Source: a bacterium (GTDB lineage Bacteria; Patescibacteriota; Microgenomatia; Daviesbacterales; UBA10151). Taken from it: DNA of 64,000 bases. Under the pieces are notes generated by a model, which worked only from the letters and a program-made list of their open reading frames with translations, did not search any database and was not told the DNA's origin. The stretch lies in contig JAJYNN010000002.1 in the NCBI GenBank assembly GCA_021786315.1, positions 204,402 through 268,401 on the forward strand, written 5' to 3'. Below, in pieces: positions 1 through 64,000 of the stretch (positions within the stretch are counted from its first letter, which is position 1; each line of letters opens with the position of its first letter). Both the position numbers and the translations under genes were made by a program.

Positions 1-2097
1 ATCGGTAGTCTCCTCGCTGGCTGTGCCCGTAGCGGAACCCCAAGGGGAAAAACTCCAGCTGGGTGCGCAGTTCCCGGTGTTACAATTGGTGGCACTGTAT
101 GTCCCCTCCATACCGCCGTTGGCAGCTGAGTTGGGGGTCAGGGAGACATTATCCAAATAAAGGGTGCTGGGGTTGCTTCCGGCAATAGACTTTCTAAAGC
201 CCATTTTAACTGTTTGAGCTCCTGTTCCGCTCACTTTAAAAGTGGTTTCAACCCTAGTCCAGGAAGTAGCATTTATATATTGATTAAGGGCAATTTCATC
301 AGCTGAGGAAGTAGTGTTGTAAACACGGGGATAGATATATCCTTCTCCGCTTTGTTTATACCAAAAACTATAAGTGTAGGTAGCCCCACCTGTTAAAGTC
401 ACGCTTTGTCCGTATTCCATGGCGCTGGTACAATCCGAGCAGTAGGTTACTTTTTGGGATCTGGTATCAAATAAAATACTTCCTGCCTCCGCATCGGCTT
501 TGGTAGGGGTGCCCTGAATATCTGTCCAGGAAGTAGCGGCACCTCCTGAAGCAGCTTCCATATCGCCATTGGTGATAATATTTCCATTGGTATTGGTAGA
601 GGAGTTGTAGGCTTTTTGGTCAGAGGTGCCTCCCATGTTGTAGGTCACCGGGGACAAGGTGCCTGTACCATCCATCTTGGCATAGAATTTGAGATCAGAA
701 TCGGCATAAAGCCCGGCTTCTTTGCCGGTGCCGGAGTTGTAAATGTCGGTAATTTCAGTGGAGGATAAAACCCGGTCCCAGATAGCAAAATCATCAATTA
801 AACCACTGGCATTGCCGCCGCCATTACGATGGCCGATATCAAGGTTGCCGTCAGTTGCCATAGCGGTACCACTGGCAGTACCAACTCCGCCATAGGATGT
901 GCCATTGACTTTTAAGGAGATGCTATTTCCGGCATAGTTCCAGGTGCCGACGATGTGATACCAGCTTCCCGCAGTCATTGGGCATTGGTTGGAAAATGCG
1001 CAGCCGGCTTGAATTTGGGAGCCCTGGGCACTGTTGTAGACCTGGAAATACAGTCCTGAGCTGCCGTTTTTATAGATGCTGAAATAGCGGGCGGATCTGG
1101 TGGCGGAGAACAGGTCCCGGGTGCTGGTATCAGATGCACTGCTCCAGTTGGGCTTAAACCAGAAAGAGATTGTTCCCTGGTTGGTATCGATGTGTTCGTA
1201 ATTATTGCCGGAGATTTGGGAGCCGGCAGGGACGGTTAAAGTTGAGGAGTTATAAGTACTGACGGCTTGTCCTGATTTACCGGTATCGTAATATCCGGAG
1301 GGGGTGAAGGTGGAGGAGGCAGTTTCCTCAAGCTCGTAGTTGGCGACCTCGTTGGAGGGGACAATTGATGAAAGGTAGGTCTGTTCTTCACCCATGACTA
1401 CCTGGGCAGAATCTGTCGTATATGACGAATTGGACAAATTGGTCGTATCGCTATAACCAAGACGGGCGGTGTTGACCAGGGGAGAGGCAGTTTTGGCGCG
1501 GAAGCCTAAGGTTTCCGGGCCGGCGGTGGTGGAGACCCCGACATTGGAAACCAGCTTGGCATTAGTTAATGACAAAGCATTGGAAGAAATAGAGGGCGAG
1601 CCTGAGGTGGTCCATCTAGAACCATTAACGGTTGATCCTTGATTAAAGTCATCGAAGAAGTCGAAGACCTTGGAAGGAGCTTGGGCGGAAGGGGCAGAGG
1701 CATTTCCATAATAGGCATATAAGGTTTGGCCGGAGGTAGCAATTGAAGGAACCTTGACCCAGACTTTGGTGGCAGTCTGGTTACAACCCGGATTATTTTC
1801 CTCTATCCAATATGGAAGGATTTTTCCTGAGATATCAGTTACCCTTAAATCGTTACAGGAAGAATTCATCTTTCCCGCAGTAATTAAGGAAGATGTATCT
1901 AGGGTAAAGGAAACCTGAAAATCGGTTTGGGTAGAACCTGAGGAATTGGTAACTTGAATGGGCACCCGGTAAAGCCAGGACTCATCCATCCAGGAGGCTA
2001 CCGCTTTTTGAGGAAAAAAATAACCTACCACTGCAATTAGAACCAGAGCTAGAACTGATGCTCCAAGTACATCTCTTAAAACTCGATGCTTCCTCAA
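1..2097 (-). CDS. Partial (C-terminus beyond window start) secreted/membrane-anchored surface protein: N-terminal signal-anchor, DUF2341-like domain, LamG/concanavalin-like (Laminin_G_3-like) domain, C-terminal CBM4/9-like module. Probable TTG start at 2097.
   Basis: The reverse-complement frame is open from 2097 to 1 (699 codons; I spot-checked 5 segments and found no stops). Translation begins (M)RKHRVLRDVLGASVLALVLIAVVGYFF, a TM/signal stretch. It continues ...SWMDESWLYRVPIQVTNSS (DUF2341-style W..W.YR motif), ...SWYHIVGTWNYAGNSISLKVNG (LamG-like), and ...YLDNVSL (typical end of a CBM_4_9 domain). It is absent from the ORF track only because it is edge-truncated with a TTG start. Confidence 0.55.
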   Translation of the reverse strand, partial: MRKHRVLRDVLGASVLALVLIAVVGYFFPQKAVASWMDESWLYRVPIQVTNSSGSTQTDFQVSFTLDTSSLITAGKMNSSCNDLRVTDISGKILPYWIEENNPGCNQTATKVWVKVPSIATSGQTLYAYYGNASAPSAQAPSKVFDFFDDFNQGSTVNGSRWTTSGSPSISSNALSLTNAKLVSNVGVSTTAGPETLGFRAKTASPLVNTARLGYSDTTNLSNSSYTTDSAQVVMGEEQTYLSSIVPSNEVANYELEETASSTFTPSGYYDTGKSGQAVSTYNSSTLTVPAGSQISGNNYEHIDTNQGTISFWFKPNWSSASDTSTRDLFSATRSARYFSIYKNGSSGLYFQVYNSAQGSQIQAGCAFSNQCPMTAGSWYHIVGTWNYAGNSISLKVNGTSYGGVGTASGTAMATDGNLDIGHRNGGGNASGLIDDFAIWDRVLSSTEITDIYNSGTGKEAGLYADSDLKFYAKMDGTGTLSPVTYNMGGTSDQKAYNSSTNTNGNIITNGDMEAASGGAATSWTDIQGTPTKADAEAGSILFDTRSQKVTYCSDCTSAMEYGQSVTLTGGATYTYSFWYKQSGEGYIYPRVYNTTSSADEIALNQYINATSWTRVETTFKVSGTGAQTVKMGFRKSIAGSNPSTLYLDNVSLTPNSAANGGMEGTYSATNCNTGNCAPSWSFSPWGSATGTASEETTD

Positions 2098-2364
2098 AAA
2101 GGGAATTTTAAATTTTAAATTTCTAATTTTAAATTGATTGAAAATTGCAAATTGGAAATTGTAAATTCTTCCCGAAGGGAAGTACACCGGTTCCTTTAGA
2201 TAATTGATAAGTTTTTTAAGACTATTTTTTAACATACATACCTTATATTATTTAGAAAAAATTCATCTTAGTACAAGAGATCAAATAAGATCAAAAATCA
2301 TATGTTATATTAGTTTATAGTTTGCCCTATTTGTTAATAGAACAAGTAGATTTTGTTCCTCTTT

Positions 2365-5300
2365 CTATTGGCTTGAATCCACTATCCACCAGTTGAACTT
2401 GATATCCGACGCATAGGTATGATCCAGGGAAACGATAAACCCTAGGCCCGCTTCCTGGTAGGAAACTATCAAGGCCTGGCCGCCGGTGGAGGAGGTGGCG
2501 GTCAAAAAGACCTTGGAATTTGCCGTTGTCGCCGTGGTGTTAACCGGAATCTCCGTTGCCCCGGCCGGGATAGTGGCGGTGCCGATGTGCTCGGCGCCGC
2601 TAACAGGGTTGGCAATATTTAACTTTTCCGTGGTTACGGTCTTGGCCACGACTTCGGTGGCCACAATTCTGCCGGTCTTATCGATAGTCACCTGGCCATT
2701 AAAGAAGTCAACCGTATCCGCCAGAGGAGAGGATTGGAGGTACAAAGTCCCTAAGGAGTTAATGGTGTTGCCGGAGGTAATGGAAAGTGTTCCGTCCTGG
2801 GTTAGGTCTCCGGCAATGGTGGTGTTGCCCAAAGTGGTTTCACCAAAGGACTTGAAGGAGTTTTGGATCTCGGTGTCATAAGCCTCAAGCTTGCCGGAGA
2901 TGGTGGCATCGGAGGTGACTTTCAAGTCAACCAGCTGGGCAGAGGTGGTGGCCAGAAGCGTATCCGGCGGAGTGAGTTTGAGTGAATCCACATCGGATTG
3001 GACCTTGGCCAGTTGGGCGGAGGTGGAAGCCAGTTGGGCGGAGTTGGAAGCCAACTGGGCAGAAGTGGAGGCAATTTGGGCGGAAGTTGAAGCTACCTGG
3101 GCAGATAACACATCCGCCTGGGCTGTAACTGAAGCCAGTTGGGCGGATTGGGTAGCCAGCTGGTTGTCAAAAGTCTTTAGTGTGGAGGCCACCTCAATAT
3201 AATTTGGTGTGGCTGAGCTTGCAGCTGCTGGTGTGCCTGAGGAGGTAAGGTCGGAACTATTCAGGGAGCTGTCCGCCACCTGGAGGGAACCGTTAACCGT
3301 AGCCGGACCGTCAATCTCCAAGGTTCCGGCCTTTAACTTGGGAACAATCAATGAGCCGTCCGTATCTAAAGTTAGGTTGGCTAGAATATCAGACGGATCG
3401 GCAAAGGTAACATTGACCAGGACCAAGATTTTACCGATTCCTGTTCCGGAATAATCCTGGAGGGCTTTACCGACAACTTGCCCGGGTCTGGTAGCTTTCA
3501 TACCGACCCCGGAGATAGAGGAGGAGGTAATGTAGTCGCCTGTCTGGATGGGGCCGTTTTCAGTGCTGACTTTTAGGGACACCCTTCCTGCCAGGGACAC
3601 CGGGCGGGGGTTTTCTGAAGGATCAAAGATATCGTCTCCGTAAAGCTGGTTGGGGTTGGTGGAAATGATACCCAAAATATTGCTTTGGTACGGTTGGCTG
3701 GATTTTGCCATATAGGCTTTGGATGTTGGTTTACCCTCGTGGGGGTCGGCGACAACCTTGGCTTGGCCGGTAGCAATCACCAGGTCGCCCGCCTCTATTG
3801 AGGAATCGGTAGTGCCGTAATTTTCTGCCAAGTCGGTGGCGGAGCCGTTACAATCTGTTATTTCTTCCATGGCGGGTCCGTTTGTGGCATGGCAGAGTGC
3901 ATAGGTGTTGGCAGTTGTCCTTAAATTCATGGAAACTGCTCCTGTTGAGGCTATAGAAAGACCAGCGGTGGAATTGCCGTTGTACCTAAAAGTCCAGCTC
4001 TTGCCTTCCATAAACACATCCTGATAATTAGTGTCAGTCCTGTCCCTGAAGCTCATATTGGTAATGTTGTTAGTGTTATTAAACCCAACCTGCAAGCCCA
4101 TGTTGTTAAGCCCATCTCTCCAAAGCCTGAAGTCCCCATTAACTTCCAGTTTCTGAACTGGACTGGTTGTCCCGATACCCACATTACCAGCATTCCCAGC
4201 AAACAAGGTAGCACTGCCTAGGCTAGAGTTAATATTAGCTAGATAAATATTACCTGTTTTATCAATTCTCATGTCTTCATTAGCGGTACTGGAACTACCT
4301 GAGGGGACCACATAGAAACTTAAGTAAGGATCGGCAGCATCAGCAGTGGGGGTGGAAATAGCTGCCTTTCGATAAGTTGACCCTCCAATATTAAGGGTGC
4401 CAGTTCGGGTTTGGATGGGTCCATTAACATCAAGAATAGGGCCAGTAAAAGATAACCCAGAAAAGTTTCCTGGTGCAGTTGTCCCAATACCGACATTACC
4501 TGCAAAGTAGCTAATGTCAGACGCTCCGGCCTGGTAGATGCCGTAACCAGTGGAAACTCCGGTGGCTTTTTGAGCTTCCAGGAATAAGCCGTAAGCATTT
4601 ACCAGAGAACTGCTGTGGGCAGAATCAACATTCGGGCTTTGGACATATAGTCCATAGCCGTTAGTCAAGATGTTGGCGGCGTTACCGGCTCCGGGGTAGC
4701 CTACCCTGACGACTGCTTCCAGCGCCTTGGCTGCGCCTTGGGTAGCCTGCCCCAGGTGGGTTACCTGGAATAACCCCCCGGCGACGTCACCCGAGGTGGA
4801 ATCCGCCAGCTGGTTTGCCCCCAAAATGACCTGGCCATGGGTTCCAAAAACACTGGTGGTGGCGGCGGTGCCCCCGAAATCTGCCCGCGTGTTGCTGAAG
4901 ATGCCGTATTCCGTGCCGCTGGTATTGGAATAAGTATGGTCAACATATAGCTGCTTAGCTGAGTCCGGGGTAGTGGATAGGCCAATAGTGCCGCCATTAA
5001 CATAAAGATTACCATTATTTAAATGTAGCAGTTGAGAAGGATTAGTTGTTCCTATTCCTATGTTCCCGCTTGTAGTTATGGTTAAATAATCAGTCCCGAA
5101 GTCGTCTGAGAGGGTTGAGCTGGAGATTTTGAATTTGTCAGAGTCGCTATTATCGATCCCCATTCTCCAACCTGTCGTTCCGACAATTCTAAAGTTCATG
5201 GCGGCGTCACCGGTACTGTTCTGGTCAAGATAAAGAAGGGAAGTGTTGCTGCTGCTGTTGCCGAAGATGTTGGTGAGAGAAACAGGATTGGTAGTCCCGA

Positions 5301-8300
5301 TACCGACGTTACCCATATTGGTGATGCGCAGATAATCAGGGCCGCTTGTTTTGCCGAAGTTGAAACCGCCGAGGCCGTTGTAAGCTGCGTTGTTGGCGTT
5401 GGTTTCAAAACGGATCAAGCCATAACCGCCGTTTGCGTCACCGCTGTCTTCTACCCGCTTAATGTAGCTTGTGGTGTCCCCATCGGAATACATTCTTAGA
5501 ATATCGGCGTCGGCCCAGGTGGAGATACCGCCAACGGTGATCCCTTTGCCTTCGGTTGAGCCGTAAACTTGAAGGCTTGATTGCGGGCTGGTTGTCCCGA
5601 TACCAACATTACCCTGGATTAAAGCTCCATAAGTGGGCTGGGTAGCTCCCTGATAGGTAGTAGCATCACCAATGATTAAGCTGCCGGGGGTGTACATTCT
5701 GCCTGCTTGCGATAAATCTTCAACTTTCAGGTCGTCATTTATATGAACCTCATAACCTGCTCCACCTGAACCAATATCAAGGAGATATTGCGGGCTAGTT
5801 GTCCCGATACCAACATTACCCGATTGGGAGATAAACATTCGATTAAGATTGTTGGTTTTGAAGGTAAAGTCATAGGCTCTTAAATCTGCATATTGTTCGT
5901 TGTTGGCAGCATCAGTAAAGAATAATAAACCACGATTAATGGTATCTTGGCCAATATAGACATTTGCATTAGTTCCAGCTACAACAGAGAATTTATAAGC
6001 TGGATTGGTAGTCCCGATACCAACATTGCCTCCGGCTCCGTTGAGGATAAGGGGGGTTTGGCCGGTGCCTTGATGGGTGGATTGGATAAAGGAGAATAAG
6101 CCGGTAGTGTCTACGCCAAGGCGCAACTCTTCTGAACCGGAACCGTTGTTGTTGGCAATGCGAACGATTTCGGAAAGGTAAGCGGCACTGGGTTGAACGA
6201 TGCTTAACAGGTCTTCCGGAGCCGTGGTTCCGATACCCACATTGCCGGTGCCTGATTCCGAGACAAAGGCATATTTGTTGGTGACAGTTCCGGCACCTGT
6301 CGGGGCGGCGACGTAGTAGCCATACCAGTTGGTGACCGTGCCGGCGGAAGCAGTCAAGCCCTGGTAATTGTTGTAGAGGGAAGTGACTGTACCGGATGTG
6401 CCGGAAAGGTTAACTGTGGGTACGGAATAAGTTCCGTATTGGGCAGTGTAGGTTAAGGAGTTAGTGGAGGAGGTTAAGTTTGGCAGGACTTGCAAAGCAT
6501 AGGCAGTACCGCTAGCAGTTGGCTGGTTATTTTGAGTGATATTCACCGATCCGGCATTATAAGTATTCAAACTTAAATCAGAGGAGTTGAAGGTTTCCCC
6601 GGCAGTAATACTAAGGGGAGCCTGGGACTTGATATTGGAAGCGGTGGGGTTGGTGAAGTTGAGGTCATAGGCCATAGAGACATCACCGGAGGAGGTGAAG
6701 GAAGTGGGGACATTATAGGTGGCGGAGGTACTATCAACAGTAAAGTAATCCGTAGCCCCGTTTGATACAGAAAGTAGATAGTTTGGAGCAGTGGTACCTA
6801 TTCCCAGGTTACCATTTACGGCTAGAGCTGCGGTGGTTCCGGGGTTAGCATAGCCTACACCTACAGTTCCGCCATTCGGGTTTAAGGCCAGAGGCTTGAA
6901 AGAGTTGGATAATTGGACGGATTGGATAAAGCCAAGAGAGCTTCCGTCGGACCAGATAGCCACATCATGGTTATTGGTGTCTCCGCCCATACCTACCAGC
7001 AAGCCGTTACGGTAATTGGTATATGTAGTTCCGACTCCTTGTTGGGCGATGAGGACCGCATTATTAGTGACATTATCTCCTACAATATGTAATTTGGCGG
7101 AAGCGGCTGTGCCTCCGGGAGTTACTTTATTGATACCTACATTCCCGGAGGATAAAACATTAAACTTGGAATTGATGTCAAATAAGGTAGCTGGTGCAGT
7201 TGTTCCAATACCTACATTGCCATTATCCTGAAGGTTTAAGATATTGGTGGCTGAACCCACATCAAAGGAGAGGGTAGCCACAGTAGGATTGACATTTACT
7301 GTTCTCGGCCTCATCTGGATAACTGCTGTTTTAGTTTCATTCCCAGTGGCTGAGTTCCATTCATTACTACTTAAGTTGAGAGCATAGGAGTTGTAAGCAG
7401 TGGAAGGACTGCCAACCACGGCTGTGCCGCTATAATTTAAGGTCAGATTGCCATTATAAGTACTGGCTCCTCTAAAGGTAGAAGTTCCATTGACATCAAG
7501 AAGGGTAGAAGGTGAGGTTGTCCCAATACCCACATTGCCAGCGGAATTAATCCTCAACTTTTCACTGCCGTTGGTGGTGAAGGCCATCCAGTTATTGGTG
7601 TTGTTGTATTCAATAAAACCAATATCGTCGTTCTCGTTGTCGCCCATAAGTAAATAGGAAGAGGCGGCATTACCAGAAACAATGGAAATTCCGGCGTTGT
7701 TGCTGGTAGAACCGTCGTTTCGGACCCTGAAATTAGTGACACTGCTTGGGCTGGTGAGGGTACCCAAAGAGGAAGCAACCTCCAGTTTCACTCCTGGATT
7801 AGTTGTCCCGATACCCACATTGCCGCCATCCTTAATGGATAGTCTTTCATCAGATCCTTCGTATATTCCTAATCTGTTGTTGTTACTTTCATGGGAAATT
7901 GACCACATGTCCCCATTTGACACGAGATAAAGTTCGGCATATTCGTTGGCTTGGGCTGTTTCAATGCTGGCAATAGCTCCCTGGTTGGGACTGTAGACGT
8001 TCAATAGTTGGCTTGGACTGGTGGTTCCAACCCCTATATTACCGGCAAAGTAGGAATTGGAGGCGGAGGAGGAGTAGAGGGCATATTTGGTAGCCCCGAC
8101 ATCAATGGAATTGTCCATGTAGATACCATAGGAGGTATTGACTGTGCCGGAGTTTGACCAACCGGAAAGGTTTAAGCCATATAAAGTACCGATAGTCCCG
8201 GAGGCGTTGCCAACTTCTCCTGTACCATAGTATAAACTGGCTGAACTAATCGTTCCGCTGGCAGAACTACCGGAGCGAATTTTGCTCCAAATTCCGTAGG

Positions 8301-11300
8301 CCGTTGTAATATTTCCGTTGCTTGTATTGAAGATTGGCAGATATAGGCCATAGGCGGTAGCAATGGTTCCGCTGGAAGTATTCTGAACTCTGATGTCTCC
8401 GCCTAAAGCGCCTGTGATTGTTCCGGCGTCATTGTTATTGGACTGAACTGCTATACCTGGTTGCCAGCTAATAGCTCCTGAAGAAGAATTATTGTTGGCA
8501 ATAAAAGTTCCCGGATAAATATTTTTGGCAGTAGTGGTAGTTAAATTAGCCAAATAACCGTAAGTGACAGCACTGGGAGCAATGGTCAGGTTTAAATTTG
8601 AATAAGTATTGGAATCAATACTTGACCCTCCCAGGGCCAATTTTCCCGATAGACTTTGGTTACCAACTACATCTAAAGCTTGGGAAGGTGCAGTTGTCCC
8701 AATACCTACATTGCCGCTCATTACTGCTAGGCCAGCTTGAGTGGGCATAGTGGAGACCCCAATGCCTAAGTTGCCTTTGACGTACATATTTCCATTAGTA
8801 ATATCGATAGCGGCTCGATCATCAATTCCGGTATTTACAAACCTTAAATTATTGCCTGAGGTGTCTAAAGTAGCCCCAGCATTGCGGAAATCAAGCTGAG
8901 TTAGTTTAGCTGTGCCCATCACATCCAAGAGGGAAGCAGGGCTGGTGGTCCCAATACCTACATTGCCGGATCCGATACCGTTGGTAATAGAAAGGCCGGA
9001 ATTAAGGGTAAACTGCTTGCCGATATCCCAGCCTAAAATGGCATTAGGAGTTTCTGTACCTCTTTCAAAGATCAGGTTCATAGGCTCGGTGTCAGCAGAA
9101 ACGTTATCCGCATTGATAGTCCAGTCAGCTGAATCAGTTTGGCCTCCGACAACCGTACCGACAAGGGAGGTGGCGTTGACAGTATCCGCATAAATTGTGC
9201 CAAACTTGACGCCGGCGGAACCGATGTCTAGCGATCCGGTAGAGGCACTGATAGCACCTGTCACAGTGGTAGCGCCAAGTCTGGCAGTGCCGGCAACATC
9301 AAGTTTATAGGTGGGGGAGGTAGTTCCAATGCCTACATTACCGTTGTTGAAATAGCTGGAGCCGGAGGCGTTAATGTTGATAGTTTTATTGCCGGAAGAG
9401 TAAAGGCCTATCCATCCGGCATCGACGGCATCTACTCCAACATAACCCAGACGGCCAAGTTCGTAGGTGGAATTTCTCCAGCTGACCATGTCCTGGTTAT
9501 CTTTTTGGATGGTCAGTAGGTAGTCAGGACTGGTTGTCCCAATACCCACATTGCCGGCAAGGTAGGAGTTGGAGGCGGAGGAGGAGTAGAGGGCATATTT
9601 GGTAGCCCCGACATCAATGGAATTATCCATATAGATACCGTATGAGGTATTGACTGTGCCGGAATTACTCCAGCCGGAAAGGTCTAAGCCTCTGAGGGTG
9701 GTGATGGTGGAGGCTCCGGAATTGCTAACATTTCCATATAAAGCAGAAGCAGTAGTCCAAGTTCCGCCACTGGAGTTGATCAGGTAACCTTCGACACCAT
9801 AACCGGTTGAGGTGGTGCCGGAATTAATAATGCTACCGTAGGCACCAGCACCGGTAGTAAGTGTTGCTCCGGTGACATTGGAAATTAGGCCAAAGGTTCC
9901 GAAACCGTTGGTGAAAGTGCCGGTGCTTTGGTTGTAGAGAGCTCCGGTAGCGCCGTAAGTATAGGTGATAGTACCGGAGGAAGTGTTATAGACACGGCTG
10001 TCCGATCCCATCATTGTTCTTTGGGTATTGGTGCCAGTAAAGTCCGATTCAAAGTAGCCGCCTTTGGCTGCGGGGTAGGGGCTGCCATTGTAGCCGCTGG
10101 TGACAGTGACTTTACCGTAGATGTTGTAGAGATTGGCAACTGACGGATTGGTATAGGTGGATTCTACATGCAAAGGAGCGATAGGGGAGGTTGTCCCAAT
10201 ACCTACATTTCCTCCTTCTTCAATGGTCATAGAAAATCTGGCAGGACCTCCATTGGGATAGGTCAAAAAGCTGGTTTTTGCCGGGCTTGGTTGGGTGTAG
10301 ATTGCAAATTCTTTTGTACCATCAACAGCATTAACCAGTGCCGTTGCATGGGTGCTTTGGTTATCAAAAAGGATATTTAAATCACCGTCAGGGTTGGTGT
10401 TATTAAATCTAGCTAAGTAGGTGCTACCTGAAACGTTTTTGGAGACATCGAGAGTGTAGGCTGGAGAAGTTGTCCCGATACCCAGATTGCCGGAGGAGTT
10501 GATGGTGATGCCGTTGCCGGCGGTGCCATTGGTGGTGAGGGCAATGGTATTGGCGCTTAAGCGGTAAAGTCCGGAGTCTGGGTCGTTAGTGAAGGTTAGG
10601 GCTGGGGAGGCAGCGGTACCGTCAGGCAGGTTTAAGACACTGCTGACCATTAAGGTAGCGTAGCCTGCAGTGGCTCCAGTGATGTTATTAATATAAGCAT
10701 TCTTCCAGTAGTGGTCGCCGTCGCCTAAAGATTCTACCCCGTTAGCCTCAGGGATGAGGTCGTTTGATAACCTGCCGACTATTTTGACATAGTCATCCCC
10801 GGATTCACCTAAGGTGGTTTGTCCAAGGACTTTTAAGTTACCCCCATTATCAACAGAAAACCTGTGGAGATACAGGCCGTAGTAGGGGTTCGTTGTTGTT
10901 CCGATGGTAGGTTTTACCGGCGGCGCCAATCCGGAGTTGGAAGGATAAACATTGCCGTAGGAGTCGATGATGGTTTTGCCGATAAAATCAACATAGGCGA
11001 TACCTTGGGGAAGGGAAGTGGAGATTTCGGTTAAGTTGGCATTAACGTTATCAATCTTTCTATCGGACTGCTTAATTTGTTGGGCCAGCTCTTTCCTGTT
11101 GGCGATAGTTTTGTCGTCAACCTCGATAATGGCGGTCTCATCCAGGTTAAACCTTTGATCATCCGAATTTTTATGAAATCCCAGGTCTTTGGCCTTGGCC
11201 GGGGCAAAGTTGGTAATAATGCTTTGGGCCAGGTTGTCAAACGGTTGAAGCAGGGAGGCAATAAACGATGGCTTGGAAGTGGAAGCTCCTAGCACTTGTT

Positions 11301-12240
11301 GGTTTTGTCTGATAGCAGCCACTGCTGACATGCTGATTTTCTGATCCTGCTGATTCTTTGATTCTCCGATCTTCTGGCTTTCTGAAGCTTGCCCGAAGAT
11401 CTGTTTGGTGCCTTGGGGGTTGACTGAATATCCGGTAACCAGAAAGGCGGTAATTAGCAGGGTAATGACGGCTAACCCGGCAACGAAGAATCCAGCTTTC
11501 CTGATGTAGTTTGGAATGGTTTGTGATATTTGATAAGTGCCGATAGTGATAATTTCGGGCTCGGAAGAAGAGACTGGAGAGCTGAGCAAGGCGTCACCTT
11601 GCCTGACGTCAAGGTGACGCCTTGCTTCTTCCTCGGGCTTGTTTGAGCTCGTGAATGTTGCCAGATCAACCTCCTTATATACCCTTTCACCGTCCTGGTT
11701 GCGGGAAGCAACGAGCTTACCGGCCTGGTCCCAGCGCCTTAAGGTTTTAGTGGAAACCCCTAAGTTTTTGGCGGCTGCGGAGATAGAGAGGACTTTGTCT
11801 AGGGCAACGGTATGGTTAGTGCTTTTAGAGCCGAATTTGAAAGCTTCCAGGGCTTCTTTGGAATAGAGTCTGGTTCCACCCGGAGTTCTGGTTGGGGTGA
11901 TCTTGCCGGTTTTCTCCCAGCGGCGGAGGGTATCAATGGAAATCTTGAGGTATTTGGCAGCCTCGCCGATGTGCATCAGAGTATCGGAGGATCGATGTGT
12001 CGGTGTATCGGAATTTCGGTGGGTCAGAGTATCAGTGTTTTGGTGTTTTGGTGTTTCGGAAGATTGGGTTTTGATCCAAGAGGGGGTAGAGTCGGAAATC
12101 CAGGGGTCTTGCGGGGCCTCCATGGTTTTGACTTTCTTGGTGGCGGCTTTCTTAGAAGCTTGTTTTTTTGTTGCGGAAACCAGGGGTTTAAAGACCAAAG
12201 AAGTGCTATTTTTTTTGGCAGTTGCAGACGGTTTTTTCAT
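2365..12240 (-). CDS. Giant 3291-aa membrane-anchored fibre/adhesin-like protein: two cytoplasmic MerR/excisionase-type HTH (HTH_17-like) motifs, one TM helix, about 20 'GNVGIGTTxPxxxLxV' beta-helix/tail-fibre-like repeats, C-terminal globular domain plus SAQLAST heptad coiled coil.
   Basis: Uninterrupted ORF in the six-frame track. HTH-like segments: IGEAAKYLKISIDTLRRWEKTGKI and ISAAAKNLGVSTKTLRRWDQAGKL. Hydrophobic segment: FFVAGLAVITLLITAFLVTGY. The repeat motif recurs about 20 times; the C-terminus has the coiled coil QLASTSAQLASNSAQLASTSAQL. Confidence 0.85.
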   Translation of the reverse strand: MKKPSATAKKNSTSLVFKPLVSATKKQASKKAATKKVKTMEAPQDPWISDSTPSWIKTQSSETPKHQNTDTLTHRNSDTPTHRSSDTLMHIGEAAKYLKISIDTLRRWEKTGKITPTRTPGGTRLYSKEALEAFKFGSKSTNHTVALDKVLSISAAAKNLGVSTKTLRRWDQAGKLVASRNQDGERVYKEVDLATFTSSNKPEEEARRHLDVRQGDALLSSPVSSSEPEIITIGTYQISQTIPNYIRKAGFFVAGLAVITLLITAFLVTGYSVNPQGTKQIFGQASESQKIGESKNQQDQKISMSAVAAIRQNQQVLGASTSKPSFIASLLQPFDNLAQSIITNFAPAKAKDLGFHKNSDDQRFNLDETAIIEVDDKTIANRKELAQQIKQSDRKIDNVNANLTEISTSLPQGIAYVDFIGKTIIDSYGNVYPSNSGLAPPVKPTIGTTTNPYYGLYLHRFSVDNGGNLKVLGQTTLGESGDDYVKIVGRLSNDLIPEANGVESLGDGDHYWKNAYINNITGATAGYATLMVSSVLNLPDGTAASPALTFTNDPDSGLYRLSANTIALTTNGTAGNGITINSSGNLGIGTTSPAYTLDVSKNVSGSTYLARFNNTNPDGDLNILFDNQSTHATALVNAVDGTKEFAIYTQPSPAKTSFLTYPNGGPARFSMTIEEGGNVGIGTTSPIAPLHVESTYTNPSVANLYNIYGKVTVTSGYNGSPYPAAKGGYFESDFTGTNTQRTMMGSDSRVYNTSSGTITYTYGATGALYNQSTGTFTNGFGTFGLISNVTGATLTTGAGAYGSIINSGTTSTGYGVEGYLINSSGGTWTTASALYGNVSNSGASTITTLRGLDLSGWSNSGTVNTSYGIYMDNSIDVGATKYALYSSSASNSYLAGNVGIGTTSPDYLLTIQKDNQDMVSWRNSTYELGRLGYVGVDAVDAGWIGLYSSGNKTININASGSSYFNNGNVGIGTTSPTYKLDVAGTARLGATTVTGAISASTGSLDIGSAGVKFGTIYADTVNATSLVGTVVGGQTDSADWTINADNVSADTEPMNLIFERGTETPNAILGWDIGKQFTLNSGLSITNGIGSGNVGIGTTSPASLLDVMGTAKLTQLDFRNAGATLDTSGNNLRFVNTGIDDRAAIDITNGNMYVKGNLGIGVSTMPTQAGLAVMSGNVGIGTTAPSQALDVVGNQSLSGKLALGGSSIDSNTYSNLNLTIAPSAVTYGYLANLTTTTAKNIYPGTFIANNNSSSGAISWQPGIAVQSNNNDAGTITGALGGDIRVQNTSSGTIATAYGLYLPIFNTSNGNITTAYGIWSKIRSGSSASGTISSASLYYGTGEVGNASGTIGTLYGLNLSGWSNSGTVNTSYGIYMDNSIDVGATKYALYSSSASNSYFAGNIGVGTTSPSQLLNVYSPNQGAIASIETAQANEYAELYLVSNGDMWSISHESNNNRLGIYEGSDERLSIKDGGNVGIGTTNPGVKLEVASSLGTLTSPSSVTNFRVRNDGSTSNNAGISIVSGNAASSYLLMGDNENDDIGFIEYNNTNNWMAFTTNGSEKLRINSAGNVGIGTTSPSTLLDVNGTSTFRGASTYNGNLTLNYSGTAVVGSPSTAYNSYALNLSSNEWNSATGNETKTAVIQMRPRTVNVNPTVATLSFDVGSATNILNLQDNGNVGIGTTAPATLFDINSKFNVLSSGNVGINKVTPGGTAASAKLHIVGDNVTNNAVLIAQQGVGTTYTNYRNGLLVGMGGDTNNHDVAIWSDGSSLGFIQSVQLSNSFKPLALNPNGGTVGVGYANPGTTAALAVNGNLGIGTTAPNYLLSVSNGATDYFTVDSTSATYNVPTSFTSSGDVSMAYDLNFTNPTASNIKSQAPLSITAGETFNSSDLSLNTYNAGSVNITQNNQPTASGTAYALQVLPNLTSSTNSLTYTAQYGTYSVPTVNLSGTSGTVTSLYNNYQGLTASAGTVTNWYGYYVAAPTGAGTVTNKYAFVSESGTGNVGIGTTAPEDLLSIVQPSAAYLSEIVRIANNNGSGSEELRLGVDTTGLFSFIQSTHQGTGQTPLILNGAGGNVGIGTTNPAYKFSVVAGTNANVYIGQDTINRGLLFFTDAANNEQYADLRAYDFTFKTNNLNRMFISQSGNVGIGTTSPQYLLDIGSGGAGYEVHINDDLKVEDLSQAGRMYTPGSLIIGDATTYQGATQPTYGALIQGNVGIGTTSPQSSLQVYGSTEGKGITVGGISTWADADILRMYSDGDTTSYIKRVEDSGDANGGYGLIRFETNANNAAYNGLGGFNFGKTSGPDYLRITNMGNVGIGTTNPVSLTNIFGNSSSNTSLLYLDQNSTGDAAMNFRIVGTTGWRMGIDNSDSDKFKISSSTLSDDFGTDYLTITTSGNIGIGTTNPSQLLHLNNGNLYVNGGTIGLSTTPDSAKQLYVDHTYSNTSGTEYGIFSNTRADFGGTAATTSVFGTHGQVILGANQLADSTSGDVAGGLFQVTHLGQATQGAAKALEAVVRVGYPGAGNAANILTNGYGLYVQSPNVDSAHSSSLVNAYGLFLEAQKATGVSTGYGIYQAGASDISYFAGNVGIGTTAPGNFSGLSFTGPILDVNGPIQTRTGTLNIGGSTYRKAAISTPTADAADPYLSFYVVPSGSSSTANEDMRIDKTGNIYLANINSSLGSATLFAGNAGNVGIGTTSPVQKLEVNGDFRLWRDGLNNMGLQVGFNNTNNITNMSFRDRTDTNYQDVFMEGKSWTFRYNGNSTAGLSIASTGAVSMNLRTTANTYALCHATNGPAMEEITDCNGSATDLAENYGTTDSSIEAGDLVIATGQAKVVADPHEGKPTSKAYMAKSSQPYQSNILGIISTNPNQLYGDDIFDPSENPRPVSLAGRVSLKVSTENGPIQTGDYITSSSISGVGMKATRPGQVVGKALQDYSGTGIGKILVLVNVTFADPSDILANLTLDTDGSLIVPKLKAGTLEIDGPATVNGSLQVADSSLNSSDLTSSGTPAAASSATPNYIEVASTLKTFDNQLATQSAQLASVTAQADVLSAQVASTSAQIASTSAQLASNSAQLASTSAQLAKVQSDVDSLKLTPPDTLLATTSAQLVDLKVTSDATISGKLEAYDTEIQNSFKSFGETTLGNTTIAGDLTQDGTLSITSGNTINSLGTLYLQSSPLADTVDFFNGQVTIDKTGRIVATEVVAKTVTTEKLNIANPVSGAEHIGTATIPAGATEIPVNTTATTANSKVFLTATSSTGGQALIVSYQEAGLGFIVSLDHTYASDIKFNWWIVDSSQ
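3000..3125. repeat. Tandem 21-nt repeat (about 5-6 units; ggccagttgggcggaggtgga-like) encoding the SAQLAST heptad coiled coil of the giant protein.
   Basis: Read directly on the plus strand: gccagttgggcggaggtggaagccagttgggcggagttggaagccaactgggcagaagtggaggcaatttgggcggaagttgaagc. Confidence 0.8.
8020..8200. repeat. Intragenic near-identical duplication, copy 1 of 2 (about 160-180 nt; encodes LSGWSNSGTVNTSYGIYMDNSIDVGATKYALYSSSASNSY.AGN.G.GTTSP).
   Basis: The same long nucleotide string (…ggaggcggaggaggagtagagggcatatttggtagccccgacatcaatggaatt.tccat.tagataccgta.gaggtattgactgtgccgga…) recurs at 9535-9700. Confidence 0.8.
9535..9700. repeat. Intragenic near-identical duplication, copy 2 of 2.
   Basis: See copy 1; protein segments ...LSGWSNSGTVNTSYGIYMDNSIDVGATKYALYSSSASNSY... 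occur twice in the giant ORF. Confidence 0.8.
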
Positions 12241-12254
12241 GAAACTTTACCCAG

Positions 12255-12300
12255 ATTTTTTTTGCCTAGATTTGGGTAATCTAGTAGGTTCCGTCTGCCT
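12255..12300. promoter_or_regulatory. Candidate operator/promoter-proximal repeats immediately upstream of the giant gene start: direct repeats 'gcctagattt' x2 and an inverted repeat ctagat...atctag.
   Basis: Sequence ttttgcctagatttgggtaatctagtaggttccgtctgcctagatttatc lies directly 5' of the ATG at 12240 on the minus strand. Confidence 0.3.
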
Positions 12301-12442
12301 AGATTTATCTTAGACAATTATTATTATTGATGTCAATATATTATTTAGACAAGATGGATCTATTTTGTAAGTATTTTGTCCAACTACTTGCTAGGGTTTG
12401 ATATCACTTAAAAATACCCCAAAAGGTGGTGCTTTTTCTTAA

Positions 12443-12478
12443 AAGGCCACTCCCTCGCCGGATGGCAGGGGTGGCCTT
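12443..12478. repeat. Type-2 palindromic hairpin (aaggccac-N-gtggcctt), with covarying arms relative to the other copies.
   Basis: aaggccactccctcgccggatggcaggggtggcctt; the inner part cctcgccggatggcagg is shared with the 33207 copy. Confidence 0.6.
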
Positions 12479-12489
12479 ATGAAATTCTC

Positions 12490-12526
12490 AAGGTGACGCC
12501 TGCCTTGCGGACGAGGCGTCACCTTT
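12490..12526. repeat. Type-1 palindromic element (caaggtgacgcc...ggcgtcacctt).
   Basis: aaggtgacgcctgccttgcggacgaggcgtcacctt. Confidence 0.8.
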
Positions 12527-12887
12527 TAAGGGCTTAACGGCCTTTGATTCTGAGCGAGTAAAGATAAAGCTTCTAAAAGTTGGCAATGGGAAAGGTGGTA
12601 AAAAAAGGGATAAAAAAGTCCTAAGGCAGGAGTATCCGTCTGCTGCTACTCCTACCCTAGGACCAACTAACTGTTCTTAGTGTAAAGAAAAGTGAAAACC
12701 ATGTCAAGAGGTCGTTCTGTATCAAACTCCCTCAAAACTTTTACCGCATGACCATAAATAGCCTCAAAGTTACCCAAAGCTAACAAAGTCACTTGATCAT
12801 AATATATTTACACTATATCAAAATAGGTAAACTCTGAACCCATTTGATCTTGTGAAAACATGTAGTGAAAACTATCTATCCTTGCAA

Positions 12888-13115
12888 AAGGGCACTCCTT
12901 GGCGCAAGTTAAGGGGTGCCCTTGAGAATTGGAAAGCTAAGAATTTGTTTTGCGTCTTTTTTAGAAAAAGACGCCCAAAAATCGCCCACGGGAACGGTCC
13001 CTAAATTCTACGGCTTGCTGGTCGGGGGAAAGCTGCCCCCTCGATCACGGCTTTGCCGGATCGGCATCCCCCTGACAGCTTCGCCTAGAATTCTTAACGG
13101 GCTTACGTTCCAAGT
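12888..13115 (+). ncRNA. Candidate structured RNA/MITE element, copy A: 5' palindromic hairpin, 'gagaattggaaagctaag', stem-loops with covariation, 3' motif ttaacgggcttacgttcca.
   Basis: About 150 nt are virtually identical to copy B (22676-22980). Motifs are conserved, with compensatory stem changes, relative to copies C (33207-33438) and D (29191-29428). Confidence 0.4.
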
Positions 13116-13278
13116 GGGCCAGGAAGAAAGAGGGAAGAAGAGGTTGTAGGTTTATTCCACTTGCACTAGGTATGGTCAAAGCCGTAAAATTGAGACTAAC
13201 AATGAAGAAGTATCAACCAAACCAGATAAGGATCTACTCGCAAGGCTCGCAGACCCTTGTCTTTGAGGGAGGAGTTAA

Positions 13279-15666
13279 ATGAGTATTGGTAAATATATTC
13301 CCTCAAAGATTGAGCCTAAGTGGCAAAAGAGGTGGGAGGAGAGCAACCTTTATTCCACCGACTTGTCCAAGCCAAACAAGTATTACGTTTTAGCTGAGTT
13401 TACCTACCCTTCCGGCGACCTCCATATGGGCCATTGGTTTACCTTTTCCGGGGCAGATATCTTTGCCCGCTATAAGAGGCTAAACAGCTTCAATGTCTTT
13501 TTCCCTAATGGTTTTGATGCTTTTGGCTTGCCGGCCGAAAACGCTGCCATCAAGCGGGGAATTCACCCACAAGATTGGACTTTAGCAAACATCGAACGGA
13601 TGAAACAGCAGTTTGCCACCATGGGTGCTAGTTTTAGCTTTGATCACGAGGTTATCACCTGCTTACCGGAATATTACAAGTGGAACCAGTGGATTTTTTT
13701 GCAGATGCTCAAGCGGGGTTTGGCCTACAAAGGCAAATATTTATCAAACTGGTGCAGTAAGTGCCAGACTGTGTTGGCTAATGAAGCTGTGGAAGCGGGG
13801 GCCTGCTGGAGATGCGGGACGGAAGTTGTGCAAAAGGAGATTGACCAGTGGTTTTTCAAAATCACCGAGTATGCCGACAGGCTCATTTGGCCGGAAAAGC
13901 CGGATGTTGATTGGCCTAAATCATTGCGTGACGCCCAGAACATTTGGATTGGCAGATCCGCCGGGGCGTTAGTAAAGTTTGATGGGCTGGAAGTGTTTAC
14001 GACGCGTCCGGACACGCTTTTCGGGGCTACCTTTGTTGTTGTCAGTCCCGAACACCCGCTGCTAAAACAACTAACTGAGGCTAATGAGCAACAAAAAGTT
14101 GAGGACTATGTAGCGGCCGCCAAAAAGAAAAGTGAATTGGAGAGAAAAGAGAACAAAGACAAGTCGGGGGTATTTACCGGCTCCTTTGTTAAAAACCCAA
14201 TGACCGGAGAAGAGATTCCGGTTTGGGTGGCTGACTATGTTTTACCGGGGTATGGGACGGGAGCCATTATGGCTGTTCCAGCTCACGACCAACGGGACTT
14301 TGAGTTTGCCAAAAAGTTTGGTTTGGAGATAAAACAAGTCATTAAGGCTGGGGGTCCTGCCGCTCTAACCCAAGCTTATGAAGGAGACGGGGTGCTAATT
14401 AATAGTGGGGAGTACGATGGGTTAAGTATCGAAGAAGCGAAGAAAGTTATAACAGACTTTCTGGCAAGTAAGCGCATTGGTTCGCAGATGATTTATTACC
14501 ACTTGCACGATTGGTCAATTTCCCGGCAAAGGTATTGGGGAACTCCGATCCCGGTTATTTACTGTGAGAAGTGCGGCACTGTGCCTGTTCCGGAAGAGGA
14601 CCTGCCGGTCAAGTTGCCTTATGACGTTGATTATGCGCCTTCCGGCAAGCCGCCTTTGGCCACCAACGAAGATTGGCTGAATGTGAAGTGCCCCAAGTGT
14701 GGAGGGGAAGCCAAAAGGGATGCGGAAACTATGGATACTTTTGTGGACTCTTCCTGGTACTTCTTCCGCTACCTGGATCCTAAGTTCGATATCGCCCCTT
14801 TTGATAAAGAGCTGGCTCAAAAAATTATGCCGGTTGATATTTACTTTGGAGGAGCGGAACACAATTTAGGCCACACCCTCTATTCCCGGTTCTTTACCAA
14901 AATTTTCCATGACTTAGGCTTAACTGATATAGAAGAATATGCTTTGAGACGGATCAATCACGGAATTGTCTTGGGTCCGGATGGCCAGAAGATGAGCAAG
15001 TCCCGGGGGAATGTAGTCAATCCGGATGAAGAGGTGAAAAAATACGGTGCTGACGCAGTGAGGATCCATATGGCCTTCTTTATGCCCTATGAAGGTTCAT
15101 CAGGGCCGTGGATTTCCGAGCGGGTTTGGGGACCATACAGGTTTCTGGAACGGGTTTGGAACTTATTTGATAAGGTAACTGGAGACCAACCGCAAGCGAA
15201 AGACCTCTTAATGATGAATCGGGCAATTAAGAAAGTTGGCCAGGATATTGAAGGGATCAGGTTTAACACCGCTGTGGCGGCCTTAATGGAGTGGTTAAAT
15301 TACTTAAGTGGCAGGGAAAAGGTTAGCCGGGAAGAGTACAAGACTTTCCTGCAGCTTTTGGCACCTTTTGCCCCGCATATGACAGAAGAATTGTGGGAGA
15401 TGATGGGGGAGAAATACTCCATTCACGAGCAACCATGGCCAAAATTTGAGGAGAAGCACTTGGAAGAAGAGGAAGCAACCGTTGCGGTTTCAGTTAACGG
15501 CAAGGTCCGGGACCAGCTGGTGATTGGAAAAGATATAGCAAGTGATAGTAAGGTAGTAGAAAATAAGGCCAAAGAGAGCCAAAAAGTGCAAAAGTTTCTG
15601 GAGGGGAAAGAGATTAAGAAAGTCGTGTATATACCTGTGAAAATAATCAACTTCGTTACGGACTAA
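13279..15666 (+). CDS. leuS: Leucyl-tRNA synthetase (795 aa).
   Basis: Class I aaRS with HMGH motif (GDLHMGHWF) and KMSKS motif (QKMSKSRGN). A GGGAGGAG Shine-Dalgarno sequence sits 7 nt upstream of the ATG. Confidence 0.9.
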   Translation: MSIGKYIPSKIEPKWQKRWEESNLYSTDLSKPNKYYVLAEFTYPSGDLHMGHWFTFSGADIFARYKRLNSFNVFFPNGFDAFGLPAENAAIKRGIHPQDWTLANIERMKQQFATMGASFSFDHEVITCLPEYYKWNQWIFLQMLKRGLAYKGKYLSNWCSKCQTVLANEAVEAGACWRCGTEVVQKEIDQWFFKITEYADRLIWPEKPDVDWPKSLRDAQNIWIGRSAGALVKFDGLEVFTTRPDTLFGATFVVVSPEHPLLKQLTEANEQQKVEDYVAAAKKKSELERKENKDKSGVFTGSFVKNPMTGEEIPVWVADYVLPGYGTGAIMAVPAHDQRDFEFAKKFGLEIKQVIKAGGPAALTQAYEGDGVLINSGEYDGLSIEEAKKVITDFLASKRIGSQMIYYHLHDWSISRQRYWGTPIPVIYCEKCGTVPVPEEDLPVKLPYDVDYAPSGKPPLATNEDWLNVKCPKCGGEAKRDAETMDTFVDSSWYFFRYLDPKFDIAPFDKELAQKIMPVDIYFGGAEHNLGHTLYSRFFTKIFHDLGLTDIEEYALRRINHGIVLGPDGQKMSKSRGNVVNPDEEVKKYGADAVRIHMAFFMPYEGSSGPWISERVWGPYRFLERVWNLFDKVTGDQPQAKDLLMMNRAIKKVGQDIEGIRFNTAVAALMEWLNYLSGREKVSREEYKTFLQLLAPFAPHMTEELWEMMGEKYSIHEQPWPKFEEKHLEEEEATVAVSVNGKVRDQLVIGKDIASDSKVVENKAKESQKVQKFLEGKEIKKVVYIPVKIINFVTD

Positions 15667-15748
15667 AAAAGGTTTCTACTTAGCAATCCGCTATTTTTTC
15701 TGCTAGGCTATTAAAGTCCCAGATTAGGTTGTCGCAGAGCACTTTTAT

Positions 15749-15784
15749 AAGGTGACGCCTTGATGTACATCAAGGCGTCACCTT
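15749..15784. repeat. Type-1 palindromic element (perfect 36-nt palindrome).
   Basis: aaggtgacgccttgatgtacatcaaggcgtcacctt, flanked by ttata...gagaac. Confidence 0.85.
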
Positions 15785-15799
15785 GAGAACTCTTCTTGC

Positions 15800-16252
15800 T
15801 TGACGGCCAACCTTCTTCTGACTTACCATGAACCCATGGTGCGTGATGACAAGTGGCTTCTTACCCGTTTAGACTTTATCTGGAATAACCATTTCTCCGA
15901 TGTGCCGCAAATCAATCCTGTTTTTATCCGTTTTGGCAGGTTTGCCCGGCTCCGTTTTGGTTCCATCAGGATGGACCCCCGGTCCAAAAAGACCTTCATT
16001 ACCATTACCGGAATGTTTAAGGACCCGAAAATTTCGGAAGAGATAGTGGACCACACGATTGCCCATGAACTTTGCCACTATACCCATGGCTTTTCCTCGC
16101 CCCACAAAAGGCTGCACAAATTTCCGCACGAGGGGGGAATCATTAAGGCTGAACTACAAAATAGGGGTTTGATATATTTGTATAAGGCATACAGGGAATG
16201 GATTAAGGACTACAGGGAAGAATTAAGGGAATATTACCGGAGGAGAAGATAA
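15800..16252 (+). CDS. DUF45/YgjP-like (M48-family-like) metal-dependent hydrolase; HExxH.
   Basis: The motif IAHELCHYTHGFSSP follows the HEL(C)H consensus of DUF45 proteins. Confidence 0.5.
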   Translation: MTANLLLTYHEPMVRDDKWLLTRLDFIWNNHFSDVPQINPVFIRFGRFARLRFGSIRMDPRSKKTFITITGMFKDPKISEEIVDHTIAHELCHYTHGFSSPHKRLHKFPHEGGIIKAELQNRGLIYLYKAYREWIKDYREELREYYRRRR

Positions 16253-16268
16253 TTGTTGCCTGCTTTAT

Positions 16269-16283
16269 AAGGTGACGCCTTGA
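16269..16283. repeat. Solo half-unit of the type-1 element (ttataaGGTGACGCCTTGAgaac), a single arm with no partner.
   Basis: Its flanks (ttataa...gagaac) are the same as those of the full hairpin at 15749; it sits just 5' of comEA. Confidence 0.7.
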
Positions 16284-16903
16284 GAACTACTATTATGGAA
16301 GACCAAAGCGGAGTGGATTCGTTTATTAATAAATACAAACTACCCTTAGGCATGGGGTTGGTGGGGGTGGTTTTGCTCATTGGCGGGATAGTTTCCTCCG
16401 GGATTATCCCCAAGACCTTTGTAAAGTCCACAAAAAGTTCGGCTGCCGCCACTTCCAATTACTCCAAACAGGAAACGGGAACAAAAGTGGATGTTTCGGG
16501 AGCGGTAGCTAAACCCGGAGTGTATACCTTAAACGGCAACTCCCGGGTGGAGGATGCCCTAAAAGCGGCGGGCGGGGTAACTGAATCGGCTGACCCGGTA
16601 TATTTATCCAAAACTATCAATCTTGCACAAAAGGTATCAGACGGGATGAAGATCTATATCCCCAGGGTTAACGAAGCCGGGCCGTCAGCGGCAGTAGCCG
16701 GGGCTTCGGTGGTGCCGGGGAAGCTGGTGGATGTGAACACCGCAACTTTAGATGATTTGGATAAGCTTCCCGGAGTAGGGCCAACGACAGCCCAAAAAAT
16801 TATTGATAACCGGCCGTATGGGGGAATAGAGGAGCTGCTAACCAAAAAGGCCGTTTCCAGAACGGTTTACGAGAAGATCAAAGAACAAATCTCCACTTGG
16901 TAA
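16280..16903 (+). CDS. comEA: Competence protein ComEA (TM anchor, SLBB domain, C-terminal helix-hairpin-helix DNA-binding domain); real start probably the ATG at 16295.
   Basis: VNTATLDDLDKLPGVGPTTAQKIIDNRPYGGIEEL is a canonical ComEA HhH segment. Confidence 0.8.
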   Translation: MRTTIMEDQSGVDSFINKYKLPLGMGLVGVVLLIGGIVSSGIIPKTFVKSTKSSAAATSNYSKQETGTKVDVSGAVAKPGVYTLNGNSRVEDALKAAGGVTESADPVYLSKTINLAQKVSDGMKIYIPRVNEAGPSAAVAGASVVPGKLVDVNTATLDDLDKLPGVGPTTAQKIIDNRPYGGIEELLTKKAVSRTVYEKIKEQISTW

Positions 16904-17037
16904 GAATAATTCTCAATTTACAATTTTCAGTTTTCAAATAATTTTCAAAATCTAAATTTCCAAACAGCTTGAAAATTCGGTCATTGAAAATTCATTCTAA
17001 ATTGGTACTTGGTAATTAAAAATTTTATACTAGATAT

Positions 17038-18042
17038 GTGGCTAAGCTTTTAGGGGTAGGTGCTGCTCTTTGGCTGGTTGTTTTTGCCTTCAGGGTAATC
17101 TTGATGGGTGGGATTGATCCCACTTATCGTGATCAGGAGGTAAAAATGCTTTCACCTCTCCGCCAGCAATTGGAGGAAGTGATTGATAAAACGCTTCCTT
17201 ACCCTCAATCAGCCCTTTTGTCCGGAATCCTTTTGGGAAGCCAAAACAATCTTCCTTTTAAGCTCAAAAATGACCTGAAAACTACCTCAACTATCCATAT
17301 GGTGGTCGTTTCCGGCCAGAATTTATCCATGGTGGCGGGGTTTGTGATGAGCCTGGTTTATTTTCTGGGCAGGCGGAAAACGATTGTTTTAACCCTATTG
17401 GCGGTAGCTTTTTATAGCCTATTAACCGGTTTCCAGGTTCCGGTGATCCGGGCGGGGATTATGGTCTTTTTGGCTTACCTGGCCCAGCTTTTAGGCAGGG
17501 AACGTCAGGGCCCTTGGGTATTGTTCCTGACGGCGGGTTTGATGCTCCTTTATAACCCCAACTGGCTGCTTTCTATTTCCTTTCAGCTGTCGTTTTTGGC
17601 CACTTTTGGGGTAATCGTGGTGGCGCCGGTGATTGCCAGTAGGCTGAAAAAGGTGCCAAAAGTTTTACGGGAGGATTTAGGGGTTACATTGTCGGCCCAG
17701 TTTTTGGTTTTGCCGGTAATTGCCTATAACTTCGGACAGATATCCTTGATTGGTATATTAGTTAACAGTTTGATACTGTGGAGTATACCTCTGGTGATGA
17801 TCTTTGGGTTCATTGGTTTGGGGTTGGGGATGGTCAATACATTCTTGGGGCAGGTGGCGGGACTGGTTCCGGGGATACTTTTGACCTACTTTATCGATAT
17901 GGTCCAATTTTTTGCCAAAATTCCGGGATCAAGCCTTGTAATAGGGGAAACAGGAATAATTTTATGGTTGGGCTATTATTTAATAATTGGAGCTTTAATT
18001 TGGATTCTCAGAGTGAAGGGAGATGGAGCTCAAGAATTTTAA
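17038..18042 (+). CDS. comEC: ComEC/Rec2-family membrane channel domain only; it lacks the metallo-beta-lactamase domain, as is typical of CPR.
   Basis: Polytopic membrane protein with the ComEC 'competence' domain signature (TIHMVVVSGQNLSMV, resembling HLLAISGLH). Confidence 0.65.
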   Translation: MAKLLGVGAALWLVVFAFRVILMGGIDPTYRDQEVKMLSPLRQQLEEVIDKTLPYPQSALLSGILLGSQNNLPFKLKNDLKTTSTIHMVVVSGQNLSMVAGFVMSLVYFLGRRKTIVLTLLAVAFYSLLTGFQVPVIRAGIMVFLAYLAQLLGRERQGPWVLFLTAGLMLLYNPNWLLSISFQLSFLATFGVIVVAPVIASRLKKVPKVLREDLGVTLSAQFLVLPVIAYNFGQISLIGILVNSLILWSIPLVMIFGFIGLGLGMVNTFLGQVAGLVPGILLTYFIDMVQFFAKIPGSSLVIGETGIILWLGYYLIIGALIWILRVKGDGAQEF

Positions 18043-18157
18043 ATTTACAATTTTAAGTTTTTAAATAATTTTCAATGATAAAATTTTTAAATTTAAGACA
18101 TTCTAATTCGATTTAAAATTTGAGCTTTAGAATTTAAAATTATGGTATGATTATTCT

Positions 18158-19840
18158 ATGGTTAAAGATCAACTTTTAAGGGATCTAAAAAAGGCGGTTA
18201 AGGATTTAGGCTACCAAGCAAATGATATAGTTTGTGCTATTCCTCCGACACCGGCCTTTGGAGACTACTCCTCAAATATCGCGTTACAACTGGCTAAACC
18301 GGAAATAAAAAACGGTAAGCAATCTCCAATAGATATTGCTAATAAAATTAAGGGAAAATTAGACAAGACCAACTACTTGGAAAAGGTGGAAGTTGCCGGC
18401 GGAGGGTTTCTTAACTTTTTTATCAAAGGCGAAGTTTTAGTTAAAAATCTAACCCAGGTTACCCAAATCCCCAAGGATGAAAAACCCCAGAAGCTGATGG
18501 TGGAGTACGGCCATGCCAATATTTTAAAGGAGGTACATTTGGGCCACCTCCGGACATTCATTTTGGGGGAATCTTTAGCCAGGATTTTAGGTGGCGCCGG
18601 CCACAAGGTTTTCCGGGCCAACTACCAGGGGGATATTGGCCTGCATGTGGCCAAGGCTATCTGGGGGATAGAGAAGCTGGGGTTACCCTCCAAAGAGCTC
18701 AATTTTGAGGAAAAGGCCGAGTACTTGGGCAAGGCTTATGCCCAGGGCAGCCTGGACTATGAGGAGAGCTCGGAGGCCAAGCAAAAGATTAACCAGATCA
18801 ACGTTTCCCTATATAGGAAGGAACCCCAATTCCAGGAACTGTATAAGCTGGGGCGGAAGTGGAGCCTGGAATACTACGACGAGGTCTACAAAATTTTGGG
18901 TATTAAATATGACAAGCTTTTTTTTGAAAGCGAAGTCTATTCCCGGGGGGAGCAGCTGGTTTTGGAAAATACCGGTAAGATCTTTGAAAAAAGTGACGGG
19001 GCGGTTATTTTCCCCGGAGAAAAATACGGCCTGCACAACCGGGTCTTTATCAGCTCGGCCGGAGTACCGACTTATGAAGCTAAGGATTTAGGTTTGTCTG
19101 AGAAGCAGTTTGAAACTTTTCCCTTTGACCGGGATATCCATGTTGTCGGCAGTGAGCAGGAAGGCTACTTTAAGGTGGTCATTAAAGCGATTGAGATGGT
19201 ATTGCCCAAGCTTTCCGGCCGCGAATTTCACCTTTCCTACGGCATGGTGGGCTTAAAAGAGGGCAAGATGTCATCCAGAACCGGGGAGGTGGTGACGGTC
19301 AATGAGCTTTTGAATATGGTGGCTGAAAAGGTGCGGGAGGTTGTGAAAGAAAGCAGGCTGGAAGTTAACCGGGAGGTGGTAAGGTCGGTGGCGATGGGGG
19401 CGATTAAGTTTACTTACCTTAAGTTTGCCCCGTCTTCCAATTTGGTTTTTGACCTTCAACAGTCAGTTTCCCTGCAGGGTGACAGTGGCCCGTACTTGCA
19501 ATATACCCACGCCAGGATCCGGTCAGTTTTAAGGGAAGCGGGGGAAGGGGGTTCAGAATTAAGAATGGAGAATTTAGAATTAGAGGTGGAGGAGAGGAAT
19601 TTGGCAAGGAGGTTGGAATACTTTGGGTCTGTTGCCGGACAGGCCGGGAAAGAGTATCGGCCGAACCTGATTTGTGAGTATTTGCTGGATCTGGCGAAAG
19701 ATTTTAACCTTTTTTACCAAAAACATCGTATCATTGCCTCAGAGAAGAAAGATTTAAGGCTTGCCCTAACCCAGGCTACCGGAGAGGTCCTAAAGACCGG
19801 CCTCGAGCTTTTGGGTATTGAGGCCCCAGAAAGGATGTAG
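18158..19840 (+). CDS. argS: Arginyl-tRNA synthetase.
   Basis: HIGH-class motif HLGHLRTF; the length and C-terminal DALR-like region fit ArgS. Confidence 0.85.
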   Translation: MVKDQLLRDLKKAVKDLGYQANDIVCAIPPTPAFGDYSSNIALQLAKPEIKNGKQSPIDIANKIKGKLDKTNYLEKVEVAGGGFLNFFIKGEVLVKNLTQVTQIPKDEKPQKLMVEYGHANILKEVHLGHLRTFILGESLARILGGAGHKVFRANYQGDIGLHVAKAIWGIEKLGLPSKELNFEEKAEYLGKAYAQGSLDYEESSEAKQKINQINVSLYRKEPQFQELYKLGRKWSLEYYDEVYKILGIKYDKLFFESEVYSRGEQLVLENTGKIFEKSDGAVIFPGEKYGLHNRVFISSAGVPTYEAKDLGLSEKQFETFPFDRDIHVVGSEQEGYFKVVIKAIEMVLPKLSGREFHLSYGMVGLKEGKMSSRTGEVVTVNELLNMVAEKVREVVKESRLEVNREVVRSVAMGAIKFTYLKFAPSSNLVFDLQQSVSLQGDSGPYLQYTHARIRSVLREAGEGGSELRMENLELEVEERNLARRLEYFGSVAGQAGKEYRPNLICEYLLDLAKDFNLFYQKHRIIASEKKDLRLALTQATGEVLKTGLELLGIEAPERM

Positions 19841-19922
19841 ACCGGAACATCAGAATATCAGAGTATCAGAAAATCAGATAACTCCGACACTCCGATACTC
19901 TGAAACGCCGACACACTGAAAT

Positions 19923-20990
19923 ATGTTTAAAAAAGAAGAGACCGGCAGAAGAAAACGAGGTGGTTTTTTACCGATTGTTCTATTTAGACTCAGTCTTTCG
20001 ATGTGCATTTTGGCAATTTTTGCTTTGGGAGTCTACCAGGCTTTCCGCTATTTTACCGGCCAGTCCTTAATGGATTTGACCCGGATTAATCCCCGGGAAG
20101 TGGTGGTTTCCCTTTTGACTTCGGATGATATTTCCAAAACCATTTCCGGAATTTTGGGGGTCAGTGTTCCCACTAAAAATCTTCTTCCCGGTTCAGGCAG
20201 CAGCGGGGTCACAAAGCCGGGCTCGCCCCGGCCAACACCTTCCGGATCAATAATCTTAAAATTTGCTGTTATTGCCGACTCCCACTCCGATAATGAAGAC
20301 CTTGGCAAGGCTTTGGCACAAGCCAAAGAAAACGGAGCCAAGTTTGTGATTGGGCTGGGGGATTATTCCGATACCGGGACTTTGGGAGAGCTGGAAAAAG
20401 CCAAGGAGGTATTTTCTGCTTCCGGTTTGCCCACTTATCTTACTGCCGGTGACCATGACCTTTGGGACTCCCGGGATAAAGGTAAAATGGCCACGGCCAA
20501 CTTTTCCGAAGTCTTTGGCTCACCGTACCAAAGTTTCACCGCTTCCAATATCCGCTTTATTTTACTGTTTAACGGGGACAATTATGAGGGAGTGGATTCT
20601 GTCCAGAGGGCCTGGCTGGATGATTTGCTGCACAATACCAGCCAAAAATCAGTCAAGGAAACCCTGGTTTTCCTGCATGAGCCTTTGTACCACCCGACAT
20701 CGGACCGGTTTATGGGGGCAGCGATTAAGACGGATGAAGGCAAGGAAGCAAATAAGGAATTAACCAAGCAGGCAGAAGAACTGCGGGATCTTTTTAAAAG
20801 GGTAGGGGTGGCAGGAGTCTTTGCCGGGGATATCCATGCCTATTCTAACTACGATGACCCGCAATATGGCCTGAGGATGGTGACCGCCGGGGCAGTCACT
20901 TCCAAGCGTAATTCCCAAAAGCCCCGCTATATGATGGTTGACGTTTATGAGGATGGTGGGTACAATATTTCGGATATAGAAATAAAATAA
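19923..20990 (+). CDS. Membrane-anchored calcineurin-like metallophosphoesterase.
   Basis: Motifs GDYSD, AGDHD, FLHEP, GDIHAY; N-terminal TM. Confidence 0.75.
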   Translation: MFKKEETGRRKRGGFLPIVLFRLSLSMCILAIFALGVYQAFRYFTGQSLMDLTRINPREVVVSLLTSDDISKTISGILGVSVPTKNLLPGSGSSGVTKPGSPRPTPSGSIILKFAVIADSHSDNEDLGKALAQAKENGAKFVIGLGDYSDTGTLGELEKAKEVFSASGLPTYLTAGDHDLWDSRDKGKMATANFSEVFGSPYQSFTASNIRFILLFNGDNYEGVDSVQRAWLDDLLHNTSQKSVKETLVFLHEPLYHPTSDRFMGAAIKTDEGKEANKELTKQAEELRDLFKRVGVAGVFAGDIHAYSNYDDPQYGLRMVTAGAVTSKRNSQKPRYMMVDVYEDGGYNISDIEIK

Positions 20991-21070
20991 ATTTTCAAGT
21001 CTCAATTTTAAATTCTCAATGAATTTTTAATGATTTAATCTTGAAAATTGTAAATTGAAAATTAATCAAT

Positions 21071-21622
21071 ATGAATATTAACCCAATGACCCAAAAAACA
21101 TTAGTAATCCTAAAGCCGGACGCGATGCAGCGCGGTTTGGCCGGGGAAATTATCTCCCGCCTGGAAAGGGTGGGTTTGAAGCTCATTCATGCGGAGTTGG
21201 TTAACGCCAGCAAGGAACTGGCCTCCGAGCATTACCCGACAACCCCGGAATGGCTGGAAAAAGTCGGCAACAATACCATCTCTGATTGTGAGAAATACGG
21301 TGTGGATGTTAAAGAGGCCATGGGGACAGATGTGCCTTCAGAGATCGGGGAGTTGGTCCACAAGTGGAATATGGAATATATCTCCTCCGGGCCGGTTTTG
21401 GCGATGGTTTGGGAAGGTATTCATGCTGTGGAAGTAGTTAGGAAGCTTTGCGGCCCGACCCTGCCGCTTTTGGCTCCTGCAGGGACTATCAGAGGGGATT
21501 TCTCATCCAATTCGGCAATCTCGGAGAATGTCGAGCATAAACCTATCAGGAACTTGATTCATGCTTCCGGAACTCCCGATGAAGCAGCCCGCGAAATTGA
21601 ACTCTGGTTTGGCAAAAAATAA
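21071..21622 (+). CDS. ndk: Nucleoside diphosphate kinase with an insertion of about 35-45 aa.
   Basis: LVILKPDA...NLIHASGT...EIELWF. The extra segment lies between HY and SSGPVLAMVWEG. Confidence 0.85.
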   Translation: MNINPMTQKTLVILKPDAMQRGLAGEIISRLERVGLKLIHAELVNASKELASEHYPTTPEWLEKVGNNTISDCEKYGVDVKEAMGTDVPSEIGELVHKWNMEYISSGPVLAMVWEGIHAVEVVRKLCGPTLPLLAPAGTIRGDFSSNSAISENVEHKPIRNLIHASGTPDEAAREIELWFGKK

Positions 21623-21639
21623 CTTCTAATAATGGTCGG

Positions 21640-21700
21640 GGACGAGGGAATAAGGCTACCTTTTGACTTCGTCAAAACGATCTTGATCCCTCTTTAACTG
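21640..21700 (-). other. Duplicated tRNA-Pro 3' fragment (T-arm remnant plus acceptor 3' strand plus CCA) enclosing a hairpin TTTTGACGAAGTCAAAA.
   Basis: The minus strand reads GAGGGA[tcaagatcgttttgacgaagtcaaaaggtagcc]TTATTCCCTCGTCCCCGACCA. The string tcggggacgagggaat is found at both 21646 and 21707. Confidence 0.6.
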
Positions 21701-21707
21701 TGTTCTA

Positions 21708-21780
21708 GTCGGGGACGAGGGAATTGAACCCTCTACTTCTCGAACCCGAATCGAGCGTTCTACCGATGAACTAGTCCCCG
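21708..21780 (-). tRNA. tRNA-Pro (anticodon CGG).
   Basis: Cloverleaf folded by hand: 7-bp acceptor CGGGGAC/GTCCCCG, anticodon loop TTCGGGT, T-loop TTCAATT; CCA not encoded. Confidence 0.75.
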
Positions 21781-21789
21781 AAATTTATG

Positions 21790-21862
21790 TACCCCTGGAG
21801 GGAGTTGCACCCCCGGCCTTTCCCTTAGGACGGGACCGCTCTATCTACTGAGCTACAGGGGC
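21790..21862 (-). tRNA. tRNA-Arg (anticodon CCT); slightly atypical T-loop TGCAACT and a G27-A43 mismatch.
   Basis: GCCCCTG-TA-GCTC-AGTAGATA-GAGC ... loop GTCCTAA ... GGGGGTGCAACTCCCTC-CAGGGGT-A. Confidence 0.55.
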
Positions 21863-21960
21863 CTCAAAATACATCTCATTTTACCAGAATTTAGATAAGA
21901 ATACGATTAGGTCGTGGGAATTCTTATATCCATCTTTTCTTAATACTGTATACTAGAGTT

Positions 21961-22668
21961 ATGGCTGTCCCCAGACACTTTAAAAAGATCTTCGCGATCC
22001 GTTTTCTGGGATATTTCTTAATGCAGGTGGGGCTGTTAACGGTAGTCTTAATCGCTGAGCCGGTGGTGGCGGAAGAAGCCAAATACCGGTTCGACCAGGT
22101 TACCGGAAAGCACTATTCTTTACCCACAGTCATTACCTCCACAGGTCAAACAGCACCCGATAGCAACTCTGACCAGGGAAAATCCTCCTTCGGAAGCTTG
22201 GTTGGTAGGGGTTCGGAAACTATTGTCCCTGTTTCCACGGATTTTGGCATCGTCATTGAGAAAATTAATGCCAATGCCAGGGTAATTGCCAATGTTGATC
22301 CCTCTAATGAAGCAGAGTACACCCAGGCTCTGGGCCAAGGTGTAGCCCATGCTAAAGGTACAGTTTTTCCCGGACAAAAAGGGAATATCTATCTTTTTTC
22401 CCATTCCACAGATGCCCCCTGGAACATTGTCCGCTTTAACGCCATCTTTTATCTTTTGCGGGAGCTTGATCCGGGGGATAGGATAATTATGTTTTACCAG
22501 GGTCGAAGATACGACTATATTGTCTTTGATAAGACCATTGTGAAACCCGAGGATACGGAGTTTTTGACTAACAGTTACGATGAGTCAGTGCTGACACTCC
22601 AGACTTGTGATCCGCCGGGAACACTCTCCAACAGATTAATTGTCCGAGCTAAATTAGTAGGAAACTGA
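21961..22668 (+). CDS. Sortase-family transpeptidase (membrane anchored).
   Basis: Catalytic motifs LFSHS (His) and LTLQTCDP (TLxTC Cys). Confidence 0.75.
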   Translation: MAVPRHFKKIFAIRFLGYFLMQVGLLTVVLIAEPVVAEEAKYRFDQVTGKHYSLPTVITSTGQTAPDSNSDQGKSSFGSLVGRGSETIVPVSTDFGIVIEKINANARVIANVDPSNEAEYTQALGQGVAHAKGTVFPGQKGNIYLFSHSTDAPWNIVRFNAIFYLLRELDPGDRIIMFYQGRRYDYIVFDKTIVKPEDTEFLTNSYDESVLTLQTCDPPGTLSNRLIVRAKLVGN

Positions 22669-22675
22669 TCTTAAA

Positions 22676-22980
22676 AGGGCACTCCTTGGCGTAAGGCAAG
22701 GGGTTACCCCTTCGGTTTGAGCCCTCAGGGTCGAAGACTTATGAATTGGAAAGGTATGGTTTTTCTTTTGCGTCTTTTTTAAGAACTTGCTCTCAAGTTC
22801 GCAAGACCTTGCGACAGCAAGCTGTCTTAAAAAAAGACGCCCAAAAATCGCCCACGGGAACGGTCCCTAAATTCTACGGCTTGCTGGTCGGGGGAAAGCT
22901 GCCCCCTCGATCACGGCTTTGCCGGATCGGCATCCCCCTGACAGCTTCGCCTAGAATTCTTAACGGGCTTGCGTTCCAGT
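22676..22980 (+). ncRNA. Candidate structured RNA/MITE element, copy B. It is identical to A over about 150 nt but carries an extra about 50-nt hairpin inserted in its first stem-loop.
   Basis: ...aagacgcccaaaaatcgcccacgggaacggtccctaaattctacggcttgctggtcgggggaaagctgccccctcgatcacggctttgccggatcggcatccccctgacagcttcgcctagaattcttaacgggcttgcgttcca. Confidence 0.4.
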
Positions 22981-23007
22981 GGGCTAGGGAAAAAGAGGAC
23001 GGAAAAC

Positions 23008-24270
23008 TTATTTCAAATTAATTCCGAAGAGGTTGGGTTGGGAAGCAGTGGTTGTAGCAAAGGATGTTAAGATTACCAGCTTGGAGGAATCCGGCCAGGG
23101 AAAGACGTTCGTCCCTTCAAAGTTGCCGGCAAAGATTTCCGCCACATTGCTTCCGTCAAGCTCTGCAATAGAGATTTTGCCTTCCTGGACCAGGATTACA
23201 TGCCGGGAATCAGGCAGCCAGTAATAGGCGAGGGCATCGGGTAAGGTATACTCTTTGTTTCCGGTTAAAGGTTGGCCCTTTTGGTCGGGTGTGGGGTTCT
23301 TGGAGCCGCTCTTTGCAGCCGAACCGGAAGATAGGTCATAAACCCTGGCTGACAGGGTTGGAGCTTTGTCGGTAGCTTTAGTCGGTTGGCCGCTGATAAC
23401 CATAAACTTGGTTTCATCAGGCGACCACTTGGCAATAGTCGCGGAAGCTGAGGCGGTAGAAGCAGAGGCAATTTGTTTAATCCTTAGGTCCTGGATCACC
23501 GCTACCCGGCTGTCGTCTTTTGCTTTTTGGTCATCAGTCCATTCTTTTAATGTTCCGGCGACCATGGGAGTGATATCTTTTATATCAGACAGTGAACTTT
23601 GTCGATCAACCGGAAGGAGGTAGTTTCTGGTGTTGGCATCTCCCGGCTGGCCATTTTCCTGTAAAGTAACTAAGACTTGGGTGGAATCGGGGGAGAATTT
23701 AATGGAGGCTTTAGAAAAATCCAAATTTTGGGTGGAAGCTATTAGTTGGTGGGGCTCAGCTCCCCGGGCGAAAGCAATTGGCTGGTTAGTCATAGTCCAA
23801 ACCCAGATGCCGCCTTTTTGCCTGACATGGGAATCATTTTGGTAGGGTACCGCATAAGCCAACTTCTGGCCGTCAGGGGAAAGGGTAGGGTTTTGGGCTC
23901 CGTTTACTGTCAAAGGATACAAAGTAGGCAGTGCGGGGAAGAGGGTAGCCTTAATTTCGGTGACCAACCCCTCGGAAACATCCACGTTCTTTTCCCAGGG
24001 GATAAAGCCTTCTTTGACGATCCGAACTTTGTAACTTTGGGGTTTAAGCTGGGAAATGGTGGTATTGGTGGCTGTGGCCAGATGTCCGTCCACATAAACG
24101 GAGGCTCCATCAGGAGCGGAGGAGATGGCAAGTAATCCTGTACCAACAACCCGGCCTTCTTTGGGGGAGAATGTATAGCCTTTAGCAAAAAAAACAGCTG
24201 CGGCTGCCCCTAATCCAATTACCACTAAGGTAATGATGGTGATGATAAATTGCTTGCTCACAAGACTCAT
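23008..24270 (-). CDS. Membrane-anchored PEGA-domain plus TolB-like beta-propeller protein.
   Basis: PEGA-like VRIVKEGFIPWEKNV; repeated WSPD/FSPD blades (SPDGQKLAY, FSPDSTQVLV, WSPDETKFMV). Confidence 0.6.
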   Translation of the reverse strand: MSLVSKQFIITIITLVVIGLGAAAAVFFAKGYTFSPKEGRVVGTGLLAISSAPDGASVYVDGHLATATNTTISQLKPQSYKVRIVKEGFIPWEKNVDVSEGLVTEIKATLFPALPTLYPLTVNGAQNPTLSPDGQKLAYAVPYQNDSHVRQKGGIWVWTMTNQPIAFARGAEPHQLIASTQNLDFSKASIKFSPDSTQVLVTLQENGQPGDANTRNYLLPVDRQSSLSDIKDITPMVAGTLKEWTDDQKAKDDSRVAVIQDLRIKQIASASTASASATIAKWSPDETKFMVISGQPTKATDKAPTLSARVYDLSSGSAAKSGSKNPTPDQKGQPLTGNKEYTLPDALAYYWLPDSRHVILVQEGKISIAELDGSNVAEIFAGNFEGTNVFPWPDSSKLVILTSFATTTASQPNLFGINLK

Positions 24271-24291
24271 TATACTATTTTTAGGGGATAA

Positions 24292-25500
24292 TCAACAGCT
24301 TTCTAACACTTTGAGGGTTTCTCTGGCAGCTTTTTCCCAGGAGAATTTCTTGATTTGGGAAAATCCCTTATTGGAAAGTTCTTTTCGCAGCTTCGGATCG
24401 CTTGTCAGTTTACTGATTCCTTTGCTAATTTCCTCTTCCTGGTAAGGGTTGACGATGATGGCGGCGTTTCCGGCCACTTCCGGACAGCTGGAAGTATTGG
24501 AAGTTAAGACCGGGCAGCCGCAAGCCATGGCTTCCAGGATTGGCAAGCCAAAACCTTCAAACAGGGATGGGTAAAGGAAAGCTAAAGCCCCGGAATACAA
24601 AGCCGGAAGTTCCTCATCTGGAACATATCCTAAAAATTTAACCTGTTTTTCAATGCCTAATTCTTGGGGTAGGGAGTAAATCTCATCTGCCAGCCAGCCT
24701 TTGGAACCAGCCAAAACAAGCTGGAGTTTCTTATAAGGTGACGCCTTGACGTACGTTAAGGCGTCACCTTGAAAACCGGTCGCCCCTTGCTTTATAAATT
24801 TGGCATATGCTTTAATTAACTGTTCCAGGTTTTTTCTGGGTTGGATAGTTCCTACAAACAGGAAATAATTTTGATCTTCTAAGTTATATTTCTTTAGCGT
24901 TTGTCCTAATTGACTGCCCCTTACCGGTTTAAAAAGTTTTTCATTGTAACCCTCGTAAACAACAGTAATTTTATCTGCCGGTATCCCTACCTTATTAATT
25001 AAATCTTCTCTGGTGGACTTGGAAACGGCAATGATATGGGTAGCAGACTTCAATTGCCGGTGAGTCATAAAGTTTAAGTAAAGCCTTTGTTTTAATTGAT
25101 GGGTTCGAGGTAAATATTCCGCTCCCAAATCGTGGACTGTGACCACAGTTTTTAGGCCGGGTTTACGGAAAAGGGGGAGCGTGTGGGCGGGGATGAAAAG
25201 GACATCCAGATCTTTCTCTAAAAATGTTCTTTTCGCCAAGCCATACTGGGTCCAGAGCCTGTGCAAAGGTATGAGATCAGCCTCAAAATTAGCGGCTTCC
25301 GCTATCCCGGACCCGATCCGGGATCTAAATTCCTGGATCCCTGCTTTCGCAGGGACGATCCCGGAAAACGGACTTAAATAAACTTTATATTGATTCCGGT
25401 GGTCAATTTTAGCCAGATGAGAGAGTATCTGGTAGGAATAATTCTCTGTCCCTGTCCTTTTGCCTATAAAAGATCGGGATGCATCGTAGCCAATGATCAT
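24292..25500 (-). CDS. Family 1/4 glycosyltransferase carrying an in-frame palindromic-element insertion.
   Basis: C-terminal GT-B motif FEGFGLPILEAMACGCPV; the hairpin element encodes GFQGDALTYVKASPYK. Confidence 0.8.
   Translation of the reverse strand: MIIGYDASRSFIGKRTGTENYSYQILSHLAKIDHRNQYKVYLSPFSGIVPAKAGIQEFRSRIGSGIAEAANFEADLIPLHRLWTQYGLAKRTFLEKDLDVLFIPAHTLPLFRKPGLKTVVTVHDLGAEYLPRTHQLKQRLYLNFMTHRQLKSATHIIAVSKSTREDLINKVGIPADKITVVYEGYNEKLFKPVRGSQLGQTLKKYNLEDQNYFLFVGTIQPRKNLEQLIKAYAKFIKQGATGFQGDALTYVKASPYKKLQLVLAGSKGWLADEIYSLPQELGIEKQVKFLGYVPDEELPALYSGALAFLYPSLFEGFGLPILEAMACGCPVLTSNTSSCPEVAGNAAIIVNPYQEEEISKGISKLTSDPKLRKELSNKGFSQIKKFSWEKAARETLKVLESC
24735..24770. repeat. Type-1 palindromic element inserted in frame inside the GT4 gene.
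   Basis: aaggtgacgccttgacgtacgttaaggcgtcacctt lies within ORF 24292-25500, and the reading frame is maintained. Confidence 0.85.
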
Positions 25501-25612
25501 AATAATTTCTAATTTTTAATTTACAATTTTTAAATAATATCTAAATGATTAAATGTTTTAAAATCGGAACATTGATAATTTATTTAAAATTTAAAATTTA
25601 TAATTGAAAATT

Positions 25613-26632
25613 TTATCTCTTGCTTACGCTCCTTTTATACAAGTCCAGGTTTTCCAGGGCCATGCCTGTTCCATAGGCCACGCACATCAAGGGGTTCTCG
25701 GCAACATGGCAGGGAACACCGGTGGCCTCGGTCATGAGTTTATCCAGGTTGTTCAGTTGGGAGGTGCCTCCGGAAAAAACAATACCTTTATCGATAATAT
25801 CTGAAGCTAGCTCCGGGGGAGTCTGTTCGAGAACGTTTTTGACCGCAGCCACAATTTTTTGCACTGTTGGTTCAATCATCTCATGGACTTCAGCGGTGGT
25901 AAGCTCAATAGTCCGGGGAAGTCCGGTGATGGCGTCCCGGCCCCGGACAGGCAGGGTTTTATTCTCGCTGGATTTAGGGTTAGTTGCTGAAGCGATCCTG
26001 ATCTTAACCTCTTCGGCCTGGTTTTCCCCGATTATCAGTCCGTATTTCTTTCTGACAGCAGTCTGGATAGCCTCGTCAACCTTATTGCCGCCAACTCTGG
26101 CTGAGTTGTGGACGACCACACCTCCCAGACAGATCACCGCCGCCTCGGTGGTGCCCCCGCCGATATCCACGATCATGTTTCCGGAAGGGTTGGCAATTGG
26201 AATCCGGGCGCCGATGGCTGCAGCCAATGGTTCATCAATCAGATAGGCGGTTTTGGCGCCGGCAGAGAGGGTAGCGTCAAGCACGGCCCGGCGTTCCACC
26301 GAGGTCACTCCGGCAGGGACACAAATCATCACCTCCGGCTTAAAAAGGTGGGAGTGGCCGCAAACCTTATCGATAAAATAACGGAGCATGGCTTCAGTGA
26401 TGACGTAATCGGCGATAACCCCTTCGCGGAGCGGCCGGGAGGCGGTGATATTACCCGGAGTGCGTCCCAGCATCTCTTTAGCTTCGTTTCCGACAGCCAA
26501 TACCCGGTTATCATCAGTGGAAACAGCCACCACAGTCGGCTCATTTAAGACAATTCCTTCGCCGCCCAAATAAACCAGGGAGTTGGCAGTGCCTAAGTCA
26601 ATGCCGATGCGTTTGCCTAAATTAAACATCAT
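25613..26632 (-). CDS. mreB: Actin-like MreB/Mbl paralog 1.
   Basis: IGIDLGTANSLVY...; sugar-kinase/actin fold motifs throughout. Confidence 0.85.
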   Translation of the reverse strand: MMFNLGKRIGIDLGTANSLVYLGGEGIVLNEPTVVAVSTDDNRVLAVGNEAKEMLGRTPGNITASRPLREGVIADYVITEAMLRYFIDKVCGHSHLFKPEVMICVPAGVTSVERRAVLDATLSAGAKTAYLIDEPLAAAIGARIPIANPSGNMIVDIGGGTTEAAVICLGGVVVHNSARVGGNKVDEAIQTAVRKKYGLIIGENQAEEVKIRIASATNPKSSENKTLPVRGRDAITGLPRTIELTTAEVHEMIEPTVQKIVAAVKNVLEQTPPELASDIIDKGIVFSGGTSQLNNLDKLMTEATGVPCHVAENPLMCVAYGTGMALENLDLYKRSVSKR

Positions 26633-26741
26633 CTAAATTTTACTTCCGGGTTAACCCGATCACAAGACCTATTAAATATATAGAAATAGAACAAGAAGTA
26701 AAAGTTGAGAGTTATAAGCAGAGCTTGCGGCTGTTGGCCTA

Positions 26742-26778
26742 AAGGTGACGCCTTGCCTTACGACAAGGCGTCACCTTG
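26742..26778. repeat. Type-1 palindromic element.
   Basis: aaggtgacgccttgccttacgacaaggcgtcacctt. Confidence 0.85.
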
Positions 26779-26803
26779 AGAAAAACATGGTACACTATGA
26801 GAA

Positions 26804-27550
26804 ATGGAAGCTACATTAAGATCTGTAAACATTTTTGGAGTCCGGGTAGACAAAGTGAATATGGAGGAATCTGTGGGTATAGTGGAAGGTTGGTTAGAAG
26901 GAAAAGAAAAACACTATATTGTAACCCCGAATCCCGAATTTATAATGGCTGCACAAAAGGACGAGGAGTTTAAAAAGGTTCTAAATAATGCCGACTTAGC
27001 AGTTCCTGACGGAGTGGGGTTAAAACTGGCAAGTGATATAGAAAGCAATACTCCCGGAGTTTATCTTTTGGAGGGGCTTTGTAGGGAGGTTTCAAAAAAG
27101 GGCTTTACAGTAGGCTTTTTGGGTGGCAGGAATGGGGTAGCAAAGAAAGCCGCCGAGTGCTTACAGAAAAAGTATCCCGGACTAAAAGTGAGTATTGCCG
27201 ATGATGGCGGGAATATTGATTCCGACGGTGAATCGCTCGGGGTCTTGCCACCTAGCGATTTTCCAAAAACCGACATACTATTTGTCGCGTATGGCCAAAT
27301 TAAGCAGGAAAAATGGATTTATAGGAATTTGGAAAAGATTCCGGTTAAAGTAGCCATGGGAGTTGGGGGATCATTTGATGAGATTTCCGGTCGGGTGTTG
27401 CGGGTTCCCCGTTGGGTGCACAACTTGGGCTTAAAATGGTTGGTCAGGCTCATCCTTCAGCCTTGGAGAATCAAAAGACAGCTAGCGCTTATTAAATTTA
27501 TATGGATGGTGATAAGCGCTAAATTTTCAATGATCAATAACCAATTTTAA
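26804..27550 (+). CDS. WecB/TagA/CpsF-family (GT26) glycosyltransferase.
   Basis: VNIFGVRVD...YIVTPNPEF...DLAVPDGVG is a typical GT26 N-terminus. Confidence 0.75.
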   Translation: MEATLRSVNIFGVRVDKVNMEESVGIVEGWLEGKEKHYIVTPNPEFIMAAQKDEEFKKVLNNADLAVPDGVGLKLASDIESNTPGVYLLEGLCREVSKKGFTVGFLGGRNGVAKKAAECLQKKYPGLKVSIADDGGNIDSDGESLGVLPPSDFPKTDILFVAYGQIKQEKWIYRNLEKIPVKVAMGVGGSFDEISGRVLRVPRWVHNLGLKWLVRLILQPWRIKRQLALIKFIWMVISAKFSMINNQF

Positions 27551-27658
27551 AATAAACCTCAATGATTAATGTTCAAAATTTAAACATTCAGAAATTAGAA
27601 ATTCATTGAGACTTGAAAATTGTAAATTGAAAATTTAATTTGTGCTACACTGGAAAAG

Positions 27659-28588
27659 ATGAATGTTTACGTTGGTGTTGATTGCGGAGCCACCAATCTC
27701 CGTGTAGGCGTGGCTGACGAAAGCGGAAGGGTTATTGCCTCCTCAAAAGTCCCATCTCCTTTAAGATCCCATCCGTTAAAGTTTGCCGAAAAGATAAAAG
27801 AGCAGGTTGATTTACTTCTGGAGGGTAAAGAGCATCGGGTTTTGGCTATTGGAGTAGGTATGCCCGGACCCATTGATCTTAAGAAAGGTGTGATCCTGCC
27901 CTCCGCAAACTTAGGGAACCTGGAACCGATTGATTTAACCCGCCAATTTGAAACGGTATTCGGTGTTCCGGCATATTTTGATAGAGATACCAACCTGGCT
28001 TTAATTGGCGAAGTTTGGCGGGGGGCGGCAGTAAATAAAAAAGAAGTGGTGATGTTGACTTTAGGGTCCGGAGTTGGTGGAGCAGTGATGGTGGATGGCA
28101 AGATTGATCGCGGAGCAACCGGTAAAGGTGGGGAGATGGGTCATATAATTTTATGGATGGAAGTTCCCCCAAAACAAGAATTAATCAAGCGTCACTTTTG
28201 TGTAGGAGGCAAGGATTGGGATCCGGCAACTATGGTTCTGACCCATCCTCAGGTATCTTTGAAGAAAGGCCAGATCACTTTCCATTGCGGGTTGGGACAC
28301 GAAAATTGTCTGGAAGCCTTAATTAATTCCGCTAAAAGTGTGGATGAGTTGGGTACCTATCTTGGGTATGGGATAGCCAATCTGGTTGATATTTTTAATC
28401 CTCAGGCAGTGATTATTGGTGGAGGTAAGTTGAATATCGGTGACTTCCTGCCTCAGGCGGTTTGTGTGATGAAGGAAGTAGGGATGAAGCCGGCAGTTGA
28501 CGAGGTGGAAGTCTCTTATGCTAAGCTAAAGGAACTAAGCGGTGTTTACGGCGGAATCAAAATCGCAATAGAAGGCACGTATGATTGA
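27659..28588 (+). CDS. ROK-family sugar kinase (glucokinase-like).
   Basis: VGVDCGATNLRVGV...GVGMPGPID...LALIGE. Confidence 0.75.
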   Translation: MNVYVGVDCGATNLRVGVADESGRVIASSKVPSPLRSHPLKFAEKIKEQVDLLLEGKEHRVLAIGVGMPGPIDLKKGVILPSANLGNLEPIDLTRQFETVFGVPAYFDRDTNLALIGEVWRGAAVNKKEVVMLTLGSGVGGAVMVDGKIDRGATGKGGEMGHIILWMEVPPKQELIKRHFCVGGKDWDPATMVLTHPQVSLKKGQITFHCGLGHENCLEALINSAKSVDELGTYLGYGIANLVDIFNPQAVIIGGGKLNIGDFLPQAVCVMKEVGMKPAVDEVEVSYAKLKELSGVYGGIKIAIEGTYD

Positions 28589-29099
28589 GACAAGAACCAG
28601 ACAGGATTTAAAAGATGTCTTGATGGATCCTAAAGCCCCCGGGGTTAAAGACCCCTATTTTGTGATTCGCGGTGAAGCCGGACAAAATATTACAGTCCTT
28701 ACTCCTGGTCTGAACGGAAATGAATTCAATAAAACCTACGGCCATTTCCACAACTATCAGGGTGTGGAGATTTACCATGTTGTTTATGGCCAGGGAGTTT
28801 TGTTGATGCAAAGAAATGACGAGATGGGAGAGGCCAAAGAGGTCAAAGTGGTAAGTTTACGGCCGGGGATGACTGTGGAGATCCCTTCCGGGTATGGCCA
28901 CGCTCTAATTAATGTGGGGAAAACTTATTTGGTGGTCATTGATAACTCACCAACGGGTAAAAATGTCCATAACTTTGAACCGGTAAAAGAAAAACAAGGC
29001 TTTGCCTATTATGTGGTGGACAAGCGGGGGGAGGTAGGTTTTGAGCCTAATCCCAATTACCGGATGCATCCCCAAATCACTACTGAATCTGAGGGTTGA
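28581..29099 (+). CDS. Cupin-type (archaeal-like) glucose-6-phosphate isomerase.
   Basis: TYGHFHNYQGVEIYHVV ... EIPSGYGHALINVG matches the cPGI metal-binding signature. Confidence 0.6.
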   Translation: MIETRTRQDLKDVLMDPKAPGVKDPYFVIRGEAGQNITVLTPGLNGNEFNKTYGHFHNYQGVEIYHVVYGQGVLLMQRNDEMGEAKEVKVVSLRPGMTVEIPSGYGHALINVGKTYLVVIDNSPTGKNVHNFEPVKEKQGFAYYVVDKRGEVGFEPNPNYRMHPQITTESEG

Positions 29100-29190
29100 T
29101 TTAACGTTTTTGGCTCTGCAAATACCCTAATCTACCTGCACTAGCAAAACTTCCACCTAATTGCCAATTTTCTGTCTTTTGTTCTTAAAG

Positions 29191-29428
29191 AAGGTGACCT
29201 CCTTGACGTTAGGCAAGGGGTCACCTTAAGAATTGAAAAGCTAATGTTTTTTTGCAACTTTGGTGGCAAAGTTGCGCAAAGCCACTTGCAGTGAAAGTCG
29301 ACCTAAAACCTTCATCAGTTGTCTAGCGGGAACTTTACCCTTCGGAAATTCGGCTACTTCGTAGCGTCAGTTTCCGCTTTCCCTGCTGCCAACTGACTTG
29401 GTTTTTTAACGGTCTTTGTTTCAATGCA
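29191..29428 (+). ncRNA. Candidate structured RNA/MITE element, copy D (the most divergent).
   Basis: aaggtgacctccttgacgttaggcaaggggtcacctt + aagaattgaaaagctaat + ttgcaactttggtggcaaagttgcgcaa ... ctagcgggaactttaccc ... ttttttaacggtctttgtttcaatgc. Confidence 0.35.
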
Positions 29429-29467
29429 AGGGAAGATGAAACGGATAAACAATTGGAAGAAAATATC

Positions 29468-29683
29468 TTAAGCGGCAGATGCTGATTTTTGAGTGATACC
29501 GAGTAACCAGAGGACAGCTTCCTTCTTGTAACGGCGGTCACCCCTAGAGTTAATTCTAATTGCCGGTAATTTTCCCCTTTTGCCCCATCTTTTAATGGTT
29601 AGGGGAGAGACACGCAAAACTTCAGCAACTTCTTTGACAGTTAATAAATCAGGAAGATTTTCGAGTGATACTTTGTCCGCCAT
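29468..29683 (-). CDS. Small stand-alone HTH (MerR/excisionase-type, HTH_17-like) DNA-binding protein.
   Basis: LTVKEVAEVLRVSPLTIKRWGKRGKLPAIRINSRGDRRY; resembles the HTH motifs at the N-terminus of the giant protein. Confidence 0.65.
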   Translation of the reverse strand: MADKVSLENLPDLLTVKEVAEVLRVSPLTIKRWGKRGKLPAIRINSRGDRRYKKEAVLWLLGITQKSASAA

Positions 29684-29737
29684 ACTGAATCTTTTCTGTA
29701 ACTTTTTAGATGACCAAACATATCAAAGTCATCGCAA

Positions 29738-29759
29738 AAGTGACACTAGCTGTCACTTT
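29738..29759. promoter_or_regulatory. Perfect palindrome aaagtgacactagctgtcacttt upstream of the small HTH gene; candidate operator.
   Basis: Inverted repeat AGTGACA-ctagc-TGTCACT, 55-75 nt upstream of the start at 29683. Confidence 0.4.
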
Positions 29760-29799
29760 TATATCACAACTCGTCAGATAGTGTCAATACTTTAACACA

Positions 29800-29830
29800 A
29801 AAAAGACCCCGTTTCCGGGGTCCTTTTTGA
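29800..29830. terminator. Rho-independent (bidirectional) terminator downstream of rplL.
   Basis: aaaaagaccccgtttccggggtcctttttg: a GC stem flanked by A and T tracts. Confidence 0.8.
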
Positions 29831-29850
29831 AAAACCGTAGCTTTTTGAAC

Positions 29851-30405
29851 TTACTGTAATTCTACAGTGGCTCCAGCGGCGGTTAATTTAGCTTTAGCTT
29901 CTTCAGCTGTAGCTTTATTGACACCCTCCAAAACTGGTTTTGGAGCAGCTTCGACTAAGTCTTTAGCTTCTTTCAAACCAAGAGTGGGGACGAGTTCCCG
30001 AACAGCTTTAATAGCACCAATTTTGTTGGCACCAGCATTAGCGAGAACTACGTTAAAGGTTGTCTTTTCTTCGGCGGGTTCACCAGCGGCTGCGGGAGCA
30101 GCTCCGGCTGCGGCAACTGCTACAGGAGCAGCAGCTGTGACGCCAAACCTGTCTTCCAAAGCCTTAACCAGCTCAGCGAGCTCGAGCACTGAAAGTGTTT
30201 CGATAGACTCGATGATCTTTTCTAAGGAAGCAGAAACTGGTTTCGCGGCTTTCTTTGGCTCTTCAGCGGGAGCTTCCTCTTTGGGAGCTTCAGCCTCAGG
30301 AGCAGTTTGTTCCTCAACAGGAGCAGCTTGCTCTTCAACTTGAGTTTCCTCAGCTGGAGTTTCAACTTGCTCTTCTGCTTGTACATTTTGATCTTCGTCT
30401 GCCAT
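29851..30405 (-). CDS. rplL: Ribosomal protein L7/L12 with an acidic low-complexity N-terminal extension of about 55 aa.
   Basis: Canonical region [33 protein letters not shown] ... [11 protein letters not shown], preceded by [20 protein letters not shown]... Confidence 0.85.
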
Positions 30406-30479
30406 ATTGCTTTGTCATTCCGGACTTGATCCGAAATCTAATTTATTTAGACCCCTGATCAAGTCAGGGATGACGTACT

Positions 30480-31010
30480 TTATTCACCCCCTTTCTGTAT
30501 TCTAATTTGATCTAAAGCATAAACTAAGTTTCTTAAATTGCCCTGCAAAACATTGAGCATTCCAGTCAAAGGTGCGGCCAATGTGCCCACAACCTGAGCC
30601 CGGAGTTCTTGTTTGCCAGGTAGAGTAGAAAGCCTGGTGATAGCGGCGCTGTCCAAAAATTGGCCATCCAAAATACCACCTTTGATCTTACCAACCTGGT
30701 TATCCTTTAAGGCTTTGACTAAAAGTTTGATCGGGGAGATCTCGTCTTCATAGCTGAATAAGGTAGCAATTGGCCCTTTTTGGGTTTCTTCAGGGAGAGT
30801 AGGGAGGTCAGCATTCTTTAAACCTAAATTCAAAAGGGTGTTTTTGGTAACGGTAAACTCAGCCTGGGCCTCATCCAGCTTCTTTCTTAAATCAGAAAGC
30901 TGGGCCATGGTCATGCCCTGATAATCAGTAAAAACCACAGACCTGGATCTGCTTAGCTTATCACCGTAATTTGTAACTGTTTGCTCTTTTTGAGCCCGAT
31001 TTTTAGCCAT
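30480..31010 (-). CDS. rplJ: Ribosomal protein L10.
   Basis: Position upstream of rplL, length, and an N-terminal region typical of L10. Confidence 0.8.
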   Translation of the reverse strand: MAKNRAQKEQTVTNYGDKLSRSRSVVFTDYQGMTMAQLSDLRKKLDEAQAEFTVTKNTLLNLGLKNADLPTLPEETQKGPIATLFSYEDEISPIKLLVKALKDNQVGKIKGGILDGQFLDSAAITRLSTLPGKQELRAQVVGTLAAPLTGMLNVLQGNLRNLVYALDQIRIQKGGE

Positions 31011-31192
31011 AAAAAAATCCTCGCTTCGAGGATTTTGAATTATGAATTAGGAATAATGAATTAAGAATTAAATTCTCAATTCTGAATTCTACATTCTGAA
31101 TTCGTAATGCCTCGGTGAGACTTGCTTGTGTGCTCACTTTCTTAAGCTTCTGTATTGTACCTAATGTTTTATTAAAAATCAATGGATATGCT

Positions 31193-32176
31193 TTAGAGTG
31201 CGGGGACCCACATCCAATAACCGCCGGAGCGGTTAGAGAAGCCGTTAGGCGAGTCATAGCCCCCACTTTGTTTAGCACTGGAGGTTGATATACCTTCAAT
31301 ATTGCCCTGGGGGCCTCCTCCGGAGCCTGGGGTGGGGGTGGCGGAAGCAGAAGCGGTAGGAGTTGGGGAGTACCAAACGCCGGAATCCCCGGTCTTGCCA
31401 AAGTTTTTGGTGACGTAGGCTAAATCCAGGTTGTTTATCACTCCGTCATTGTTAAAATCTGCCCTTGGGTTCCAGTTGGATGAGGAGGAAGTTGCCCCGT
31501 AAAGGCTTTTGGCAACGGTGTAGTCGGCGGAGTTGATGGTGTTATCTTCGTTTAAGTCCCCAGAGAGCAGGTTTAAAGCCTGGCCTTGGTTTAAATTAGT
31601 TTCAGTGGCTCCCATAGAAAAGGTGGAGGCAGAATCAACTTGTCCCGGTCCCTTGATATAGGCAGTGTAGGTTGATCCGGGGTTGAGCCCGGCCAGGCTC
31701 AGACCGGAAAACGCCCCGGAGTCCGGAACGTCAACGGTAAAAGTTAAGATAAAGGTAGGTTTGGTGGTGACGTTGCCGGAAGCGATCCCGACAAAGACCT
31801 TCGCGGCATTTTTACCTTCCGGCCGGCCTTCCAAAGTGACCTTGAAATTAAGCGTGGGGCCGAAAGCCAGGTTTACGGCAGGTGTTGGGGTAGGCTCAGC
31901 AGTCCCCGGAGCGGTGGAGGATGACCCGGGAGCATCTTCCAGCATCTTTTTTAAGTCGGAAAGTGGGGAATCGGCGGGGACTTCCTGGGTGGCGGTAGCG
32001 GACTTTGTGGCGACTTTGGTAATGTGTTGGTTAATTGTAGCGGGGACTTTCTCGTTGGAAGCCTGAGATTGAAAAATCTGGGAATTTTTCAGCAGGGAGA
32101 ACGATAAAGGAATGCTTATTAAGATGAGTAAAAAGCCCGCAATGATGAGAATTTGCTTAAAACTAAGGTTGGACAT
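31193..32176 (-). CDS. Secreted/anchored protein with a type I dockerin-like repeat pair.
   Basis: N-terminal TM; DLNEDNTINSADYTVAKSLYG ... ADFNNDGVINNLDLAYVTKNFG follows the dockerin Ca-binding repeat pattern. Confidence 0.6.
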   Translation of the reverse strand: MSNLSFKQILIIAGFLLILISIPLSFSLLKNSQIFQSQASNEKVPATINQHITKVATKSATATQEVPADSPLSDLKKMLEDAPGSSSTAPGTAEPTPTPAVNLAFGPTLNFKVTLEGRPEGKNAAKVFVGIASGNVTTKPTFILTFTVDVPDSGAFSGLSLAGLNPGSTYTAYIKGPGQVDSASTFSMGATETNLNQGQALNLLSGDLNEDNTINSADYTVAKSLYGATSSSSNWNPRADFNNDGVINNLDLAYVTKNFGKTGDSGVWYSPTPTASASATPTPGSGGGPQGNIEGISTSSAKQSGGYDSPNGFSNRSGGYWMWVPAL

Positions 32177-33202
32177 GATCTCAGATTATCATATAATGAA
32201 TTGATGTTAAACCGGAAGGTGTTAATTCGGATTCTTTTAAACTCCCTTTTGGGGGTTATTTTAATCTTTGTTTGGAGCCGGTTTGTTAACTTAAATGAGC
32301 TTATAAAGGTTTTAAAGACGGTAGACGCCCGGTTTGCCGTAGTCTTTTTCTTTCTGTTTATCATCTCGGGGGTTTTGAGAAGTCTAAGGCTTAAACTTCT
32401 TTTAAAACACTATAAATTTTCCCTGAAAGATTTAATTATGCTTAACTATTTGAGCCAGTTCTTGTCTTTTTTAATCCCGGTTCGGGCAGGGGAGATTGCC
32501 AAAAGTGTTTACCTTTCCACCCAGATGGAAACTTCCTTATCCAAAACCGTAGTCTGGGTGTTTATTGACCGCTTCCTTGATTTTTGGATTGCGGTAGTTT
32601 TTATTGGCGCCTTGTTACCGTTTATTAAAACCAATCTGCCGGGGGGATTTATCAATATCGTTATTTTGGCGCTGGTCATATTTACCTTGGCCTTTTTTGT
32701 TGCCCTAAAAAGTGAGGATTTAATTAAGAAAATCGCTAATTTTTTGAGTAATTTCTTGGTTGTAAGTAATATTAAGAAATGGTTTGTTACATTTACGCAC
32801 AATATTGCGGAAGGGTTTGAGGTCCTCCGCCGGCCGCCTTTGGGGCTGGCAGCTTTGATTGGTCTTACTGTCCTGGCAACACTTTCTGATTCCATGGTTT
32901 GGATAATTGCTTTTCGGGCGTTTGATTTTAAATTGGATGTTTTAAGAAGTGTTTGGGCGGACGCCTTAACTGCCTTAACCTTTTTAATCCCATCAGCGCC
33001 GGGATATGTCGGGTCGGCGGAGGCAGCGGGGGCAGCTGTATTTACCGGGATTTTAGGTTTGCCGATCAATATAGTTTCCGCAGCTTTGGTCTTCTTCCAT
33101 ATCTTAACATTGCTGACAATCTTGATTCTGGGAATTACCTCGTTGTACCTATTAAAGTTTGATTTAGGTATAGTTTGGAAAAAACTCCGCAGTAAAGACT
33201 AA
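32153..33202 (+). CDS. Lysylphosphatidylglycerol-synthase-TM-like (UPF0104 / flippase-like) membrane protein.
   Basis: Polytopic; LRSLRLKLLLKHYKFSLKDLIMLNYLSQFLSFLIPVRAGE fits the family's conserved region. Confidence 0.6.
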   Translation: MLKTKVGHDLRLSYNELMLNRKVLIRILLNSLLGVILIFVWSRFVNLNELIKVLKTVDARFAVVFFFLFIISGVLRSLRLKLLLKHYKFSLKDLIMLNYLSQFLSFLIPVRAGEIAKSVYLSTQMETSLSKTVVWVFIDRFLDFWIAVVFIGALLPFIKTNLPGGFINIVILALVIFTLAFFVALKSEDLIKKIANFLSNFLVVSNIKKWFVTFTHNIAEGFEVLRRPPLGLAALIGLTVLATLSDSMVWIIAFRAFDFKLDVLRSVWADALTALTFLIPSAPGYVGSAEAAGAAVFTGILGLPINIVSAALVFFHILTLLTILILGITSLYLLKFDLGIVWKKLRSKD

Positions 33203-33206
33203 AAAA

Positions 33207-33438
33207 AGGTGACTGCCTCGCCGGATGGCAGGCGTCACCTTAAGAACTGGAAAGCTAAGGTTATGTTCACGCTTTTGGCCGCAAAAGCGTGGGAAAACTC
33301 TGCTCGCAGAAAGTCGCCCTAAACCTCGTCATTTTCTAGTCGGGGGCTCACCCCCTCGGAAATTCACTGGTTGAGAGTTCAGTTTCCGGTTCCCCCTGAC
33401 AGAAAACTCCTCGGTTTTTAACGGGCTTGCGTTCCAGT
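33207..33438 (+). ncRNA. Candidate structured RNA/MITE element, copy C.
   Basis: aaggtgactgcctcgccggatggcaggcgtcacctt + aagaactggaaagctaag + cacgcttttggccgcaaaagcgtg ... ctagtcgggggctcaccccctcgg ... ccccctgacag ... ttaacgggcttgcgttccagt. Confidence 0.4.
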
Positions 33439-33501
33439 CAAAGAAAAATAGTATTTGGTTTCAAAGCGAGCAAAATAGAATTAAAAGGAGTATTAGAAAA
33501 A

Positions 33502-34296
33502 TTAGATAGAGGCTAAATCAACCTTGACTCCGGGGCCCATACTGGGGGAAAGGGTTAATTTTTTGACCTTTGAACGGCCAATGGTGTTGTACAGGGCCTT
33601 GATATTGGCGCAAATCTCCTCCGGATTTTGGTCAACTTTACCAACCCCCAAGTGAATAACCTGTCCGTTAGGCTCGGTTTTATATTCAGTTTTTCCAGCT
33701 TGTAAATCAGCCACAGCTTTGGCTAAATTATCTGTGATGGTACCGTTTTTAGGGTTAGGCATTAAACCTTTTGGTCCCAAAACCCGGGCCAGTTTAGAAA
33801 GCTTAGGCATCCAGGCCGGGGTGGTAACCAAAACATCAAAATTGATCTTGTTCTTCTCGATTTCAGTGATGACCTCATCGTTGCCTACAATGTCTGCTCC
33901 GGATTTATCTGCGCCTTCTCCAAAAGCCAAAACTGTTAACTTTTTCCCGGCAGCAAAGGGGAGAGTGACCAATCCCCGGACGTTTTTGGCGCTGGTGTTC
34001 AAGTGTGCCTCGACAGTGCCTTTGAACTTGGAATAAGAGACCTCCTGGGCCAGCTTTACTGCCTCGTTTAGGGAGTATCTTTTAACTCTTTCCACCTTTT
34101 CCCGGGCTGACATGTAATTTTTACCATGGGTTTTGGGGGTAGCAGCAGCCTTTTTCTTGGCTCTCTTACTGACTTTCTCCTTGTCTGCTTTAGCCTCTTT
34201 TTTGGCAGGAGCTTCGGTTTCTATTGGTTGTTCTTCCACCTTCTTAGGCTCTTCAACTACACTGTCATCTATAATTTTTGTCTTAGTTTTTCCCAT
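33502..34296 (-). CDS. rplA: Ribosomal protein L1 with a K/E-rich N-terminal extension of about 60 aa.
   Basis: The canonical L1 part starts at MSAREKVERVKRYSLNEAVKL. The long-form ATG abuts the rplK stop (TAAATG), which supports the long form. Confidence 0.85.
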   Translation of the reverse strand: MGKTKTKIIDDSVVEEPKKVEEQPIETEAPAKKEAKADKEKVSKRAKKKAAATPKTHGKNYMSAREKVERVKRYSLNEAVKLAQEVSYSKFKGTVEAHLNTSAKNVRGLVTLPFAAGKKLTVLAFGEGADKSGADIVGNDEVITEIEKNKINFDVLVTTPAWMPKLSKLARVLGPKGLMPNPKNGTITDNLAKAVADLQAGKTEYKTEPNGQVIHLGVGKVDQNPEEICANIKALYNTIGRSKVKKLTLSPSMGPGVKVDLASI

Positions 34297-34725
34297 TTAT
34301 TTGGCCACCTTTACTCCCATGGAACGGGCTGCGCCTTCAACTAATCTCATAGCGGCTTCAATCTTTTTGGTGTTTAAATCAGGCATCTTAGCCTCGGCAA
34401 TCTTTCTGACCTGGTCTTGGGACAAGGTTCCGGCAACCTCTTTACCGACTTTTCCGGCGCCTTTTTCAATTCCTAAAGCCTTTTTGATCATCTCGGCTAC
34501 CGGCGGCTCTTTAGTAATAAAAGAGAAGGTCCGATCTTCGTAAACGGTGATGACAACCGGTAAGATATTGCCCCGTCTATCCTCAGTCTTTTCATTAAAA
34601 GCTTTGACGAATTCCATGATGGGAAGTCCATGCTGACCCAAAGCCGGACCTACAGGGGGAGCAGCGGTTGCCGCGCCCGCAGGAATATTTAATTTGATGT
34701 AAGTCTTAATCTTTTTTGCTGCCAT
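34297..34725 (-). CDS. rplK: Ribosomal protein L11.
   Basis: [44 protein letters not shown] is a canonical L11 N-terminus. Confidence 0.9.
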
Positions 34726-34729
34726 AGTA

Positions 34730-35311
34730 TTAGAGTTTCGCTACTTGTAAGAAGTCAAGCTCAACTGGGGTTTCGCGTCCAAAGATGGAAACCAGGACCT
34801 TAACCTTACCCCGTTCCTTGTCAACGGAATCAACTTTACCAATAAACTCTGCAAAAGGACCGTCAACGATTTTAACGGTGTCACCCTCGGAAAATACAGT
34901 TTTGTAGGTGGGTTGGCCGCCCTGTTGCATGAATTTGACGATTGATTGAACTTCAGATTCAGGAATAGGAGTTGGCTTATTGCTCATACCGATAAAGGAG
35001 GTGACTCCTTGGGTGGTGCGGACTGCCAGCCAGGAAGTGTCATCCAAAACCATCTTTACCAGGATATACCCAGGGAAGATTTTTTCCTTAACATTTTCCT
35101 TTTTGCCTCCACGGATTTCAATTTTTTCCTGGGTGGGGACTAAAACTTCGATGATTTTGTTCTCTAGGTGTTCGGCTTCTACACGCTGCTTTAAGGCGGC
35201 AGCAACCTTGTTCTCGTGGCCGGAGTAGGTGTGAACCACATACCAGCGTGCCCCTTCAACGGGGTTGTCTTTAACTTCTTCCGGTACTTGTATCTTATTG
35301 TCTTCGTCCAT
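34730..35311 (-). CDS. nusG: Transcription antiterminator NusG.
   Basis: [14 protein letters not shown] ... KOW region; position between secE and rplK. Confidence 0.85.
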
Positions 35312-35315
35312 ATCT

Positions 35316-35501
35316 TTACTTGTTAATAACTAAACCTAAGAGGTTCGTCAGTAAATAATCAATTCCGCCAACAAAAAAGCCTACAATAACTGTTACTAAA
35401 ATAACAATTACCGTAAGCCGGATTGTCAAGTCTGGACTAGGCCAAACTACTTTAGACAATTCTACCTTAACTGAGGCTATAAAATCAAGTACTGTGTGCA
35501 T
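35316..35501 (-). CDS. secE: Preprotein translocase SecE.
   Basis: 61 aa, single TM, SecE-like; synteny secE-nusG-rplK-rplA. Confidence 0.8.
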   Translation of the reverse strand: MHTVLDFIASVKVELSKVVWPSPDLTIRLTVIVILVTVIVGFFVGGIDYLLTNLLGLVINK

Positions 35502-35632
35502 ACTGCTAATATTACCATATTGCTAGCTTGGGCTCTAGGGAGTATATTCTGGGTGCAATAGATTTAGGATTTAGGAATTAAGAATAAAAAGCCGAAATCT
35601 TAAATCTGCATTCTTAAATCTTAATTCTCGCT

Positions 35633-36040
35633 ATGAAGAAACATCTTGCCATCATGAACAAACAGACCATTGAAGCAATCCTTGGTGGGGTAAAAACTGT
35701 TGAAACCCGCTTTTCCAAAGCCAAAATTGCCCCTTTTAACCAAATTTCTTCCGGAGATTGGGTGTTTATGAAACCTCCCGGAGAGGAGCCGGTCGGTCAA
35801 TTCCGGGTTAAAAAAGTGTTCAATTTTGAAGGGTTAACTGAGGATGATGTTAAAAAAATATTTAGGGACTATGGAGACCAAATTGCTATAGGCAACAAAG
35901 AGGAAGATGAGCAATACTTAAAACAAAAACTGGGTTCTAGATACGGCACCTTAATTTTTATCTCCGAATCCGAACGTTTTATTATTTCTCCGGTAAAGAT
36001 CAAAAAATCTGATATGCGTGGTTGGATGGTGCTGGAATAG
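35633..36040 (+). CDS. ASCH (PUA-like) domain protein.
   Basis: Size and the pattern ...TIEAILGGVKTVETRF... are typical of ASCH. Confidence 0.5.
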   Translation: MKKHLAIMNKQTIEAILGGVKTVETRFSKAKIAPFNQISSGDWVFMKPPGEEPVGQFRVKKVFNFEGLTEDDVKKIFRDYGDQIAIGNKEEDEQYLKQKLGSRYGTLIFISESERFIISPVKIKKSDMRGWMVLE

Positions 36041-36043
36041 AGA

Positions 36044-36778
36044 TTATTTAATTTCGTAGCTTAAGGTAACGGTTAAATCAACCTGGTTGGAACCCGGTTC
36101 AAGGTTTGTTTCGGTTTTTGCTGAGCCTACTGCCTGCAGCATCGGGATCGGTCGGGGAGAACCCCCGCTGCCTTCTGAGTAATTAACAATCTTTCCTAAG
36201 GAAAAACCGGCAATTTGAGCTGCGTCAGCTGCCTTTTTCTTGGCATCTGCTACGGCCAATCTTCTGGCCTCGTTTAAGGCGGAGGTTTTATCGGTTACAT
36301 CAAAACCCAAATTATTGACGTTGGTCGCCCCGGCGCCGGTCATGGCGTCAATTACCTGGCCGGCCTTGTTTACATCCCGCACTTTGACCGTTAAATTGGT
36401 GCTGCCGGAAAAGCCGGTGGCCTTTTGGCTGCCGCCATTGTAATCATAAGTCGGATTAACGTTGTAGTTGGCTGTCTGGATATCTTTAGCATCAATCCCA
36501 ATCTTTTTTACAGCCTCAGAAATCCTGGAAGCGGTGGAGTTAATTTGGTTCTGAACGGCAGCTTCCGAGGCGCCGGTGGCAGAAACTCCTCCCTGGATAG
36601 TGGCACTGTCAGGCTTGGCTTCAGCTTTGCCTTCCCCGGTGACATCAAAGGTGGTGGATTTGGTGGTTGAGGTGGAACTGACGGAAAAAGGCAGGGGACC
36701 GGCGACTTTGGTATAGGCAAAAAGAAGAACAAAAAAGACAGCTAAGGTAATAATTTGGGCACCGACTTGTCTTAACAC
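36044..36778 (-). CDS. SIMPL/DUF541 periplasmic protein.
   Basis: N-terminal TM plus DUF541-like region (GEGKAEAKPDSATIQGGVSATG...). Confidence 0.55.
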   Translation of the reverse strand: MLRQVGAQIITLAVFFVLLFAYTKVAGPLPFSVSSTSTTKSTTFDVTGEGKAEAKPDSATIQGGVSATGASEAAVQNQINSTASRISEAVKKIGIDAKDIQTANYNVNPTYDYNGGSQKATGFSGSTNLTVKVRDVNKAGQVIDAMTGAGATNVNNLGFDVTDKTSALNEARRLAVADAKKKAADAAQIAGFSLGKIVNYSEGSGGSPRPIPMLQAVGSAKTETNLEPGSNQVDLTVTLSYEIK

Positions 36779-36822
36779 CTTACTTTTAATCTAACAGGAA
36801 GAAGAGATCTTTGCAACTAGAA

Positions 36823-39216
36823 TTACTGGGTTGTTTGGCTGGGGGAAAGGACTGAAAAGAGGTTAGCGGAAGTCATATTACTGGCCTCGACTCCGGTGGT
36901 GGGGCTGACTTTTTGGTAGCCGATGACTGTTTTGGATACCTGCCCGGCAATCCCTAAGTCCCTATTCCCGTCAACCGTGGTTTCAATAATCCCCTCAGGC
37001 TGTTTGAAAGCTATATCCGGTTTGCCCCGAAGTAAATTATCCATTAGATCCCGCCAAATGGGGGTGGCTCCGGTAATTCCGGAAGATAGAGTCGGATCCA
37101 TTGGGGAATAATCGTTATTTCCCACCCAGGCGCCAACGACATATTCCGGGGTATAGCCGAAAGCCCAGTTGTCCCGTTTATCATCTGAAGTTCCGGTCTT
37201 GACAGCGACGGTGTGATCGGGAATATAAAGCTGGGAATTGGCCCCAAAAGCCGGAGTCCGGGCCCGGTTGTCAGATAAGACATTATTTAAAAGGTAGGCC
37301 ACCTCTTCGGTTAAAACTCTTTGTCCGGGATCATTTCGGTGGTCCTCTAAAACATTGCCTGAAGAATCGGTAACTGTCAGAATTGCCTGAGGTGCAAAGT
37401 GGACGCCACCGGAAGCCAAAGTCCCGTACACTCCCATCATCTCGATCATCCGGACAGCTTCACCCCCTAAAGTCAGAGACAATCCATACTCGGAAGTCCG
37501 GTTAAAGGTTGTAATACCCATATCTTTGGCTGTCTGGACCATAGCCGGAATGCCTACAATTGCCAGGGTCCGGACGGCGGGGATATTGTAGGAAGATCCA
37601 AGGGAAGTTCTGATGGGAACTGCGCCGTGGTACCTGCCGTCGTAATTTACCGGGGAATATCCTTGTCCCCAAGGGTTGGTGTAGGTCACGGGGGCATCCA
37701 GGATTACATTTCCCGGGGTCATGCCCTGTTTAAAGGCGGTGGCGTAAGTTACAACTTTGATGGAAGAGCCGGGTTGGCGTAGGGCTAAGGCGACGTTGTA
37801 GTTTCCGCCGGAAGGATCAAAGTAGTTTTTGGAGCCTACCATGGCTAAAATCCTGCCGGTTCTGGCATCGGTGATCATTGCTGCCCCGTTTCCGACTTTT
37901 AAGTCTTTCAGTTTATCAACTTCGGTGGCGACAACATTTTCCGCCATTTCCTGTAAATCAAGATCCAGGGTGGTGACAACCTTCAACCCCCCCTGGGAAA
38001 CGACTTTTTCCCCGTATCTTTGGGCCAGAAGATCCCGGACATACATTACAAAATGGGGGGCTTTGATATTGGTGACCGGGGGCTGGAAGGCAAGCTGGTC
38101 AGAGGATGCCTTGTCTGCATCTTTTTGGGAAATATACCCATCCTCAACCATTCTTCTTAAAACTTCCTGCTGCCTTTCCCGGCCCTTTTCGGGGTGGGTT
38201 CCGTAAGGGGAGTATTCACTGGGGGCAGCGGGTAAACCTGCCAGGTAAGCGCTTTCGGCCAAGCTTAAGTCTTTGGCGTCTTTGCCAAAATACATCTTGG
38301 CGGCAGCCTGCACTCCCCAGGCTGGGCCGCCGTAAGGTGAACTGTTTAAGTACATTTCCAGGATCTGGTCCTTGGAGTAGATCCGTTCTGCCCAAAAAGC
38401 TAAAATGGCTTCCTTAATCTTGCGGGCAAAAGTTTTATCGGGGGTTAAAAGGGAATTTTTAGCCAGTTGCTGGGTTAAGGTCGATCCCCCCTGTAAAGGA
38501 TCAGCTTGATCGGAAACCAATACGCCTTGGGAAGATAAATTATGTTGGAGGGCCCGGGCGACTCCGGCGGGATCAATCCCGGGGTGGGTATAAAAATGCT
38601 TGTCCTCGATGGCAATTGTGGCTTGGATTAAATAAGGGGGAAGGTCGGAAAGTTTTACCGGCTGGCGGTTTCGGCCTTCATAAAGTTGGTACAAGACCCG
38701 GCCCTTGCGGTCTAAAATTGTGGTGGTGGAAGCGGTATTGGCAGTGATTAAAGATTCCGGGGAGGGGAGCTGGCTGGCAATTTTGGCCACACAAACTGAG
38801 TAAAAAATCAGGAGGAGAAAAACGCTCAAAGCAGCAATTCTTAAGCGGGAACGTTTAGGGATAATTTTATCAAAATTTTTCCTGGCCTTTCGCAGATAAA
38901 ATTCCTTAAAAGGTGTGGTCCGGGGACGGCCTCTTCCTTTTTTAAAACCTATTTTTCTCAAGGGCACCCCGTGCCTTGCGACAAGAAGTGCCCTTGCAAG
39001 AGGTCCAACGATGCCTCTTAACAATTGAATTGTCTTGATAAAAAGGAGAAGAGCTAGTAATCCAATGACCTGAAAAGGGATAAGGGGGGAAAATTTGAGC
39101 CACAAGCCCCCTCTTGTCGGATTTCTTTTTCTTTTGCTGGTAGAAGGTTGTGTTTTGCTCATTAACACCAGCTGGAGGGCAGTCCAAGGGGATTTTCCCT
39201 GCTCTCCTAACCTCAT
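36823..39216 (-). CDS. Class A penicillin-binding protein (glycosyltransferase plus transpeptidase), copy 1. The N-terminus may be over-called: a palindromic element is encoded at its 5' end.
   Basis: GT51 motifs (EDKHFYTHPGID, GGSTLTQQL) and TP motifs (SSIK, KTGT). TM LRIAALSVFLLLIFYSVCVA. Confidence 0.8.
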   Translation of the reverse strand: MRLGEQGKSPWTALQLVLMSKTQPSTSKRKRNPTRGGLWLKFSPLIPFQVIGLLALLLFIKTIQLLRGIVGPLARALLVARHGVPLRKIGFKKGRGRPRTTPFKEFYLRKARKNFDKIIPKRSRLRIAALSVFLLLIFYSVCVAKIASQLPSPESLITANTASTTTILDRKGRVLYQLYEGRNRQPVKLSDLPPYLIQATIAIEDKHFYTHPGIDPAGVARALQHNLSSQGVLVSDQADPLQGGSTLTQQLAKNSLLTPDKTFARKIKEAILAFWAERIYSKDQILEMYLNSSPYGGPAWGVQAAAKMYFGKDAKDLSLAESAYLAGLPAAPSEYSPYGTHPEKGRERQQEVLRRMVEDGYISQKDADKASSDQLAFQPPVTNIKAPHFVMYVRDLLAQRYGEKVVSQGGLKVVTTLDLDLQEMAENVVATEVDKLKDLKVGNGAAMITDARTGRILAMVGSKNYFDPSGGNYNVALALRQPGSSIKVVTYATAFKQGMTPGNVILDAPVTYTNPWGQGYSPVNYDGRYHGAVPIRTSLGSSYNIPAVRTLAIVGIPAMVQTAKDMGITTFNRTSEYGLSLTLGGEAVRMIEMMGVYGTLASGGVHFAPQAILTVTDSSGNVLEDHRNDPGQRVLTEEVAYLLNNVLSDNRARTPAFGANSQLYIPDHTVAVKTGTSDDKRDNWAFGYTPEYVVGAWVGNNDYSPMDPTLSSGITGATPIWRDLMDNLLRGKPDIAFKQPEGIIETTVDGNRDLGIAGQVSKTVIGYQKVSPTTGVEASNMTSANLFSVLSPSQTTQ
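38957..38998. repeat. Variant palindromic element (caagggcaccccgtgccttg...gtgcccttg) at the 5' end of the PBP ORF (in frame or 5'-UTR).
   Basis: ctcaagggcaccccgtgccttgcgacaagaagtgcccttgcaag. Confidence 0.6.
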
Positions 39217-39330
39217 TGTAAGTGACTGAAATTAAAAAAGAAGGCTGATTAAAGATATCAAAAAGGGTCAAATAAACTCAAATTTTAAAATCCAAATTTT
39301 AAAATAATTTTAAAATTTAAAATTAAAAAT

Positions 39331-40353
39331 TTAGAATTGGGGCTTAAATAACCCCTTAGCATATTCCCAATATTCTGGATGGCCATGAAGTTTCATATAG
39401 TACCACCATTCAACACCCCAAAAGTATTGGTCCGAAAGCCTGGTCCATTTGGTAAAATCCACCACTTCTTTAAAGTTGTCTAAAGTGAAAAGCTTCATCT
39501 GTTCCGGAATAGGCATATCCAGAACTGATTTGCCGGGAGTCCAGGGTTCTGCTTGAAGCTCACTGACAAACACTCCCCGGGAAGATCCGGCAAAAATTAA
39601 TCTTGTCAGCTGGGCTTTTAAGTCGTAATACAGAGGCGGGAAGGGATAGCGGAAATAGCCAAAAAACGGGTTCCAAACAATACGGTATAAAGAGGTGCCC
39701 ATAATGTTCGAGTTCTGGAGAGCTGTAACCCAGGTTCCCAATTCTCCGGAATCAGTCAGGATAATTGGCCGGGAGTCGAGGGACCTTACTGATCCAACTT
39801 CTTCCTTTAAAAACGGTTCACCAAGCATCCGGCAGATCCCAAAATCCAAAAGCGGCTCGTTTTCTACCTGCCAGGCAACTATTTCCGGGTCATTTTTATA
39901 ATGGGTGACAGTTTCTTTGACCATCCTTAATACTTTTTGCTGCAAAAGGTTATTGTCCAGGCTATTGGCCCAAGGTGGGGTAGAACATTCAGGCCAGCGG
40001 GGAACTTTGTATCCGATTGCCAGAATTACTTGAGCTCCTCTTTCCTTAGACGTTTTTAACAGGTTGTCATATTCCGAAAAGTCAAACTTGCCGTCCTCCT
40101 TTTCAATAGTGTCCCAATAGACAGGCATTCGGACTTTTCTGGATCCTAGATCATCTAAGATTGCCTGGTATGTGGTTTGCAGGTCCAACCCTAAATACTT
40201 GGTATAGCTTACAGAAAAGGTGACCCCATAGGAGGGTTTAGGGGCGGGAATAAAGAGGCGGGTTAAAAAATCAGTGCCCCAAAAAAGGGCGAAAGCAATA
40301 AAGGTGATAAGCGCCAGAGCTATTAAATATTTTAAAACTTTATGCAGGCTCAT
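39331..40353 (-). CDS. Membrane-anchored glycoside hydrolase, GH5-like (cellulase/mannanase superfamily).
   Basis: WQVENEP (acid/base NEP motif); TIM-barrel-like length. Confidence 0.55.
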   Translation of the reverse strand: MSLHKVLKYLIALALITFIAFALFWGTDFLTRLFIPAPKPSYGVTFSVSYTKYLGLDLQTTYQAILDDLGSRKVRMPVYWDTIEKEDGKFDFSEYDNLLKTSKERGAQVILAIGYKVPRWPECSTPPWANSLDNNLLQQKVLRMVKETVTHYKNDPEIVAWQVENEPLLDFGICRMLGEPFLKEEVGSVRSLDSRPIILTDSGELGTWVTALQNSNIMGTSLYRIVWNPFFGYFRYPFPPLYYDLKAQLTRLIFAGSSRGVFVSELQAEPWTPGKSVLDMPIPEQMKLFTLDNFKEVVDFTKWTRLSDQYFWGVEWWYYMKLHGHPEYWEYAKGLFKPQF

Positions 40354-41255
40354 TTGGCAAGAAGATATAACCCAAAGCTAATTACTGCTGCGCCTGTTGC
40401 TTTGCGCGTAACTACTCCTTTAGAGAGGGGCTCGTCCAGTAACCTGGGATTCTTTTTAGCTAAAACTAAGGAAACAAGGAGAATAACTAAATATTGCACC
40501 CCAAATAAGGCATTAACCAGGGCGGGATTGGCCAGTGAAACCCCGAAAGTAATTAAAGTTACCGAAAGTGCCCCCATAATTTGTCCGGCACCCAAAAGGA
40601 TCAGGGTGCTTTTGGAGGTCACGCCCTGGCCGGAACGGTTGACTTTAAAAATTTCCTTTCTTGCCTCGGGCAACAGCAGGAAGAAGAGGGCAAACCCTCC
40701 GGAGGCAAGCCGGCTGATGATAAAACCATTAAGGAAGCTGGTGCCCAAGAATGCCTGGCGGAGAAGGACATAAGAGACGCCAAAAAAGAAGCCGCTGGCA
40801 ACCATCAGCAAAAAGGGACGGCTAAGTTTGACTCCTTTGTCCCAATAATTCCAGGTTAAAATTAAGGTTCCGAACATCAAAATAAAGAAGGCGGTACGCT
40901 GGTCATGGGAAAGGATCTGGTTGAGGAAAAGCCCCCCGACAATCAAAGAGGTGAGTGGATTAAAGGTTCCCACTACCGGCCCGACAATAGAGGCTTCGGC
41001 CTCCCTCAAGCTGGAAAAGTAAGTATAAAAAGCTAGGATCCCTACCAGACCGGAGGCGACGGCAAAATAGGTGGGGGTATCAAGAGTCGGTTTAAAGCCG
41101 AAAGGAATTAAGAAAATAACTAAAAGCTGCAGAAGGTTAACGTAAAAGGTATAAACAACGGGATTGGGCAGACTGGTGCGGAGTAAGATTTTGTCCACCA
41201 AAAGAGCTCCGGCATTAAAAGCGTAAGCTATGATTGAAATCGGCAAGAAGCTCAT
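40350..41255 (-). CDS. EamA/DMT-family transporter.
   Basis: 10-TM pattern with duplicated EamA halves. Confidence 0.55.
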   Translation of the reverse strand: MSFLPISIIAYAFNAGALLVDKILLRTSLPNPVVYTFYVNLLQLLVIFLIPFGFKPTLDTPTYFAVASGLVGILAFYTYFSSLREAEASIVGPVVGTFNPLTSLIVGGLFLNQILSHDQRTAFFILMFGTLILTWNYWDKGVKLSRPFLLMVASGFFFGVSYVLLRQAFLGTSFLNGFIISRLASGGFALFFLLLPEARKEIFKVNRSGQGVTSKSTLILLGAGQIMGALSVTLITFGVSLANPALVNALFGVQYLVILLVSLVLAKKNPRLLDEPLSKGVVTRKATGAAVISFGLYLLAK

Positions 41256-42559
41256 TTCACCACCCCTATTCCGGGTATATCAATCACATCAGTAACATGA
41301 ATCCGGTGACCCAAAAACTTCATTAGCTCATGACGGATGCCATTGTGTTCAATAATATCTTTATAAATATAAGCTGAAGGTCGGGGAGTCCGCTTTTGAG
41401 TTTTGTAATCAACTTCCACTAGGCCGAAACGGGGGCTAAAACCGTCCGCCCATTCGAAGTTGTCCAAAAATGACCAGTAGAAAAAGCCTTTGACCTTAAC
41501 TCCTGCCTGGATTGCCCGGTAAACTTCCTGTAAATATTGCATGACGAACCTGATTCTTCGGTCATCATTGGAAGTGGCTATACCGCATTCGGTAATGTAA
41601 ATCGGCAGGCCGTCTTTCAAATCCGTTAAGACATCAAACATCCCTTCCGGAAAGATCTCCCAGCCAAGGTCAGAAACCTCTTTATTAAAGCTGCTGACGC
41701 TGACCGTAGAAGGGAACAGCCCCTTGTCTACCTGTAACCGGTTGTGGAAGTAATAGTTGATACCCAAAAAGTCGTGATATCCCTTAGTAAAGAAATAAAA
41801 AAGATGGTTAGTGGTCAAATCACTGACGATCACACCCAATTGTTCCCTTAAGGAGTGTTTGTGGAAGGCAGTGAATGATTGGACATTTTGAGCGATGCCT
41901 ACCTTAGCATCGGGAATAATCTGGTGAATAATTTTATATGCTTTTTTGTGGGCTCTGATTAAATTTCGAGTTGTTTTTAAAACTGCCAAATTACTTTTCT
42001 TTTGCGGTGGCCACTTGGCTTCAATGTAACTGCAATAAACCAACACCCCCGGTTCGTTAATGGTAATCCACAGGTTTACCAAATCCTTAATTTCTGGGAC
42101 AACCTTTTTGACAAACCTTTCAAAATATTTTGGGGATTTAAAATTTTCCCAGCCGCCTTTTTTGGCGAGCCATAAAGGCATTGTGAAGTGGTTTAAAGTC
42201 AGCATGACTTTAATATCACGGTCTTTTAATGCCTGAAGAACCTTTTTGTAGTGTTCGATTTCAGTTTCATCAAAGACCCCTTCTTCCGGCTCAATCCTGG
42301 CCCATTCAATCCCTAAACGGTGGGCATTTTGACCCAAGTTTTTGAGTAAATCAAAATCTTCTCCAAAGCGGTTATATTGGTCACAAGCTTCACCTGATTG
42401 GAACTCTTTTGGCTTTTTTTGTTCCCATTCCCACCAGTCAGAATTTTGGTTGTTGCCTTCAACCTGGTGGCCGGAGGTGGCTGATCCCCAGAGGAAACCT
42501 TCCGGGAAGGTGAGGGTAGCGTGGTCGTGCTTGGGAGGTGCTAGAGGTTCATCAGCCAT
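41252..42559 (-). CDS. GH1 beta-glucosidase.
   Basis: LWITINEPGV (acid/base NEP) and YITECGIA (nucleophile I/TENG-like) motifs. Confidence 0.8.
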   Translation of the reverse strand: MADEPLAPPKHDHATLTFPEGFLWGSATSGHQVEGNNQNSDWWEWEQKKPKEFQSGEACDQYNRFGEDFDLLKNLGQNAHRLGIEWARIEPEEGVFDETEIEHYKKVLQALKDRDIKVMLTLNHFTMPLWLAKKGGWENFKSPKYFERFVKKVVPEIKDLVNLWITINEPGVLVYCSYIEAKWPPQKKSNLAVLKTTRNLIRAHKKAYKIIHQIIPDAKVGIAQNVQSFTAFHKHSLREQLGVIVSDLTTNHLFYFFTKGYHDFLGINYYFHNRLQVDKGLFPSTVSVSSFNKEVSDLGWEIFPEGMFDVLTDLKDGLPIYITECGIATSNDDRRIRFVMQYLQEVYRAIQAGVKVKGFFYWSFLDNFEWADGFSPRFGLVEVDYKTQKRTPRPSAYIYKDIIEHNGIRHELMKFLGHRIHVTDVIDIPGIGVVK

Positions 42560-42594
42560 CCTGCTTTTAGCATATCATAATATAAATATAAAAG

Positions 42595-43350
42595 TTGTAT
42601 GATAGAAGTATGGTTAAGCTCCTGCCCCTGGGGTTAGTTGTGGTACTGATGTTGGGTGTACTGGTGTACATCAGGTTTAACCGGCAAATGCCCGCAAGCG
42701 TCAAACAAGCGGTAAGTAACGCCACATCCACCTCAACCGGCACATCCTCGCTTCTTCCCAGCAATACTTCTACGGATGATACTTCCCGAAGGCTGCGGGA
42801 TTTGGAGGAAGCGGTGGCCTTGTTAACCAAAAAAGTGACCTCTATTACCCCGGCTCCCAGCAATAGCGGAGCCAACTATACTTCTTCGTACAGTGACACC
42901 CAGATTAAATCCCTGCAGGATACTGTTGTCAATCTTCAAAAGCAGATTGATGATCTAAAAAGTTCCTCAACTACTACCACTGGTTCCAAGGCTGATATTT
43001 ATATTCCCTTGGGGTCGGGTGGGTCTTCCACTGCTCAGGACTGGTCGACTTTGGAAGGGTACCAGGTTTCCTTGGACCCGGCGGATTATCCCGGGTATAA
43101 AAGCATGCAGCTGGAAGTCAACGCCAAGTTAGCCCAATCCACGGGAACCGGGTATGTGCGTTTATATAATGTAACTGGTGGGTCAGCTGTTTCCTCTTCC
43201 GACGCTTCCACCGGAGCTTCGACTTATACCCTGGCCACCTCCGGCGCCTTCACGCTTCCTGCAGGCAGTAAAACCTACCAGTTACAACTTAAAACCAGCC
43301 AGGGTTTTGAGCTTTATATCCAGTCAGCCCGGATTAAGGTTAACTTTTAG
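42595..43350 (+). CDS. Hypothetical membrane-anchored protein (TM, S/T-rich linker, coiled coil, C-terminal beta-rich domain).
   Basis: ORF only; no family recognised. Confidence 0.4.
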   Translation: MYDRSMVKLLPLGLVVVLMLGVLVYIRFNRQMPASVKQAVSNATSTSTGTSSLLPSNTSTDDTSRRLRDLEEAVALLTKKVTSITPAPSNSGANYTSSYSDTQIKSLQDTVVNLQKQIDDLKSSSTTTTGSKADIYIPLGSGGSSTAQDWSTLEGYQVSLDPADYPGYKSMQLEVNAKLAQSTGTGYVRLYNVTGGSAVSSSDASTGASTYTLATSGAFTLPAGSKTYQLQLKTSQGFELYIQSARIKVNF

Positions 43351-43365
43351 GCAGCAAAAAGCCCC

Positions 43366-43390
43366 TTCGGGTAGACCTCGGGGGCTTGTT
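43366..43390. terminator. Hairpin GCCCC-N15-GGGGC flanked by A and T tracts; candidate bidirectional terminator between convergent genes.
   Basis: aaaaagccccttcgggtagacctcgggggcttgttt. Confidence 0.45.
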
Positions 43391-43440
43391 TGCACTCCAT
43401 ATTCAGTTATTGCGGAAAGCTCTCTTTGGAAGACGGGAAA

Positions 43441-44040
43441 CTACTTGAAGCGGCGTCCTTCGGTCACCGCTTTGACCATGGTTTCGAGGATAACCCCCTC
43501 GTGTTTCACTGTAAGGTTATGCAACCTTTCCAGCTTTCGTCGATGTTTTGTACAGGCACCGATTTTAACCTGAACATAATCAGGTTCGTACTCGCGGTAG
43601 TCGAGGCGTGCTCCTTGGGGGAACATGGCTACGACTCGTTCTCCTGCTTCTTTACACTGAACATATGCGGCGATGTTTCTGTGTAGACCTGTTTCCCCGC
43701 CGCAAACAAAGCATCCGGGGGTATAATCCCAGCCGATGCCCCGGGAGCGGAAGAACTCTCCTCCTAATTCGGGTCTTTTGTCAGGGGTCCCATGTTTGGG
43801 AATGCCCCATCGTGGGTGGTCAGTAAGCTTAGGATAGTAACTCCCAATACCGATGGTGGAACGTTTCACACCCTTGGCGAGTACAGCGTAAGTTTGGTGA
43901 CATTCGCCACAGGTAACAATAGACGTTCCTCCTCCGGAGATGGAAGAACTTCCTGAACGGTAGCCGCAGTAAGGGCAACCAAATTTTTCAACCTCTTCTC
44001 CTGCGACCGCAATGGGCTTGGTTTTTTCCTGTGTCATCAC
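43441..44040 (-). CDS. Island ORF P1: hypothetical 199-aa protein with two zinc-ribbon-like Cys clusters.
   Basis: CPYCGY...CGEC and CFVCGG...C; its N-terminal Zn ribbon resembles P4. Confidence 0.45.
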   Translation of the reverse strand: MMTQEKTKPIAVAGEEVEKFGCPYCGYRSGSSSISGGGTSIVTCGECHQTYAVLAKGVKRSTIGIGSYYPKLTDHPRWGIPKHGTPDKRPELGGEFFRSRGIGWDYTPGCFVCGGETGLHRNIAAYVQCKEAGERVVAMFPQGARLDYREYEPDYVQVKIGACTKHRRKLERLHNLTVKHEGVILETMVKAVTEGRRFK

Positions 44041-44055
44041 TGCTCCTTCTCCTTC

Positions 44056-44301
44056 CTAAACCTTCAGTTGGATAACCTGTTTCAAGGTCTCGAAGTGGTT
44101 GGTACACAACTGGCCAACTGCAGCCATCTCGCTTTCGGCATAGTCGGCCGCGTCCGTGTCCACAAAATGGGCCTGATACCATTCTTCGTCAATCCGGTCA
44201 ACCATGATCAACCCATCCATGTGCAGTCTCGCCTGGTTGATCTGTAATGGGGTAGGGTAAGGTGCATCCGTGAGCTTTACTTGGACTATTAGCTGTGCCA
44301 T
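44056..44301 (-). CDS. Island ORF P2: hypothetical 81-aa protein, paralog of P5.
   Basis: ...HFVDTDAADYAESEMAAVGQLCTNHFETL versus P5 ...SFTGTDCGDYGDTAPEAVRALCENHTSTL, about 39% identity over 36 aa by hand alignment. Confidence 0.4.
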   Translation of the reverse strand: MAQLIVQVKLTDAPYPTPLQINQARLHMDGLIMVDRIDEEWYQAHFVDTDAADYAESEMAAVGQLCTNHFETLKQVIQLKV

Positions 44302-44349
44302 GAGTTTCTCTCCTTTTTCGCTATACAGGATTTGGATGTGCCTATTGGG

Positions 44350-44730
44350 CTAACCCGGTGATTTCTTGTTCATCCAGGGAAGACCGGGCAGAATAGCAGA
44401 ACAACGGACGATGACACTATTGTGAATTCGACTACCGGGGGGATTTGGTTGATAGGGTATCATTGCCCGATTCAGAGCATCCTCAATTGCGTGGGGAAGC
44501 TCTATCCCTAACGGATCCATCCTGAGGTCTAGTTCCGGAACATCGGCAATTACTCGTAATGCGCGGCTTTTAGGATATTGATAATCAGTGGGCACCCACT
44601 GGATTTCAACATCGAAGCCGTGTTCGAACTTGCCTCTCTCCAGAGCACGCCTAAGCGTTTTGGAGATTTCTTCTTTCTTAACATCATCGATGAGTGTACC
44701 TTGGTCTCGGAAAATGGTGATAGTGATCAA
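44350..44730 (-). CDS. Island ORF P3: hypothetical 126-aa protein.
   Basis: Its N-terminus MITITIFRDQG resembles P5 GIITITREEP. Confidence 0.4.
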   Translation of the reverse strand: MITITIFRDQGTLIDDVKKEEISKTLRRALERGKFEHGFDVEIQWVPTDYQYPKSRALRVIADVPELDLRMDPLGIELPHAIEDALNRAMIPYQPNPPGSRIHNSVIVRCSAILPGLPWMNKKSPG

Positions 44731-44748
44731 ATTGACCCTCCTTTTAGG

Positions 44749-44982
44749 TTATTTCTGAGTTACCCGGCCGTTGTAGCGACACCCGCAATATATACCACGA
44801 GTTTCACCAGTACCGTGACAAACCGGACAATTAGGATCTGTCCGGAATGTGGGCATGCCCCTGCCTGCTCGCAGGTGCAACTCCTCTTGTCGGATAACTT
44901 CTGCTCCTTTGCCCCAATCTTTTGGTGGCTGTTCTGGTCCTGGCACCTTTTTCACCTCATACGTAATTTTGGTTTCCTTCAA
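44749..44982 (-). CDS. Island ORF P4: 77-aa zinc-ribbon protein.
   Basis: CPVCHGTGETRGIYCGCRYNG. Confidence 0.4.
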   Translation of the reverse strand: MKETKITYEVKKVPGPEQPPKDWGKGAEVIRQEELHLRAGRGMPTFRTDPNCPVCHGTGETRGIYCGCRYNGRVTQK

Positions 44983-45091
44983 GCATGGCTAGAGAAGTGA
45001 GTTGGTAATTTCCTCCATCTTAGCCTCTAGTATTGGCTCCGAGTGGAATTGGTTGGGTTTGGTACAAGGATTGTAACAATGAGCACTTCAA

Positions 45092-45295
45092 CTACTCCCT
45101 TCGGGCTTCTCGCACCATGATTTCGATTAGCGTGCTGGTGTGATTTTCACACAACGCGCGGACTGCTTCTGGAGCAGTATCTCCGTAATCTCCGCAGTCA
45201 GTTCCGGTAAATGATGCTTCAAAGCAAGGCTCTTCCCGGGTAATCGTGATGATTCCTGAGACGAACAATCTCGTCTCTCCGACCGGCCATTCCAT
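45092..45295 (-). CDS. Island ORF P5: hypothetical 67-aa protein, paralog of P2.
   Basis: See P2. Confidence 0.4.
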   Translation of the reverse strand: MEWPVGETRLFVSGIITITREEPCFEASFTGTDCGDYGDTAPEAVRALCENHTSTLIEIMVREARRE

Positions 45296-45375
45296 AGTAT
45301 CCTCCTCGAATCTTTGTAGCCTTGGTTTTACTTGATATCCTTGCTAAATAGAAGATCTGTAGAGTCCAGCAATGG

Positions 45376-45651
45376 TTAAGATAATAACCGAACCCAGCCG
45401 ATGATTTGGACACTGGAGCCCACAAGTACAGCGGTTGGGGGATACCAACCAGGGGCTCTTCCTTCTCGAGTTGCCCACATCCAGCGGTCGATCCCCGCAA
45501 GGAATACAGCAGTTCCTGCAATGATGGTGAGTACGTAGACTAGCCAGAGCATGTTTTTCTCCTTCCTATTGAAATAACTTTCCGCAAAACTGTTAAAGTG
45601 CCTACCAATTAAGAAATAAGAAGATTCAAAGCCCAAGGGAATAAGCGTCAA
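45376..45651 (-). CDS. Island ORF P6: small membrane protein (91 aa).
   Basis: Hydrophobic segment LWLVYVLTIIAGTAVFLAGI. Confidence 0.35.
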   Translation of the reverse strand: MTLIPLGFESSYFLIGRHFNSFAESYFNRKEKNMLWLVYVLTIIAGTAVFLAGIDRWMWATREGRAPGWYPPTAVLVGSSVQIIGWVRLLS

Positions 45652-45732
45652 ACACCCATATCTTGAACCTTACCTCTCCCGATTCAAATTGATGGGTGTA
45701 TTTTAAAGGAAACGGGGAAGAAAATCAAAAAA

Positions 45733-45990
45733 CTATGAGCCTTGTTTTTTCTTTTCCCCTTCCAGGGTTCTGGTTCCGGGAGGTTCCTTTTGGCCAATGG
45801 TGGTTCGGGGGCCGCTGTGTTTTACCCTGCCTTTTTCATCAATGTAAGTTGGAAATGCTGTGGTCTCGGCTCCGCTGATCGCTTCATCTCCGGCGTTATA
45901 GTCTTGCGGTGGGGTCCCCACCTGATGGGTCCGGGCGGCGCTGTATTGTTTTAGATTCTCCTCCGGCCTTTTCTTTTTGTTTTTCATCAA
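45733..45990 (-). CDS. Island ORF P7: small basic/charged hypothetical protein.
   Basis: ORF only. Confidence 0.3.
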   Translation of the reverse strand: MMKNKKKRPEENLKQYSAARTHQVGTPPQDYNAGDEAISGAETTAFPTYIDEKGRVKHSGPRTTIGQKEPPGTRTLEGEKKKQGS

Positions 45991-46082
45991 GTTAACCTTA
46001 AGGGTTTTAGTTAAGAGGAAGATAAGGTGCGGGTAATAACTTGGTATAACTTGGGAATTGTAGGACTGAACCTGGGAAAATG

Positions 46083-46153
46083 CAGGGGTACTAGGACTCG
46101 AACCTAGAAAAGCAGTTTTGGAGACTGCTGTGATACCATTTCACCATACCCCT
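46083..46153 (-). tRNA. tRNA-Trp (anticodon CCA).
   Basis: AGGGGTA-TG-GTGA-AATGGTA-TCAC-A-GCAGT-CTCCAAA-ACTGC-...-CTAGG-TTCGAGT-CCTAG-TACCCCT-G; synteny with rpmG. Confidence 0.75.
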
Positions 46154-46204
46154 AAACATGCTAAGTATACCAAGTGGGGGTAGGGTTTTCCAGGTGAAGT
46201 AGTG

Positions 46205-46414
46205 CTACTTAATTTTAGTCTCGCTATGGGAAGTGGCTTTGCGGCATTTTTTGCAGTATTTATCCAAGGCTAATTTTTCCTTGGTTTGCAGGGTATTCTT
46301 GGATGTGACGTAGTTTCTGCTTTTGCAAACAGAACACTCTAAATAAAAACTTTGTCTCGCACCTTTTTTGGCCATAGCTAGGGAATTATAACTTGAATGG
46401 GGTTCGAGTTTCAA
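46205..46414 (-). CDS. rpmG: Ribosomal protein L33.
   Basis: 69 aa with the L33 4-Cys zinc ribbon (C..C...C..C); synteny with tRNA-Trp. Confidence 0.7.
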   Translation of the reverse strand: MKLEPHSSYNSLAMAKKGARQSFYLECSVCKSRNYVTSKNTLQTKEKLALDKYCKKCRKATSHSETKIK

Positions 46415-46660
46415 GCTTTAATTGGAGTGAGTTCCCGAACGACAATTATGGCTTATATCCTAGGTTATCCTTTCTGCGCAACCCTTAGGCCAATTTGACA
46501 TGACTCCTATCTTAAGAGATGATGATTTAAGTTAGCTGCAAAAGATCTGTATAACGCAGGGAGTAAGTTTTCTAACAGACAAAAGACAGAGGTCTTGTTA
46601 TACTCTTGAGTTGTCCGCTTCTAAAAGTTTGGAGAGGGTGTTTCGCTTTTATCTATTAAA

Positions 46661-47392
46661 ATGTCTGAAAAAGAGGGGAGCTCTTTCTCTCAGGAGTCCA
46701 CAGAGGGAGAAAGTAGTTATGAAGGACATGTGGCTGTTTTTGAACATGAGGCAAGGAATTGTCTATCACTTGTTTTAGGTAAAGCCCAACTTCTGGAAAT
46801 ATTGATGCGGTCATCACCGACCGTGACACCAACAATGGTGGCAGCGGTACAAACAATTGTCCGTGAATCCAGGAATTTAGGCAGCCTGTTGATGGATTTA
46901 AGGATGGGGGAAGGTGAATTTGTTTTACGCTCCCGTTTTTTGGATATGCGGCCAATTCTTTATGCTACGGCGGAAGCGGCAGCTACCTTTTCCCCGGTTC
47001 ACAATCTCATTGTCGACGCTCCGGAGGATCTCCCGCAAGTTTTTGCTGACGAGGAGCGTATAGACCTGGTTCTCCGTAACTTAGTTTTAAACGCCATTAA
47101 ATATTCTCCCAAAGGGGGAGAGGTAAAGATTTCCGGAGCAGAAGAGGGGGATTTGGTCAAAGTGTCCGTTAAGGATCAGGGTTTAGGGGTTCCTTTAGAG
47201 GAAAGGGAACGGATTTTTGACAGGTTCTACCGGATCCAGACAGGGGAACACTTTGGTATCCGGGGAACCGGGATCGGCCTGAATAATGTTAAAAGGATTA
47301 TTGATGCTCACGGCGGCCGGGCCTGGGTAGAAAGCGCGGGGGTAGATAAAGGGTCTACTTTTTATTTCACTTTGCCCCAAGCGGAGAAATAG
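46661..47392 (+). CDS. Orphan histidine kinase core (HisKA plus HATPase_c) with no sensor domain; the start may lie upstream.
   Basis: H-box FEHEARNCLS; N/G boxes LNAIKYSP, DQGLGVP, GTGIGLNNV. Confidence 0.65.
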   Translation: MSEKEGSSFSQESTEGESSYEGHVAVFEHEARNCLSLVLGKAQLLEILMRSSPTVTPTMVAAVQTIVRESRNLGSLLMDLRMGEGEFVLRSRFLDMRPILYATAEAAATFSPVHNLIVDAPEDLPQVFADEERIDLVLRNLVLNAIKYSPKGGEVKISGAEEGDLVKVSVKDQGLGVPLEERERIFDRFYRIQTGEHFGIRGTGIGLNNVKRIIDAHGGRAWVESAGVDKGSTFYFTLPQAEK

Positions 47393-47393
47393 A

Positions 47394-47468
47394 TGGAGCC
47401 GACTGTCGGGATCGGACCGACGACCTACTGTTTACAAAACAGTTGCTCTACCACTGAGCTAAGTCGGC
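47394..47468 (-). tRNA. tRNA-Thr (anticodon TGT), CCA encoded.
   Basis: GCCGACT-TA-GCTC-AGTGGTA-GAGC ... loop TTTGTAA ... GTCGG-TCCGATC-CCGAC-AGTCGGC-T-CCA. Confidence 0.75.
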
Positions 47469-47554
47469 AAACGTGAGCCGAAGACGGGAATAACACTACT
47501 TTTCGCTGCGCTCAAAGATGTTGTTCTCGTTTCTGGCTCACTCGAAGACTCGTG

Positions 47555-47626
47555 AGCCGACAACGGGAATCGAACCCGTGACCCCGTTCTTACCAAGAAC
47601 GTGCTCTGCCACTGAGCCATGTCGGC
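47555..47626 (-). tRNA. tRNA-Thr (anticodon GGT).
   Basis: GCCGACA-TG-GCTC-AGTGGCA-GAGC ... loop TTGGTAA ... CACGGGTTCGATTCCCGT-TGTCGGC-T. Confidence 0.75.
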
Positions 47627-48080
47627 ACGAGTTCAATTTTACCAAATGAACTACTCCAGAGTAAACTGTGGAGTATCCCTTCGGGCAAGTTCTTCTGTGA
47701 ACCGTTTTTGTTAAATATTCCGGTTCAAGAACAAGATCAGGAAAGGAAACTGTGAGAAGGTTAAAAAAATCCAGTCCCAACGCTTGGGACTGGACAGGAA
47801 TGTTCGAAATAATCTCAGCTGCTTGGCCGTGTTTTGAGAGTTTTTCCCCTTAGGAACAGGTGGGAATCTTACCACATTCAAAAAGATTGTGGACTCCAGA
47901 TCAACCCGTTATAGGTTAACGATGGAGGAAAATACGATCTCAAATTGCGAACGTGCCAAGCAGTATCGGGAAGGATCTTGCGATCTTTAACCCATCTACT
48001 TTGTCACTTTATGTGACATCCTTATCCTAGTAAATCAGGGGGTTTTTGTCAAGCAAAAATGGGGTTGTTGCAAAGGGCTT

Positions 48081-50324
48081 TTAGGGGGTTTTTGATCTTG
48101 AAGGAGTAGGTGTAAAGGTAGGTGTAGGGGTGAGTGTTGGGGTGGGTGTCAATGTAGGTGTAGGCTTCCTGGGAGTTGGGGTTGGAGTTAGGGTAATTGT
48201 GGGCATGGACGTTGGTGTTGGGGTTATTATTGTGGTTCCCGGCCTTGGGGATGGACTGGGTGTGGGTGATTTACTGGGGGTGGGGGTAAGCTGGGCTGCG
48301 GCACACCCGGCAGCCAGAGGCATTCCCCGGACAAAGTATTCCTGATAAGAAGATGACCCGGCTTTGCAGGTGATAGCCAGAACGTTTCTTGGCTGGGTGA
48401 ACTTTTCTACCGGTCCGGTAGAAAAATGCTCAATCAAACCTCGCCAAATAGGGGCAGCGCCCAATGATCCGGCGATATTATCCATGACTGTACCGTCGTT
48501 ATTTCCGACCCAGGCCCCGACTACTAAAGATGGGGTGTAACCCATGGTCCAGGCATCTTTATAATTTTCGGTGGTTCCGGTTTTGACTGCCGCGTTGCGG
48601 TTGTTATCCAAGGCGTTACCAAACTCTTCCCGGCGGGCATTGGAATCAGACAAGATTGAGGAAATGAGGTAGGCTACACCCGGGTCCAGGACCGGCTGGG
48701 GATTTGGTTCGTACGAATAAACCACCCGGTTTTGTTTATCGGTAATCTCTAAAATAGCTGTGGGGTCATTTTTGACCCCGGCATTGGCAAAAACTGCGTA
48801 AACAGTGGCCAAATCAATCAACTTCACTTCACCGGCCCCCAAGACCAACGCCAAACCATAACGGCTGGGATCATCCAAAGTAGTAATCCCTAAACGGTGG
48901 GCCATATCAAGAGCGTTGCCTACTCCTAGTTTTGACATAACCTCGACTGCCGGAACATTTAGGGAGTTGGACAGGGCGCGCCTGACGGTGACGCTGCCGC
49001 GGAATTTACGGTCATAATTTACAGGCGAGTAAGCGGTGTACCCGGTGGAGGCATTCTTGTATGTAGTCGGCTGGTCGTGAAGGATAGTTGCCGGGGTGAT
49101 TAAATTTCTCTCCATGGCGGCGGAATAAACAATGGGCTTAAAAGATGAGCCTGGTTGGCGGGGACTTTCCGGGATATCAACTTTGCCAAATTCGCCGTCA
49201 TACCAGTTTTTAGACCCGACCCAAGCCAAAATTTCTCCTGTTTTTGGGTCCAAAACTACTGCAGCGCCGTTACTAACCCGATTGACGGCCAGCTTTTTGA
49301 CTTGGTCGGCGACAATGGATTCGGCGTAGGTTTGCCAGTCTAAATTGATTGTGGTTTTTACTTTGAAACCGGAACGGGAAACAGTCTCTTCCCCGTATTT
49401 TTGGACCAGCTGGTCGCGGACCATCATGGCAAAATGAATACCAATATTGTTCAGTTTTTCATCCTTCTTTTGGAAGGATAATTTCTCGTTTTCTGCTTGG
49501 TCTTTTTGGTCTTTGGTAATGTACCCCTGGTCCACCATATCCTGCAACACTAACTTTTGTCTTAATTTGGCTTCTTCCAGGCTGCCGGAGATGGGGGAAA
49601 ATTCGGAAGGGGCTTTTAAAATTCCGATCAAAAGAGTACTCTCGGCTAGATCCAAGTCTTTTGTGCTTTTGCCAAAATAAGTCTCGGCTGCGGTTTCGGC
49701 CCCAAACGCCCCTTCGCCAAAATAAACCGAGTTTAAATACATCTCCAAAATTTCCGCTTTGGAATACCTTCTCTCAATTTCATAGGCCAAAACTATTTCC
49801 TGGTATTTCCTTAAAAAGCTTTTTTGGGGTGTTAAAAGGGAATTTTTAACCAGTTGCTGGGTTAAAGTTGAACCTCCGTAGGCCAATTTTCTTTCCTGGA
49901 TGTCGGCAATAATTGACCGGATAATGGCTTTAATAGAGAAGCCCTGGTGTTTATAGAAATCCTTGTCTTCGATGGCAATAGCGGCGTGCTGCATGTCGGG
50001 AGGAATCTCTGAAATGGGTACAAAAGTTTTGTTTTTAGCCTGAAAAAGGGTAAAAAAAGGAGTTCCGTTCCGGTCCAGAAGGGTGACGCCGGTGTCGTTG
50101 CTGTTCATGATGGTATCTTTGCTGGTTAACTGGGCGGCAAAATAGGTATAGGTTACAACGGGAACAGCTAAGGAGAAAATTAAAATGGAGATAAAGGCCG
50201 TAAAGACATCACTCCAGCCGATTGAGAAGACCCGTTTCACTGGTTTGATGATAATTTTTGAGCTTAAGTTGTGAGTGAAAAGTTGGAAAGAGAAATGTAA
50301 GTAGAAAATATTGGTATAATCCAC
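48081..50324 (-). CDS. Class A penicillin-binding protein, copy 2, with a Pro/Thr-rich C-terminal tail. The start may be downstream of the annotated ATG.
   Basis: GT51 motifs (EDKDFYKHQG, GGSTLTQQL) and TP motifs (SSFK, KTGT). C-terminal TPTPTPRKPTPTLTPTPTLTPTPTF. Confidence 0.8.
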   Translation of the reverse strand: MDYTNIFYLHFSFQLFTHNLSSKIIIKPVKRVFSIGWSDVFTAFISILIFSLAVPVVTYTYFAAQLTSKDTIMNSNDTGVTLLDRNGTPFFTLFQAKNKTFVPISEIPPDMQHAAIAIEDKDFYKHQGFSIKAIIRSIIADIQERKLAYGGSTLTQQLVKNSLLTPQKSFLRKYQEIVLAYEIERRYSKAEILEMYLNSVYFGEGAFGAETAAETYFGKSTKDLDLAESTLLIGILKAPSEFSPISGSLEEAKLRQKLVLQDMVDQGYITKDQKDQAENEKLSFQKKDEKLNNIGIHFAMMVRDQLVQKYGEETVSRSGFKVKTTINLDWQTYAESIVADQVKKLAVNRVSNGAAVVLDPKTGEILAWVGSKNWYDGEFGKVDIPESPRQPGSSFKPIVYSAAMERNLITPATILHDQPTTYKNASTGYTAYSPVNYDRKFRGSVTVRRALSNSLNVPAVEVMSKLGVGNALDMAHRLGITTLDDPSRYGLALVLGAGEVKLIDLATVYAVFANAGVKNDPTAILEITDKQNRVVYSYEPNPQPVLDPGVAYLISSILSDSNARREEFGNALDNNRNAAVKTGTTENYKDAWTMGYTPSLVVGAWVGNNDGTVMDNIAGSLGAAPIWRGLIEHFSTGPVEKFTQPRNVLAITCKAGSSSYQEYFVRGMPLAAGCAAAQLTPTPSKSPTPSPSPRPGTTIITPTPTSMPTITLTPTPTPRKPTPTLTPTPTLTPTPTFTPTPSRSKTP

Positions 50325-50326
50325 CC

Positions 50327-51144
50327 ATGACTGAGTTTGATTTTCCTTTAAGTTCAGACGACATTTTTGCCGCGGAAAATATGCGAGTTCCTAATCCTCG
50401 AGGTTCAGCGGAAGCTACCAGAGCGGTAATGGAGTTTCCTATGGAAAGATTCGACAGGCTTTCCGATGATGGCAGAAAGCGGGTATTAATGGCTGCCAGA
50501 ATTTATGAAGTGTCGCTCCGGATGTTAGCTAAAGCTGCTAATGAGGCTCCCACTGTAGCCCATTATTTGTTTGGTATGAGAAGAGCAATCACCAATGTTT
50601 ATTATCATTCGGATGTAAGGCTTGCAGCTGCTGCCCTTCACACAGACACCAAAGATAACCCTTACGATTTTGATATGGAGATGCTTGATGACGAAGTTGA
50701 ATACGGTATGTTGGTGGCAGCTTTAACCGGTAGGACTGATCTATTGGCCTCGGCAGTGCGGATTTTGGACAAGGCAGTAGTTTTACCTTCCGAACCCACA
50801 AGACAAACAGTTAATGCATTCAAAAGAAGAAGGTTGGCTTACCGCAATCATCCCTCAAAAGACAATTTTCTCTCGTTAAGAGACGCATACCGGAATGCCG
50901 TCCAGTCATCCGGGGCAATTGGACGATATGAGAGGTCATCGACAATTGCTGCCCGGTTCGCCTTTGACGCCTTTGGGTCGCATCATTTTCTGGATGCCTT
51001 GGGTGGTATGGCGGTTTGTGCGGAAGATGCCTTAAGACAAAGGTCAACACTAAAAATCTTACCCAGGGAAATTGGTAAAGAATTAACTCAAGCTAAACGG
51101 GAGGCTACCTGGAGAAAAACAACTCCGCCTTTTACGGATTATTC

Positions 51145-51163
<19 letters not shown>
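50327..51163 (+). CDS. Hypothetical protein (278 aa).
   Basis: ORF only; no motif recognised. Confidence 0.4.
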
Positions 51164-52823
<1,660 letters not shown>

Positions 52824-53151
52824 TTTGCAATCTAGAAATGGTTGTGCTACAACTAGGCCAAGAGGGGTAAGTTTAAAAGACAATCGCGTCTTAAAAAGCT
52901 TTACCGCTCCTTTTTCTTTTCGCACGTTGACAATTTGCGGAAAGTTTTTTACTTTACGAAGCTAACTTCTGACATTTCATTGTGGTCCCGAAGGTGGGCC
53001 TAAAAAGCGGGTAATCCATAATTATTCACTTTTTAGGCCTATCTTCGCTGTCACTTAGAAACTAGGGTGTACGGATGCCTTAGCAAAAAGTGACCTTGGG
53101 ACGGAGTGTTAGATAGGATGGTTGATCCGAAAAATAAAAAGGGGGAGATAA

Positions 53152-53670
53152 ATGACTCCTGGTCACAAATTCCTGGTGTCTGTCTCAATTGTCTTTGCCC
53201 TCGCCGTCGGCGCGGTACCATTGATTTCATCCCGCCTCTCGCCAGAGGCGGCCATGCTGACAGCGTTCCTTGTTGTCCCATTCATCCTTGGTGTCCTGGT
53301 CAAAGAAGGTTCTTGGACCAACGGCGCCAACTGGGCTGTATACTTGCCTTCAGCATGTCTTATGTTACTCGTCTATAGCGTCCTGGCTGCATTGAACATC
53401 TCGCAATTGCCTCCGCTTTTGGATGTGGCTATCGCCGCTGGGGTAACTCTCCTTGCTCAAAACCTAAACAGTAACGAAGGTGTGCAAGGGGCGATCTACC
53501 TCGTTGTGTTGATTGCGACCGGATTAATTGCAGTTGATGTTCAGACGCCGCTGTTGCCTGCGGTAATTGTAGCCCTCGGTTACGTCGTTGCTTTGGCCGT
53601 CAATTCCCTGACCGCTAATAACCAAACATCATCCACAGCAACAGCCGGCCGTACAGCCAGACCAGTCTAA
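53152..53670 (+). CDS. Hypothetical polytopic membrane protein with GC-rich codon usage.
   Basis: ORF with 4-5 hydrophobic helices; C/G-ending codons are prominent compared with neighbouring genes. Confidence 0.4.
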   Translation: MTPGHKFLVSVSIVFALAVGAVPLISSRLSPEAAMLTAFLVVPFILGVLVKEGSWTNGANWAVYLPSACLMLLVYSVLAALNISQLPPLLDVAIAAGVTLLAQNLNSNEGVQGAIYLVVLIATGLIAVDVQTPLLPAVIVALGYVVALAVNSLTANNQTSSTATAGRTARPV

Positions 53671-53813
53671 GTACTCTCGTTGTCATAAGTGTAATGTCCT
53701 AAGTTCTTGCGGGAAAAGGCCGTCCCTTTCTCCCGCTCCAGGCTCAAAAAGTCTAAACAATCCGCAGAAAAATCAACTTGTTAACGCCAAAGAAGGCCTA
53801 TCTGAGCCCGCTT

Positions 53814-53838
53814 AGAAAACGCCGACTTTGGCGTTTTT
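53814..53838. terminator. Rho-independent bidirectional terminator.
   Basis: gaaaacgccgactttggcgtttttcg. Confidence 0.75.
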
Positions 53839-53843
53839 CGTGG

Positions 53844-54476
53844 TTACTGAATTCCTAAAACTAAGTGGGCGAATTGGAGAACTTGACCCAATAAAAAGCC
53901 GATGATGGTGGTTCTGCCCACTGGAATTAAGAGTAAAAAGAGCAGGATAAACAATCCGTACCTTTCAATTTGCTGGAACTGGATAGCCAGCTTTGGCGGC
54001 AGGAATGATAATACAATCTTTGATCCGTCAAGCGGGGGAATCGGGATTAGGTTAAAAACTGCCAGGATTAAGTTAATATCCACGGCAAACCCCAGGGCGT
54101 TAAGGATTAAGGAGTTGTCTGAAGGCAGCGCCAGGTGAAAAAGCAAAGCTGCCAGGAGCGCTAAACCTAAATTGGCCAAAATCCCGGCAATGGAGACAAA
54201 AAACTCACCTTTGCGAAGATCCCTAAAATTGTAAGGGTTAACCGGAACCGGTTTGGCCCAGCCAAAAAGGACAGGGGAGCCGGTAATAATTAAAAGCAAA
54301 GGCAAAAGGACGGTTCCGATGGGGTCGATGTGTGGCAGAGGGTTTAAGGTTAACCTTCCCGCATATTCAGCCGTGTGGTCCCCAAACCTTAAGGCCATAT
54401 ATCCGTGCATGACTTCGTGGAGAATTACTGAAAAAAGGATTATTACGATAATGAGGGCAAAAAGAGCCGGTACCAT
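53844..54476 (-). CDS. Site-2 protease-family (M50) membrane metalloprotease.
   Basis: HEVMHG in TM1 and a polytopic layout. Confidence 0.65.
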   Translation of the reverse strand: MVPALFALIIVIILFSVILHEVMHGYMALRFGDHTAEYAGRLTLNPLPHIDPIGTVLLPLLLIITGSPVLFGWAKPVPVNPYNFRDLRKGEFFVSIAGILANLGLALLAALLFHLALPSDNSLILNALGFAVDINLILAVFNLIPIPPLDGSKIVLSFLPPKLAIQFQQIERYGLFILLFLLLIPVGRTTIIGFLLGQVLQFAHLVLGIQ

Positions 54477-54548
54477 ACCAAGATTATATTTGTTTCAGTC
54501 CAAAAAAGATATGTCCTTCTTCACTCCTGTTGCATCAGAAGCTAATAG

Positions 54549-54809
54549 ATGTTAAACTTAGCCGTTATGTTAGTTTGTAATCTTTGTCAAAAAGGTGTTC
54601 ATAAAGTTGCCTATTCCCGGCACAAAAAAGGTTCATCTGGTGCATCCCAGTGGCCTCTCCGTGCTCAAATTTACAAGAAAACCCAAAGACCAAACCTTCA
54701 TTCCTATAAAGGATTAAAGCTTTGTACCAAGTGTTTAAGAATGGTCAAGGCTGCTGAAAAAGCCAACAGACCTGTAGCCCCTAAAGCCCAGCCTCAAGCC
54801 GCCGCTTAA
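54549..54809 (+). CDS. rpmB: Probable ribosomal protein L28.
   Basis: C..C...(N/S)xSH...RPNLHS resembles the L28 core; weak. Confidence 0.4.
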   Translation: MLNLAVMLVCNLCQKGVHKVAYSRHKKGSSGASQWPLRAQIYKKTQRPNLHSYKGLKLCTKCLRMVKAAEKANRPVAPKAQPQAAA

Positions 54810-54839
54810 TTTTTTCTCTTTTTAAGATATAATACTCCC

Positions 54840-55400
54840 ATGATTGAAGCAGTTTTGCTTGATTTTGGTGGTGTTGTTTTTCGTAATAAAGAAGAGTATG
54901 AAGGGCCTAAGGGTCAACTACAAATTGATCCGGAGCTTTGGTACCAGGCTCGTTTGGGTCAAATTGACGATGATGTAGCCTTTACTTCTATTGGTAAAAA
55001 CTATGGCGTAGATTCTGCAACAGTTTTAAACTGGCTTCTTTCTAAAAGAGAACCAAACCAAGAGCTTTTGGATTTACTTGTTCAGCTTAGACCAGGTATT
55101 AAAACAGCAGTAATCAATAACGGGCTCAAATCTCTATTTCACGGTTTATTAGATAAATATAATCTTAAGAATCGATTTAATGTATTGGTTAATTCAGCTG
55201 AAGAAGGCGTTGAAAAGCCAAATCCAGAAATATTCTTAAGAACTTGTCGTAAGCTAGAAGTTGCACCAGAAGCATGCTTAATGGCTGATGATGACCAAAA
55301 ACTTTTGGAAGGTGTAGAAAACCTAGGGATTAAAACCATATTGTTTAGCGGCGTGTCGGACTTAAGAAAAATGTTTGAAGATTTAAACTTATTAGTTTAA
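54840..55400 (+). CDS. HAD-superfamily hydrolase.
   Basis: N-terminal LLDFGGV (DxG motif); C-terminal ADD motif. Confidence 0.6.
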   Translation: MIEAVLLDFGGVVFRNKEEYEGPKGQLQIDPELWYQARLGQIDDDVAFTSIGKNYGVDSATVLNWLLSKREPNQELLDLLVQLRPGIKTAVINNGLKSLFHGLLDKYNLKNRFNVLVNSAEEGVEKPNPEIFLRTCRKLEVAPEACLMADDDQKLLEGVENLGIKTILFSGVSDLRKMFEDLNLLV

Positions 55401-56255
55401 ATTCTTAATAGGAAAATCAGGGTAACCCCGAAGAAAATCTGCTAACTTTGCAGGGTTTTTGCCTTCCATTTGGACCAATTCACCCGGGAAAAATTTTACA
55501 ATTTTTCCATTCCATTTGGTCCAGGCATTGGGCCAGGGATAATAGGCCCGGATCATCCGGTCCAATTTTTCCGGAGTTGGGGGATTCCCAATATCGAAAT
55601 ACCCGTCCTCTTTATTAATAATTTTTGTAAAAGTTGCCTCTTCTTCATTTTGGGGTTTTAAATCCACTTTCCCTGCAATAAACTGGGGAATAATATCAAC
55701 CAAAAGGGGAATTGTTTCCTGAGTCATTTTTGTGTTCAAAGATTCAAAAGTATCTGTATTTGATAAGCTAATCTCCTTTGTTGCAAGGACTGGACCGTGA
55801 TCTAGTTTGATATCCATTTGCATGATGGAGGTACCGGAGGTTTTATCACCGTTTAAAATGGCTGCCTGGATGGGAGAAGCCCCGCGGTACTTAGGTAAAA
55901 GTGAATAATGGATATTTATAACTCCAAATTTAGGAATATCTAAAACATTTTGGGGAATAATTTTCCCATAAGCCGCCACAATAAATAAATCAGCATTGAG
56001 CTTTTTTAGCTCCAGAGCAGCCTCATTGTCCAGTCTCTCAGGCTTGTGCAAGGTGACGCCTTGCGCCGCAAGGGGACGCCTTGCGTTCGTGGCGACGGCG
56101 GAGGGAGTTAATATTTGTTTACGGCCAATCTTTTGGTCGGGTCCCGTAACTATCCCAACAACCTGAAAATTTTCCTCCAAAGCTTCTAAAATGGGAACCA
56201 CGAAGGCTGGAGTTCCAAAAAACACGATTTTGATAGACTTATCCATAATTTTCAA
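55392..56255 (-). CDS. fmt: Methionyl-tRNA formyltransferase containing a direct repeat of the palindrome unit in frame.
   Basis: IVFFGTP ... NIHYSLLPKYRGASPIQ. The segment ATNARRPLAAQGVTLHKP is encoded by caaggtgacgccttgcgccgcaaggggacgccttg. Confidence 0.85.
   Translation of the reverse strand: MKIMDKSIKIVFFGTPAFVVPILEALEENFQVVGIVTGPDQKIGRKQILTPSAVATNARRPLAAQGVTLHKPERLDNEAALELKKLNADLFIVAAYGKIIPQNVLDIPKFGVINIHYSLLPKYRGASPIQAAILNGDKTSGTSIMQMDIKLDHGPVLATKEISLSNTDTFESLNTKMTQETIPLLVDIIPQFIAGKVDLKPQNEEEATFTKIINKEDGYFDIGNPPTPEKLDRMIRAYYPWPNAWTKWNGKIVKFFPGELVQMEGKNPAKLADFLRGYPDFPIKNLN
56049..56083. repeat. Two direct copies of the 15-nt unit CAAGG(T/G)GACGCCTTG inside fmt.
   Basis: caaggtgacgccttg cgccg caaggggacgccttg. 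Confidence 0.7.
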
Positions 56256-56257
56256 TT

Positions 56258-56350
56258 ACCAAGTACCAATTTACAATTAATTTTTAATGATCCAATTTTC
56301 GAAATTTGAAAATTGTAAATTGACTAAAAATTGAAAATTGTAAATTGAAA
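56258..56350. repeat. AT-rich intergenic low-complexity repeat (gaaaattgtaaattgaaaatt-like units).
   Basis: Similar units occur at about 2100-2170, 16910-17035, 18045-18150, 20995-21068, 25505-25612, 27555-27655, 39240-39330 and 63910-64000. Confidence 0.6.
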
Positions 56351-56354
56351 ATTG

Positions 56355-56873
56355 TTATACTACCCTGACTTCCTCTAAAACATCTGCTCCGGCTTGGTCT
56401 TTCCCTGTAACCTTATACATCTTGCCTTTTTGTTGTAAAACGTGGTCCACGAACAAGGTTCCGTTTAAATGATCCACTTCGTGTTGGAATATCCAGGCCG
56501 TGGTTCCGGTTAAGGTTTTTTTAATGTAACGGCCTTGTTCATCTAAATATGAGGCTACAATGCTGGTTGACCTATTGGTTTCACCCCAAAATTGCGGGAT
56601 GGAAAGGCAGCCCTCAAAATACCTCTTCTGAATTTTAGATCTGGAGTGGATTTGGGGGTTAAAAAAAGCTTTAAATTTTTTCCCAACTTTGGCGATAAAA
56701 AACCTCTCGTTTCTGCCAATTTGGGTTGAGGCCAAACCGACACCCTCCGGGTCTTCAAAGGTTTTTGTCAGCTCGATCATTTCCTGGGCAATTTTTAACA
56801 GCTCAGGGGTAACCTTTTTTACAGGTTTGGTTTTGATACGTAATTTATTATCCGGCGCCTTCACTACTTGCAT
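56355..56873 (-). CDS. def: Peptide deformylase.
   Basis: Motifs EGCLSIP and HEVDHLNG. Confidence 0.9.
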   Translation of the reverse strand: MQVVKAPDNKLRIKTKPVKKVTPELLKIAQEMIELTKTFEDPEGVGLASTQIGRNERFFIAKVGKKFKAFFNPQIHSRSKIQKRYFEGCLSIPQFWGETNRSTSIVASYLDEQGRYIKKTLTGTTAWIFQHEVDHLNGTLFVDHVLQQKGKMYKVTGKDQAGADVLEEVRVV

Positions 56874-56917
56874 GCCTAAATTTTAACATAAATGATCTTA
56901 AAGGGAGTCTTTTTTAA

Positions 56918-57045
56918 GCTGGGTAAGTCGCCGCATAGGGCTACTTGGCTTCGCCAAGATCCTGTGTGGCATCTTTCTTGAGTTGACTGAGACGCCACAT
57001 AAGTCTACTTTGACTTCGTCAAAGATCTTGTGTGGAGGTTTCTCT
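56918..57045. repeat. Two tandem hairpin-containing repeats of about 45 nt (cttggcttcgccaagatcctgtgtgg / ctttgacttcgtcaaagatcttgtgtgg), related to the hairpin at 21663.
   Basis: Direct visual comparison; shared core ttgacttcgtcaaa..gatcttg. Confidence 0.55.
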
Positions 57046-57294
57046 GAGTTGTTTTAACCTCCACATGAACACTTTGGCCTTGGATTTGGCTGAGGTATAG
57101 CCTTTGGCATATGTTAGGGCCTGGTCCAAAAGGCCCCGGCTATATTGTTTAGCCAGCTTGATATAGAGGGAATAATGTTTGGTGTCACCTAATTCTTCCG
57201 CTAAATAAACTCCGTAAACCTGGAACTCCTGGGATAAATTCTTGGGGCGGTCAGGGTGTTTTTGCTGGTCGATGATCTGGCCTATACTCTTCAT
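57019..57294 (-). CDS. Hypothetical small protein (91 aa).
   Basis: ORF only. Confidence 0.3.
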   Translation of the reverse strand: MKSIGQIIDQQKHPDRPKNLSQEFQVYGVYLAEELGDTKHYSLYIKLAKQYSRGLLDQALTYAKGYTSAKSKAKVFMWRLKQLRETSTQDL

Positions 57295-57323
57295 GTTTTT
57301 TCAAGGTGTCACCTTATGAATTG

Positions 57324-59495
57324 CTATTTATTTTCCCATTCTTTAATCTTGCTCAAGGCATCAGGATCGTTCGGAATGAATTTTAAGATTCCCTGCATGG
57401 CCTCTATAGCCTTATCATATTGCTTATCCGAAGCATAGATGAGCCCCAAAGAATAATAGGCCTCTTTATAATTTGGCTTCAATTTAATTGTCCTTTCCAT
57501 TTCAGCTATGGCTTCCTGGTTTTTGCCCATTTGGCTCAAAATTATGGCTTTATTGTAAGTCAATTTGGGATCTGTGGGAGCCAGAAGGATAGCCAAATCC
57601 AAAGCATCCAGGGTTTTTTGGGTGTAAGCCTTGTCTATTGTCGCAAGCATGTAATAGGTTCTGACGGCGCTTCTGACATAAGAAACATTCCTGGGGCTAT
57701 CCTTTAAGGCTAGATTGGTTTCGAATACCGCTTCTTCTTTAAGGAGCGCAGAACGGGTAGCATCCTCACTTTCCAGTGCCGCGGCTGCCCCGGCCGCCGC
57801 ATAGCCCAATTCACTGTGGTAATAAGGCTCACCGGGGTTTAATGAGACCGCCGCAATCAACTCGTTGTATGCCTTTCCGGGGTTGGTGTCGGAATACTTT
57901 TGGCTGGTGGCAAAGTCGGTATCGGCTAGGTAGTAACGTCCTAAAGTGATAAGTATTAATCCTGCCATAATTCCTACAACCCAGGAGGCGAATTTGGGAT
58001 AAAAGGGTCTTTTGTAGAGATTTAAGAATATGGATTGGAGCGAAGCTCGCGCTGACGCACTAGGATTTAGGAGCTTAGGAAAAGCGAGAGGTTTTGTTGA
58101 ATCGGTGGCGGTAAAGGCAATGGCTGGAAAAAGATAGAAAAAGAGGGCAATGATTACCACAGAAAAGCCAAAAATATTTTGGATGAGGTAGGAAATGTAG
58201 GAAGCAAGAAGTGCCGGGATAAGTAGTATGTAGTATGTAGTATGGGTATTTTTGTTTTTCCCCTTAATACTTAATACATATCCCTTAATACACCATATTA
58301 CGAATGTAATAATGATGGCCATGTAACTGGTAAAGCCAATTATTCCGGTTGTTGCTAGGTAATTAAGGAATTCATTGTGGGCTTTGTTATAAAGAAAATC
58401 CCATTCAGAGACTAGGTTGTGTTCAACCGGCCTGAAGTTGTAGTAGGAATAGGCAAAGGTTTCAACTCCGGAGCCAAAAATTGGGTAATGTTTAAAGATA
58501 TCAATTGCCCCTTTCCAGACAATCAGCCTGATGGTTCCCGATTCGGTGCCGCCGTTTTCCAGCTGGGTTCCGGAGGGTTTGGGGGCATTGATCACTGAAG
58601 CCAAAGATGGCCGGGAAGCCGGGGCAAATTTGGACAACAGTTTAAAGTCGGTTAAAGCAGAGCCAAAGATTAAATTGACACCAATAATGATACCTAAAAT
58701 TGTCATCCCTGGCTTGACCAGGGACCCAGCTAATTTGGATCCCTGTTTGCGCAGGAATGATAGGAAATAAGTGAGTCCTACGATAGCCAACCCCCCCAAA
58801 AGTCCTAGTGTGGCCCCCCGGGAATAGGTAAAGGTGAAGGCGAGGTAAAAAAGAATTAAGAATGTAGAATTAAGAATCATGAATGATCTTTTGGTGGAAG
58901 AAAGAAGGAAATAGATGGCGGGAAAGATTAACATTGCCAAATAGGCTGCCAGCCAGTTGGGCTGGCCTAACGTGGCAAAGACCCTAGCCTGGACATCCTG
59001 CACCCAGCAGGCATCATTGAAAGATCCGGTTAAGAATAAACAGGAAGGGGAGGCGCCAAAGTGTTCTGGGATGGCATATAAAGCTACAACTACCCCGCCG
59101 TAAACTGCCCATTTCAGGAAACTTAAAACCTGTCCCTTGGTAAAGTTGGAAACTAGCGCGTAGTACAAAAGGATGTAGGAAATAGTAGATAAAAGCCCGC
59201 CATTTGACCTGGAATAATAACCCCAAATGGAGGTATGGCGGTCAATGGAAAAAATGGTGGAAAGAATATTGGCCAGAAGGAAAAGCATTAAAGGAATATC
59301 CAAAGGCGTGCCCTGGAGGTTAAATTTTTTGGTTTGGATCATTTTGATAAGCCAGGAGGCGGTAATAATGATGGTGAGGAAATAAACCAGCATCATCTTG
59401 TTGTATTCAAAAAGTTCAAAGTTCCACGGAGCCCAAACAAGCGGGGTCAGGAAAAATAATATATAGAAGGAGTAAACAAGAATTGTATTAAGCAT
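57324..59495 (-). CDS. O-antigen ligase-like polytopic membrane protein with C-terminal TPR repeats.
   Basis: Wzy_C-like hydrophobic core plus C-terminal TPR-like repeats (AYYSLGLIYASDKQYDKAIEAMQ...). Confidence 0.6.
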   Translation of the reverse strand: MLNTILVYSFYILFFLTPLVWAPWNFELFEYNKMMLVYFLTIIITASWLIKMIQTKKFNLQGTPLDIPLMLFLLANILSTIFSIDRHTSIWGYYSRSNGGLLSTISYILLYYALVSNFTKGQVLSFLKWAVYGGVVVALYAIPEHFGASPSCLFLTGSFNDACWVQDVQARVFATLGQPNWLAAYLAMLIFPAIYFLLSSTKRSFMILNSTFLILFYLAFTFTYSRGATLGLLGGLAIVGLTYFLSFLRKQGSKLAGSLVKPGMTILGIIIGVNLIFGSALTDFKLLSKFAPASRPSLASVINAPKPSGTQLENGGTESGTIRLIVWKGAIDIFKHYPIFGSGVETFAYSYYNFRPVEHNLVSEWDFLYNKAHNEFLNYLATTGIIGFTSYMAIIITFVIWCIKGYVLSIKGKNKNTHTTYYILLIPALLASYISYLIQNIFGFSVVIIALFFYLFPAIAFTATDSTKPLAFPKLLNPSASARASLQSIFLNLYKRPFYPKFASWVVGIMAGLILITLGRYYLADTDFATSQKYSDTNPGKAYNELIAAVSLNPGEPYYHSELGYAAAGAAAALESEDATRSALLKEEAVFETNLALKDSPRNVSYVRSAVRTYYMLATIDKAYTQKTLDALDLAILLAPTDPKLTYNKAIILSQMGKNQEAIAEMERTIKLKPNYKEAYYSLGLIYASDKQYDKAIEAMQGILKFIPNDPDALSKIKEWENK

Positions 59496-59502
59496 TTTTT
59501 AC

Positions 59503-59538
59503 AAGGTGACGCCTTGACGTACGTTAAGGCGTCACCTT
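59503..59538. repeat. Type-1 palindromic element.
   Basis: aaggtgacgccttgacgtacgttaaggcgtcacctt, identical to the intragenic GT4 copy. Confidence 0.85.
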
Positions 59539-59614
59539 AAGAAACGCCAACGACTGTCAACATACTACCAAAACTCCTTGTGAATTAGAAGCCTCTCTGG
59601 TACACTCAACTCAC

Positions 59615-60682
59615 ATGTTTGACAAGTTCTGGGGCCTCCTCTCACACGATATTGGTATAGATTTGGGTACAGTAAATACTCTGGTTTTAGTCAAGGGCAA
59701 AGGGATTGCTATCCGTGAACCGTCAGTGGTGGCAATACATAAAAAAAGTAAACAAGTTTTGGCTATCGGCACCGAGGCCAAAAGGATGTTGGGCCGGACA
59801 CCGCTCGCGATTGAGGCAGTGAGGCCTTTGCGTGATGGGGTAATCTCCGATTTTGATACTACTGAAGCGATGCTCCGCCACTTCATCCAAAAGATCCACC
59901 AAACCCCTTCAAATGGCCTTAAGGGCGGATTTAAGTTGCCCAAACTTCCCCGCCCAAGGGTGGTGGTGGGAATTCCTTCCGGAGTGACGGAAGTGGAAAG
60001 GCGGGCGGTGCAGGATGCGGCTTTGACCGCAGGCGCCCGGGCCTGTTACTTAATTGAGGAACCGATGGCGGCGGCAATTGGGGCGGGGCTCCCGATTGAG
60101 GAACCGGAGGGAAACATGATTGTGGATATTGGCGGGGGAACCACGGAGATTGCCGTTATCTCCTTGGGCGGGGCAGTTATTATCCGCTCGCTCCGGGTTG
60201 CCGGTGATGAGTTGGACCAGGACATTATTAATTACTTAAAAATGCGCTACGGCTTATTGATTGGGGAAAAAACTGCTGAAAATATCAAGATTGAAATTGG
60301 CTCGGCTTCCCCTTTAAAAACGGAAAAAGAAACTGTTGTCCGCGGACGTGACCTTTCTACAGGCTTACCGAAGTCCATTAAAATTTCCTCAGAGGAAATC
60401 CGGGAAGCCTTAATGGGGACAATCAACCAGATTATTTCGGCCATTGCCGAGGTCTTGGAGGAAACCCCGCCGGAACTTTTGTCCGATATTTTGGAAAGAG
60501 GAATTGTCATTACTGGCGGCGGGTCTTTAATCCGGGGTTTGGATAAAAAGATTGCCGAAGAAACAAAGATGCCGGTTTATGTGGCGGATGACCCTTTAAC
60601 TACAGTTGTCCGCGGCTGCGGCCGGGTTTTGGAAGACCTTGATCTTCTCTCCAAAGTTAAAGTTACAGGTGGACTTCGCTAA
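59615..60682 (+). CDS. mreB: Actin-like MreB, paralog 2.
   Basis: IGIDLGTVNTLVLV..., full actin-fold motifs. Confidence 0.85.
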   Translation: MFDKFWGLLSHDIGIDLGTVNTLVLVKGKGIAIREPSVVAIHKKSKQVLAIGTEAKRMLGRTPLAIEAVRPLRDGVISDFDTTEAMLRHFIQKIHQTPSNGLKGGFKLPKLPRPRVVVGIPSGVTEVERRAVQDAALTAGARACYLIEEPMAAAIGAGLPIEEPEGNMIVDIGGGTTEIAVISLGGAVIIRSLRVAGDELDQDIINYLKMRYGLLIGEKTAENIKIEIGSASPLKTEKETVVRGRDLSTGLPKSIKISSEEIREALMGTINQIISAIAEVLEETPPELLSDILERGIVITGGGSLIRGLDKKIAEETKMPVYVADDPLTTVVRGCGRVLEDLDLLSKVKVTGGLR

Positions 60683-60688
60683 GGTATA

Positions 60689-61465
60689 TTATCCGGAGAA
60701 CTGGTCCTGGCGTAGGGATTCTAATGCACTATCGTATTGTTCCTGGGAAATGCAAATTTCTTGTGGAGCTTGGTTCAGATAATAATCCAGAGCTTCTTCA
60801 ACATTACACCAGGCAAAAACCTTGTAGCCAGCTTTGGCTAACCGGGCGACTCCTCCCTGTTGCCTGTCAATGACTACCAGCAGCCGGGGTTCAAATCCCA
60901 AGCGTTTAGCGGCTCCAAAAGCTGGTAAAGCACTAGTACCTTTGGAGAGAACATCATCAATTAGAACTAAGGGTTCCCCGTGGCCTTGGGGAGCATTGTC
61001 TGCCTCTACGATGGTCGTGCCACCGTCCTTCTCGATTTTTTGGAAGAGATCAAGATAAGTGACCCCAGGAGCGTATTCAGCATAAACGGAAGCAATTTTA
61101 CCTCCGGTGGTAGGAATCCCGGCACAATATTGGGGTTGAACATCTAAAGGCACCCTAGCTAAAACTATCCCCATAGCCTTAAGGAGATTATCATTGGGGC
61201 TGCGGAAGTCCCAGTAAATCCCTGAAGGGGGTTTTAACTCCCTTCCTTCCCTCCAGTCCACCTCATGGCTGACCAGATAAAACTCGTTTGGTTCCTTTGG
61301 AAAATTTAAAACAGCGCCGTCTCTGTGAGCAATATAAAAAGGATTTTCGCTTCTGGGAGTTGTGGCAGGGTCTTTAACTAATTGCCGCGACTTAATTTCT
61401 TTGGGCTCAGTACGCAGAACCCGGAATAGGTTAGCTTCGTCTGGACTAAATTTTCTTTCTGCCAT
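60689..61465 (-). CDS. pyrE: Type I phosphoribosyltransferase, probably an orotate PRTase with an N-terminal extension.
   Basis: PRPP-binding motif PLVLIDDVLSKGTS; adjacent to pyrF. Confidence 0.55.
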   Translation of the reverse strand: MAERKFSPDEANLFRVLRTEPKEIKSRQLVKDPATTPRSENPFYIAHRDGAVLNFPKEPNEFYLVSHEVDWREGRELKPPSGIYWDFRSPNDNLLKAMGIVLARVPLDVQPQYCAGIPTTGGKIASVYAEYAPGVTYLDLFQKIEKDGGTTIVEADNAPQGHGEPLVLIDDVLSKGTSALPAFGAAKRLGFEPRLLVVIDRQQGGVARLAKAGYKVFAWCNVEEALDYYLNQAPQEICISQEQYDSALESLRQDQFSG

Positions 61466-61467
61466 GT

Positions 61468-62529
61468 TTATGCTGCCTTTAATGATCGTATTTGTTCGTG
61501 TAATTTCATCGCCTCTCTTTGCGCTGCTAGTGCGAAGTCGATTCCTTTGGAAGCAAATATGATTCCACTGGAACTGTTAATCACAATATTGTCACCAGCA
61601 AACTTTAAAGTAGCCTCCAAATCTCCACCTTGTTTGCCGATTCCTGGAATCAGGAACAGTAAATTGGGGGCGAGTAATCGAACGGGTTTGAAGGCTTCTG
61701 GATGGGTGGCTCCAACAACCAGGCCAAAGGTCATCTCTGGATGTTTAGCTGCTAATGTAGCGGTTCTTAAAGCTATAACCTGATACATTGGCAATAACTT
61801 GCTGTCCGGCCGATGTTTTTCTAAGAACTGCTTTTGATCGTCAGTTAACTTCTCTTCCTTATTCATCTCTTCAACTAATGTTTCGGAGTAGTGTTCTCTG
61901 GCTGCCATCTGAGCTAAGTCCATCTCGTCATTGGTCATTGGAGAACCTTTTAAGATTTGTTCCCGTTGATACTGATAGATGTCTATTGGGGCATCCTGGT
62001 ATAAAGCGGCACCGGGGTTAGTTGTTTTACAAAGCACGATAATTCCTTTTCCGGGATACTTATAAAACGGGTCATAGGTATCATGCCCGAAGTAAGGATT
62101 TACTGTGATAGCATCAAACCCATATCTGTCGAAAGCCATCTCTGCATACCCTTTGTTTGTATTTCCAATATCCGCTCGCTTGACATCTCCAATAATTGGA
62201 ATGTGGGGGTATTCGTTATTCACATACCAGATGGTATTACTTAACGCTTCCTCTCCCGCATCGCTATGTTCATAAAAAGCGATGTTAGGTTTAATAGCGC
62301 AGGCGTAATGATGAGTGGTGTCGGTAATTGGCTTTAAAAAGTCGTAATAAACACAAGTTCGCTGATAGTGTGCTTCGGGGTCTAGTTGGCGAGGGTTATC
62401 GGGAACTGTTCCCCGAACATGGGTAAATCTTTCAGGAAGTTTATCAAGGTCAGGATCATAACCAATACAAACTAGTTTCCCATCTGCTTGATTTCTACTA
62501 ATTAACTCGCCAAAGATTCTTTCAGCCAT
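61468..62529 (-). CDS. pyrF: Orotidine-5'-phosphate decarboxylase (type 2).
   Basis: Signature IIGDVKRADIGNT (DxKxxDIGNT). Confidence 0.75.
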   Translation of the reverse strand: MAERIFGELISRNQADGKLVCIGYDPDLDKLPERFTHVRGTVPDNPRQLDPEAHYQRTCVYYDFLKPITDTTHHYACAIKPNIAFYEHSDAGEEALSNTIWYVNNEYPHIPIIGDVKRADIGNTNKGYAEMAFDRYGFDAITVNPYFGHDTYDPFYKYPGKGIIVLCKTTNPGAALYQDAPIDIYQYQREQILKGSPMTNDEMDLAQMAAREHYSETLVEEMNKEEKLTDDQKQFLEKHRPDSKLLPMYQVIALRTATLAAKHPEMTFGLVVGATHPEAFKPVRLLAPNLLFLIPGIGKQGGDLEATLKFAGDNIVINSSSGIIFASKGIDFALAAQREAMKLHEQIRSLKAA

Positions 62530-62670
62530 ATACTAAAGGACAGATTGTTATGACAATAAACTAAGTTATTGACCACTGTCAATACCCTCATTTATAACTA
62601 TTGGGATATCTTGCCAAAAGAATGTAATTTAGCCTGTGATGTAGCCTGCTAATATGATATATTAGCCCTT

Positions 62671-63462
62671 GTGAAAGACCTCTTTTTGGAACTTCGTATT
62701 CTCCTGGTTTTAAGTTTTATTTCCTTGTTTTTAGTTTTTATAGATGGCTTGGGATTTTTAAAATTGCCCAAAATAATTTTACAAACCGTGACTATTCCTA
62801 TCCAGTATGGGGTTTATAAATCGGGAGAGACTTTGGGTTCTCAAGTTGGGTTTATCTTTTTGGCCAGGAAAGCTTCTTTGGAAAATAAGGCCTTAAGGTT
62901 ACAAATGGGACAAATCCTTTCCGAAAATTCAGAGCTGCAAAAAAAGCTAAAAGAGACTGAAGGGATTGTTGATACCTACAATAAACTAAGCCCGCAAACT
63001 TATGACATGCAACCGGCCAGGATTTTGGGGGAAAACAGGTATCTATTAATTGATAAAGGGGATTCAGACGGAATAAAGGTTGGCCAAGCCGTGGTTTACA
63101 AAGACAGCTACGTTGGTCAAATTAAATCCGTCAGTGCCAAAACTTCCCAAATCTTATTGTCCACGGACCCCGATTCAAAAATTGCCGTTTTTTCCCAGCG
63201 AGAGGACGGCAAGGCCAAGGGAATTTTAGAAGGTCAATTTGGTTCCAAACTTTTGATGGATAAAATCCTGCACCAAGAAACTATCAGTGTCGGGGATTTG
63301 GTTTATTCCGAAGGAACTGAGGGAAAACTGCCCCGGGGGCTGTTGATGGGAAAAGTTGCCCAGGTTGATGAAAGACAAAATGAAGTTTTTAAACAAGCCA
63401 AAGTCGAACCGCTATTTTTATTTAGTGATTTGGATATAGTTTTCGTTATCAGGAGCTCATAA
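62671..63462 (+). CDS. mreC: Rod shape-determining protein MreC.
   Basis: N-terminal TM, coiled coil, beta domain; position downstream of mreB. Confidence 0.7.
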   Translation: MKDLFLELRILLVLSFISLFLVFIDGLGFLKLPKIILQTVTIPIQYGVYKSGETLGSQVGFIFLARKASLENKALRLQMGQILSENSELQKKLKETEGIVDTYNKLSPQTYDMQPARILGENRYLLIDKGDSDGIKVGQAVVYKDSYVGQIKSVSAKTSQILLSTDPDSKIAVFSQREDGKAKGILEGQFGSKLLMDKILHQETISVGDLVYSEGTEGKLPRGLLMGKVAQVDERQNEVFKQAKVEPLFLFSDLDIVFVIRSS

Positions 63463-63464
63463 AG

Positions 63465-63908
63465 ATGATACTCTTTGTTTTAATTTTGGCCACATTTATA
63501 CAAGCTTCGTTTTTACCGATTAATATTTTACTGCTGGTGTTAATTGCCAGAAGTTTTATCACCCATGACCAAAAGAATTTCTATTTGGCTTTTTCCTTCG
63601 GCCTTTTGCTTTCATTATTATTAGGCAAGCCTTTGGGAAGCCTAAGTTTTATTTATTTGATACTTCTCACTTCAGTCCGTTTTATTAAAAGGACACCGCT
63701 TGCCTCCCGGTGGATTGTCATTTTACCCTTGGGGTTTATTCTGCTTTTGGCTGACCGTTTGATTGAGGGGTTAATTTTTAAATCAAGTTTAAACACCGGG
63801 GCCCTAATTGTTGAAACAGTATTAATTTTGCCTGTCTATTTTGTGGTTAGGTTTTGGGAAGAACGGTTTGTGCCAAGGAAAGAAATAAGATTGAAGATAG
63901 GAAAGTAA
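63465..63908 (+). CDS. mreD: MreD-like membrane protein.
   Basis: Small polytopic membrane protein immediately after mreC. Confidence 0.5.
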   Translation: MILFVLILATFIQASFLPINILLLVLIARSFITHDQKNFYLAFSFGLLLSLLLGKPLGSLSFIYLILLTSVRFIKRTPLASRWIVILPLGFILLLADRLIEGLIFKSSLNTGALIVETVLILPVYFVVRFWEERFVPRKEIRLKIGK

Positions 63909-64000
63909 ATTTTTAATTACCAATTTTTAATTTTCAATCAAATCTAAATGTTCCAATTTTTAAACATTAAGACATTGAAAATTCATTGGAAATTTAAAAT

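Follow-up and report, generated by a model that had tools for sequence, protein, structure and literature searches.

What kind of element is the short palindrome that recurs in this DNA, and how could it have spread? The stretch analysed (the window, 64,000 nt) belongs to the genome, at most about 1 Mb in size, of an uncultivated bacterium related to Candidatus Daviesbacteria (Patescibacteria/CPR). A sequence-only reading had proposed a family of at least nine copies resembling the REP and RPE types of mobile palindromes, with the site of a dimeric DNA-binding protein as an alternative. The present analysis of the hairpins covers about 68 kb of the genome, that is the window and adjoining sequence.

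The 15-mer CAAGGTGACGCCTTG (the unit, U) has 17 matches in the 64-kb window when up to two mismatches are allowed, against 0.10 expected, a count reached in 0/100 shuffles; the motif is thus far above shuffled expectation. The matches resolve to 11 full hairpins and 4-5 truncated or decayed copies, spaced 0.05-23 kb from their neighbours (Table 1). The resulting density, about one per 4 kb, is unexpected baggage for Patescibacteria, whose genomes are among the smallest and most streamlined in bacteria. The full hairpins at 12490, 15749, 24735, 26742 and 59503 and the covarying variants at 12443, 12888, 22676, 29191, 33207 and 38957 lie where the sequence-only reading had put them, and its solo unit and direct pair were located at 16268-16282 and 56049/56069. 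It was right about a repeat family but missed the perfect copy at 11585-11626, which is just beyond the range it described, and the collapsed one at 57302-57316, and its spacer of 6-15 nt has to be corrected. A full copy measures 36 nt from AAGG to CCTT in the arrangement U-N8-U', the only 37-nt copy being the one at 29191, and the consensus is AAGG-N4-C-N-CCTTG-N8-CAAGG-N-G-N4-CCTT. The canonical arms are nearly invariant and the 8-nt centres vary among copies. In the oriented alignment the flanks are asymmetric and conserved, with TTA/TAT on the 5' side and RWGAAYTG on the 3' side. Searching the window with a covariance model of the family added no members, and outside it, about 850 bp to the right, there is another solo unit (L010:1797).

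Some copies depart from the canonical arrangement. The everted (11585) and direct (56049) forms, both of them in coding sequence, are only 2-3 substitutions away from it. The direct pair is read as a decayed copy because U differs from its own reverse complement, U', at only 3/15 positions. The L007 gene call supplies the ComEA start next to the solo unit at 16268, which we interpret as what a full copy leaves when the sequence between its two CCTTG direct repeats is deleted.

Table 1. Hairpins, units and long-module copies of the repeat family in the window (H1, H2: first and second hairpin of the long module).
Feature	Position	Strand	Structure	Location
Perfect palindrome	11585-11626	.	17-bp arms, 8-nt centre, everted CAAGGCGTCACCTTG-N8-CAAGGTGACGCCTTG	In frame in 3291-aa ORF (giant surface protein), encodes EARRHLDVRQGDALL; linker after two MerR/HTH_17 domains
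Variant hairpin	12443-12478	+	AAGGCCACT.../...GGGGTGGCCTT; T.G wobble at stem position 9	Tail-to-tail doublet with 12490, 11 nt apart
Canonical hairpin	12490-12525	-	12-bp arms, 12-nt top, GCAA loop on the oriented (minus) strand	See 12443
Variant hairpin	12888-12923	+	AAGGGCACT.../...GGGGTGCCCTT; GCAA tetraloop, G.U pairs on + strand only	H1 of module 12888-13133
Module copy 1, remainder	12924-13133	+	Linker GAGAATTGGAAAGCTAAG, H2, nested rod of ~150 nt	
Canonical copy	15749-15784	+	Perfect 36-nt palindrome, DNA fold z = -11.5	83 nt past LeuRS stop codon, 16 nt ahead of next ORF
Solo unit	16268-16282	+	Both family flanks kept (TATAAGGTGACGCCTTGAGAAC)	13 nt before ComEA ATG
Variant hairpin, 12888 type	22676-22712	+	3' arm broken by ~30-nt insertion	8 nt past sortase stop codon; H1 of module 22676-23006
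Module copy 2, remainder	22713-23006	+	Enlarged H2	
Canonical copy	24735-24770	+	36 nt identical to 59503	In frame in GT4 glycosyltransferase gene (minus strand), encodes QGDALTYVKASP
Canonical copy	26742-26777	+		Divergent MreB/WecG intergenic region, 27 nt before WecG ATG
Variant hairpin, 37 nt	29191-29227	+	AAGGTGACCT.../...GGGGTCACCTT	92 nt past stop codon of cupin/GPI gene; H1 of module 29191-29440
Module copy 3, remainder	29228-29440	+		
Variant hairpin	33207-33242	+	Top TCGCCGGATGGCAGG shared with 12443	5 nt past stop codon of LPG-synthase-like gene; H1 of module 33207-33455
Module copy 4, remainder	33243-33455	+		
Variant hairpin, 12888 type	38959-38996	-	GCAA loop	Inside N-terminal extension of PBP1 ORF, or possibly its 5' UTR
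Two direct units	56049-56083	.	5 nt apart	Inside fmt (ARRPLAAQGVTL)
Collapsed palindrome	57302-57316	+	13 nt, AAGGTGTCACCTT; family 3' flank ATGAATTG	Between two minus-strand genes
Canonical copy	59503-59538	+	Identical to 24735	Divergent intergenic region, 8 nt from Wzy/TPR gene start, 77 nt from second MreB start

The family folds, and the two strands do not fold equally well. In the family alignment 94% of the stem cells are paired and 5 of the 14 pairs are altered on both sides; the covariation score was reached in 0/500 shuffles, and at most 51% of the cells pair when the structures are slid by 1-3 columns. The compensatory arm changes, also noticed earlier, are therefore real by both controls, which shows in part that they maintain the hairpin. 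Canonical copies have DNA fold z-scores of -7.8 to -11.5. The oriented strand is the more stable one in 10 of 12 copies, with the G.U wobbles and the GCAA/GTAA loops falling on it; the RNA folding energies of the two strands are -28.5 vs -17.3 kcal/mol for the 12888 hairpin and -26.4 vs -15.4 kcal/mol for that at 38959. Eleven of the 13 copies that can be oriented are on the + strand. Since the strands are unequal and the arms are kept by compensatory change, the active form should be a single strand, of RNA (a transcript) or of DNA (an intermediate).

The copies favour the spaces between genes. Although 86% of the window is coding and 14% non-coding, intergenic sites account for 11 of 15 loci (p = 3e-7), in 3', 5' and divergent spacers, and four copies are intragenic, so the mixed distribution described by the sequence-only reading stands. 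The four in-frame copies are in the genes for the GT4 glycosyltransferase, Fmt, the PBP and the giant surface protein, and the ORF stays open in 4/4. In the glycosyltransferase 12 codons are inserted in a loop which is gapped in PDB homologues and variable among orthologues, and just 4 aa are inserted at the Fmt site compared with solved Fmt structures. The identical 36-mers at 24735 and 59503 have unrelated contexts, one intragenic and the other intergenic.

Signs of a familiar mobile element were looked for in the window. Pfam scans of the ORFs found no transposase, Y1_Tnp, RAYT, TnpB or other mobility gene in the 64 kb, and the oriented alignment has no target-site duplication or flanking direct duplication around any copy. 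The hairpins do not qualify as MITEs, as the whole element is one hairpin, has no flanking duplication and has no parent IS in the window. An Rfam 15 scan of the window brought only five tRNAs to the gathering threshold, the hairpins being without a match.

Comparison with other Daviesbacteria gives a mixed picture. The nearest relatives compared have 60-66% protein sequence identity to the host, and neither the hairpin nor the 15-mer has a match in about 64 kb from three of them (L003, L004, L006). The MreB/WecG spacer orthologous to that of the 26742 copy has no hairpin in L004, L006 and L052. Related palindromes with a CCTTG..CAAGG core do occur inside the same genes of other Daviesbacteria. 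At shared gene positions, namely two hot spots in GT4 genes and the linker of the giant protein, different species carry different palindromes in which the core is retained and the outer stems are replaced. The orthologous linker in L052 likewise has a family hairpin; its presence at the same linker in two species could reflect long-term retention instead of repeated insertion.

The hairpins at 12888, 22676, 29191 and 33207, which had been described simply as variants, are real hairpins, but the longer structure to which they belong had been overlooked: each is the 5' hairpin (H1) of a repeated structured module of about 250 nt. The remainder of module copy 1 is 96.5% identical to 22835-23006, and H2 together with P1 (the small hairpin that comes first in the rod region) of copy 4 is about 93% identical to a module copy in a Daviesbacteria MAG (locus L003). 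The module starts directly behind a same-strand stop codon in 5/6 cases. Permissive Rfam scans of three copies and of L003 gave only unrelated matches with E > 0.2. The module resembles the ERIC, Correia and BOX elements in being a 100-300 nt repeat that folds as a long imperfect hairpin, in lying in transcribed regions after genes and in differing in copy number among relatives. It differs from them in that the termini of the rod vary in sequence between copies and stay complementary, in having neither a terminal inverted repeat consensus nor a target duplication, and in one sub-region that keeps about 93% identity across genomes with 60-66% identity in their proteins. It is a more intriguing by-product of the analysis than the hairpins themselves, and a candidate for a new structured element, of RNA or DNA, in a lineage for which hardly any non-coding RNA has been characterised.

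If the module is a family of non-coding RNA genes, the stand-alone hairpins might be its debris. Four hairpins are indeed its 5' hairpin, and the module linker opens with RWGAAYTG, the 3' flank common to all family members. We find this very improbable, as the seven canonical hairpins show no trace of linker beyond 8 nt, no H2 and no rod, and two module copies in L003 have no H1; hairpin and rod are therefore separable. The hairpins could instead be sense-strand stem-loops of untranslated regions, selected by the host for exonuclease protection, as processing marks or for termination without a U-tract. This explanation is unlikely, though much of the above speaks for it: wobbles and GNRA tetraloops are on the strand that precedes GAGAA, the arms are strongly conserved with variable centres, several copies are 5-92 nt past the stops or 13-77 nt before the starts of same-strand genes, and the modules follow their stop codons so closely. 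Yet in divergent and convergent spacers either orientation is "sense" to one neighbour, and of the five informative copies two (24735 and 57302) are antisense. Some copies are within ORFs, and the orthologous spacers of relatives lack them, so they are not conserved regulatory elements. As intrinsic terminators the hairpins fail because GAGAA stands where the U-tract should follow; a terminator scan of 12000-31900 reports none of them, and the only copy with a long T run (33207) has it on the opposite strand. Canonical terminators are present elsewhere, e.g., at 29805-29822.

The alternative of a dimeric protein, a global regulator or nucleoid organiser, which would bind the 15-bp unit as duplex DNA with two dimers per full element, keeps its starting point: the unit is a near-palindrome, CAAGG-N5-CCTTG. 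Inverted, everted, direct and solo arrangements all occur, the canonical arms hardly vary, the 23 bp from centre to centre are about two helical turns, and genes with HTH_17/MerR domains lie near some copies. It is nevertheless weakened to the point of being improbable, because complementary changes in the two arms keep the hairpin but make a different half-site, the strands are not equivalent, and many copies are 3' of genes or in ORFs, away from promoters. The everted and direct forms are, moreover, the substituted coding copies, and the small HTH_17 gene is kept in relatives without the repeats. The window also encodes ComEA and ComEC, with the solo unit just upstream of comEA, and natural competence is documented in Patescibacteria (PMC10633639), which brings to mind an uptake sequence like the DUS of Neisseria or the USS of Haemophilus, whose inverted pairs here would have the same origin as those in Neisseria. 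Here too a short motif is over-represented, often as an inverted pair after genes. The spacing (about one copy per 4 kb), the copies in coding sequence and the many inverted pairs are likewise reminiscent of DUS and USS. All the same, an uptake sequence is extremely improbable here. The repeating entity is the complete 36-nt palindrome, with constant spacing, conserved flanks, covarying variants and a strand bias, rather than a free 9-12-mer; units occur almost only within it, and nothing indicates that selection acts on the single unit. A single receptor would not recognise the covarying variants, and the 15-mer is not dispersed in the three relatives searched. A literature search found nothing on uptake sequences in Patescibacteria, and we know of no uptake-sequence receptor in this group.

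We hold with moderate confidence that the hairpins are a lineage-expanded family of short palindromic repeats of the REP/RPE kind, folding on one preferred strand. This is the best fit because of the lineage-specific expansion, the identical copies at unrelated sites, the in-frame insertions and the deletion derivatives. From these we infer that the hairpins are mobile. New sites would gain copies, chiefly between genes; within genes, copies persist in frame in tolerant protein loops because 36 nt make 12 codons and two of the three reading frames are open. Slippage between the internal CCTTG repeats would leave solo units, and point mutation may also cause copies to decay. A trans-acting enzyme, such as a RAYT-type or IS200/IS605-type HUH/Y1 transposase, might recognise the hairpin once folded, together with the conserved CCTTG/CAAGG at its top, or copies may arise by template switching instead. 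Where copies are transcribed, they probably have a further role as RNA hairpins at the ends of mRNAs. The nearly invariant canonical arms with their variable centres are explained by sequence-specific selection as well as, or better than, by neutral decay of selfish copies.

The REP super-families are defined by an unpaired GTAG or CGTC at one end of the palindrome (PMC3733652); their copies are predominantly extragenic, mostly downstream of ORFs, and flank a cognate RAYT (Y1 transposase) gene. With REP/REPIN sequences, moved by RAYT in Proteobacteria, the present family shares dense dispersal as imperfect palindromes of 20-40 nt, for the most part intergenic. It also has sub-families whose stems covary, a few intragenic copies and inverted doublets (12443/12490), and a hairpin that is probably active as a single strand. 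The resemblance proposed earlier thus holds, except that the defining tag is absent beside the hairpins: the flanks are TTA... and ...GAGAAYTG, and in the oriented alignment CGTC occurs only as paired bases in the 3' arm. Further differences are the lack of a RAYT in the sequence examined, the quarter of loci inside ORFs and a host that is no proteobacterium. RPEs are about 100-150 bp long. Like them, the family inserts palindromes in frame, adding a peptide in a tolerated loop of an intact protein (GT4, giant protein, PBP, Fmt), and has intergenic copies too; it differs in its 36-nt (12-codon) size and in that the same gene positions hold different palindromes in different species. The 36-nt tigRNAs of TIGR arrays, which work with Tas proteins, also occur in Patescibacteria (PMC12045711), and likewise have a conserved edge and centre with variable arms. 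TIGR, however, forms tandem arrays with box C/D motifs beside a Nop-domain tas gene, whereas the family hairpins are dispersed singly and mostly identical; the window has no tandem array of hairpins and, by Pfam scans, no Nop-domain gene.

The family is thus a known phenomenon in a new host and at a smaller element size, no new kind of system, and it extends current understanding without overturning it. Short palindromic DNA can multiply in Patescibacteria genomes and insert 12 residues at a time into enzymes such as Fmt, a PBP and a glycosyltransferase. The family offers a handle on the question of which enzyme would move such hairpins in Patescibacteria, for which the literature searched describes no RAYT-REP system. 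We think it rather unlikely that hairpins and attached 250-nt rods are, instead of junk, an undescribed sense-strand RNA (or single-stranded DNA) system across Daviesbacteria; this is considered because palindromes recur at the same gene positions and one sub-region of the module is so well conserved in spite of the divergent proteins. If true, the pattern implies a conserved trans-acting partner, and palindromic 12-codon cassettes would be a regular source of protein loop variation in reduced genomes.

The repeats also make it predictable where metagenome assemblies break. In independent assemblies, four short-read contigs from this organism terminate inside repeats; the Logan contig L053 ends in the 15749 copy, L008 starts in that at 24735 and L009 in that at 59503.

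The repeat family is real and well-defined. When up to two mismatches are allowed, the unit CAAGGTGACGCCTTG matches 17 times in the window against a mean of 0.10 in dinucleotide-preserving shuffles, none of which came near 17. A scan for AAGG...CCTT stems resolves the unit matches into hairpins of one fixed size (see the table), and a covariance model based on 11 oriented copies returns the known copies together with weak matches at 22667, 57295, 16261, 56042 and 51431, and no further family members in the window. All coordinates listed by the sequence-only reading were confirmed; its list lacked the everted copy, which lies just left of the range it gave, and the collapsed copy, and the spacer of 6 to 15 nucleotides which it postulated is in fact a constant N8.

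Coordinates of the family hairpins and of the long structured module (window positions unless a locus is named; U' is the reverse complement of U)
Feature	Position	Strand	Source
Full copies, 36 nt from AAGG to CCTT	11588, 12443, 12490, 12888, 15749, 24735, 26742, 59503		AAGG...CCTT stem scan
37-nt copy	29191		AAGG...CCTT stem scan
Perfect copy, 17-bp arms, units swapped (U'-N8-U, everted); full extent of the copy listed at 11588	11585-11626		
Collapsed 13-nt copy	57302		
Module copies	12888-13133, 22676-23006, 29191-29440, 33207-33455		
Module copy without H1, back to back with the next	L003 16636-16815	+	Daviesbacteria MAG locus
Module copy without H1, back to back with the previous	L003 16803-16990	-	Daviesbacteria MAG locus

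The consensus of the oriented alignment, in which every copy is read on the strand where GAGAA follows the hairpin, is TTA-N-AAGGTGACGCCTTG-N8-CAAGGCGTCACCTT-GAGAAYTG. The base of the hairpin (AAGG/CCTT) and its top (CCTTG/CAAGG) are conserved, and stem positions 5-9 are variable (TGACG, GCACT, CCACT, TGACT/C or CGTCA) with the partner arm changing to match. Standard pairs make up 94% of the cells of the 14-pair helix; the covariation score was reached by none of 500 shuffles, and control structures slid by 1-3 columns were paired in only 26-51% of cells. The compensatory arm changes proposed earlier, seen on both sides in 5 of the 14 pairs, thus hold beyond both kinds of control. DNA-fold z-scores of the canonical copies range from -7.8 to -11.5.

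The two strands are not equal. In 10 of 12 copies the more stable fold is that of the strand followed by GAGAA, for instance with -28.5 vs -17.3 kcal/mol at 12888 and -26.4 vs -15.4 kcal/mol at 38957, and DNA parameters give the same preference. T.G wobbles on the oriented strand are C.A mismatches on the opposite one, and GCAA or GTAA tetraloops are found on the oriented strand at 12888, 22676, 38957 and 12490; the exception is 26742, with GTAA on the opposite strand. Because the strands fold unequally, selection acts on the hairpin as a single strand (RNA or single-stranded DNA) rather than on the duplex. The 5' arm AAGGTGA and its partner TCACCTT resemble Shine-Dalgarno and anti-Shine-Dalgarno sequences (the window has no 16S gene), and AAGGTGA lies 3-5 nt upstream of in-frame TTG codons (16280 and 11589; region 16270-16282), where it could mislead gene callers on start sites.

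Intergenic DNA has 11 of the 15 loci, in a window of which coding sequence makes up about 86% (binomial p = 3e-7). Of the 13 orientable copies 11 are on the + strand (p = 0.02), the G-rich one over the whole window, a sample too small to separate replication bias from transcription bias; both minus-strand copies adjoin minus-strand genes. The spacers with most of the copies are divergent or convergent, and a hairpin there is sense to one of its neighbours whichever way it points. A U-tract follows the hairpin at none of the copies, and no hairpin was picked up by the terminator scan of 12000-31900 or by the sigma-70 promoter scan; ordinary terminators do occur, e.g. at 29805-29822. The sequence ccTTGAGA was considered as a -35-like element, and inspection found no -10 at proper spacing. 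The cyanobacterial repeat HIP1 is absent.

Evidence for copying comes from 24735, inside the glycosyltransferase gene GT4, and the intergenic copy 59503, which are identical over 36 of 36 nt including a G.T pair. The solo unit 16268 has kept both family flanks and equals a full copy that has lost what lies between its two CCTTG repeats. A deletion of this kind would also explain 57302 and a further solo unit about 850 bp past the right edge of the window (position 1797 of L010, a locus reaching beyond that edge). De Bruijn assemblies break at multi-copy sequence. Among the short-read Logan contigs of the source organism (SRR13201255) L008 runs from 24741 to 29282, L009 begins at 59510 and L001 stops at 22823; a further Logan contig from the same run, L053, spans by arithmetic about 13075-15778. 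These ends fall within hairpins or modules, so the contiguity of assemblies is limited by the repeats. That the hairpins are not artefacts follows from an independent ENA assembly, which matches the window at 99.98%.

The spread of the family might be driven in trans by a hairpin-recognising enzyme of the HUH/Y1 type, or alternatively the copies could have arisen by template-switch copying. That the hairpins are an RNA signal selected by the host, which would be compatible with a selfish origin, we consider plausible, at a low probability; an RNA hairpin is one of the two single-stranded forms to which the unequal folding points. The sequence-only reading had offered, as an alternative role of the unit, that a dimeric protein binds it; such binding to the duplex is disfavoured by the stem covariation and by the strand asymmetry. 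A role as DNA uptake sequence is disfavoured as well, on the grounds that the palindrome is fixed, that variants occur and that there is a strand bias.

Four loci lie inside open reading frames and the frame stays open in all of them, which is to be expected and not remarkable, because 36 nt make 12 codons and a stop (AGG TGA) appears in only one of the three frames. The peptide QGDALTYVKASP encoded by the 36 nt in GT4 falls between a helix and a strand, at a site which is a gap in solved homologues; this site and a second one near the N-terminus are hypervariable insertion hot spots among 20 orthologues. In the alignment of these Daviesbacteria orthologues (A2) the hot spots of the gene (24292-25500, minus) follow 'YLRP' and 'LIxAYAxFL', the palindrome-encoded peptides differ by species (QGDAL, QGQTL, QGPAL, VIPAKAGIQ, RQDPE/Q, GAPLS..RTSNG), and lengths run from 355 to 447 aa. 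At hot spot 1 the gene of the window has a different inverted-repeat insertion, at 25231-25344 (GGGATCC..GATCCC, CCCGGA..TCCGGG), which encodes AGIQEFRSRIGSG and has no sequence relation to the 36-nt family. Fmt gains no more than 4 residues from its unit pair, and the conserved HGIPV segment is covered by one of the units. Because U and U' agree at all but 3 of their 15 positions, 2-3 substitutions separate this "direct pair" from an ordinary copy, and we read it as a probable decayed ordinary copy. The everted copy lies in a 3291-aa protein, in the linker after two MerR/HTH_17 domains. The ORF (2365-12240, minus) continues from these N-terminal domains with a transmembrane segment, long GIGTTSP-type repeats and a C-terminal K1-lyase/Peptidase_S74-like domain, and has orthologues in L006 and L052, both also Daviesbacteria; it is odd to find a DNA-binding N-terminus on a fibre-like surface protein.

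Besides the giant protein the window encodes LeuRS, ComEA, ComEC, ArgRS, a sortase, two MreB, two class A PBPs, ribosomal proteins L1, L10, L11 and L7/L12, NusG, Fmt, Def and TGT. The nearest relatives, at 60-66% protein identity, are named Candidatus Daviesbacteria (Microgenomates, Patescibacteria) and have gene order in common with the window. The family model found no member in 64 kb of three Daviesbacteria genomes (L003, L004, L006), a range that includes the orthologue of the MreB/WecG spacer holding copy 26742. Related palindromes do occur in other Daviesbacteria, mostly inside genes. At GT4 hot spot 1 L052 has AAAGCGTCGCC...GGCGACGCTTT, L051 has CAAGGGGACGCCTTG, the same sequence as the unit at 56069 in the window, and L004 and L006 have CCTTGCAAGG. 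The giant-protein orthologue of L052 carries AAAGCAACACCTTGG-GTAC-CCAAGGTGTTGCTTT and also a decayed AAGGGTGCC...GCCCTT followed by GAGAATTG, the decayed copy being placed in the linker just before SEPEIITI, as is the everted copy in the window. The element type with a CCTTG..CAAGG core therefore predates this lineage, and what is special to the lineage of the window is its expansion into intergenic DNA. The gene positions shared across species would fit either long-term retention or recurrent insertion. A 71-aa HTH_17/MerR-type gene (29465-29684, minus) adjoins a cupin/GPI gene; the pairing is kept in L004, L006 and L052, so the small gene is a resident and no part of the repeat.

The 28-base palindrome has no match among 185,579 species genomes. 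The sole JGI-metagenome match of a 22-base pattern (L002) proved to be an ordinary terminator, T run included, on an unrelated contig and was judged to be chance. Viral contigs hold no hairpins, and their 40 single matches to the 15-mer are consistent with chance. An integron attC site was rejected: attC sites measure about 57-141 nt, for which the 36-nt hairpin is too short, and by inspection the R''/R' core sites of the module are not in inverted order. TIGR-Tas was rejected, as the window has neither an array nor a Nop-domain gene; TIGR arrays and the family have only the number 36 in common. REP/REPIN as a class of short dispersed palindromes fits the anatomy and distribution of the hairpins, and the Rickettsia palindromic elements fit the in-frame copies. 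The REP/RPE likeness suggested earlier stands in this respect and does not extend to the defined REP super-families, whose GTAG/CGTC tag (PMC3733652) is absent from the oriented alignment; the family is therefore described as working like REP or RPE and is not filed as one. Neither REP-like repeats nor uptake sequences were found described for Patescibacteria in the literature searched, which is no proof of novelty. The family is moderately interesting for its host and its in-frame copies.

Each of the variant hairpins 12888, 22676, 29191 and 33207 opens, as H1, a repeated module that is 250-330 nt long. After H1 come the linker GAGAATTGGAAAGCTAAG, another hairpin whose sequence varies (H2) and a nested rod about 150 nt in length. 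No match to the module was found in Rfam 15 even at E up to 10, in viral contigs or, by blastn, in phages, and the rod model found no copy in L004, L006, L010, L051 or L052. A retron or group II intron was rejected, as no reverse transcriptase is present. RNAalifold gives 46 pairs, 26 of which keep pairing through changes on both sides; GCCC/GGGC, GGGC/GCCC, GACC/GGTC, AATTCTA/TAGAATT, AAAACC/GGTTTT and AAACC/GGTTT can be seen directly in the sequences. Five of the six module copies follow a gene on their own strand, starting 5-92 nt past its stop codon. One L003 copy is about 93% identical to window 33262-33320 (H2 and P1, the first small hairpin of the rod region), at only 60-66% identity between the proteins of the two genomes. 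This undescribed structured module, attached to some copies of the family, deserves a study of its own.

Between the genes for L10 and L7/L12, at 30414-30474, there is an imperfect 61-nt palindrome (GTCATTCCGGACTTGATC...GATCAAGTCAGGGATGAC), which occurs only once in the window. About 3.5 kb at 42560-46080, adjoining tRNA-Trp, contain only short ORFs without Pfam matches and have a GC skew near zero. Directly after a glycosyl-hydrolase gene and before a PBP ORF there is an A+T-only cluster (39273-39332) in which inverted and direct repeats of AAATTTTAAAAT overlap.

Follow-up and report, generated by a model that had tools for sequence, protein, structure and literature searches.

A REP-linked intergenic element with a conserved fold, in four copies, in a Daviesbacteria genome

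Introduction

What are the four related sequences that lie between genes in the 64-kb stretch of DNA analysed here (hereafter the window), and does a functional RNA, a mobile element or neither account for them? They had been proposed, from the letters of the DNA, as copies of one structured element, possibly an sRNA family or a MITE of IS200/IS605-like descent. Each copy proves to be a composite of about 260-335 bp, made of a palindromic repeat, a three-armed folded module of about 190 nt and a purine-rich tail. No known RNA family matches its fold, and it has the look of a mobile and probably transcribed element, found in one species in the searches made here.

Four composite copies with a common anatomy

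A covariance model trained on copies A, C and D, with B left out of training, was run on the 64-kb window and returned exactly four matches, with every match below E=1 being one of the four. These are A (12888-13115, 173.4 bits), B (22676-22980, 136.5 bits), D (29191-29428, 198.8 bits) and C (33207-33438, 210.8 bits), which agree with the original prediction in number, position and plus-strand orientation. In addition, the 18-mer at the 3' end occurs three times against 0.09 expected by chance. Between copies A and B, identity is 96.5% across 173 nt, slightly below the figure first given (about 100% over 150 nt); this similarity points to repetition and recency. C and D share 69.6% identity over 240 nt, and identity between the A/B, C and D groups is 60-70%.

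Copy A begins with a REP-type hairpin (12886-12923), also folded by RNAalifold, of the variant AAAAGGGCACTCCTTGG...TTAAGGGGTGCCCTT, with three G-T wobbles on the plus strand. It is followed by a GAGAA tail and a three-way-junction core of about 185 nt (12924-13113), delimited by the covariance model and pair counts, in which helix P1 joins 12929-12934 to 13108-13113, P2 spans 12952-12975 and the first strand of P4 runs up to 13028, the second from 13068 onward. A purine-rich tract (13114-13143; 90% purine over 30 nt) completes the copy, and such a tract follows each of the other three. Copy B carries two private insertions, one of about 30 nt that breaks the 3' arm of its hairpin (22673-22745, including an ATGAA tail) and another, some 50 nt long, that enlarges the loop of P2 (about 22780-22829) in its core (22746-22979), the 3' 173 nt of which are the part matching A. 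Its tract (22980-23007; 80% purine over 30 nt) extends to the stop of a convergent PEGA-domain gene. In copy D, a hairpin (29188-29227) precedes an AAGAA tail and a core (29228-29425) with P1 formed by AUUGAAA/UUUCAAU and P4 by GCGGGAA/UUCCCUGC, the latter differing from the other three copies by compensatory changes in the pair counts, and the tract (29426-29467; 77% purine over 30 nt) runs to the stop codon of a merR-like gene that converges on it from the minus strand (29468-29683). The hairpin of copy C (33204-33241) starts 2 nt past the stop codon of an LPG-synthase-like gene and leads into an AAGAA tail and core (33242-33437; P1 formed by CUGGAA/UUCCAG) and a weaker, A-rich tract (33438-33455; 70% purine over 20 nt).

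The leading hairpin belongs to a REP-type repeat family

The first hairpin had been described as a covarying part of the element. A hairpin is indeed present, but it is a member of a separate and commoner family of 36-nt palindromes (AAGGTGACGCCTTG-loop-CAAGGCGTCACCTT, then RAGAA). At least 10 members stand alone in the 64-kb window, giving at least 14 full palindromes when the four composites are counted, nearly all of them intergenic. The hairpin consists of two 13-nt units in inverted orientation and has the properties of a REP, being a short, imperfect, extragenic palindrome that is present in many copies and, at one place, as a pair. As it stands at the 5' start of all four composites, at a constant distance from the module, the anatomy of the composite becomes REP plus module.

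Solo palindromes on the plus strand lie at 15749-15784 and 26742-26777, both with a GAGAA tail, and at 24735-24770 and 59503-59538, which are identical; the last has an AAGAA tail, and a same-species Logan contig begins inside it. Two more, 12443-12478 and 12490-12525, stand tail to tail; the former has the same inner part, CTCGCCGGATGGCAG, as the copy C hairpin. On the minus strand, the palindrome at 38959-38995 belongs to the A/B hairpin subtype, with 85% identity to the A hairpin over 48 nt, so that solo and composite forms have subtypes in common (38959 resembles A, 12443 resembles C). Read on its own strand, this palindrome is followed by GAGAA and then by unrelated sequence, and it looks like an "empty" form of the REP type bearing the module in A. 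When solo and composite repeats are oriented by RAGAA, they favour the plus strand 9:2; this strand is G-rich throughout the window.

The module has a three-way-junction fold preserved by compensatory change

The modules of A-D have a common three-way-junction fold on the plus strand. Both sides have changed in 22 of the 51 base pairs, against 2-5 in controls in which the 3' partner was slid by 1-3 columns, and none of 500 shuffles reached the observed values. The description of C and D as diverged yet structure-preserving is therefore upheld. Paired cells amount to 83%, G-U pairs outnumber A-C mismatches by 9 to 5, which supports both structure and strand, and copy C folds with a z of -4.25 relative to dinucleotide shuffles. 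On either strand, the copies have fold energies between about -65 and -105 kcal/mol.

P1 joins the two ends of the module and covaries among copies (CUGGAA/UUCCAG, UUGAAA/UUUCAA and UUGGAA/UUCCAA), whereas P2 is a hairpin of variable sequence. The long arm P3-P4-P5 contains the conserved internal loops AAGCUAA, CCUAAA and UUAACGG, and one G-U pair in P4 is invariant across copies. A local stem, ctagtcggggg-loop-ccccctcgga, had been proposed here; covariation instead backs the long-range helix GUCGGGGG/CCCCCUGAC, for which the copy D pairing in P4 is the equivalent, and the partner of the GGGGG run is the distal CCCCCUGAC, not the nearby C-run. No protein-coding frame is conserved, and C and D are interrupted by stops in every frame, consistent with the non-coding nature originally suggested.

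The copies are insertions relative to other Daviesbacteria

B, C and D each lie between convergent genes, one more than had been counted, and begin 2-90 nt past the stop codons of plus-strand genes; A is the exception, lying at a divergent promoter that no plus-strand gene precedes. Housekeeping genes flank the copies in this bacterium, a tiny member of the candidate phyla radiation. The gap between rplA and the LPG-synthase gene measures 299 nt in the window, with copy C inside, and 86 nt in one relative (L024), and in another (L023) the two genes overlap. Similarly, the gap between the merR-like and GPI-cupin genes is 368 nt with copy D inside, and in a third relative (L013), whose merR-like protein is highly similar to that of the window, the stop codons abut. 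Because the same gene pairs abut or overlap in relatives, the copies are insertions.

Within the species no empty-site allele was seen. Same-species Logan/ENA contigs, drawn from three data sets, break off within copy C or copy D (at 33400, 29403 and 29292). Independently assembled Logan and ENA contigs of several samples contain the same sequences at 99.97-100% identity. No direct repeat that could be a target-site duplication flanks any of A-D, and the module termini are inverted for just 6-7 bp, which covary as a helix. The copies accordingly do not fit a classical MITE, with terminal inverted repeats and a target-site duplication.

The expectation that copies would also occur outside the window was not borne out, in searches that consisted of exact-motif scans and about 100 kb of relatives' DNA, as distinct from searching databases with the covariance model. 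When 185,579 species genomes, the JGI metagenomes and IMG/VR were scanned for motifs, none yielded a true match, and no further copy was present in the roughly 100 kb of non-redundant DNA from related Daviesbacteria, in which a relative with 92% DnaB identity has the REP motif yet no composite copy.

Known RNA families and partner enzymes

At gathering thresholds, Rfam 15 reported five tRNAs in the window and nothing else, and a search of A, C and D at E<=10, HEARO included, gave noise far below gathering scores, which lends no support to the HEARO/omegaRNA identity that had been considered. The mobile flavour of the proposed MITE/IS605 descent does stand, given the empty orthologous sites, the A/B pair and the assembly breaks. 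As predicted, no ORF partner is evident: the 50 window ORFs hold no transposase, nuclease, recombinase, RT, TnpB, IscB, IS110 or Cas domain, and the precomputed Pfam labels of a further ~11 kb of the same genome show none either, the search for an enzyme covering the 64-kb window plus this ~11 kb of a 942,606-bp genome. A tnpB/iscB parent element was likewise absent from the window, the ~11 kb beyond and the relatives' loci.

Folding and a palindrome scan revealed no hairpin resembling hairpin 1 at the 3' end. An IS200/IS605-derived PATE, which has similar subterminal hairpins at both ends for a single Y1 transposase to recognise, is not supported, the hairpin here being at the 5' end only. 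The internal loops of IS110/IS1111 bridge and seek RNAs pair with the target and with the ends of the element, through guides that are 4-7 nt long and split; between module interior and flanks, no complementarity of 7-9 nt was common to the copies. A stand-alone sRNA would have its own promoter and Rho-independent terminator, but consensus scans found no shared site resembling either one, the promoter scan using the sigma-70 consensus, from which CPR promoters may differ.

Hairpins of the REP type are recognised by Y1 transposases of the IS200/IS605-RAYT group. In one relative (L019), a Y1_Tnp gene (12170-12844) lies between hairpins at 12111-12144 and 12865-12896, both of which carry a 13-nt core, AAGGGGACGCCTT, found in the window REPs. 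The protein had no tblastn match in the window, and none of its top 120 homologues was on the source contig.

Weighing the explanations

We lean, tentatively, toward reading the composites as a lineage-restricted, non-autonomous, REP-linked mobile module that carries a structured RNA. On this reading of the three-part copy (REP-type palindrome with RAGAA, folded module, purine-rich tail), the module would propagate in trans through an enzyme acting on REP hairpins, possibly a RAYT-type Y1 transposase such as the one beside REPs in the relative, or alternatively a REP-targeting recombinase as in ISPpu9/ssr9. The module would either land in a REP or bring one along, and read-through from the upstream plus-strand gene could produce a stable structured RNA. 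The folded plus strand, as RNA or single-stranded DNA, may be required for propagation, and we propose that the fold is preserved because of this requirement. The lack of a conserved promoter or terminator belonging to the copies was counted in favour of the mobile module; counted against it were the lack of a transposase or recombinase among the 50 ORFs, of a target-site duplication, of a 3' hairpin and of an empty-site allele within the species, the negative searches of the ~100 kb of relatives' DNA and of the sequence collections, and the fact that the C/D covariation at 70% identity could equally reflect a selected host function.

In an explanation we consider unlikely but the strongest of the others, the copies are sibling host sRNA genes, expressed from the 3' UTRs of plus-strand genes or from their own promoters. 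They would act in trans, either by way of conserved unpaired motifs or through the tail, whose purine-rich, GGA-rich sequence is Shine-Dalgarno-like, with the neighbouring REP incidental or serving in processing or stability. Compensatory preservation of the fold at only 60-70% identity argues for long-term selection on each lineage, and the invariant G-U pair, the conserved loops, the tails that keep their purine-rich character and the position of B, C and D shortly past plus-strand stop codons all suit host sRNAs. Against such genes, the scans found neither a conserved promoter nor an intrinsic terminator, the module is missing from the relatives' orthologous sites and from the ~100 kb of their DNA, and it would be unusual for a 0.94-Mb genome to hold four 190-nt sRNA paralogues inside 20 kb; that every copy is joined to a member of a repeat family suggests a repeat-like origin. 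Somewhat less probable is an orphan guide-RNA scaffold (a TnpB/IscB omegaRNA or an IS110/IS1111 bridge/seek RNA) whose protein gene was lost or lies elsewhere in the genome and whose guide would come from flanking DNA or loop nucleotides. The size, multi-helix architecture, strongly conserved end motifs, single orientation in all four copies and insertion-like appearance fit a scaffold, and each module abuts a REP-type hairpin, as would a rider of the IS110/IS1111 or ssr9 kind, REPs being a known IS110-family target (PMC12288879). It is opposed by the empty Rfam search, the missing TnpB, IscB, IS110 and Cas domains, the lack of shared interior-flank complementarity and the single subterminal hairpin. 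P1 moreover closes the molecule end to end, a closure that bridge RNAs, as described by Durrant et al. 2024, are not known to have.

REP-type repeats stabilise mRNA or insulate transcription units in other bacteria, and a cis-acting 3'-UTR or intergenic structure of the REP, BIME, ERIC or BOX kind, with no trans function, would shield the preceding mRNA from 3' exonucleases or keep convergent units insulated from each other. Three of the four copies stand between convergent genes right after a plus-strand stop codon and the folds are stable on either strand, but a plain hairpin would suffice, and the three-way junction, conserved unpaired motifs and invariant G-U pair exceed that need; with copy A placed at a divergent promoter and relatives getting by with convergent genes that touch or overlap where the window has a copy, we judge this explanation improbable, slightly more so than the guide scaffold. 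That the family is not real (chance similarity, assembly artefact or fragments of a known gene) could be argued from its occurrence in one species only. This is effectively refuted by covariance-model scores of 137-211 bits with no other match, the 18-mer count and the near-identical independent assemblies, and neither a protein-coding frame nor an Rfam family supports the known-gene fragments that had been named as a possible outcome.

Comparison with known systems

One of the closest parallels to the proposed mobile module is ssr9 of ISPpu9 (IS110 family, Pseudomonas putida KT2440), an sRNA-only module with no transposase gene of its own that the ISPpu9 transposase mobilises in trans into REPs, with several solo copies in or beside REPs and a left-end box palindrome resembling the REP target (PMC12288879). 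The window module is likewise sRNA-like, solo, REP-adjacent and devoid of its own transposase gene; it differs in having no sequence similarity to ssr9, no ISPpu9-like or DEDD transposase in view and an end-closed three-way junction of about 190 nt, and whereas circular intermediates and A/B boxes are known for ssr9, the present case is read from sequence.

Structured ncRNAs of 150-300 nt at a transposon end, namely IS200/IS605 PATEs and TnpB/IscB omegaRNAs (HEARO, RF02033), resemble the composites in the Y1-type hairpin at one end, uniform orientation and known orphan copies, but here no HEARO/Rfam match, no matching hairpin at the other end, no TnpB, IscB or TnpA close by and no full-length parent element was found. 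MITE-like repeats (ERIC/IRU, BOX, RUP, Correia/NEMIS, RPE) are also modular, intergenic, 100-300 bp long and able to fold as RNA. These repeats are co-transcribed with the genes beside them and are simple long hairpins with terminal inverted repeats and often target-site duplications, unlike the composites, with their 6-7 bp inverted termini, no duplication and a branched junction with conserved loops. Finally, hairpin 1 shares with REP/REPIN and RAYT systems its nature as a short, extragenic, high-copy palindrome biased to one strand, and the tail-to-tail pair at 12443-12525 recalls a mosaic BIME. A REPIN is two REPs with a short spacer, whereas in the composites a single REP precedes a long module that folds independently and has no second REP; no RAYT gene was located in the window and ~11 kb of this genome, in contrast to the relative's Y1_Tnp gene between hairpins of the shared core, which belongs to a transposase family that is very common in Microgenomates.

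Four copies of a composite repeat

Copies A, B, D and C of the composite element, which lie on the + strand between positions 12886 and 33455, can be aligned from end to end, and each joins a REP-type hairpin (module 1, with its palindrome, hairpin 1) to a core of ~190 nt (module 2) and a purine-rich tract (module 3). Copies A, C and D were used to build a covariance model of 201 positions and 51 pairs, and in the 64-kb window it had just four significant matches, every one on the + strand: copy C at 33242-33442 (210.8 bits), copy D at 29228-29429 (198.8 bits), copy A at 12924-13118 (173.4 bits) and copy B at 22741-22984 (136.5 bits). These are precisely the four stretches described in the original prediction, and beyond them the window held no match at E<1. 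The conserved 18-mer at the 3' end was observed three times in the window, against an expectation of 0.09. Artefact or chance is excluded as an explanation of the four copies. A possible fifth, truncated copy at 12534-12568 was discarded, its BLAST E-value being 0.2 and the covariance model being silent there.

Identity between copies A and B is 96.5% across 173 nt (12961-13133 and 22827-22998) but only 85-90% in their 5' parts. C and D share 69.6% identity over 240 nt, and between A/B and C/D the motif blocks alone are retained. Copy B carries two private insertions, one of ~30 nt that interrupts the first hairpin in its 3' arm and one of ~50 nt within the second hairpin's loop; neither recurs elsewhere in the window.

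Predicted fold of the core module

Module 2, of about 185-235 nt, is predicted to fold as a closed three-way junction. Helix P1 joins its two ends (CUGGAA/UUCCAG in C, UUGAAA/UUUCAA in D, UUGGAA/UUCCAA in A, and with one U-G pair in B), P2 is a hairpin of 9-10 bp, wholly different in sequence among A/B, C and D, and the long arm runs through P3a, an asymmetric loop, P3b and P4 to a distal hairpin, P5. P3a is GCCC/GGGC, replaced by GACC/GGUC in D; the conserved asymmetric loop between P3a and P3b places U opposite UUAAC; and P4 is GUCGGGGG/CCCCCUGAC, with GCGGGAA/UUCCCUGC in D. Conserved unpaired blocks are AAGCUAA, 3' of P1, and CCUAAA at P3. The original prediction had proposed a local GGGGG-loop-CCCCC stem; this hairpin was rejected because D is unable to form it, whereas the long-range P4 helix covaries and is compensated in D. 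The four sequences offered no convincing candidate for a pseudoknot. No reading frame is open in all copies, and a small protein was dismissed as all frames contain stops and the 91-aa ORF of B has no Pfam match.

Standard pairs make up 83% of cells in the alignment made with the model, both-side changes occur in 22 of the 51 pairs, and the score for covariation is 0.41. When the 3' partners were slid by 1-3 columns as a control, 35-52% of cells were paired, with 2-5 both-side pairs and scores of 0.05-0.14, and none of 500 shuffles reached the observed values. The contrast between the fold and the slid controls, which preserve relatedness, is large, in a test that stays below R-scape grade because it draws on only about three independent lineages.

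Folding energy is uninformative on strand, as copy C gave nearly equal values on the + strand (z = -4.25) and on its complement (z = -4.28). All copies keep a G-U pair midway along P4, G-U pairs outnumber A-C mismatches by 9 to 5 in the module 2 helices, and hairpin 1 of A contains wobble pairs, which together point to folding of the + strand, as RNA or as single-stranded DNA.

Over the 30 nt after P1, the purine fraction of module 3 is 0.90 in A, 0.80 in B, 0.77 in D and 0.63 in C, compared with 0.51 +/- 0.11 for the window, where only 0.9% of positions reach at least 0.8. GA-rich tracts with several GGA/GAGG motifs lie 3' of the structured module at 13114-13143, 22980-23007 and 29426-29467 and could act as a protein-binding or Shine-Dalgarno-like tail. 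The tracts of A, B and D also have short potential complementarity to their own C-rich internal loop (CCCUC/CCCUU).

Comparison with known families

At gathering thresholds, Rfam 15 identified only five tRNAs in the window, and over A, C and D it returned only noise even at E<=10, which leaves HEARO, group I introns, 6S and small ribozymes unsupported. The earlier description of the element was largely right, but its omegaRNA/HEARO label has no Rfam signal behind it, and it missed the REP nature of hairpin 1. Group I intron, IStron and known small ribozymes were set aside on the same grounds, and a paper on Patescibacteria introns holds nothing comparable to the module. A cyanobacterial origin, a CAST tracrRNA, a T-box and a ribosomal-protein leader are out given the Daviesbacteria context, the position of the copies on the + strand with convergent genes downstream, and the lack of an Rfam match. 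Retron, DRT or DGR RNA was rejected as no reverse transcriptase was found nearby. Searches with blastn against plasmid and phage collections gave no match.

The REP-type palindrome

Module 1 consists of a ~37-nt hairpin followed by RAGAA, and its palindrome, AAGGTGACGCCTTG-(8 nt)-CAAGGCGTCACCTT, is also present in the window as solo copies that are mostly intergenic. The 36-nt palindrome is made of two inverted 13-nt units. Solo copies lie at 12443-12478, where the inner sequence is the same as in the hairpin of C; at 12490-12525, 15749-15784 and 26742-26777; at 24735-24770 and 59503-59538, which are identical to each other; and on the minus strand at 38959-38995, where a copy with 85% identity to the hairpin of A over 48 nt is followed by GAGAA and then by unrelated sequence. 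More degenerate copies are found at 51439-51472 and 56050-82, and a half copy near 57300. A further degenerate copy at 11588-11623, a perfect palindrome with 14-bp arms, has these two 13-nt units the other way round (AAGGCGTCACCTT...AAGGTGACGCCTT) and sits inside a 3291-aa ORF, so that REP-like sequence occurs within coding DNA as well. Solo and composite copies share REP subtypes (38959 resembles A, and 12443 resembles C), and by their RAGAA tails they are oriented 9:2 towards the + strand in our reading of the palindrome scan.

In L019, DNA of a relative (GCA_964504665.1), a 224-aa Y1_Tnp gene has hairpins on both sides that bear nearly the same unit, AAGGGGACGCCTT, which is the classical arrangement of REPs with a REP-associated Y1 transposase (RAYT). 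Thousands of Microgenomates proteins belong to this transposase family, and the AAGGTGACGCCTT unit is present also in a relative with 92% DnaB identity. The gene is the second of two diverged RAYT-like Y1_Tnp genes of 224-228 aa, at 7055-7741 and 12170-12844, in the same ribosomal-operon neighbourhood of L019; the hairpins on both sides of it are GCCTCCAAGGGGACGCCTTGGAGG hairpins, and the first gene has a similar hairpin upstream. None of the 50 ORFs in the window contains a transposase, TnpB, IscB, IS110, Cas or reverse-transcriptase domain, and tblastn of the relative's Y1 transposase against the window gave no match.

Insertion sites and distribution

Homologues of the L1 and DnaB proteins assign the organism to Patescibacteria/Microgenomates, Candidatus Daviesbacteria. 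The window encodes housekeeping functions (leuS, argS, comEC-like, ndk, sortase, mreB, glycosyltransferases, ROK kinase, secE-nusG-rplK-rplA, rplJ-rplL, PBPs, tgt, def, fmt), and the gaps between such genes can be compared with those of relatives. Copy C fills the 299 nt between rplA and a convergent LPG-synthase-like gene; the two genes overlap in one relative (L023) and are separated in another (L024) by 86 nt of AT-rich, unrelated sequence. Copy D lies in the 368 nt between two convergent genes, one GPI-cupin and one merR-like; in a third relative (L013), whose merR-like protein is highly similar, their stop codons abut. Judged from these junctions, the copies are insertions relative to other Daviesbacteria. 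In L019 the rplA/LPG-synthase gap is occupied by a Y1_Tnp gene, which makes this gap look like an insertion hot spot.

Same-species contigs (Logan SRR13201255 and SRR22746126; ENA ERZ27237183) are 99.97-100% identical to the window and terminate in C (33400; L011/L012), in the REP of C (33233; L029), in D (29403, L029; 29292, L028) and in a solo REP (59510; L032). This suggests further near-identical genome copies or strain variation.

With filters off, the covariance model found no match in 84 kb from five relatives and the right flank of the window, in a further ~11 kb of the same genome past the right end of the window, or in 34 kb (~13 kb non-redundant) of the relative with 92% DnaB identity. 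Exact scans for the 3' 18-mer gave 10 matches across one genome for each of 185,579 species and four in viral contigs (IMG/VR), from unrelated taxa without exception, and the model confirmed none of them; a 21-nt 5' motif had three chance matches in JGI metagenomes, and three more IMG/VR patterns (four in all) had none. The family looks restricted to one species or genus, although absence is weak evidence here because the scans demand exact motifs and the collections may be without close relatives. All four copies fall within 20.5 kb of the ~75 kb examined in the same genome.

Proposed mobility and alternative explanations

A non-autonomous mobile module fits better than ordinary genes with the constant fusion to a REP hairpin and the shared REP subtypes, the uniform orientation on the G-rich strand, the strictly intergenic sites, the empty orthologous sites and the near-identity of A and B, as well as with the element having no promoter or terminator of its own that we could find. 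The ssr9 segment of Pseudomonas putida offers a close functional precedent: it contains only an sRNA between boxes, one of which mimics a REP target. The segment is excised in circular form and inserted into REPs by the ISPpu9 transposase, and solo copies are found (PMC12288879). By analogy, an enzyme recognising the REP hairpin would move the REP-plus-module unit, or alternatively would insert the module into resident REPs at their RAGAA edge. This role would fall to a recombinase that targets REPs or to a Y1 transposase of RAYT type using the + strand in single-stranded form, and the fold may be kept since it is needed in mobilisation, or by RNA from read-through. We prefer this REP-linked, enzyme-moved module tentatively, with confidence slightly short of even. 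A sharper version, in which module 2 is an orphan guide-RNA scaffold of the omega, bridge or seek type, is distinctly unlikely, given that no partner gene was found among the 50 window ORFs, that Rfam shows no similarity and that the flanks of the copies show no consistent complementarity.

A family of host sibling sRNAs would account for the deep compensatory evolution and for the conserved loops and tail, but we consider it unlikely in view of the empty orthologous sites and the fusion to a repeat. A purely cis-acting 3'-UTR or insulator element, which the positions of B, C and D would fit, is improbable, as it leaves the elaborate junction and copy A unexplained. Returning to a module that rides on the REP system of a 0.94-Mb genome, we give low credence to the further proposal that its ~190 nt are a new functional RNA class of the candidate phyla radiation; it might then be a guide or scaffold RNA by which a REP-recognising transposase or recombinase moves an RNA-only selfish module, or else a new RNA of ribozyme size whose junction core is conserved.

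This Daviesbacteria genome thus carries a real composite repeat that conserves its structure and had not been catalogued before; it is best filed as a REP-associated or rider-module small mobile element carrying a new structured RNA, and is known from one species only. Genomes of Patescibacteria are ~1 Mb in size and usually called streamlined, so that a covarying 190-nt module present four times in 20 kb is unexpected baggage; the copies are set amid core genes (the ribosomal protein operon, leuS), and the fold is notable in such a streamlined genome of the candidate phyla radiation. To our knowledge, almost no non-coding RNAs have been characterised in this lineage. If the module is a rider on a REP/RAYT system or a REP-targeting recombinase, it would be a second, independent RNA-only transposase parasite after ssr9, in a very different phylum and with a much more elaborate fold. 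A guide scaffold would mean a mobile element of a new kind, RNA-guided or RNA-dependent, and either a guide scaffold or a catalytic core would be a new RNA family in its lineage. Even a merely species-specific repeat would still explain the short-read assembly breaks at C, D and REP loci.

Other features of the window

At 29851-34725 the ribosomal protein operon is split into an rplK-rplA half and an rplJ-rplL half by an LPG-synthase-like gene (+ strand) and a gene for a dockerin-repeat protein (minus strand); L019, L023 and L024 keep this arrangement, and L013 and L014 do so in part. The N terminus of L1 (33502-34296) is extended by ~80 aa rich in Lys/Glu, with the Pfam match beginning at residue 85, and L7/L12 (29851-30405) has an acidic Glu/Ala/Pro-rich extension of ~55 aa; protein lengths are similar in relatives. 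The 650-nt divergent region upstream of copy A contains a long imperfect hairpin at 12611-12670 (GUCCUAAGGCAGGAGUA...UACUCCUACCCUAGGAC) that is unrelated to the REP and to the module. The 3291-aa ORF (2365-12240, minus strand), probably a giant surface protein, had no record by exact-product look-up, and its called start may differ. Only short ORFs without a Pfam match occupy 43.4-46.7 kb. The five tRNA genes, on the minus strand at 21709-21862, 46083-46153 and 47397-47626, include two in tight pairs.

Follow-up and report, generated by a model that had tools for sequence, protein, structure and literature searches.

Insertion at a tRNA gene that duplicates the gene's 3' end is classically the mark of mobile DNA, normally of large integrase-bearing elements; for a tRNA-targeting integrase, the textbook signature is a direct repeat that spans T loop to 3' end, with the native CCA on the displaced copy. 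Integrase-less, cis-mobilizable derivatives of such elements are known as CIMEs. Casposons (8-20 kb, with terminal inverted repeats, encoding Cas1 and a polymerase) also target tRNA gene 3' ends (tRNA-Pro in the case of one archaeal casposon) and leave a 14-15-bp duplication. Elements of the IS200/IS605 type duplicate no target; they insert on the 3' side of a fixed tetra- or pentanucleotide and have a subterminal hairpin at each end. Partial tRNA 3' ends can also be repeated in tandem, as in the tyrT repeats of E. coli. Attachment sites can also be folded single strands, such as the attP hairpin of the CTX phage, and C-GAA-G hairpins are unusually stable in single-stranded DNA. The attC site of integrons is a folded single-strand attachment site forming an imperfect hairpin (PMC5027507), and phage T4 SegB is encoded by a free-standing GIY-YIG homing endonuclease gene in a tRNA cluster (PMC2330249).

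The locus described here lies in a window of 64,000 nt, which is the whole stretch of DNA that was analysed. The features discussed below, with positions counted from the first letter of the window, are as follows.

21071-21622, plus strand: ndk (nucleoside diphosphate kinase), convergent with the tRNAs (Pfam NDK; homologues)
21635-21651, minus strand: X2, second copy of tRNA positions 58-74, with CA at 21633-21634 (sequence match)
21652-21686, minus strand: conserved hairpin module, TCA/AGATCG - TTTTGAC GAA GTCAAAA - GGTAGCCTT (covariance model R1; alignment A2; pair counts)
21687-21692, minus strand: X', GAGGGA, outer stem or pseudo T stem (predicted fold)
21693-21707, minus strand: 15-nt spacer TAGAACACAGTTAAA between tRNA and hairpin unit (sequence; insert comparison)
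21708-21724, minus strand: X1, upstream copy of the direct repeat, tRNA positions 58-74, ATTCCCTCGTCCCCGAC (exact 17-mer match)
21708-21780, minus strand: tRNA-Pro(CGG), intact, start 21708 or 21709 by caller (ARAGORN; Rfam tRNA, 61.4 bits)
21789-21862, minus strand: tRNA-Arg(CCT), first gene of a two-tRNA unit, ARAGORN/Rfam start 21789/21790 (ARAGORN; Rfam tRNA, 54.6 bits)
47475-47553, minus strand: second cassette, after tRNA-Thr(GGT) (sequence comparison; R1)
56935-56966, minus strand: orphan hairpin module, unit A (R1, 47.3 bits; sequence)
56999-57032, minus strand: orphan hairpin module, unit B (R1, 51.7 bits; ORF list)

The tRNA-Arg gene lies 8 nt upstream of tRNA-Pro, whose acceptor 3' strand, A73 and C74 end at 21708. 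As TAG directly follows C74, the gene encodes no CCA, in agreement with what had been read from the letters alone. The 17-mer is identical in X1 and X2 (17/17), and X2 with its CA reads ...GACCA, 10 nt from the ndk stop codon. Allowing up to three mismatches, we found two matches of the 17-mer in the window, against a mean of 0.12 in shuffled sequences (0/100 reached two). Two independent assemblies made from further sequencing runs (L001 and L002 in our numbering of loci) have the arrangement base for base, so that an assembly artefact is rejected and the duplication reported by the sequence-only reading is real. Its sizes need revision: that reading gave about 20 nt for the duplication and 60 nt for the hairpin element, both of which exist, and the exact repeat is 17 nt (19 with CA) and the spacer between X1 and X2 is 56 nt (21652-21707; left end TAGAACAC..., right end ...GGTAGCCTT). 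A search for the spacer elsewhere, which the same reading had proposed, returned a single occurrence of the 56 nt in the window; the hairpin module is the part that recurs. The total insert behind tRNA-Pro is 73 nt (75 with the CA after X2), contains no gene, and runs in the order 15-nt spacer, X' arm, 35-nt hairpin module, X2, CA; its removal in silico would give an empty allele tRNA...GAC joined to CATTATTAG. No conserved counterpart of the 15-nt spacer was found in the inserts of other loci. ARAGORN and Rfam called no second tRNA in 21633-21707, so the locus holds one gene plus a fragment as had been expected, and a second tRNA, or a tRNA with a T-loop intron, is rejected by this lack of a call and by the missing 5' half. 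The insert is present in every contig sampled from this species, with no presence/absence polymorphism seen among them. The neighbours (ComEC, ArgRS, phosphoesterase, Ndk, sortase, PEGA, glycosyltransferase and MreB) stand in an order conserved with relatives.

Covariance model R1 matched the hairpin at 21650-21687 with 46.3 bits (E = 1e-10). Its inner part, TTTTGAC-GAA-GTCAAAA at 21661-21677, has a 7-bp stem and a GAA loop, and the module occupies the site where T-loop positions 57/58 would be, a junction that is the same in all compared copies. X' is complementary to TCCCTC at the start of X2, and in other loci the corresponding arm agrees with the repeat found there. The downstream piece resembles a T arm with the module interrupting its loop at 57/58, followed by the acceptor 3' strand; in the predicted fold of the tRNA-Pro copy only 6 bp of the T stem form and the acceptor strand stays single-stranded. 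Taken alone, the fold of the hairpin region is not significant against shuffled sequences (z = -0.9 on the plus and -1.8 on the minus strand), and it is comparison with the other copies, not energy, that argues for a real hairpin. In that comparison the stems covary, with 88.9% of cells paired and four pairs changing on both sides, which was equalled by 4/500 shuffles; the outer ATCA(A/G)G...CTTAT is conserved, and the inner stem varies with compensatory changes. Since the 5' half of the pseudo T loop is ATCA in every copy, even with a resident T loop of TCCA, the part left of 57/58 looks cassette-derived rather than copied from the tRNA. In L063 and L087, X' is ACAGG as against GCAGG in the resident strand, and is the complement of X2.

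Three further copies of the module were found in the window. Behind tRNA-Thr(GGT), a 62-nt insert (47492-47553) is followed by a 17-nt copy of tRNA positions 58-74 with 2 mismatches (47475-47491), and tRNA-Thr(TGT) begins 6 nt beyond the cassette. The module there, at 47490-47525, scored 39.2 bits with R1, and the cassette folds with z = -3.1 as RNA on the tRNA-sense (minus) strand and -3.3 as DNA on the opposite (plus) strand. The other two are units A and B, which bear out the related hairpins that had been noticed near 56918-57045; the outer stem of unit A is unrelated to any tRNA found in the window. The core of the tRNA-Pro copy resembles the tRNA-Pro core of L011 and an orphan in L059, and the core of the tRNA-Thr copy resembles that behind tRNA-Arg(TCT) in L017.

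We then compared 340 tRNAs in 137 related CPR sequences (∼860 kb; loci of 1-14 kb), searching for copies of the last 14 nt of each tRNA with up to 2 mismatches, outside other tRNAs and within 400 nt. The copies showed a strict polarity: 20 were downstream direct, none upstream direct, none downstream inverted, and 2 upstream inverted. The first 14 nt of the tRNA gave the mirror image, with 13 copies upstream and none downstream. The repeats nearly always begin at tRNA position 58 and finish at about 74, with a variable extent of 14-20 nt or longer, and nearly all of them bound inserts of 36-351 nt, of which at least 17 are independent, each shorter than 360 nt. Only two repeat copies, in L089 and L105, lay more than 400 nt from the tRNA when all loci were searched to their ends. 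Left ends of the inserts are unrelated between loci, and X2 is exact in many loci despite differing spacers. In the 200 nt downstream of tRNAs, GAA-loop hairpins are enriched on the tRNA-sense strand, with 12 as against 4 antisense and 34 elsewhere in 859 kb.

Orthologous loci show both presence and absence of inserts, so the arrangement is not uniformly shared among relatives, whose comparison the sequence-only reading had called for. Four ndk-tRNA-Pro loci are empty, with ndk directly beside tRNA-Pro (L015, L016, L226 and L225), and in the first three the ndk 3' end abuts or overlaps the tRNA-Pro 3' end; L005, L014 and L227 have other inserts, again with a repeat of this kind as their boundary. 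These empty sites uphold the earlier proposal that the duplicated tRNA 3' end marks an insertion at a tRNA gene. GGATCAGGGAGNGAAGCGAGCT is common to L013 and L227 despite different tRNA alleles, with X' and X2 fitting the local tRNA in each case. About 18 of 131 tRNA-Pro genes have a tRNA-Pro-like 3' fragment downstream (one fragment is upstream), and 9/18 of these fragments differ from the resident tRNA at 4-11/17 positions. For example, ATTCCCAGCACCCCGAC, present in both L107 and L045, is the true tRNA-Pro 3' end of L036, L046, L053 and L067. Fragments can thus come from another allele, which requires recombination with other DNA and not local slippage.

From these comparisons, the insert behind tRNA-Pro is a member of a recurrent family of miniature cassettes at tRNA gene ends in Daviesbacteria and neighbouring CPR, as judged by sequence. 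We favour, with a probability of roughly 0.55, the reading that it is a miniature, gene-less insertion product of recombination between the tRNA T loop and the 3' end. Incoming DNA would carry its own tRNA-like arm, the arm would recombine with the same sequence in the tRNA gene between T loop and 3' end, and the product would be an intact tRNA, the inserted DNA, the X'-module-X hairpin and the native flank. Such recombination predicts the order tRNA, insert, X'-module-X, flank, exactly as observed. We infer the recombination origin, as well as which repeat copy came in and any present or recent mobility, from this arrangement and the comparisons above. The sequence-only reading had offered two possibilities: a large element that integrated and then shrank to about 60 nt, which finds poor support given the lack of an integrase or a viral match and the uniformly small inserts, and a small hairpin element with tRNA target specificity, which fits better than a reduced prophage because the same core stands behind different tRNAs in different organisms. 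The X'-module-X hairpin itself may tentatively be regarded as a putative attachment site.

Several observations count against this favoured reading. Neither a recombinase, transposase or nuclease gene near the site nor a GIY-YIG gene in the window was found, and no circular or free form or viral copy turned up. The strict module is rare, left ends of the inserts are unrelated between loci, the species shows no polymorphism for the insert among its sampled contigs, and the fold energy of the tRNA-Pro hairpin is not significant when taken alone. The same core with arms matching a new tRNA counts against it too, as the acquisition of such arms is left unexplained. The reading implies no benefit to the cell.

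A history in two steps is the alternative that survives best, and we consider it unlikely. A truncated copy of the tRNA 3' part would have arisen behind the gene, by the process, whatever it is, that so often yields such fragments in this lineage, and a small mobile module with a preference for hairpin loops would then have inserted into the T loop of this dispensable pseudo-arm; later, the arms would have become more complementary by templated correction within the hairpin. The evidence for the recombination reading also fits such a history. Plain 5'-truncated pseudo-tRNA-Pro copies without the module lie downstream of the tRNA in L027, L036, L069, L105 and L128, the copies in L011 and L013 reach leftwards into the tRNA variable loop or anticodon stem, and orphan modules sit in unrelated hairpins (56935-57032 in the window, and L059). 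The constant junction at 57/58 would follow as well. Against two steps stand the invariant ATCA, whatever the resident T loop, and the X' of L063 and L087, which complements X2 and is not a copy of the resident T-stem strand; moreover, no module insertion into a hairpin loop was found with an empty counterpart.

A more speculative version of the recombination reading would have the cassette fold as single-stranded DNA, with a stem that reproduces the tRNA 3' end, and recombine with the tRNA gene in the manner of attC or the CTX phage; we regard this as quite doubtful. The order X - insert - X' - loop - X, the breakpoints at tRNA loops and the strand-specific C-GAA-G hairpins would all be accounted for. 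The likeness lies in an imperfect hairpin whose flanks are conserved and whose centre varies, a stem that reproduces the double-stranded target, and arms that are adjacent at one insert end beside the target repeat (X - insert - X' - loop - X). In contrast, the RYYYAAC / GTTRRRY core sites of attC are absent at the hairpin ends in 21633-21707, a tRNA gene takes the place of attI or dif as the target, and the inserts are gene-less. Single-strand recombination of the cassettes is proposed from their anatomy, and should be read as conditional. Under this doubtful version the cassette would be gene-less here and carry a small GIY-YIG gene in some relatives, and could, with equally slender odds, represent a hitherto undescribed class of CPR hairpin cassettes that target tRNA genes. 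In a full-text search of the literature, we found no description of such cassettes.

The GIY-YIG link is suggestive only. To our knowledge, T4 SegB is not known to leave tRNA-end duplications. Like SegB, small GIY-YIG genes occur inside tRNA clusters of related CPR contigs, where those in L089, L133, L129 and L065 are bounded by duplicated tRNA ends, some with GAA-loop hairpins beside them. The encoded proteins are ∼70-130 aa long in stop-to-stop frames, and that of L089 (105 aa), the one scanned against Pfam, matches the catalytic domain only. Unlike SegB, these proteins are putative homing endonucleases, and the window has no GIY-YIG gene (profile from 16 related CPR ORFs, E up to 1). The 15 tBLASTn matches (16 ORFs in the later profile) come from tRNA-centred loci and are a biased sample, and no more than 5 C-GAA-G hairpins occur at 200 nt or less from these GIY-YIG ORFs.

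It is improbable that the locus is the scar of a phage, plasmid or island that entered the T-loop-to-3'-end segment of tRNA-Pro by a tyrosine integrase and was then deleted down to ∼56 nt. The cassettes do resemble attL/attR scars and CIMEs in the T-loop-to-3'-end direct repeat, in the intact gene on one side and the displaced fragment with native CCA and flank on the other, and in the empty sites of relatives. However, our ORF scan found no integrase, recombinase, transposase, nuclease or foreign gene within ∼5 kb of the site, gene order is conserved, and the cassettes have no cargo and no phage or plasmid counterpart. The 17-mer and the hairpin core had no true match in 2.9 million viral contigs (IMG/VR): two exact-pattern scans gave 0 matches and a looser pattern gave 88, none with the inner hairpin, and a phage or plasmid attP is rejected accordingly. 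No circular or free form of the cassette was found. With whole inserts of 36-351 nt in every cassette seen and only two repeat copies beyond 400 nt in the 137 sequences, a scar would require the same near-total deletion to have happened many times over. Random leftovers are not expected to have covarying stems and a conserved core, nor is a fragment paired in a hairpin with its own inverted copy a feature of such scars; 5' fragments upstream are about as common as 3' fragments (13 versus ∼18). The fragments in L107 and L045 are incompatible with the resident 5' half and are not displaced original ends.

Other classes of mobile element compare as follows. Casposons share the tRNA 3'-end target, and their 14-15-bp duplication is close to the 17 nt seen here, but the cassette lacks terminal inverted repeats, Cas1 and a polymerase, and its family has heterologous fragments as opposed to a simple target duplication. 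No terminal inverted repeats join 21652-21665 with 21695-21707, and this, together with the unrelated left ends of the inserts, speaks against a MITE; the fixed short local target duplication of a MITE is not seen either, as the repeat is variable and mismatches the local tRNA in 9/18 tRNA-Pro cases. An IS200/IS605-type element or its miniature derivative disagrees with the presence of a 17-nt repeat and of one hairpin module only.

Similarly improbable is a functional RNA in the tRNA 3' trailer, that is, a hairpin with a T-stem/acceptor mimic ending in CCA that acts in the precursor and could serve as a minihelix handle for trimming by RNase P, RNase Z or the CCA-adding enzyme, or as a decoy. 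The copies are always downstream on the tRNA strand, and some lie between two tRNAs of one operon (the tRNA-Thr pair of the window, and L013) and for that reason must be transcribed. In L063, L087 and the tRNA-Thr copy the stem continues into the acceptor strand as a minihelix-like stack, and the exactness of X2 beside differing spacers would suit such a role. On the other hand, the fragments are patchy (∼18/131 tRNA-Pro genes, with close relatives lacking them), the tRNA-Pro copy with its 6 bp and unpaired acceptor strand is not a minihelix, orphan modules lie away from tRNAs, and heterologous fragments are hard to square with a hairpin that imitates the resident tRNA. The C·A mismatch conserved next to the module and the four A·C mismatches of the tRNA-Thr copy become G·U only on the opposite strand, and fold energies of the two strands are mixed across loci.

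A known RNA family is rejected, as Rfam (4227 covariance models, gathering threshold) matched only tRNAs in the window, and at a relaxed E-value the tRNA trailers of six related loci had no match. A rho-independent terminator of ndk or of the tRNA operon is likewise rejected: the terminator scan returned nothing at 21633-21707 on either strand, and X2 has no T run behind it on the tRNA strand.

A local duplication without foreign DNA, through replication slippage or unequal crossing-over at the tRNA gene, is very improbable here, for all that X1 equals X2 and their spacing of 73 nt is about one tRNA length, since the spacer in register with the tRNA has chance identity, and as a general cause it is largely refuted by the common cores behind different tRNAs in different organisms and by heterologous fragments, half of the tRNA-Pro-like fragments mismatching the resident gene. 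A degraded in-register tandem tRNA copy is rejected on the same alignment (14/56 matches of the 56-nt spacer, ungapped, by eye). Snap-back (fold-back) copying as the origin of X' is rejected by the TCAAG that follows X' where TTGAAC would be expected, and reverse transcription of mature tRNA as a general source of X2 by the CA that comes next in only 3 of ∼12 copies.

In these CPR lineages a signature of mobile DNA thus recurs with tiny gene-less inserts, a conserved hairpin and an arm complementary to the duplicated end, and the family also includes mirror-image events at the 5' ends of tRNA genes as well as fragments that derive from foreign tRNA alleles. If the cassettes are mobile, they would represent unrecognised movement or exchange of DNA at tRNA genes in very small genomes of the CPR type, which have few known mobile elements, and would offer a natural example of target recognition by a hairpin built as a copy of the target. 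Were they only scars, they would still record frequent recombination and allele replacement at the tRNA genes of the group. In annotation, island finders based on tRNA-end repeats can mistake such fragments for prophage boundaries.

The strict module is rare: the window has 4 copies, and ∼770 kb of related loci added only 3 distinct ones. A general abundance of GAA/TTC triloop hairpins is rejected, with only 8 in the window, 3 of which are the modules themselves. REP and other small palindromic elements differ in having GTAG before the palindrome, whereas in the cassettes it follows the inner hairpin; the low copy number (4 in 64 kb) is unlike REP as well, and a duplicated tRNA end is not a REP feature. 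The cassettes nevertheless share with REP the character of short intergenic hairpin repeats with a conserved GTAG by the stem, and several of the window copies lie in one orientation. Unit B overlaps the 3' end of a 91-aa ORF at 57019-57294.

The site lies where ndk converges with two tRNA genes:

21071-21622, plus strand, ndk (Pfam NDK), convergent with both tRNAs
21708-21780, minus strand, tRNA-Pro(CGG) (ARAGORN; Rfam 61.4 bits)
21789-21862, minus strand, tRNA-Arg(CCT) (ARAGORN; Rfam 54.6 bits), separated from tRNA-Pro(CGG) by 8 nt

Read on the tRNA strand, the tRNA-Pro gene ends in ...GAGGG-TTCAATT-CCCTC-GTCCCCG-A-C followed by TAG, with CCA not encoded. A 56-nt spacer, TAGAACACAGTTAAA GAGGGA TCAAGATCG TTTTGAC-GAA-GTCAAAA GGTAGCCTT, leads to a second copy of ATTCCCTCGTCCCCGAC and then CA, from which it is 10 nt to the ndk stop codon. 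The repeated 17-mer corresponds to tRNA positions 58-74 and is exact in the window only at 21708-21724 and 21635-21651; no further match was found there at ≤3 mismatches, and two matches occurred in 0 of 100 shuffles. The spacer occurs once in the window, and the whole arrangement is base-for-base identical in two contigs (L001 and L002), independent assemblies of other sequencing runs. The observation of the sequence-only reading, a copy of the tRNA-Pro 3′ end with a hairpin, is thus borne out in all material points by the exact repeat, the spacer and the two independent contigs. In the best-supported reading (probability about 0.55), 21633-21707 is a miniature, gene-less insertion product at the tRNA-Pro 3′ end, one of a family of inserts which in this lineage would target tRNA genes in their loop-to-end segments. 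Ndk homologues place the window in Candidatus Daviesbacteria (CPR, Microgenomates).

In the downstream piece, GAGGGA of the spacer pairs with the TCCCTC opening the second copy to form an outer stem. This encloses AAG/CTT, then an internal loop of unequal sides (ATCG / GGTAGC), then a 7-bp stem with a GAA loop. The piece thus resembles a T arm (GAGGG - xTCA / ... / ATT - CCCTC) with ~31 nt set into its loop between positions 57 and 58; the acceptor 3′ strand and CCA come after it. It is not itself a tRNA because the 5′ half is absent (ARAGORN, Rfam).

Comparison loci came from species-representative genomes, where Ndk homologues and the anticodon arm of tRNA-Pro(CGG) served as anchors. The order ComEC - ArgRS - phosphoesterase - Ndk - [tRNA-Pro, tRNA-Arg] - sortase - PEGA is kept in relatives, and both empty and filled states were found. 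At empty sites (L015, L016, L225, L226), the ndk 3′ end abuts or overlaps that of tRNA-Pro, while at filled sites the 3′ end of the local tRNA is repeated at the border of every insert:

L005/L006, two extra copies of ATCCCCGAC and hairpins
L011, 56-nt insert with the module type of the window
L012, 136-nt insert
L013, 41-nt insert between tRNA-Pro and tRNA-Arg
L014, 116-nt insert
L227, 48-nt insert

L011, L012 and L013 are listed as filled tRNA-Pro sites, not as ndk-matched ones; the repeat is followed by sequence other than ndk in the first two and by tRNA-Arg in L013. ATTCCCTGGTCCCCGAC is common to L011, L012 and the empty L016, and the inserts differ despite close tRNA alleles, so that turnover of the site is fast compared with tRNA evolution. 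The insert-free L016 (1295-1320) and L226 (1590-1612) show a convergent overlap of unusual tightness, in which the ndk frame enters the antisense of the tRNA-Pro 3′ end or terminates within it.

Another 120 CPR-like loci were obtained by scanning metagenomes for the tRNA-Pro D-arm, giving a survey set of 137 sequences with 340 tRNAs (ARAGORN). The last 14 nt of each tRNA were searched at ≤2 mismatches over 400 nt on either side, other tRNAs excluded, which gave 20 direct matches downstream and none upstream, and 2 inverted matches upstream and none downstream. The non-redundant cases comprise tRNA-Pro (CGG, TGG, GGG), tRNA-Arg (CCT, TCT, TCG), tRNA-Gly (TCC) and tRNA-Thr (GGT); the repeat nearly always starts at position 58 and ends at ~74, inserts measure 36-351 nt, and only two repeat copies lie >400 nt from the tRNA. 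Fragments of the 5′ end mirror this: they measure 15-36 nt, start at +1 and reach into the D or anticodon loop, and all 13 non-redundant cases are upstream of an intact gene, with 0 downstream. Short fragments of this kind form a hairpin with an inverted self-copy (L061, L085, L132). The pattern thus extends across the lineage with strict polarity, and on these extents the breakpoints lie in cloverleaf loops and at mature tRNA ends.

Several single loci deserve mention. The tRNA's first 18-21 nt are repeated 45-66 nt upstream in L061:1-141, L085:5340-5462, L132:1422-1550 and L100:2100-2238, and in the first three a short loop comes next, then part of the repeat in inverted form; for L100, the repeat alone was noted. 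Downstream of tRNA-Pro CGG, GGG and TGG, respectively, L014:3588-3703 (minus strand), L028:311-432 and L082:2301-2416 carry a conserved element of 116-122 nt with several hairpins and an internal T-arm-like motif, which ends at the local tRNA 3′-end repeat and has no Rfam match. In L132:1270-1421 (minus strand), a near-complete second copy of tRNA-Pro(TGG), its D loop broken by a ~62-nt insert, directly follows the intact one. In L125:8325-8520, tRNA-Arg(TCT) is separated from a diverged 34-nt copy of its own 3′ part by three ~38-nt tandem repeats, each with GAA-loop hairpins.

Further copies of the hairpin module were found in the window, one of them behind tRNA-Thr(GGT):

47554-47626, minus strand, tRNA-Thr(GGT), followed by a 62-nt insert and ATTCCCGTCTTCGGCTC
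47475-47553, minus strand, second tRNA-end cassette, between tRNA-Thr(GGT) and tRNA-Thr(TGT)
56935-56966 and 56999-57032, minus strand, tandem orphan module copies upstream of def

ATTCCCGTCTTCGGCTC at 47475-47491 is a 17-nt copy of tRNA-Thr(GGT) positions 58-74 with 2 mismatches, and tRNA-Thr(TGT) starts six nt beyond it. The Thr cassette forms a long hairpin whose inverted arm spans the entire repeat, and its core, AACATCTTTGAGCGCAGCGAAAAGTAGTGTT, is nearly the same as that beside a tRNA-Arg(TCT) repeat in L017, an unrelated metagenome contig. A covariance model built from an alignment of six module copies matched the window exactly four times, always on the minus strand (21650-21687, 47490-47525, 56935-56966, 56999-57032); the last two are the related hairpin repeats which the sequence-only reading had placed at 56918-57045, and their outer stems are unrelated to any window tRNA. 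In ~770 kb of other loci, the model matched L011, L017 and an orphan beside tRNA-Pro(TGG) in L059 (L136 is the same). Across copies, the internal loop keeps its flanks, ATC on one side and GTAG on the other, the latter 4 nt ahead of the repeat, and both stems vary with compensation: 88.9% of cells are paired, and the four pairs changed on both sides were reached in 4 of 500 shuffles, every slid control being far lower. The left ends of inserts are unrelated to one another. A 91-aa ORF without a Pfam hit (57019-57294) shares its final codons and stop with the orphan at 56999-57032, and module insertion may have remodelled the end of this ORF.

With X for positions 58-74 and X′ for an inverted arm complementary to it, the parts are arranged as tRNA(X) - short DNA - X′ - module - X - native flank. 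Such an order would result if a tRNA gene recombined with an element whose attachment site was the hairpin X′-module-X, a topology shared by integron attC sites and the hairpin of phage CTX; by this analogy, the hairpin itself could be the attachment site, which we regard as a tentative proposal. L013 and L227 share the core GGATCAGGGAGNGAAGCGAGCT, with repeat and inverted arm matching a different tRNA allele in each. In L063 and L087, the inverted arm ACAGG is the exact complement of the repeat while the resident strand has GCAGG, and ATCA stands left of 57/58 in every copy of the window-module type, even beside a resident T loop TCCA; both observations rule out a plain copy of the resident T arm. 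In many tRNA-Pro genes of this lineage (L004, L013, L017, L063, L087, L107, L132), the T loop is TCCAATT, which places C at position 55; U (pseudouridine 55) is almost universal there.

The main rival, though improbable, is a two-step history in which a pseudo-tRNA fragment came first and a loop-seeking hairpin module was then inserted.

Local duplication alone does not account for the repeat. A generic tRNA-Pro end (A[AT]T[CT]C-N7-CCGAC), searched within 300 nt around tRNA-Pro genes, gave 18 non-redundant cases downstream vs 1 upstream; 9 of these 18 fragments disagree with their resident tRNA at 4-11 of 17 positions. Several of these heterologous fragments are longer, 5′-truncated pseudo-tRNAs starting in the anticodon or D loop. 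ATTCCCAGCACCCCGAC is carried by both L107 and L045, whose resident tRNAs differ, and is the genuine tRNA-Pro(CGG) 3′ end in four other contigs. Such fragments must derive from another allele, carried by the insert or left by gene replacement.

A degraded integrase-borne element is less probable still: no recombinase occurs among the ORFs within ~5 kb of the site, all of which are housekeeping genes, and no phage or plasmid counterpart was found.

Related contigs carry possible agents, small GIY-YIG genes inside tRNA clusters (Pfam PF01541, E = 6e-18 for the L089 ORF); the following are enclosed by tRNA 3′- or 5′-end duplications measuring 14-36 nt:

L089:2127-2565, GIY-YIG gene, duplicated 3′ end, 14 nt
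L133:10604-10986, GIY-YIG gene, duplicated 5′ end, 23-24 nt
L129:5457-5858, GIY-YIG gene, duplicated end, 19-22 nt
L065:4575-4960, GIY-YIG gene, duplicated end, 36 nt

L085 has a decayed GIY-YIG gene, and in L128 a module related to the solo modules of L050 and L107 lies between tRNA-Val and such a gene. The window has none, and in a sample biased towards tRNA loci the link of GIY-YIG genes to the tRNA-end cassettes is a lead. C-GAA-G hairpins show an enrichment ≤200 nt downstream of tRNAs on the tRNA-sense strand, with 12 there as compared with 4 antisense, 5 upstream and 34 elsewhere in 859 kb. In single-stranded DNA, such loops have exceptional stability.

A functional trailer RNA is as improbable as a degraded integrase-borne element. 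The Thr cassette must be transcribed because it lies inside a tRNA operon, and its fold reaches significance, with z = -3.1 for RNA of the minus (tRNA-sense) strand and -3.3 for DNA of the plus (opposite) strand. The fold of the tRNA-Pro copy alone is not significant (z = -0.9 and -1.8), and the downstream piece matches no Rfam family and shows no terminator likeness on either strand. Fold energies of the two strands are mixed across loci. GAA loops point to the tRNA-sense strand as the folding strand, whereas the C·A mismatch that is conserved among copies, like the four A·C mismatches in the Thr cassette, would form wobble pairs only on the strand opposite the tRNA. Slippage, for all the exactness of the window repeat, is very improbable: simple local duplication is ruled out for the heterologous fragments, which are mismatched to the resident tRNA and, being unable to pair with its 5′ half, are not displaced original ends of the present gene either.

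A full-text literature search found no description of such tRNA-end hairpin cassettes. Insertion at a tRNA gene with end duplication is a classic category. What departs from it is that the inserts are miniature, that their hairpin has an arm complementary to the target, that mirror events occur at 5′ ends, and that some fragments stem from foreign alleles. At the ndk locus, L225:1951-2750 and L226:1612-2470 have a 191-aa ORF downstream of ndk (in L226, between ndk and sortase) that weakly matches 23S_rRNA_IVP. Short repeats of the GTAACTTAAGTGACTTAGG type run along both sides of this ORF; in L227:3053-3100, they are seen alone immediately after ndk. This suggests that the ORF and its flanking repeats are a further small mobile cassette.
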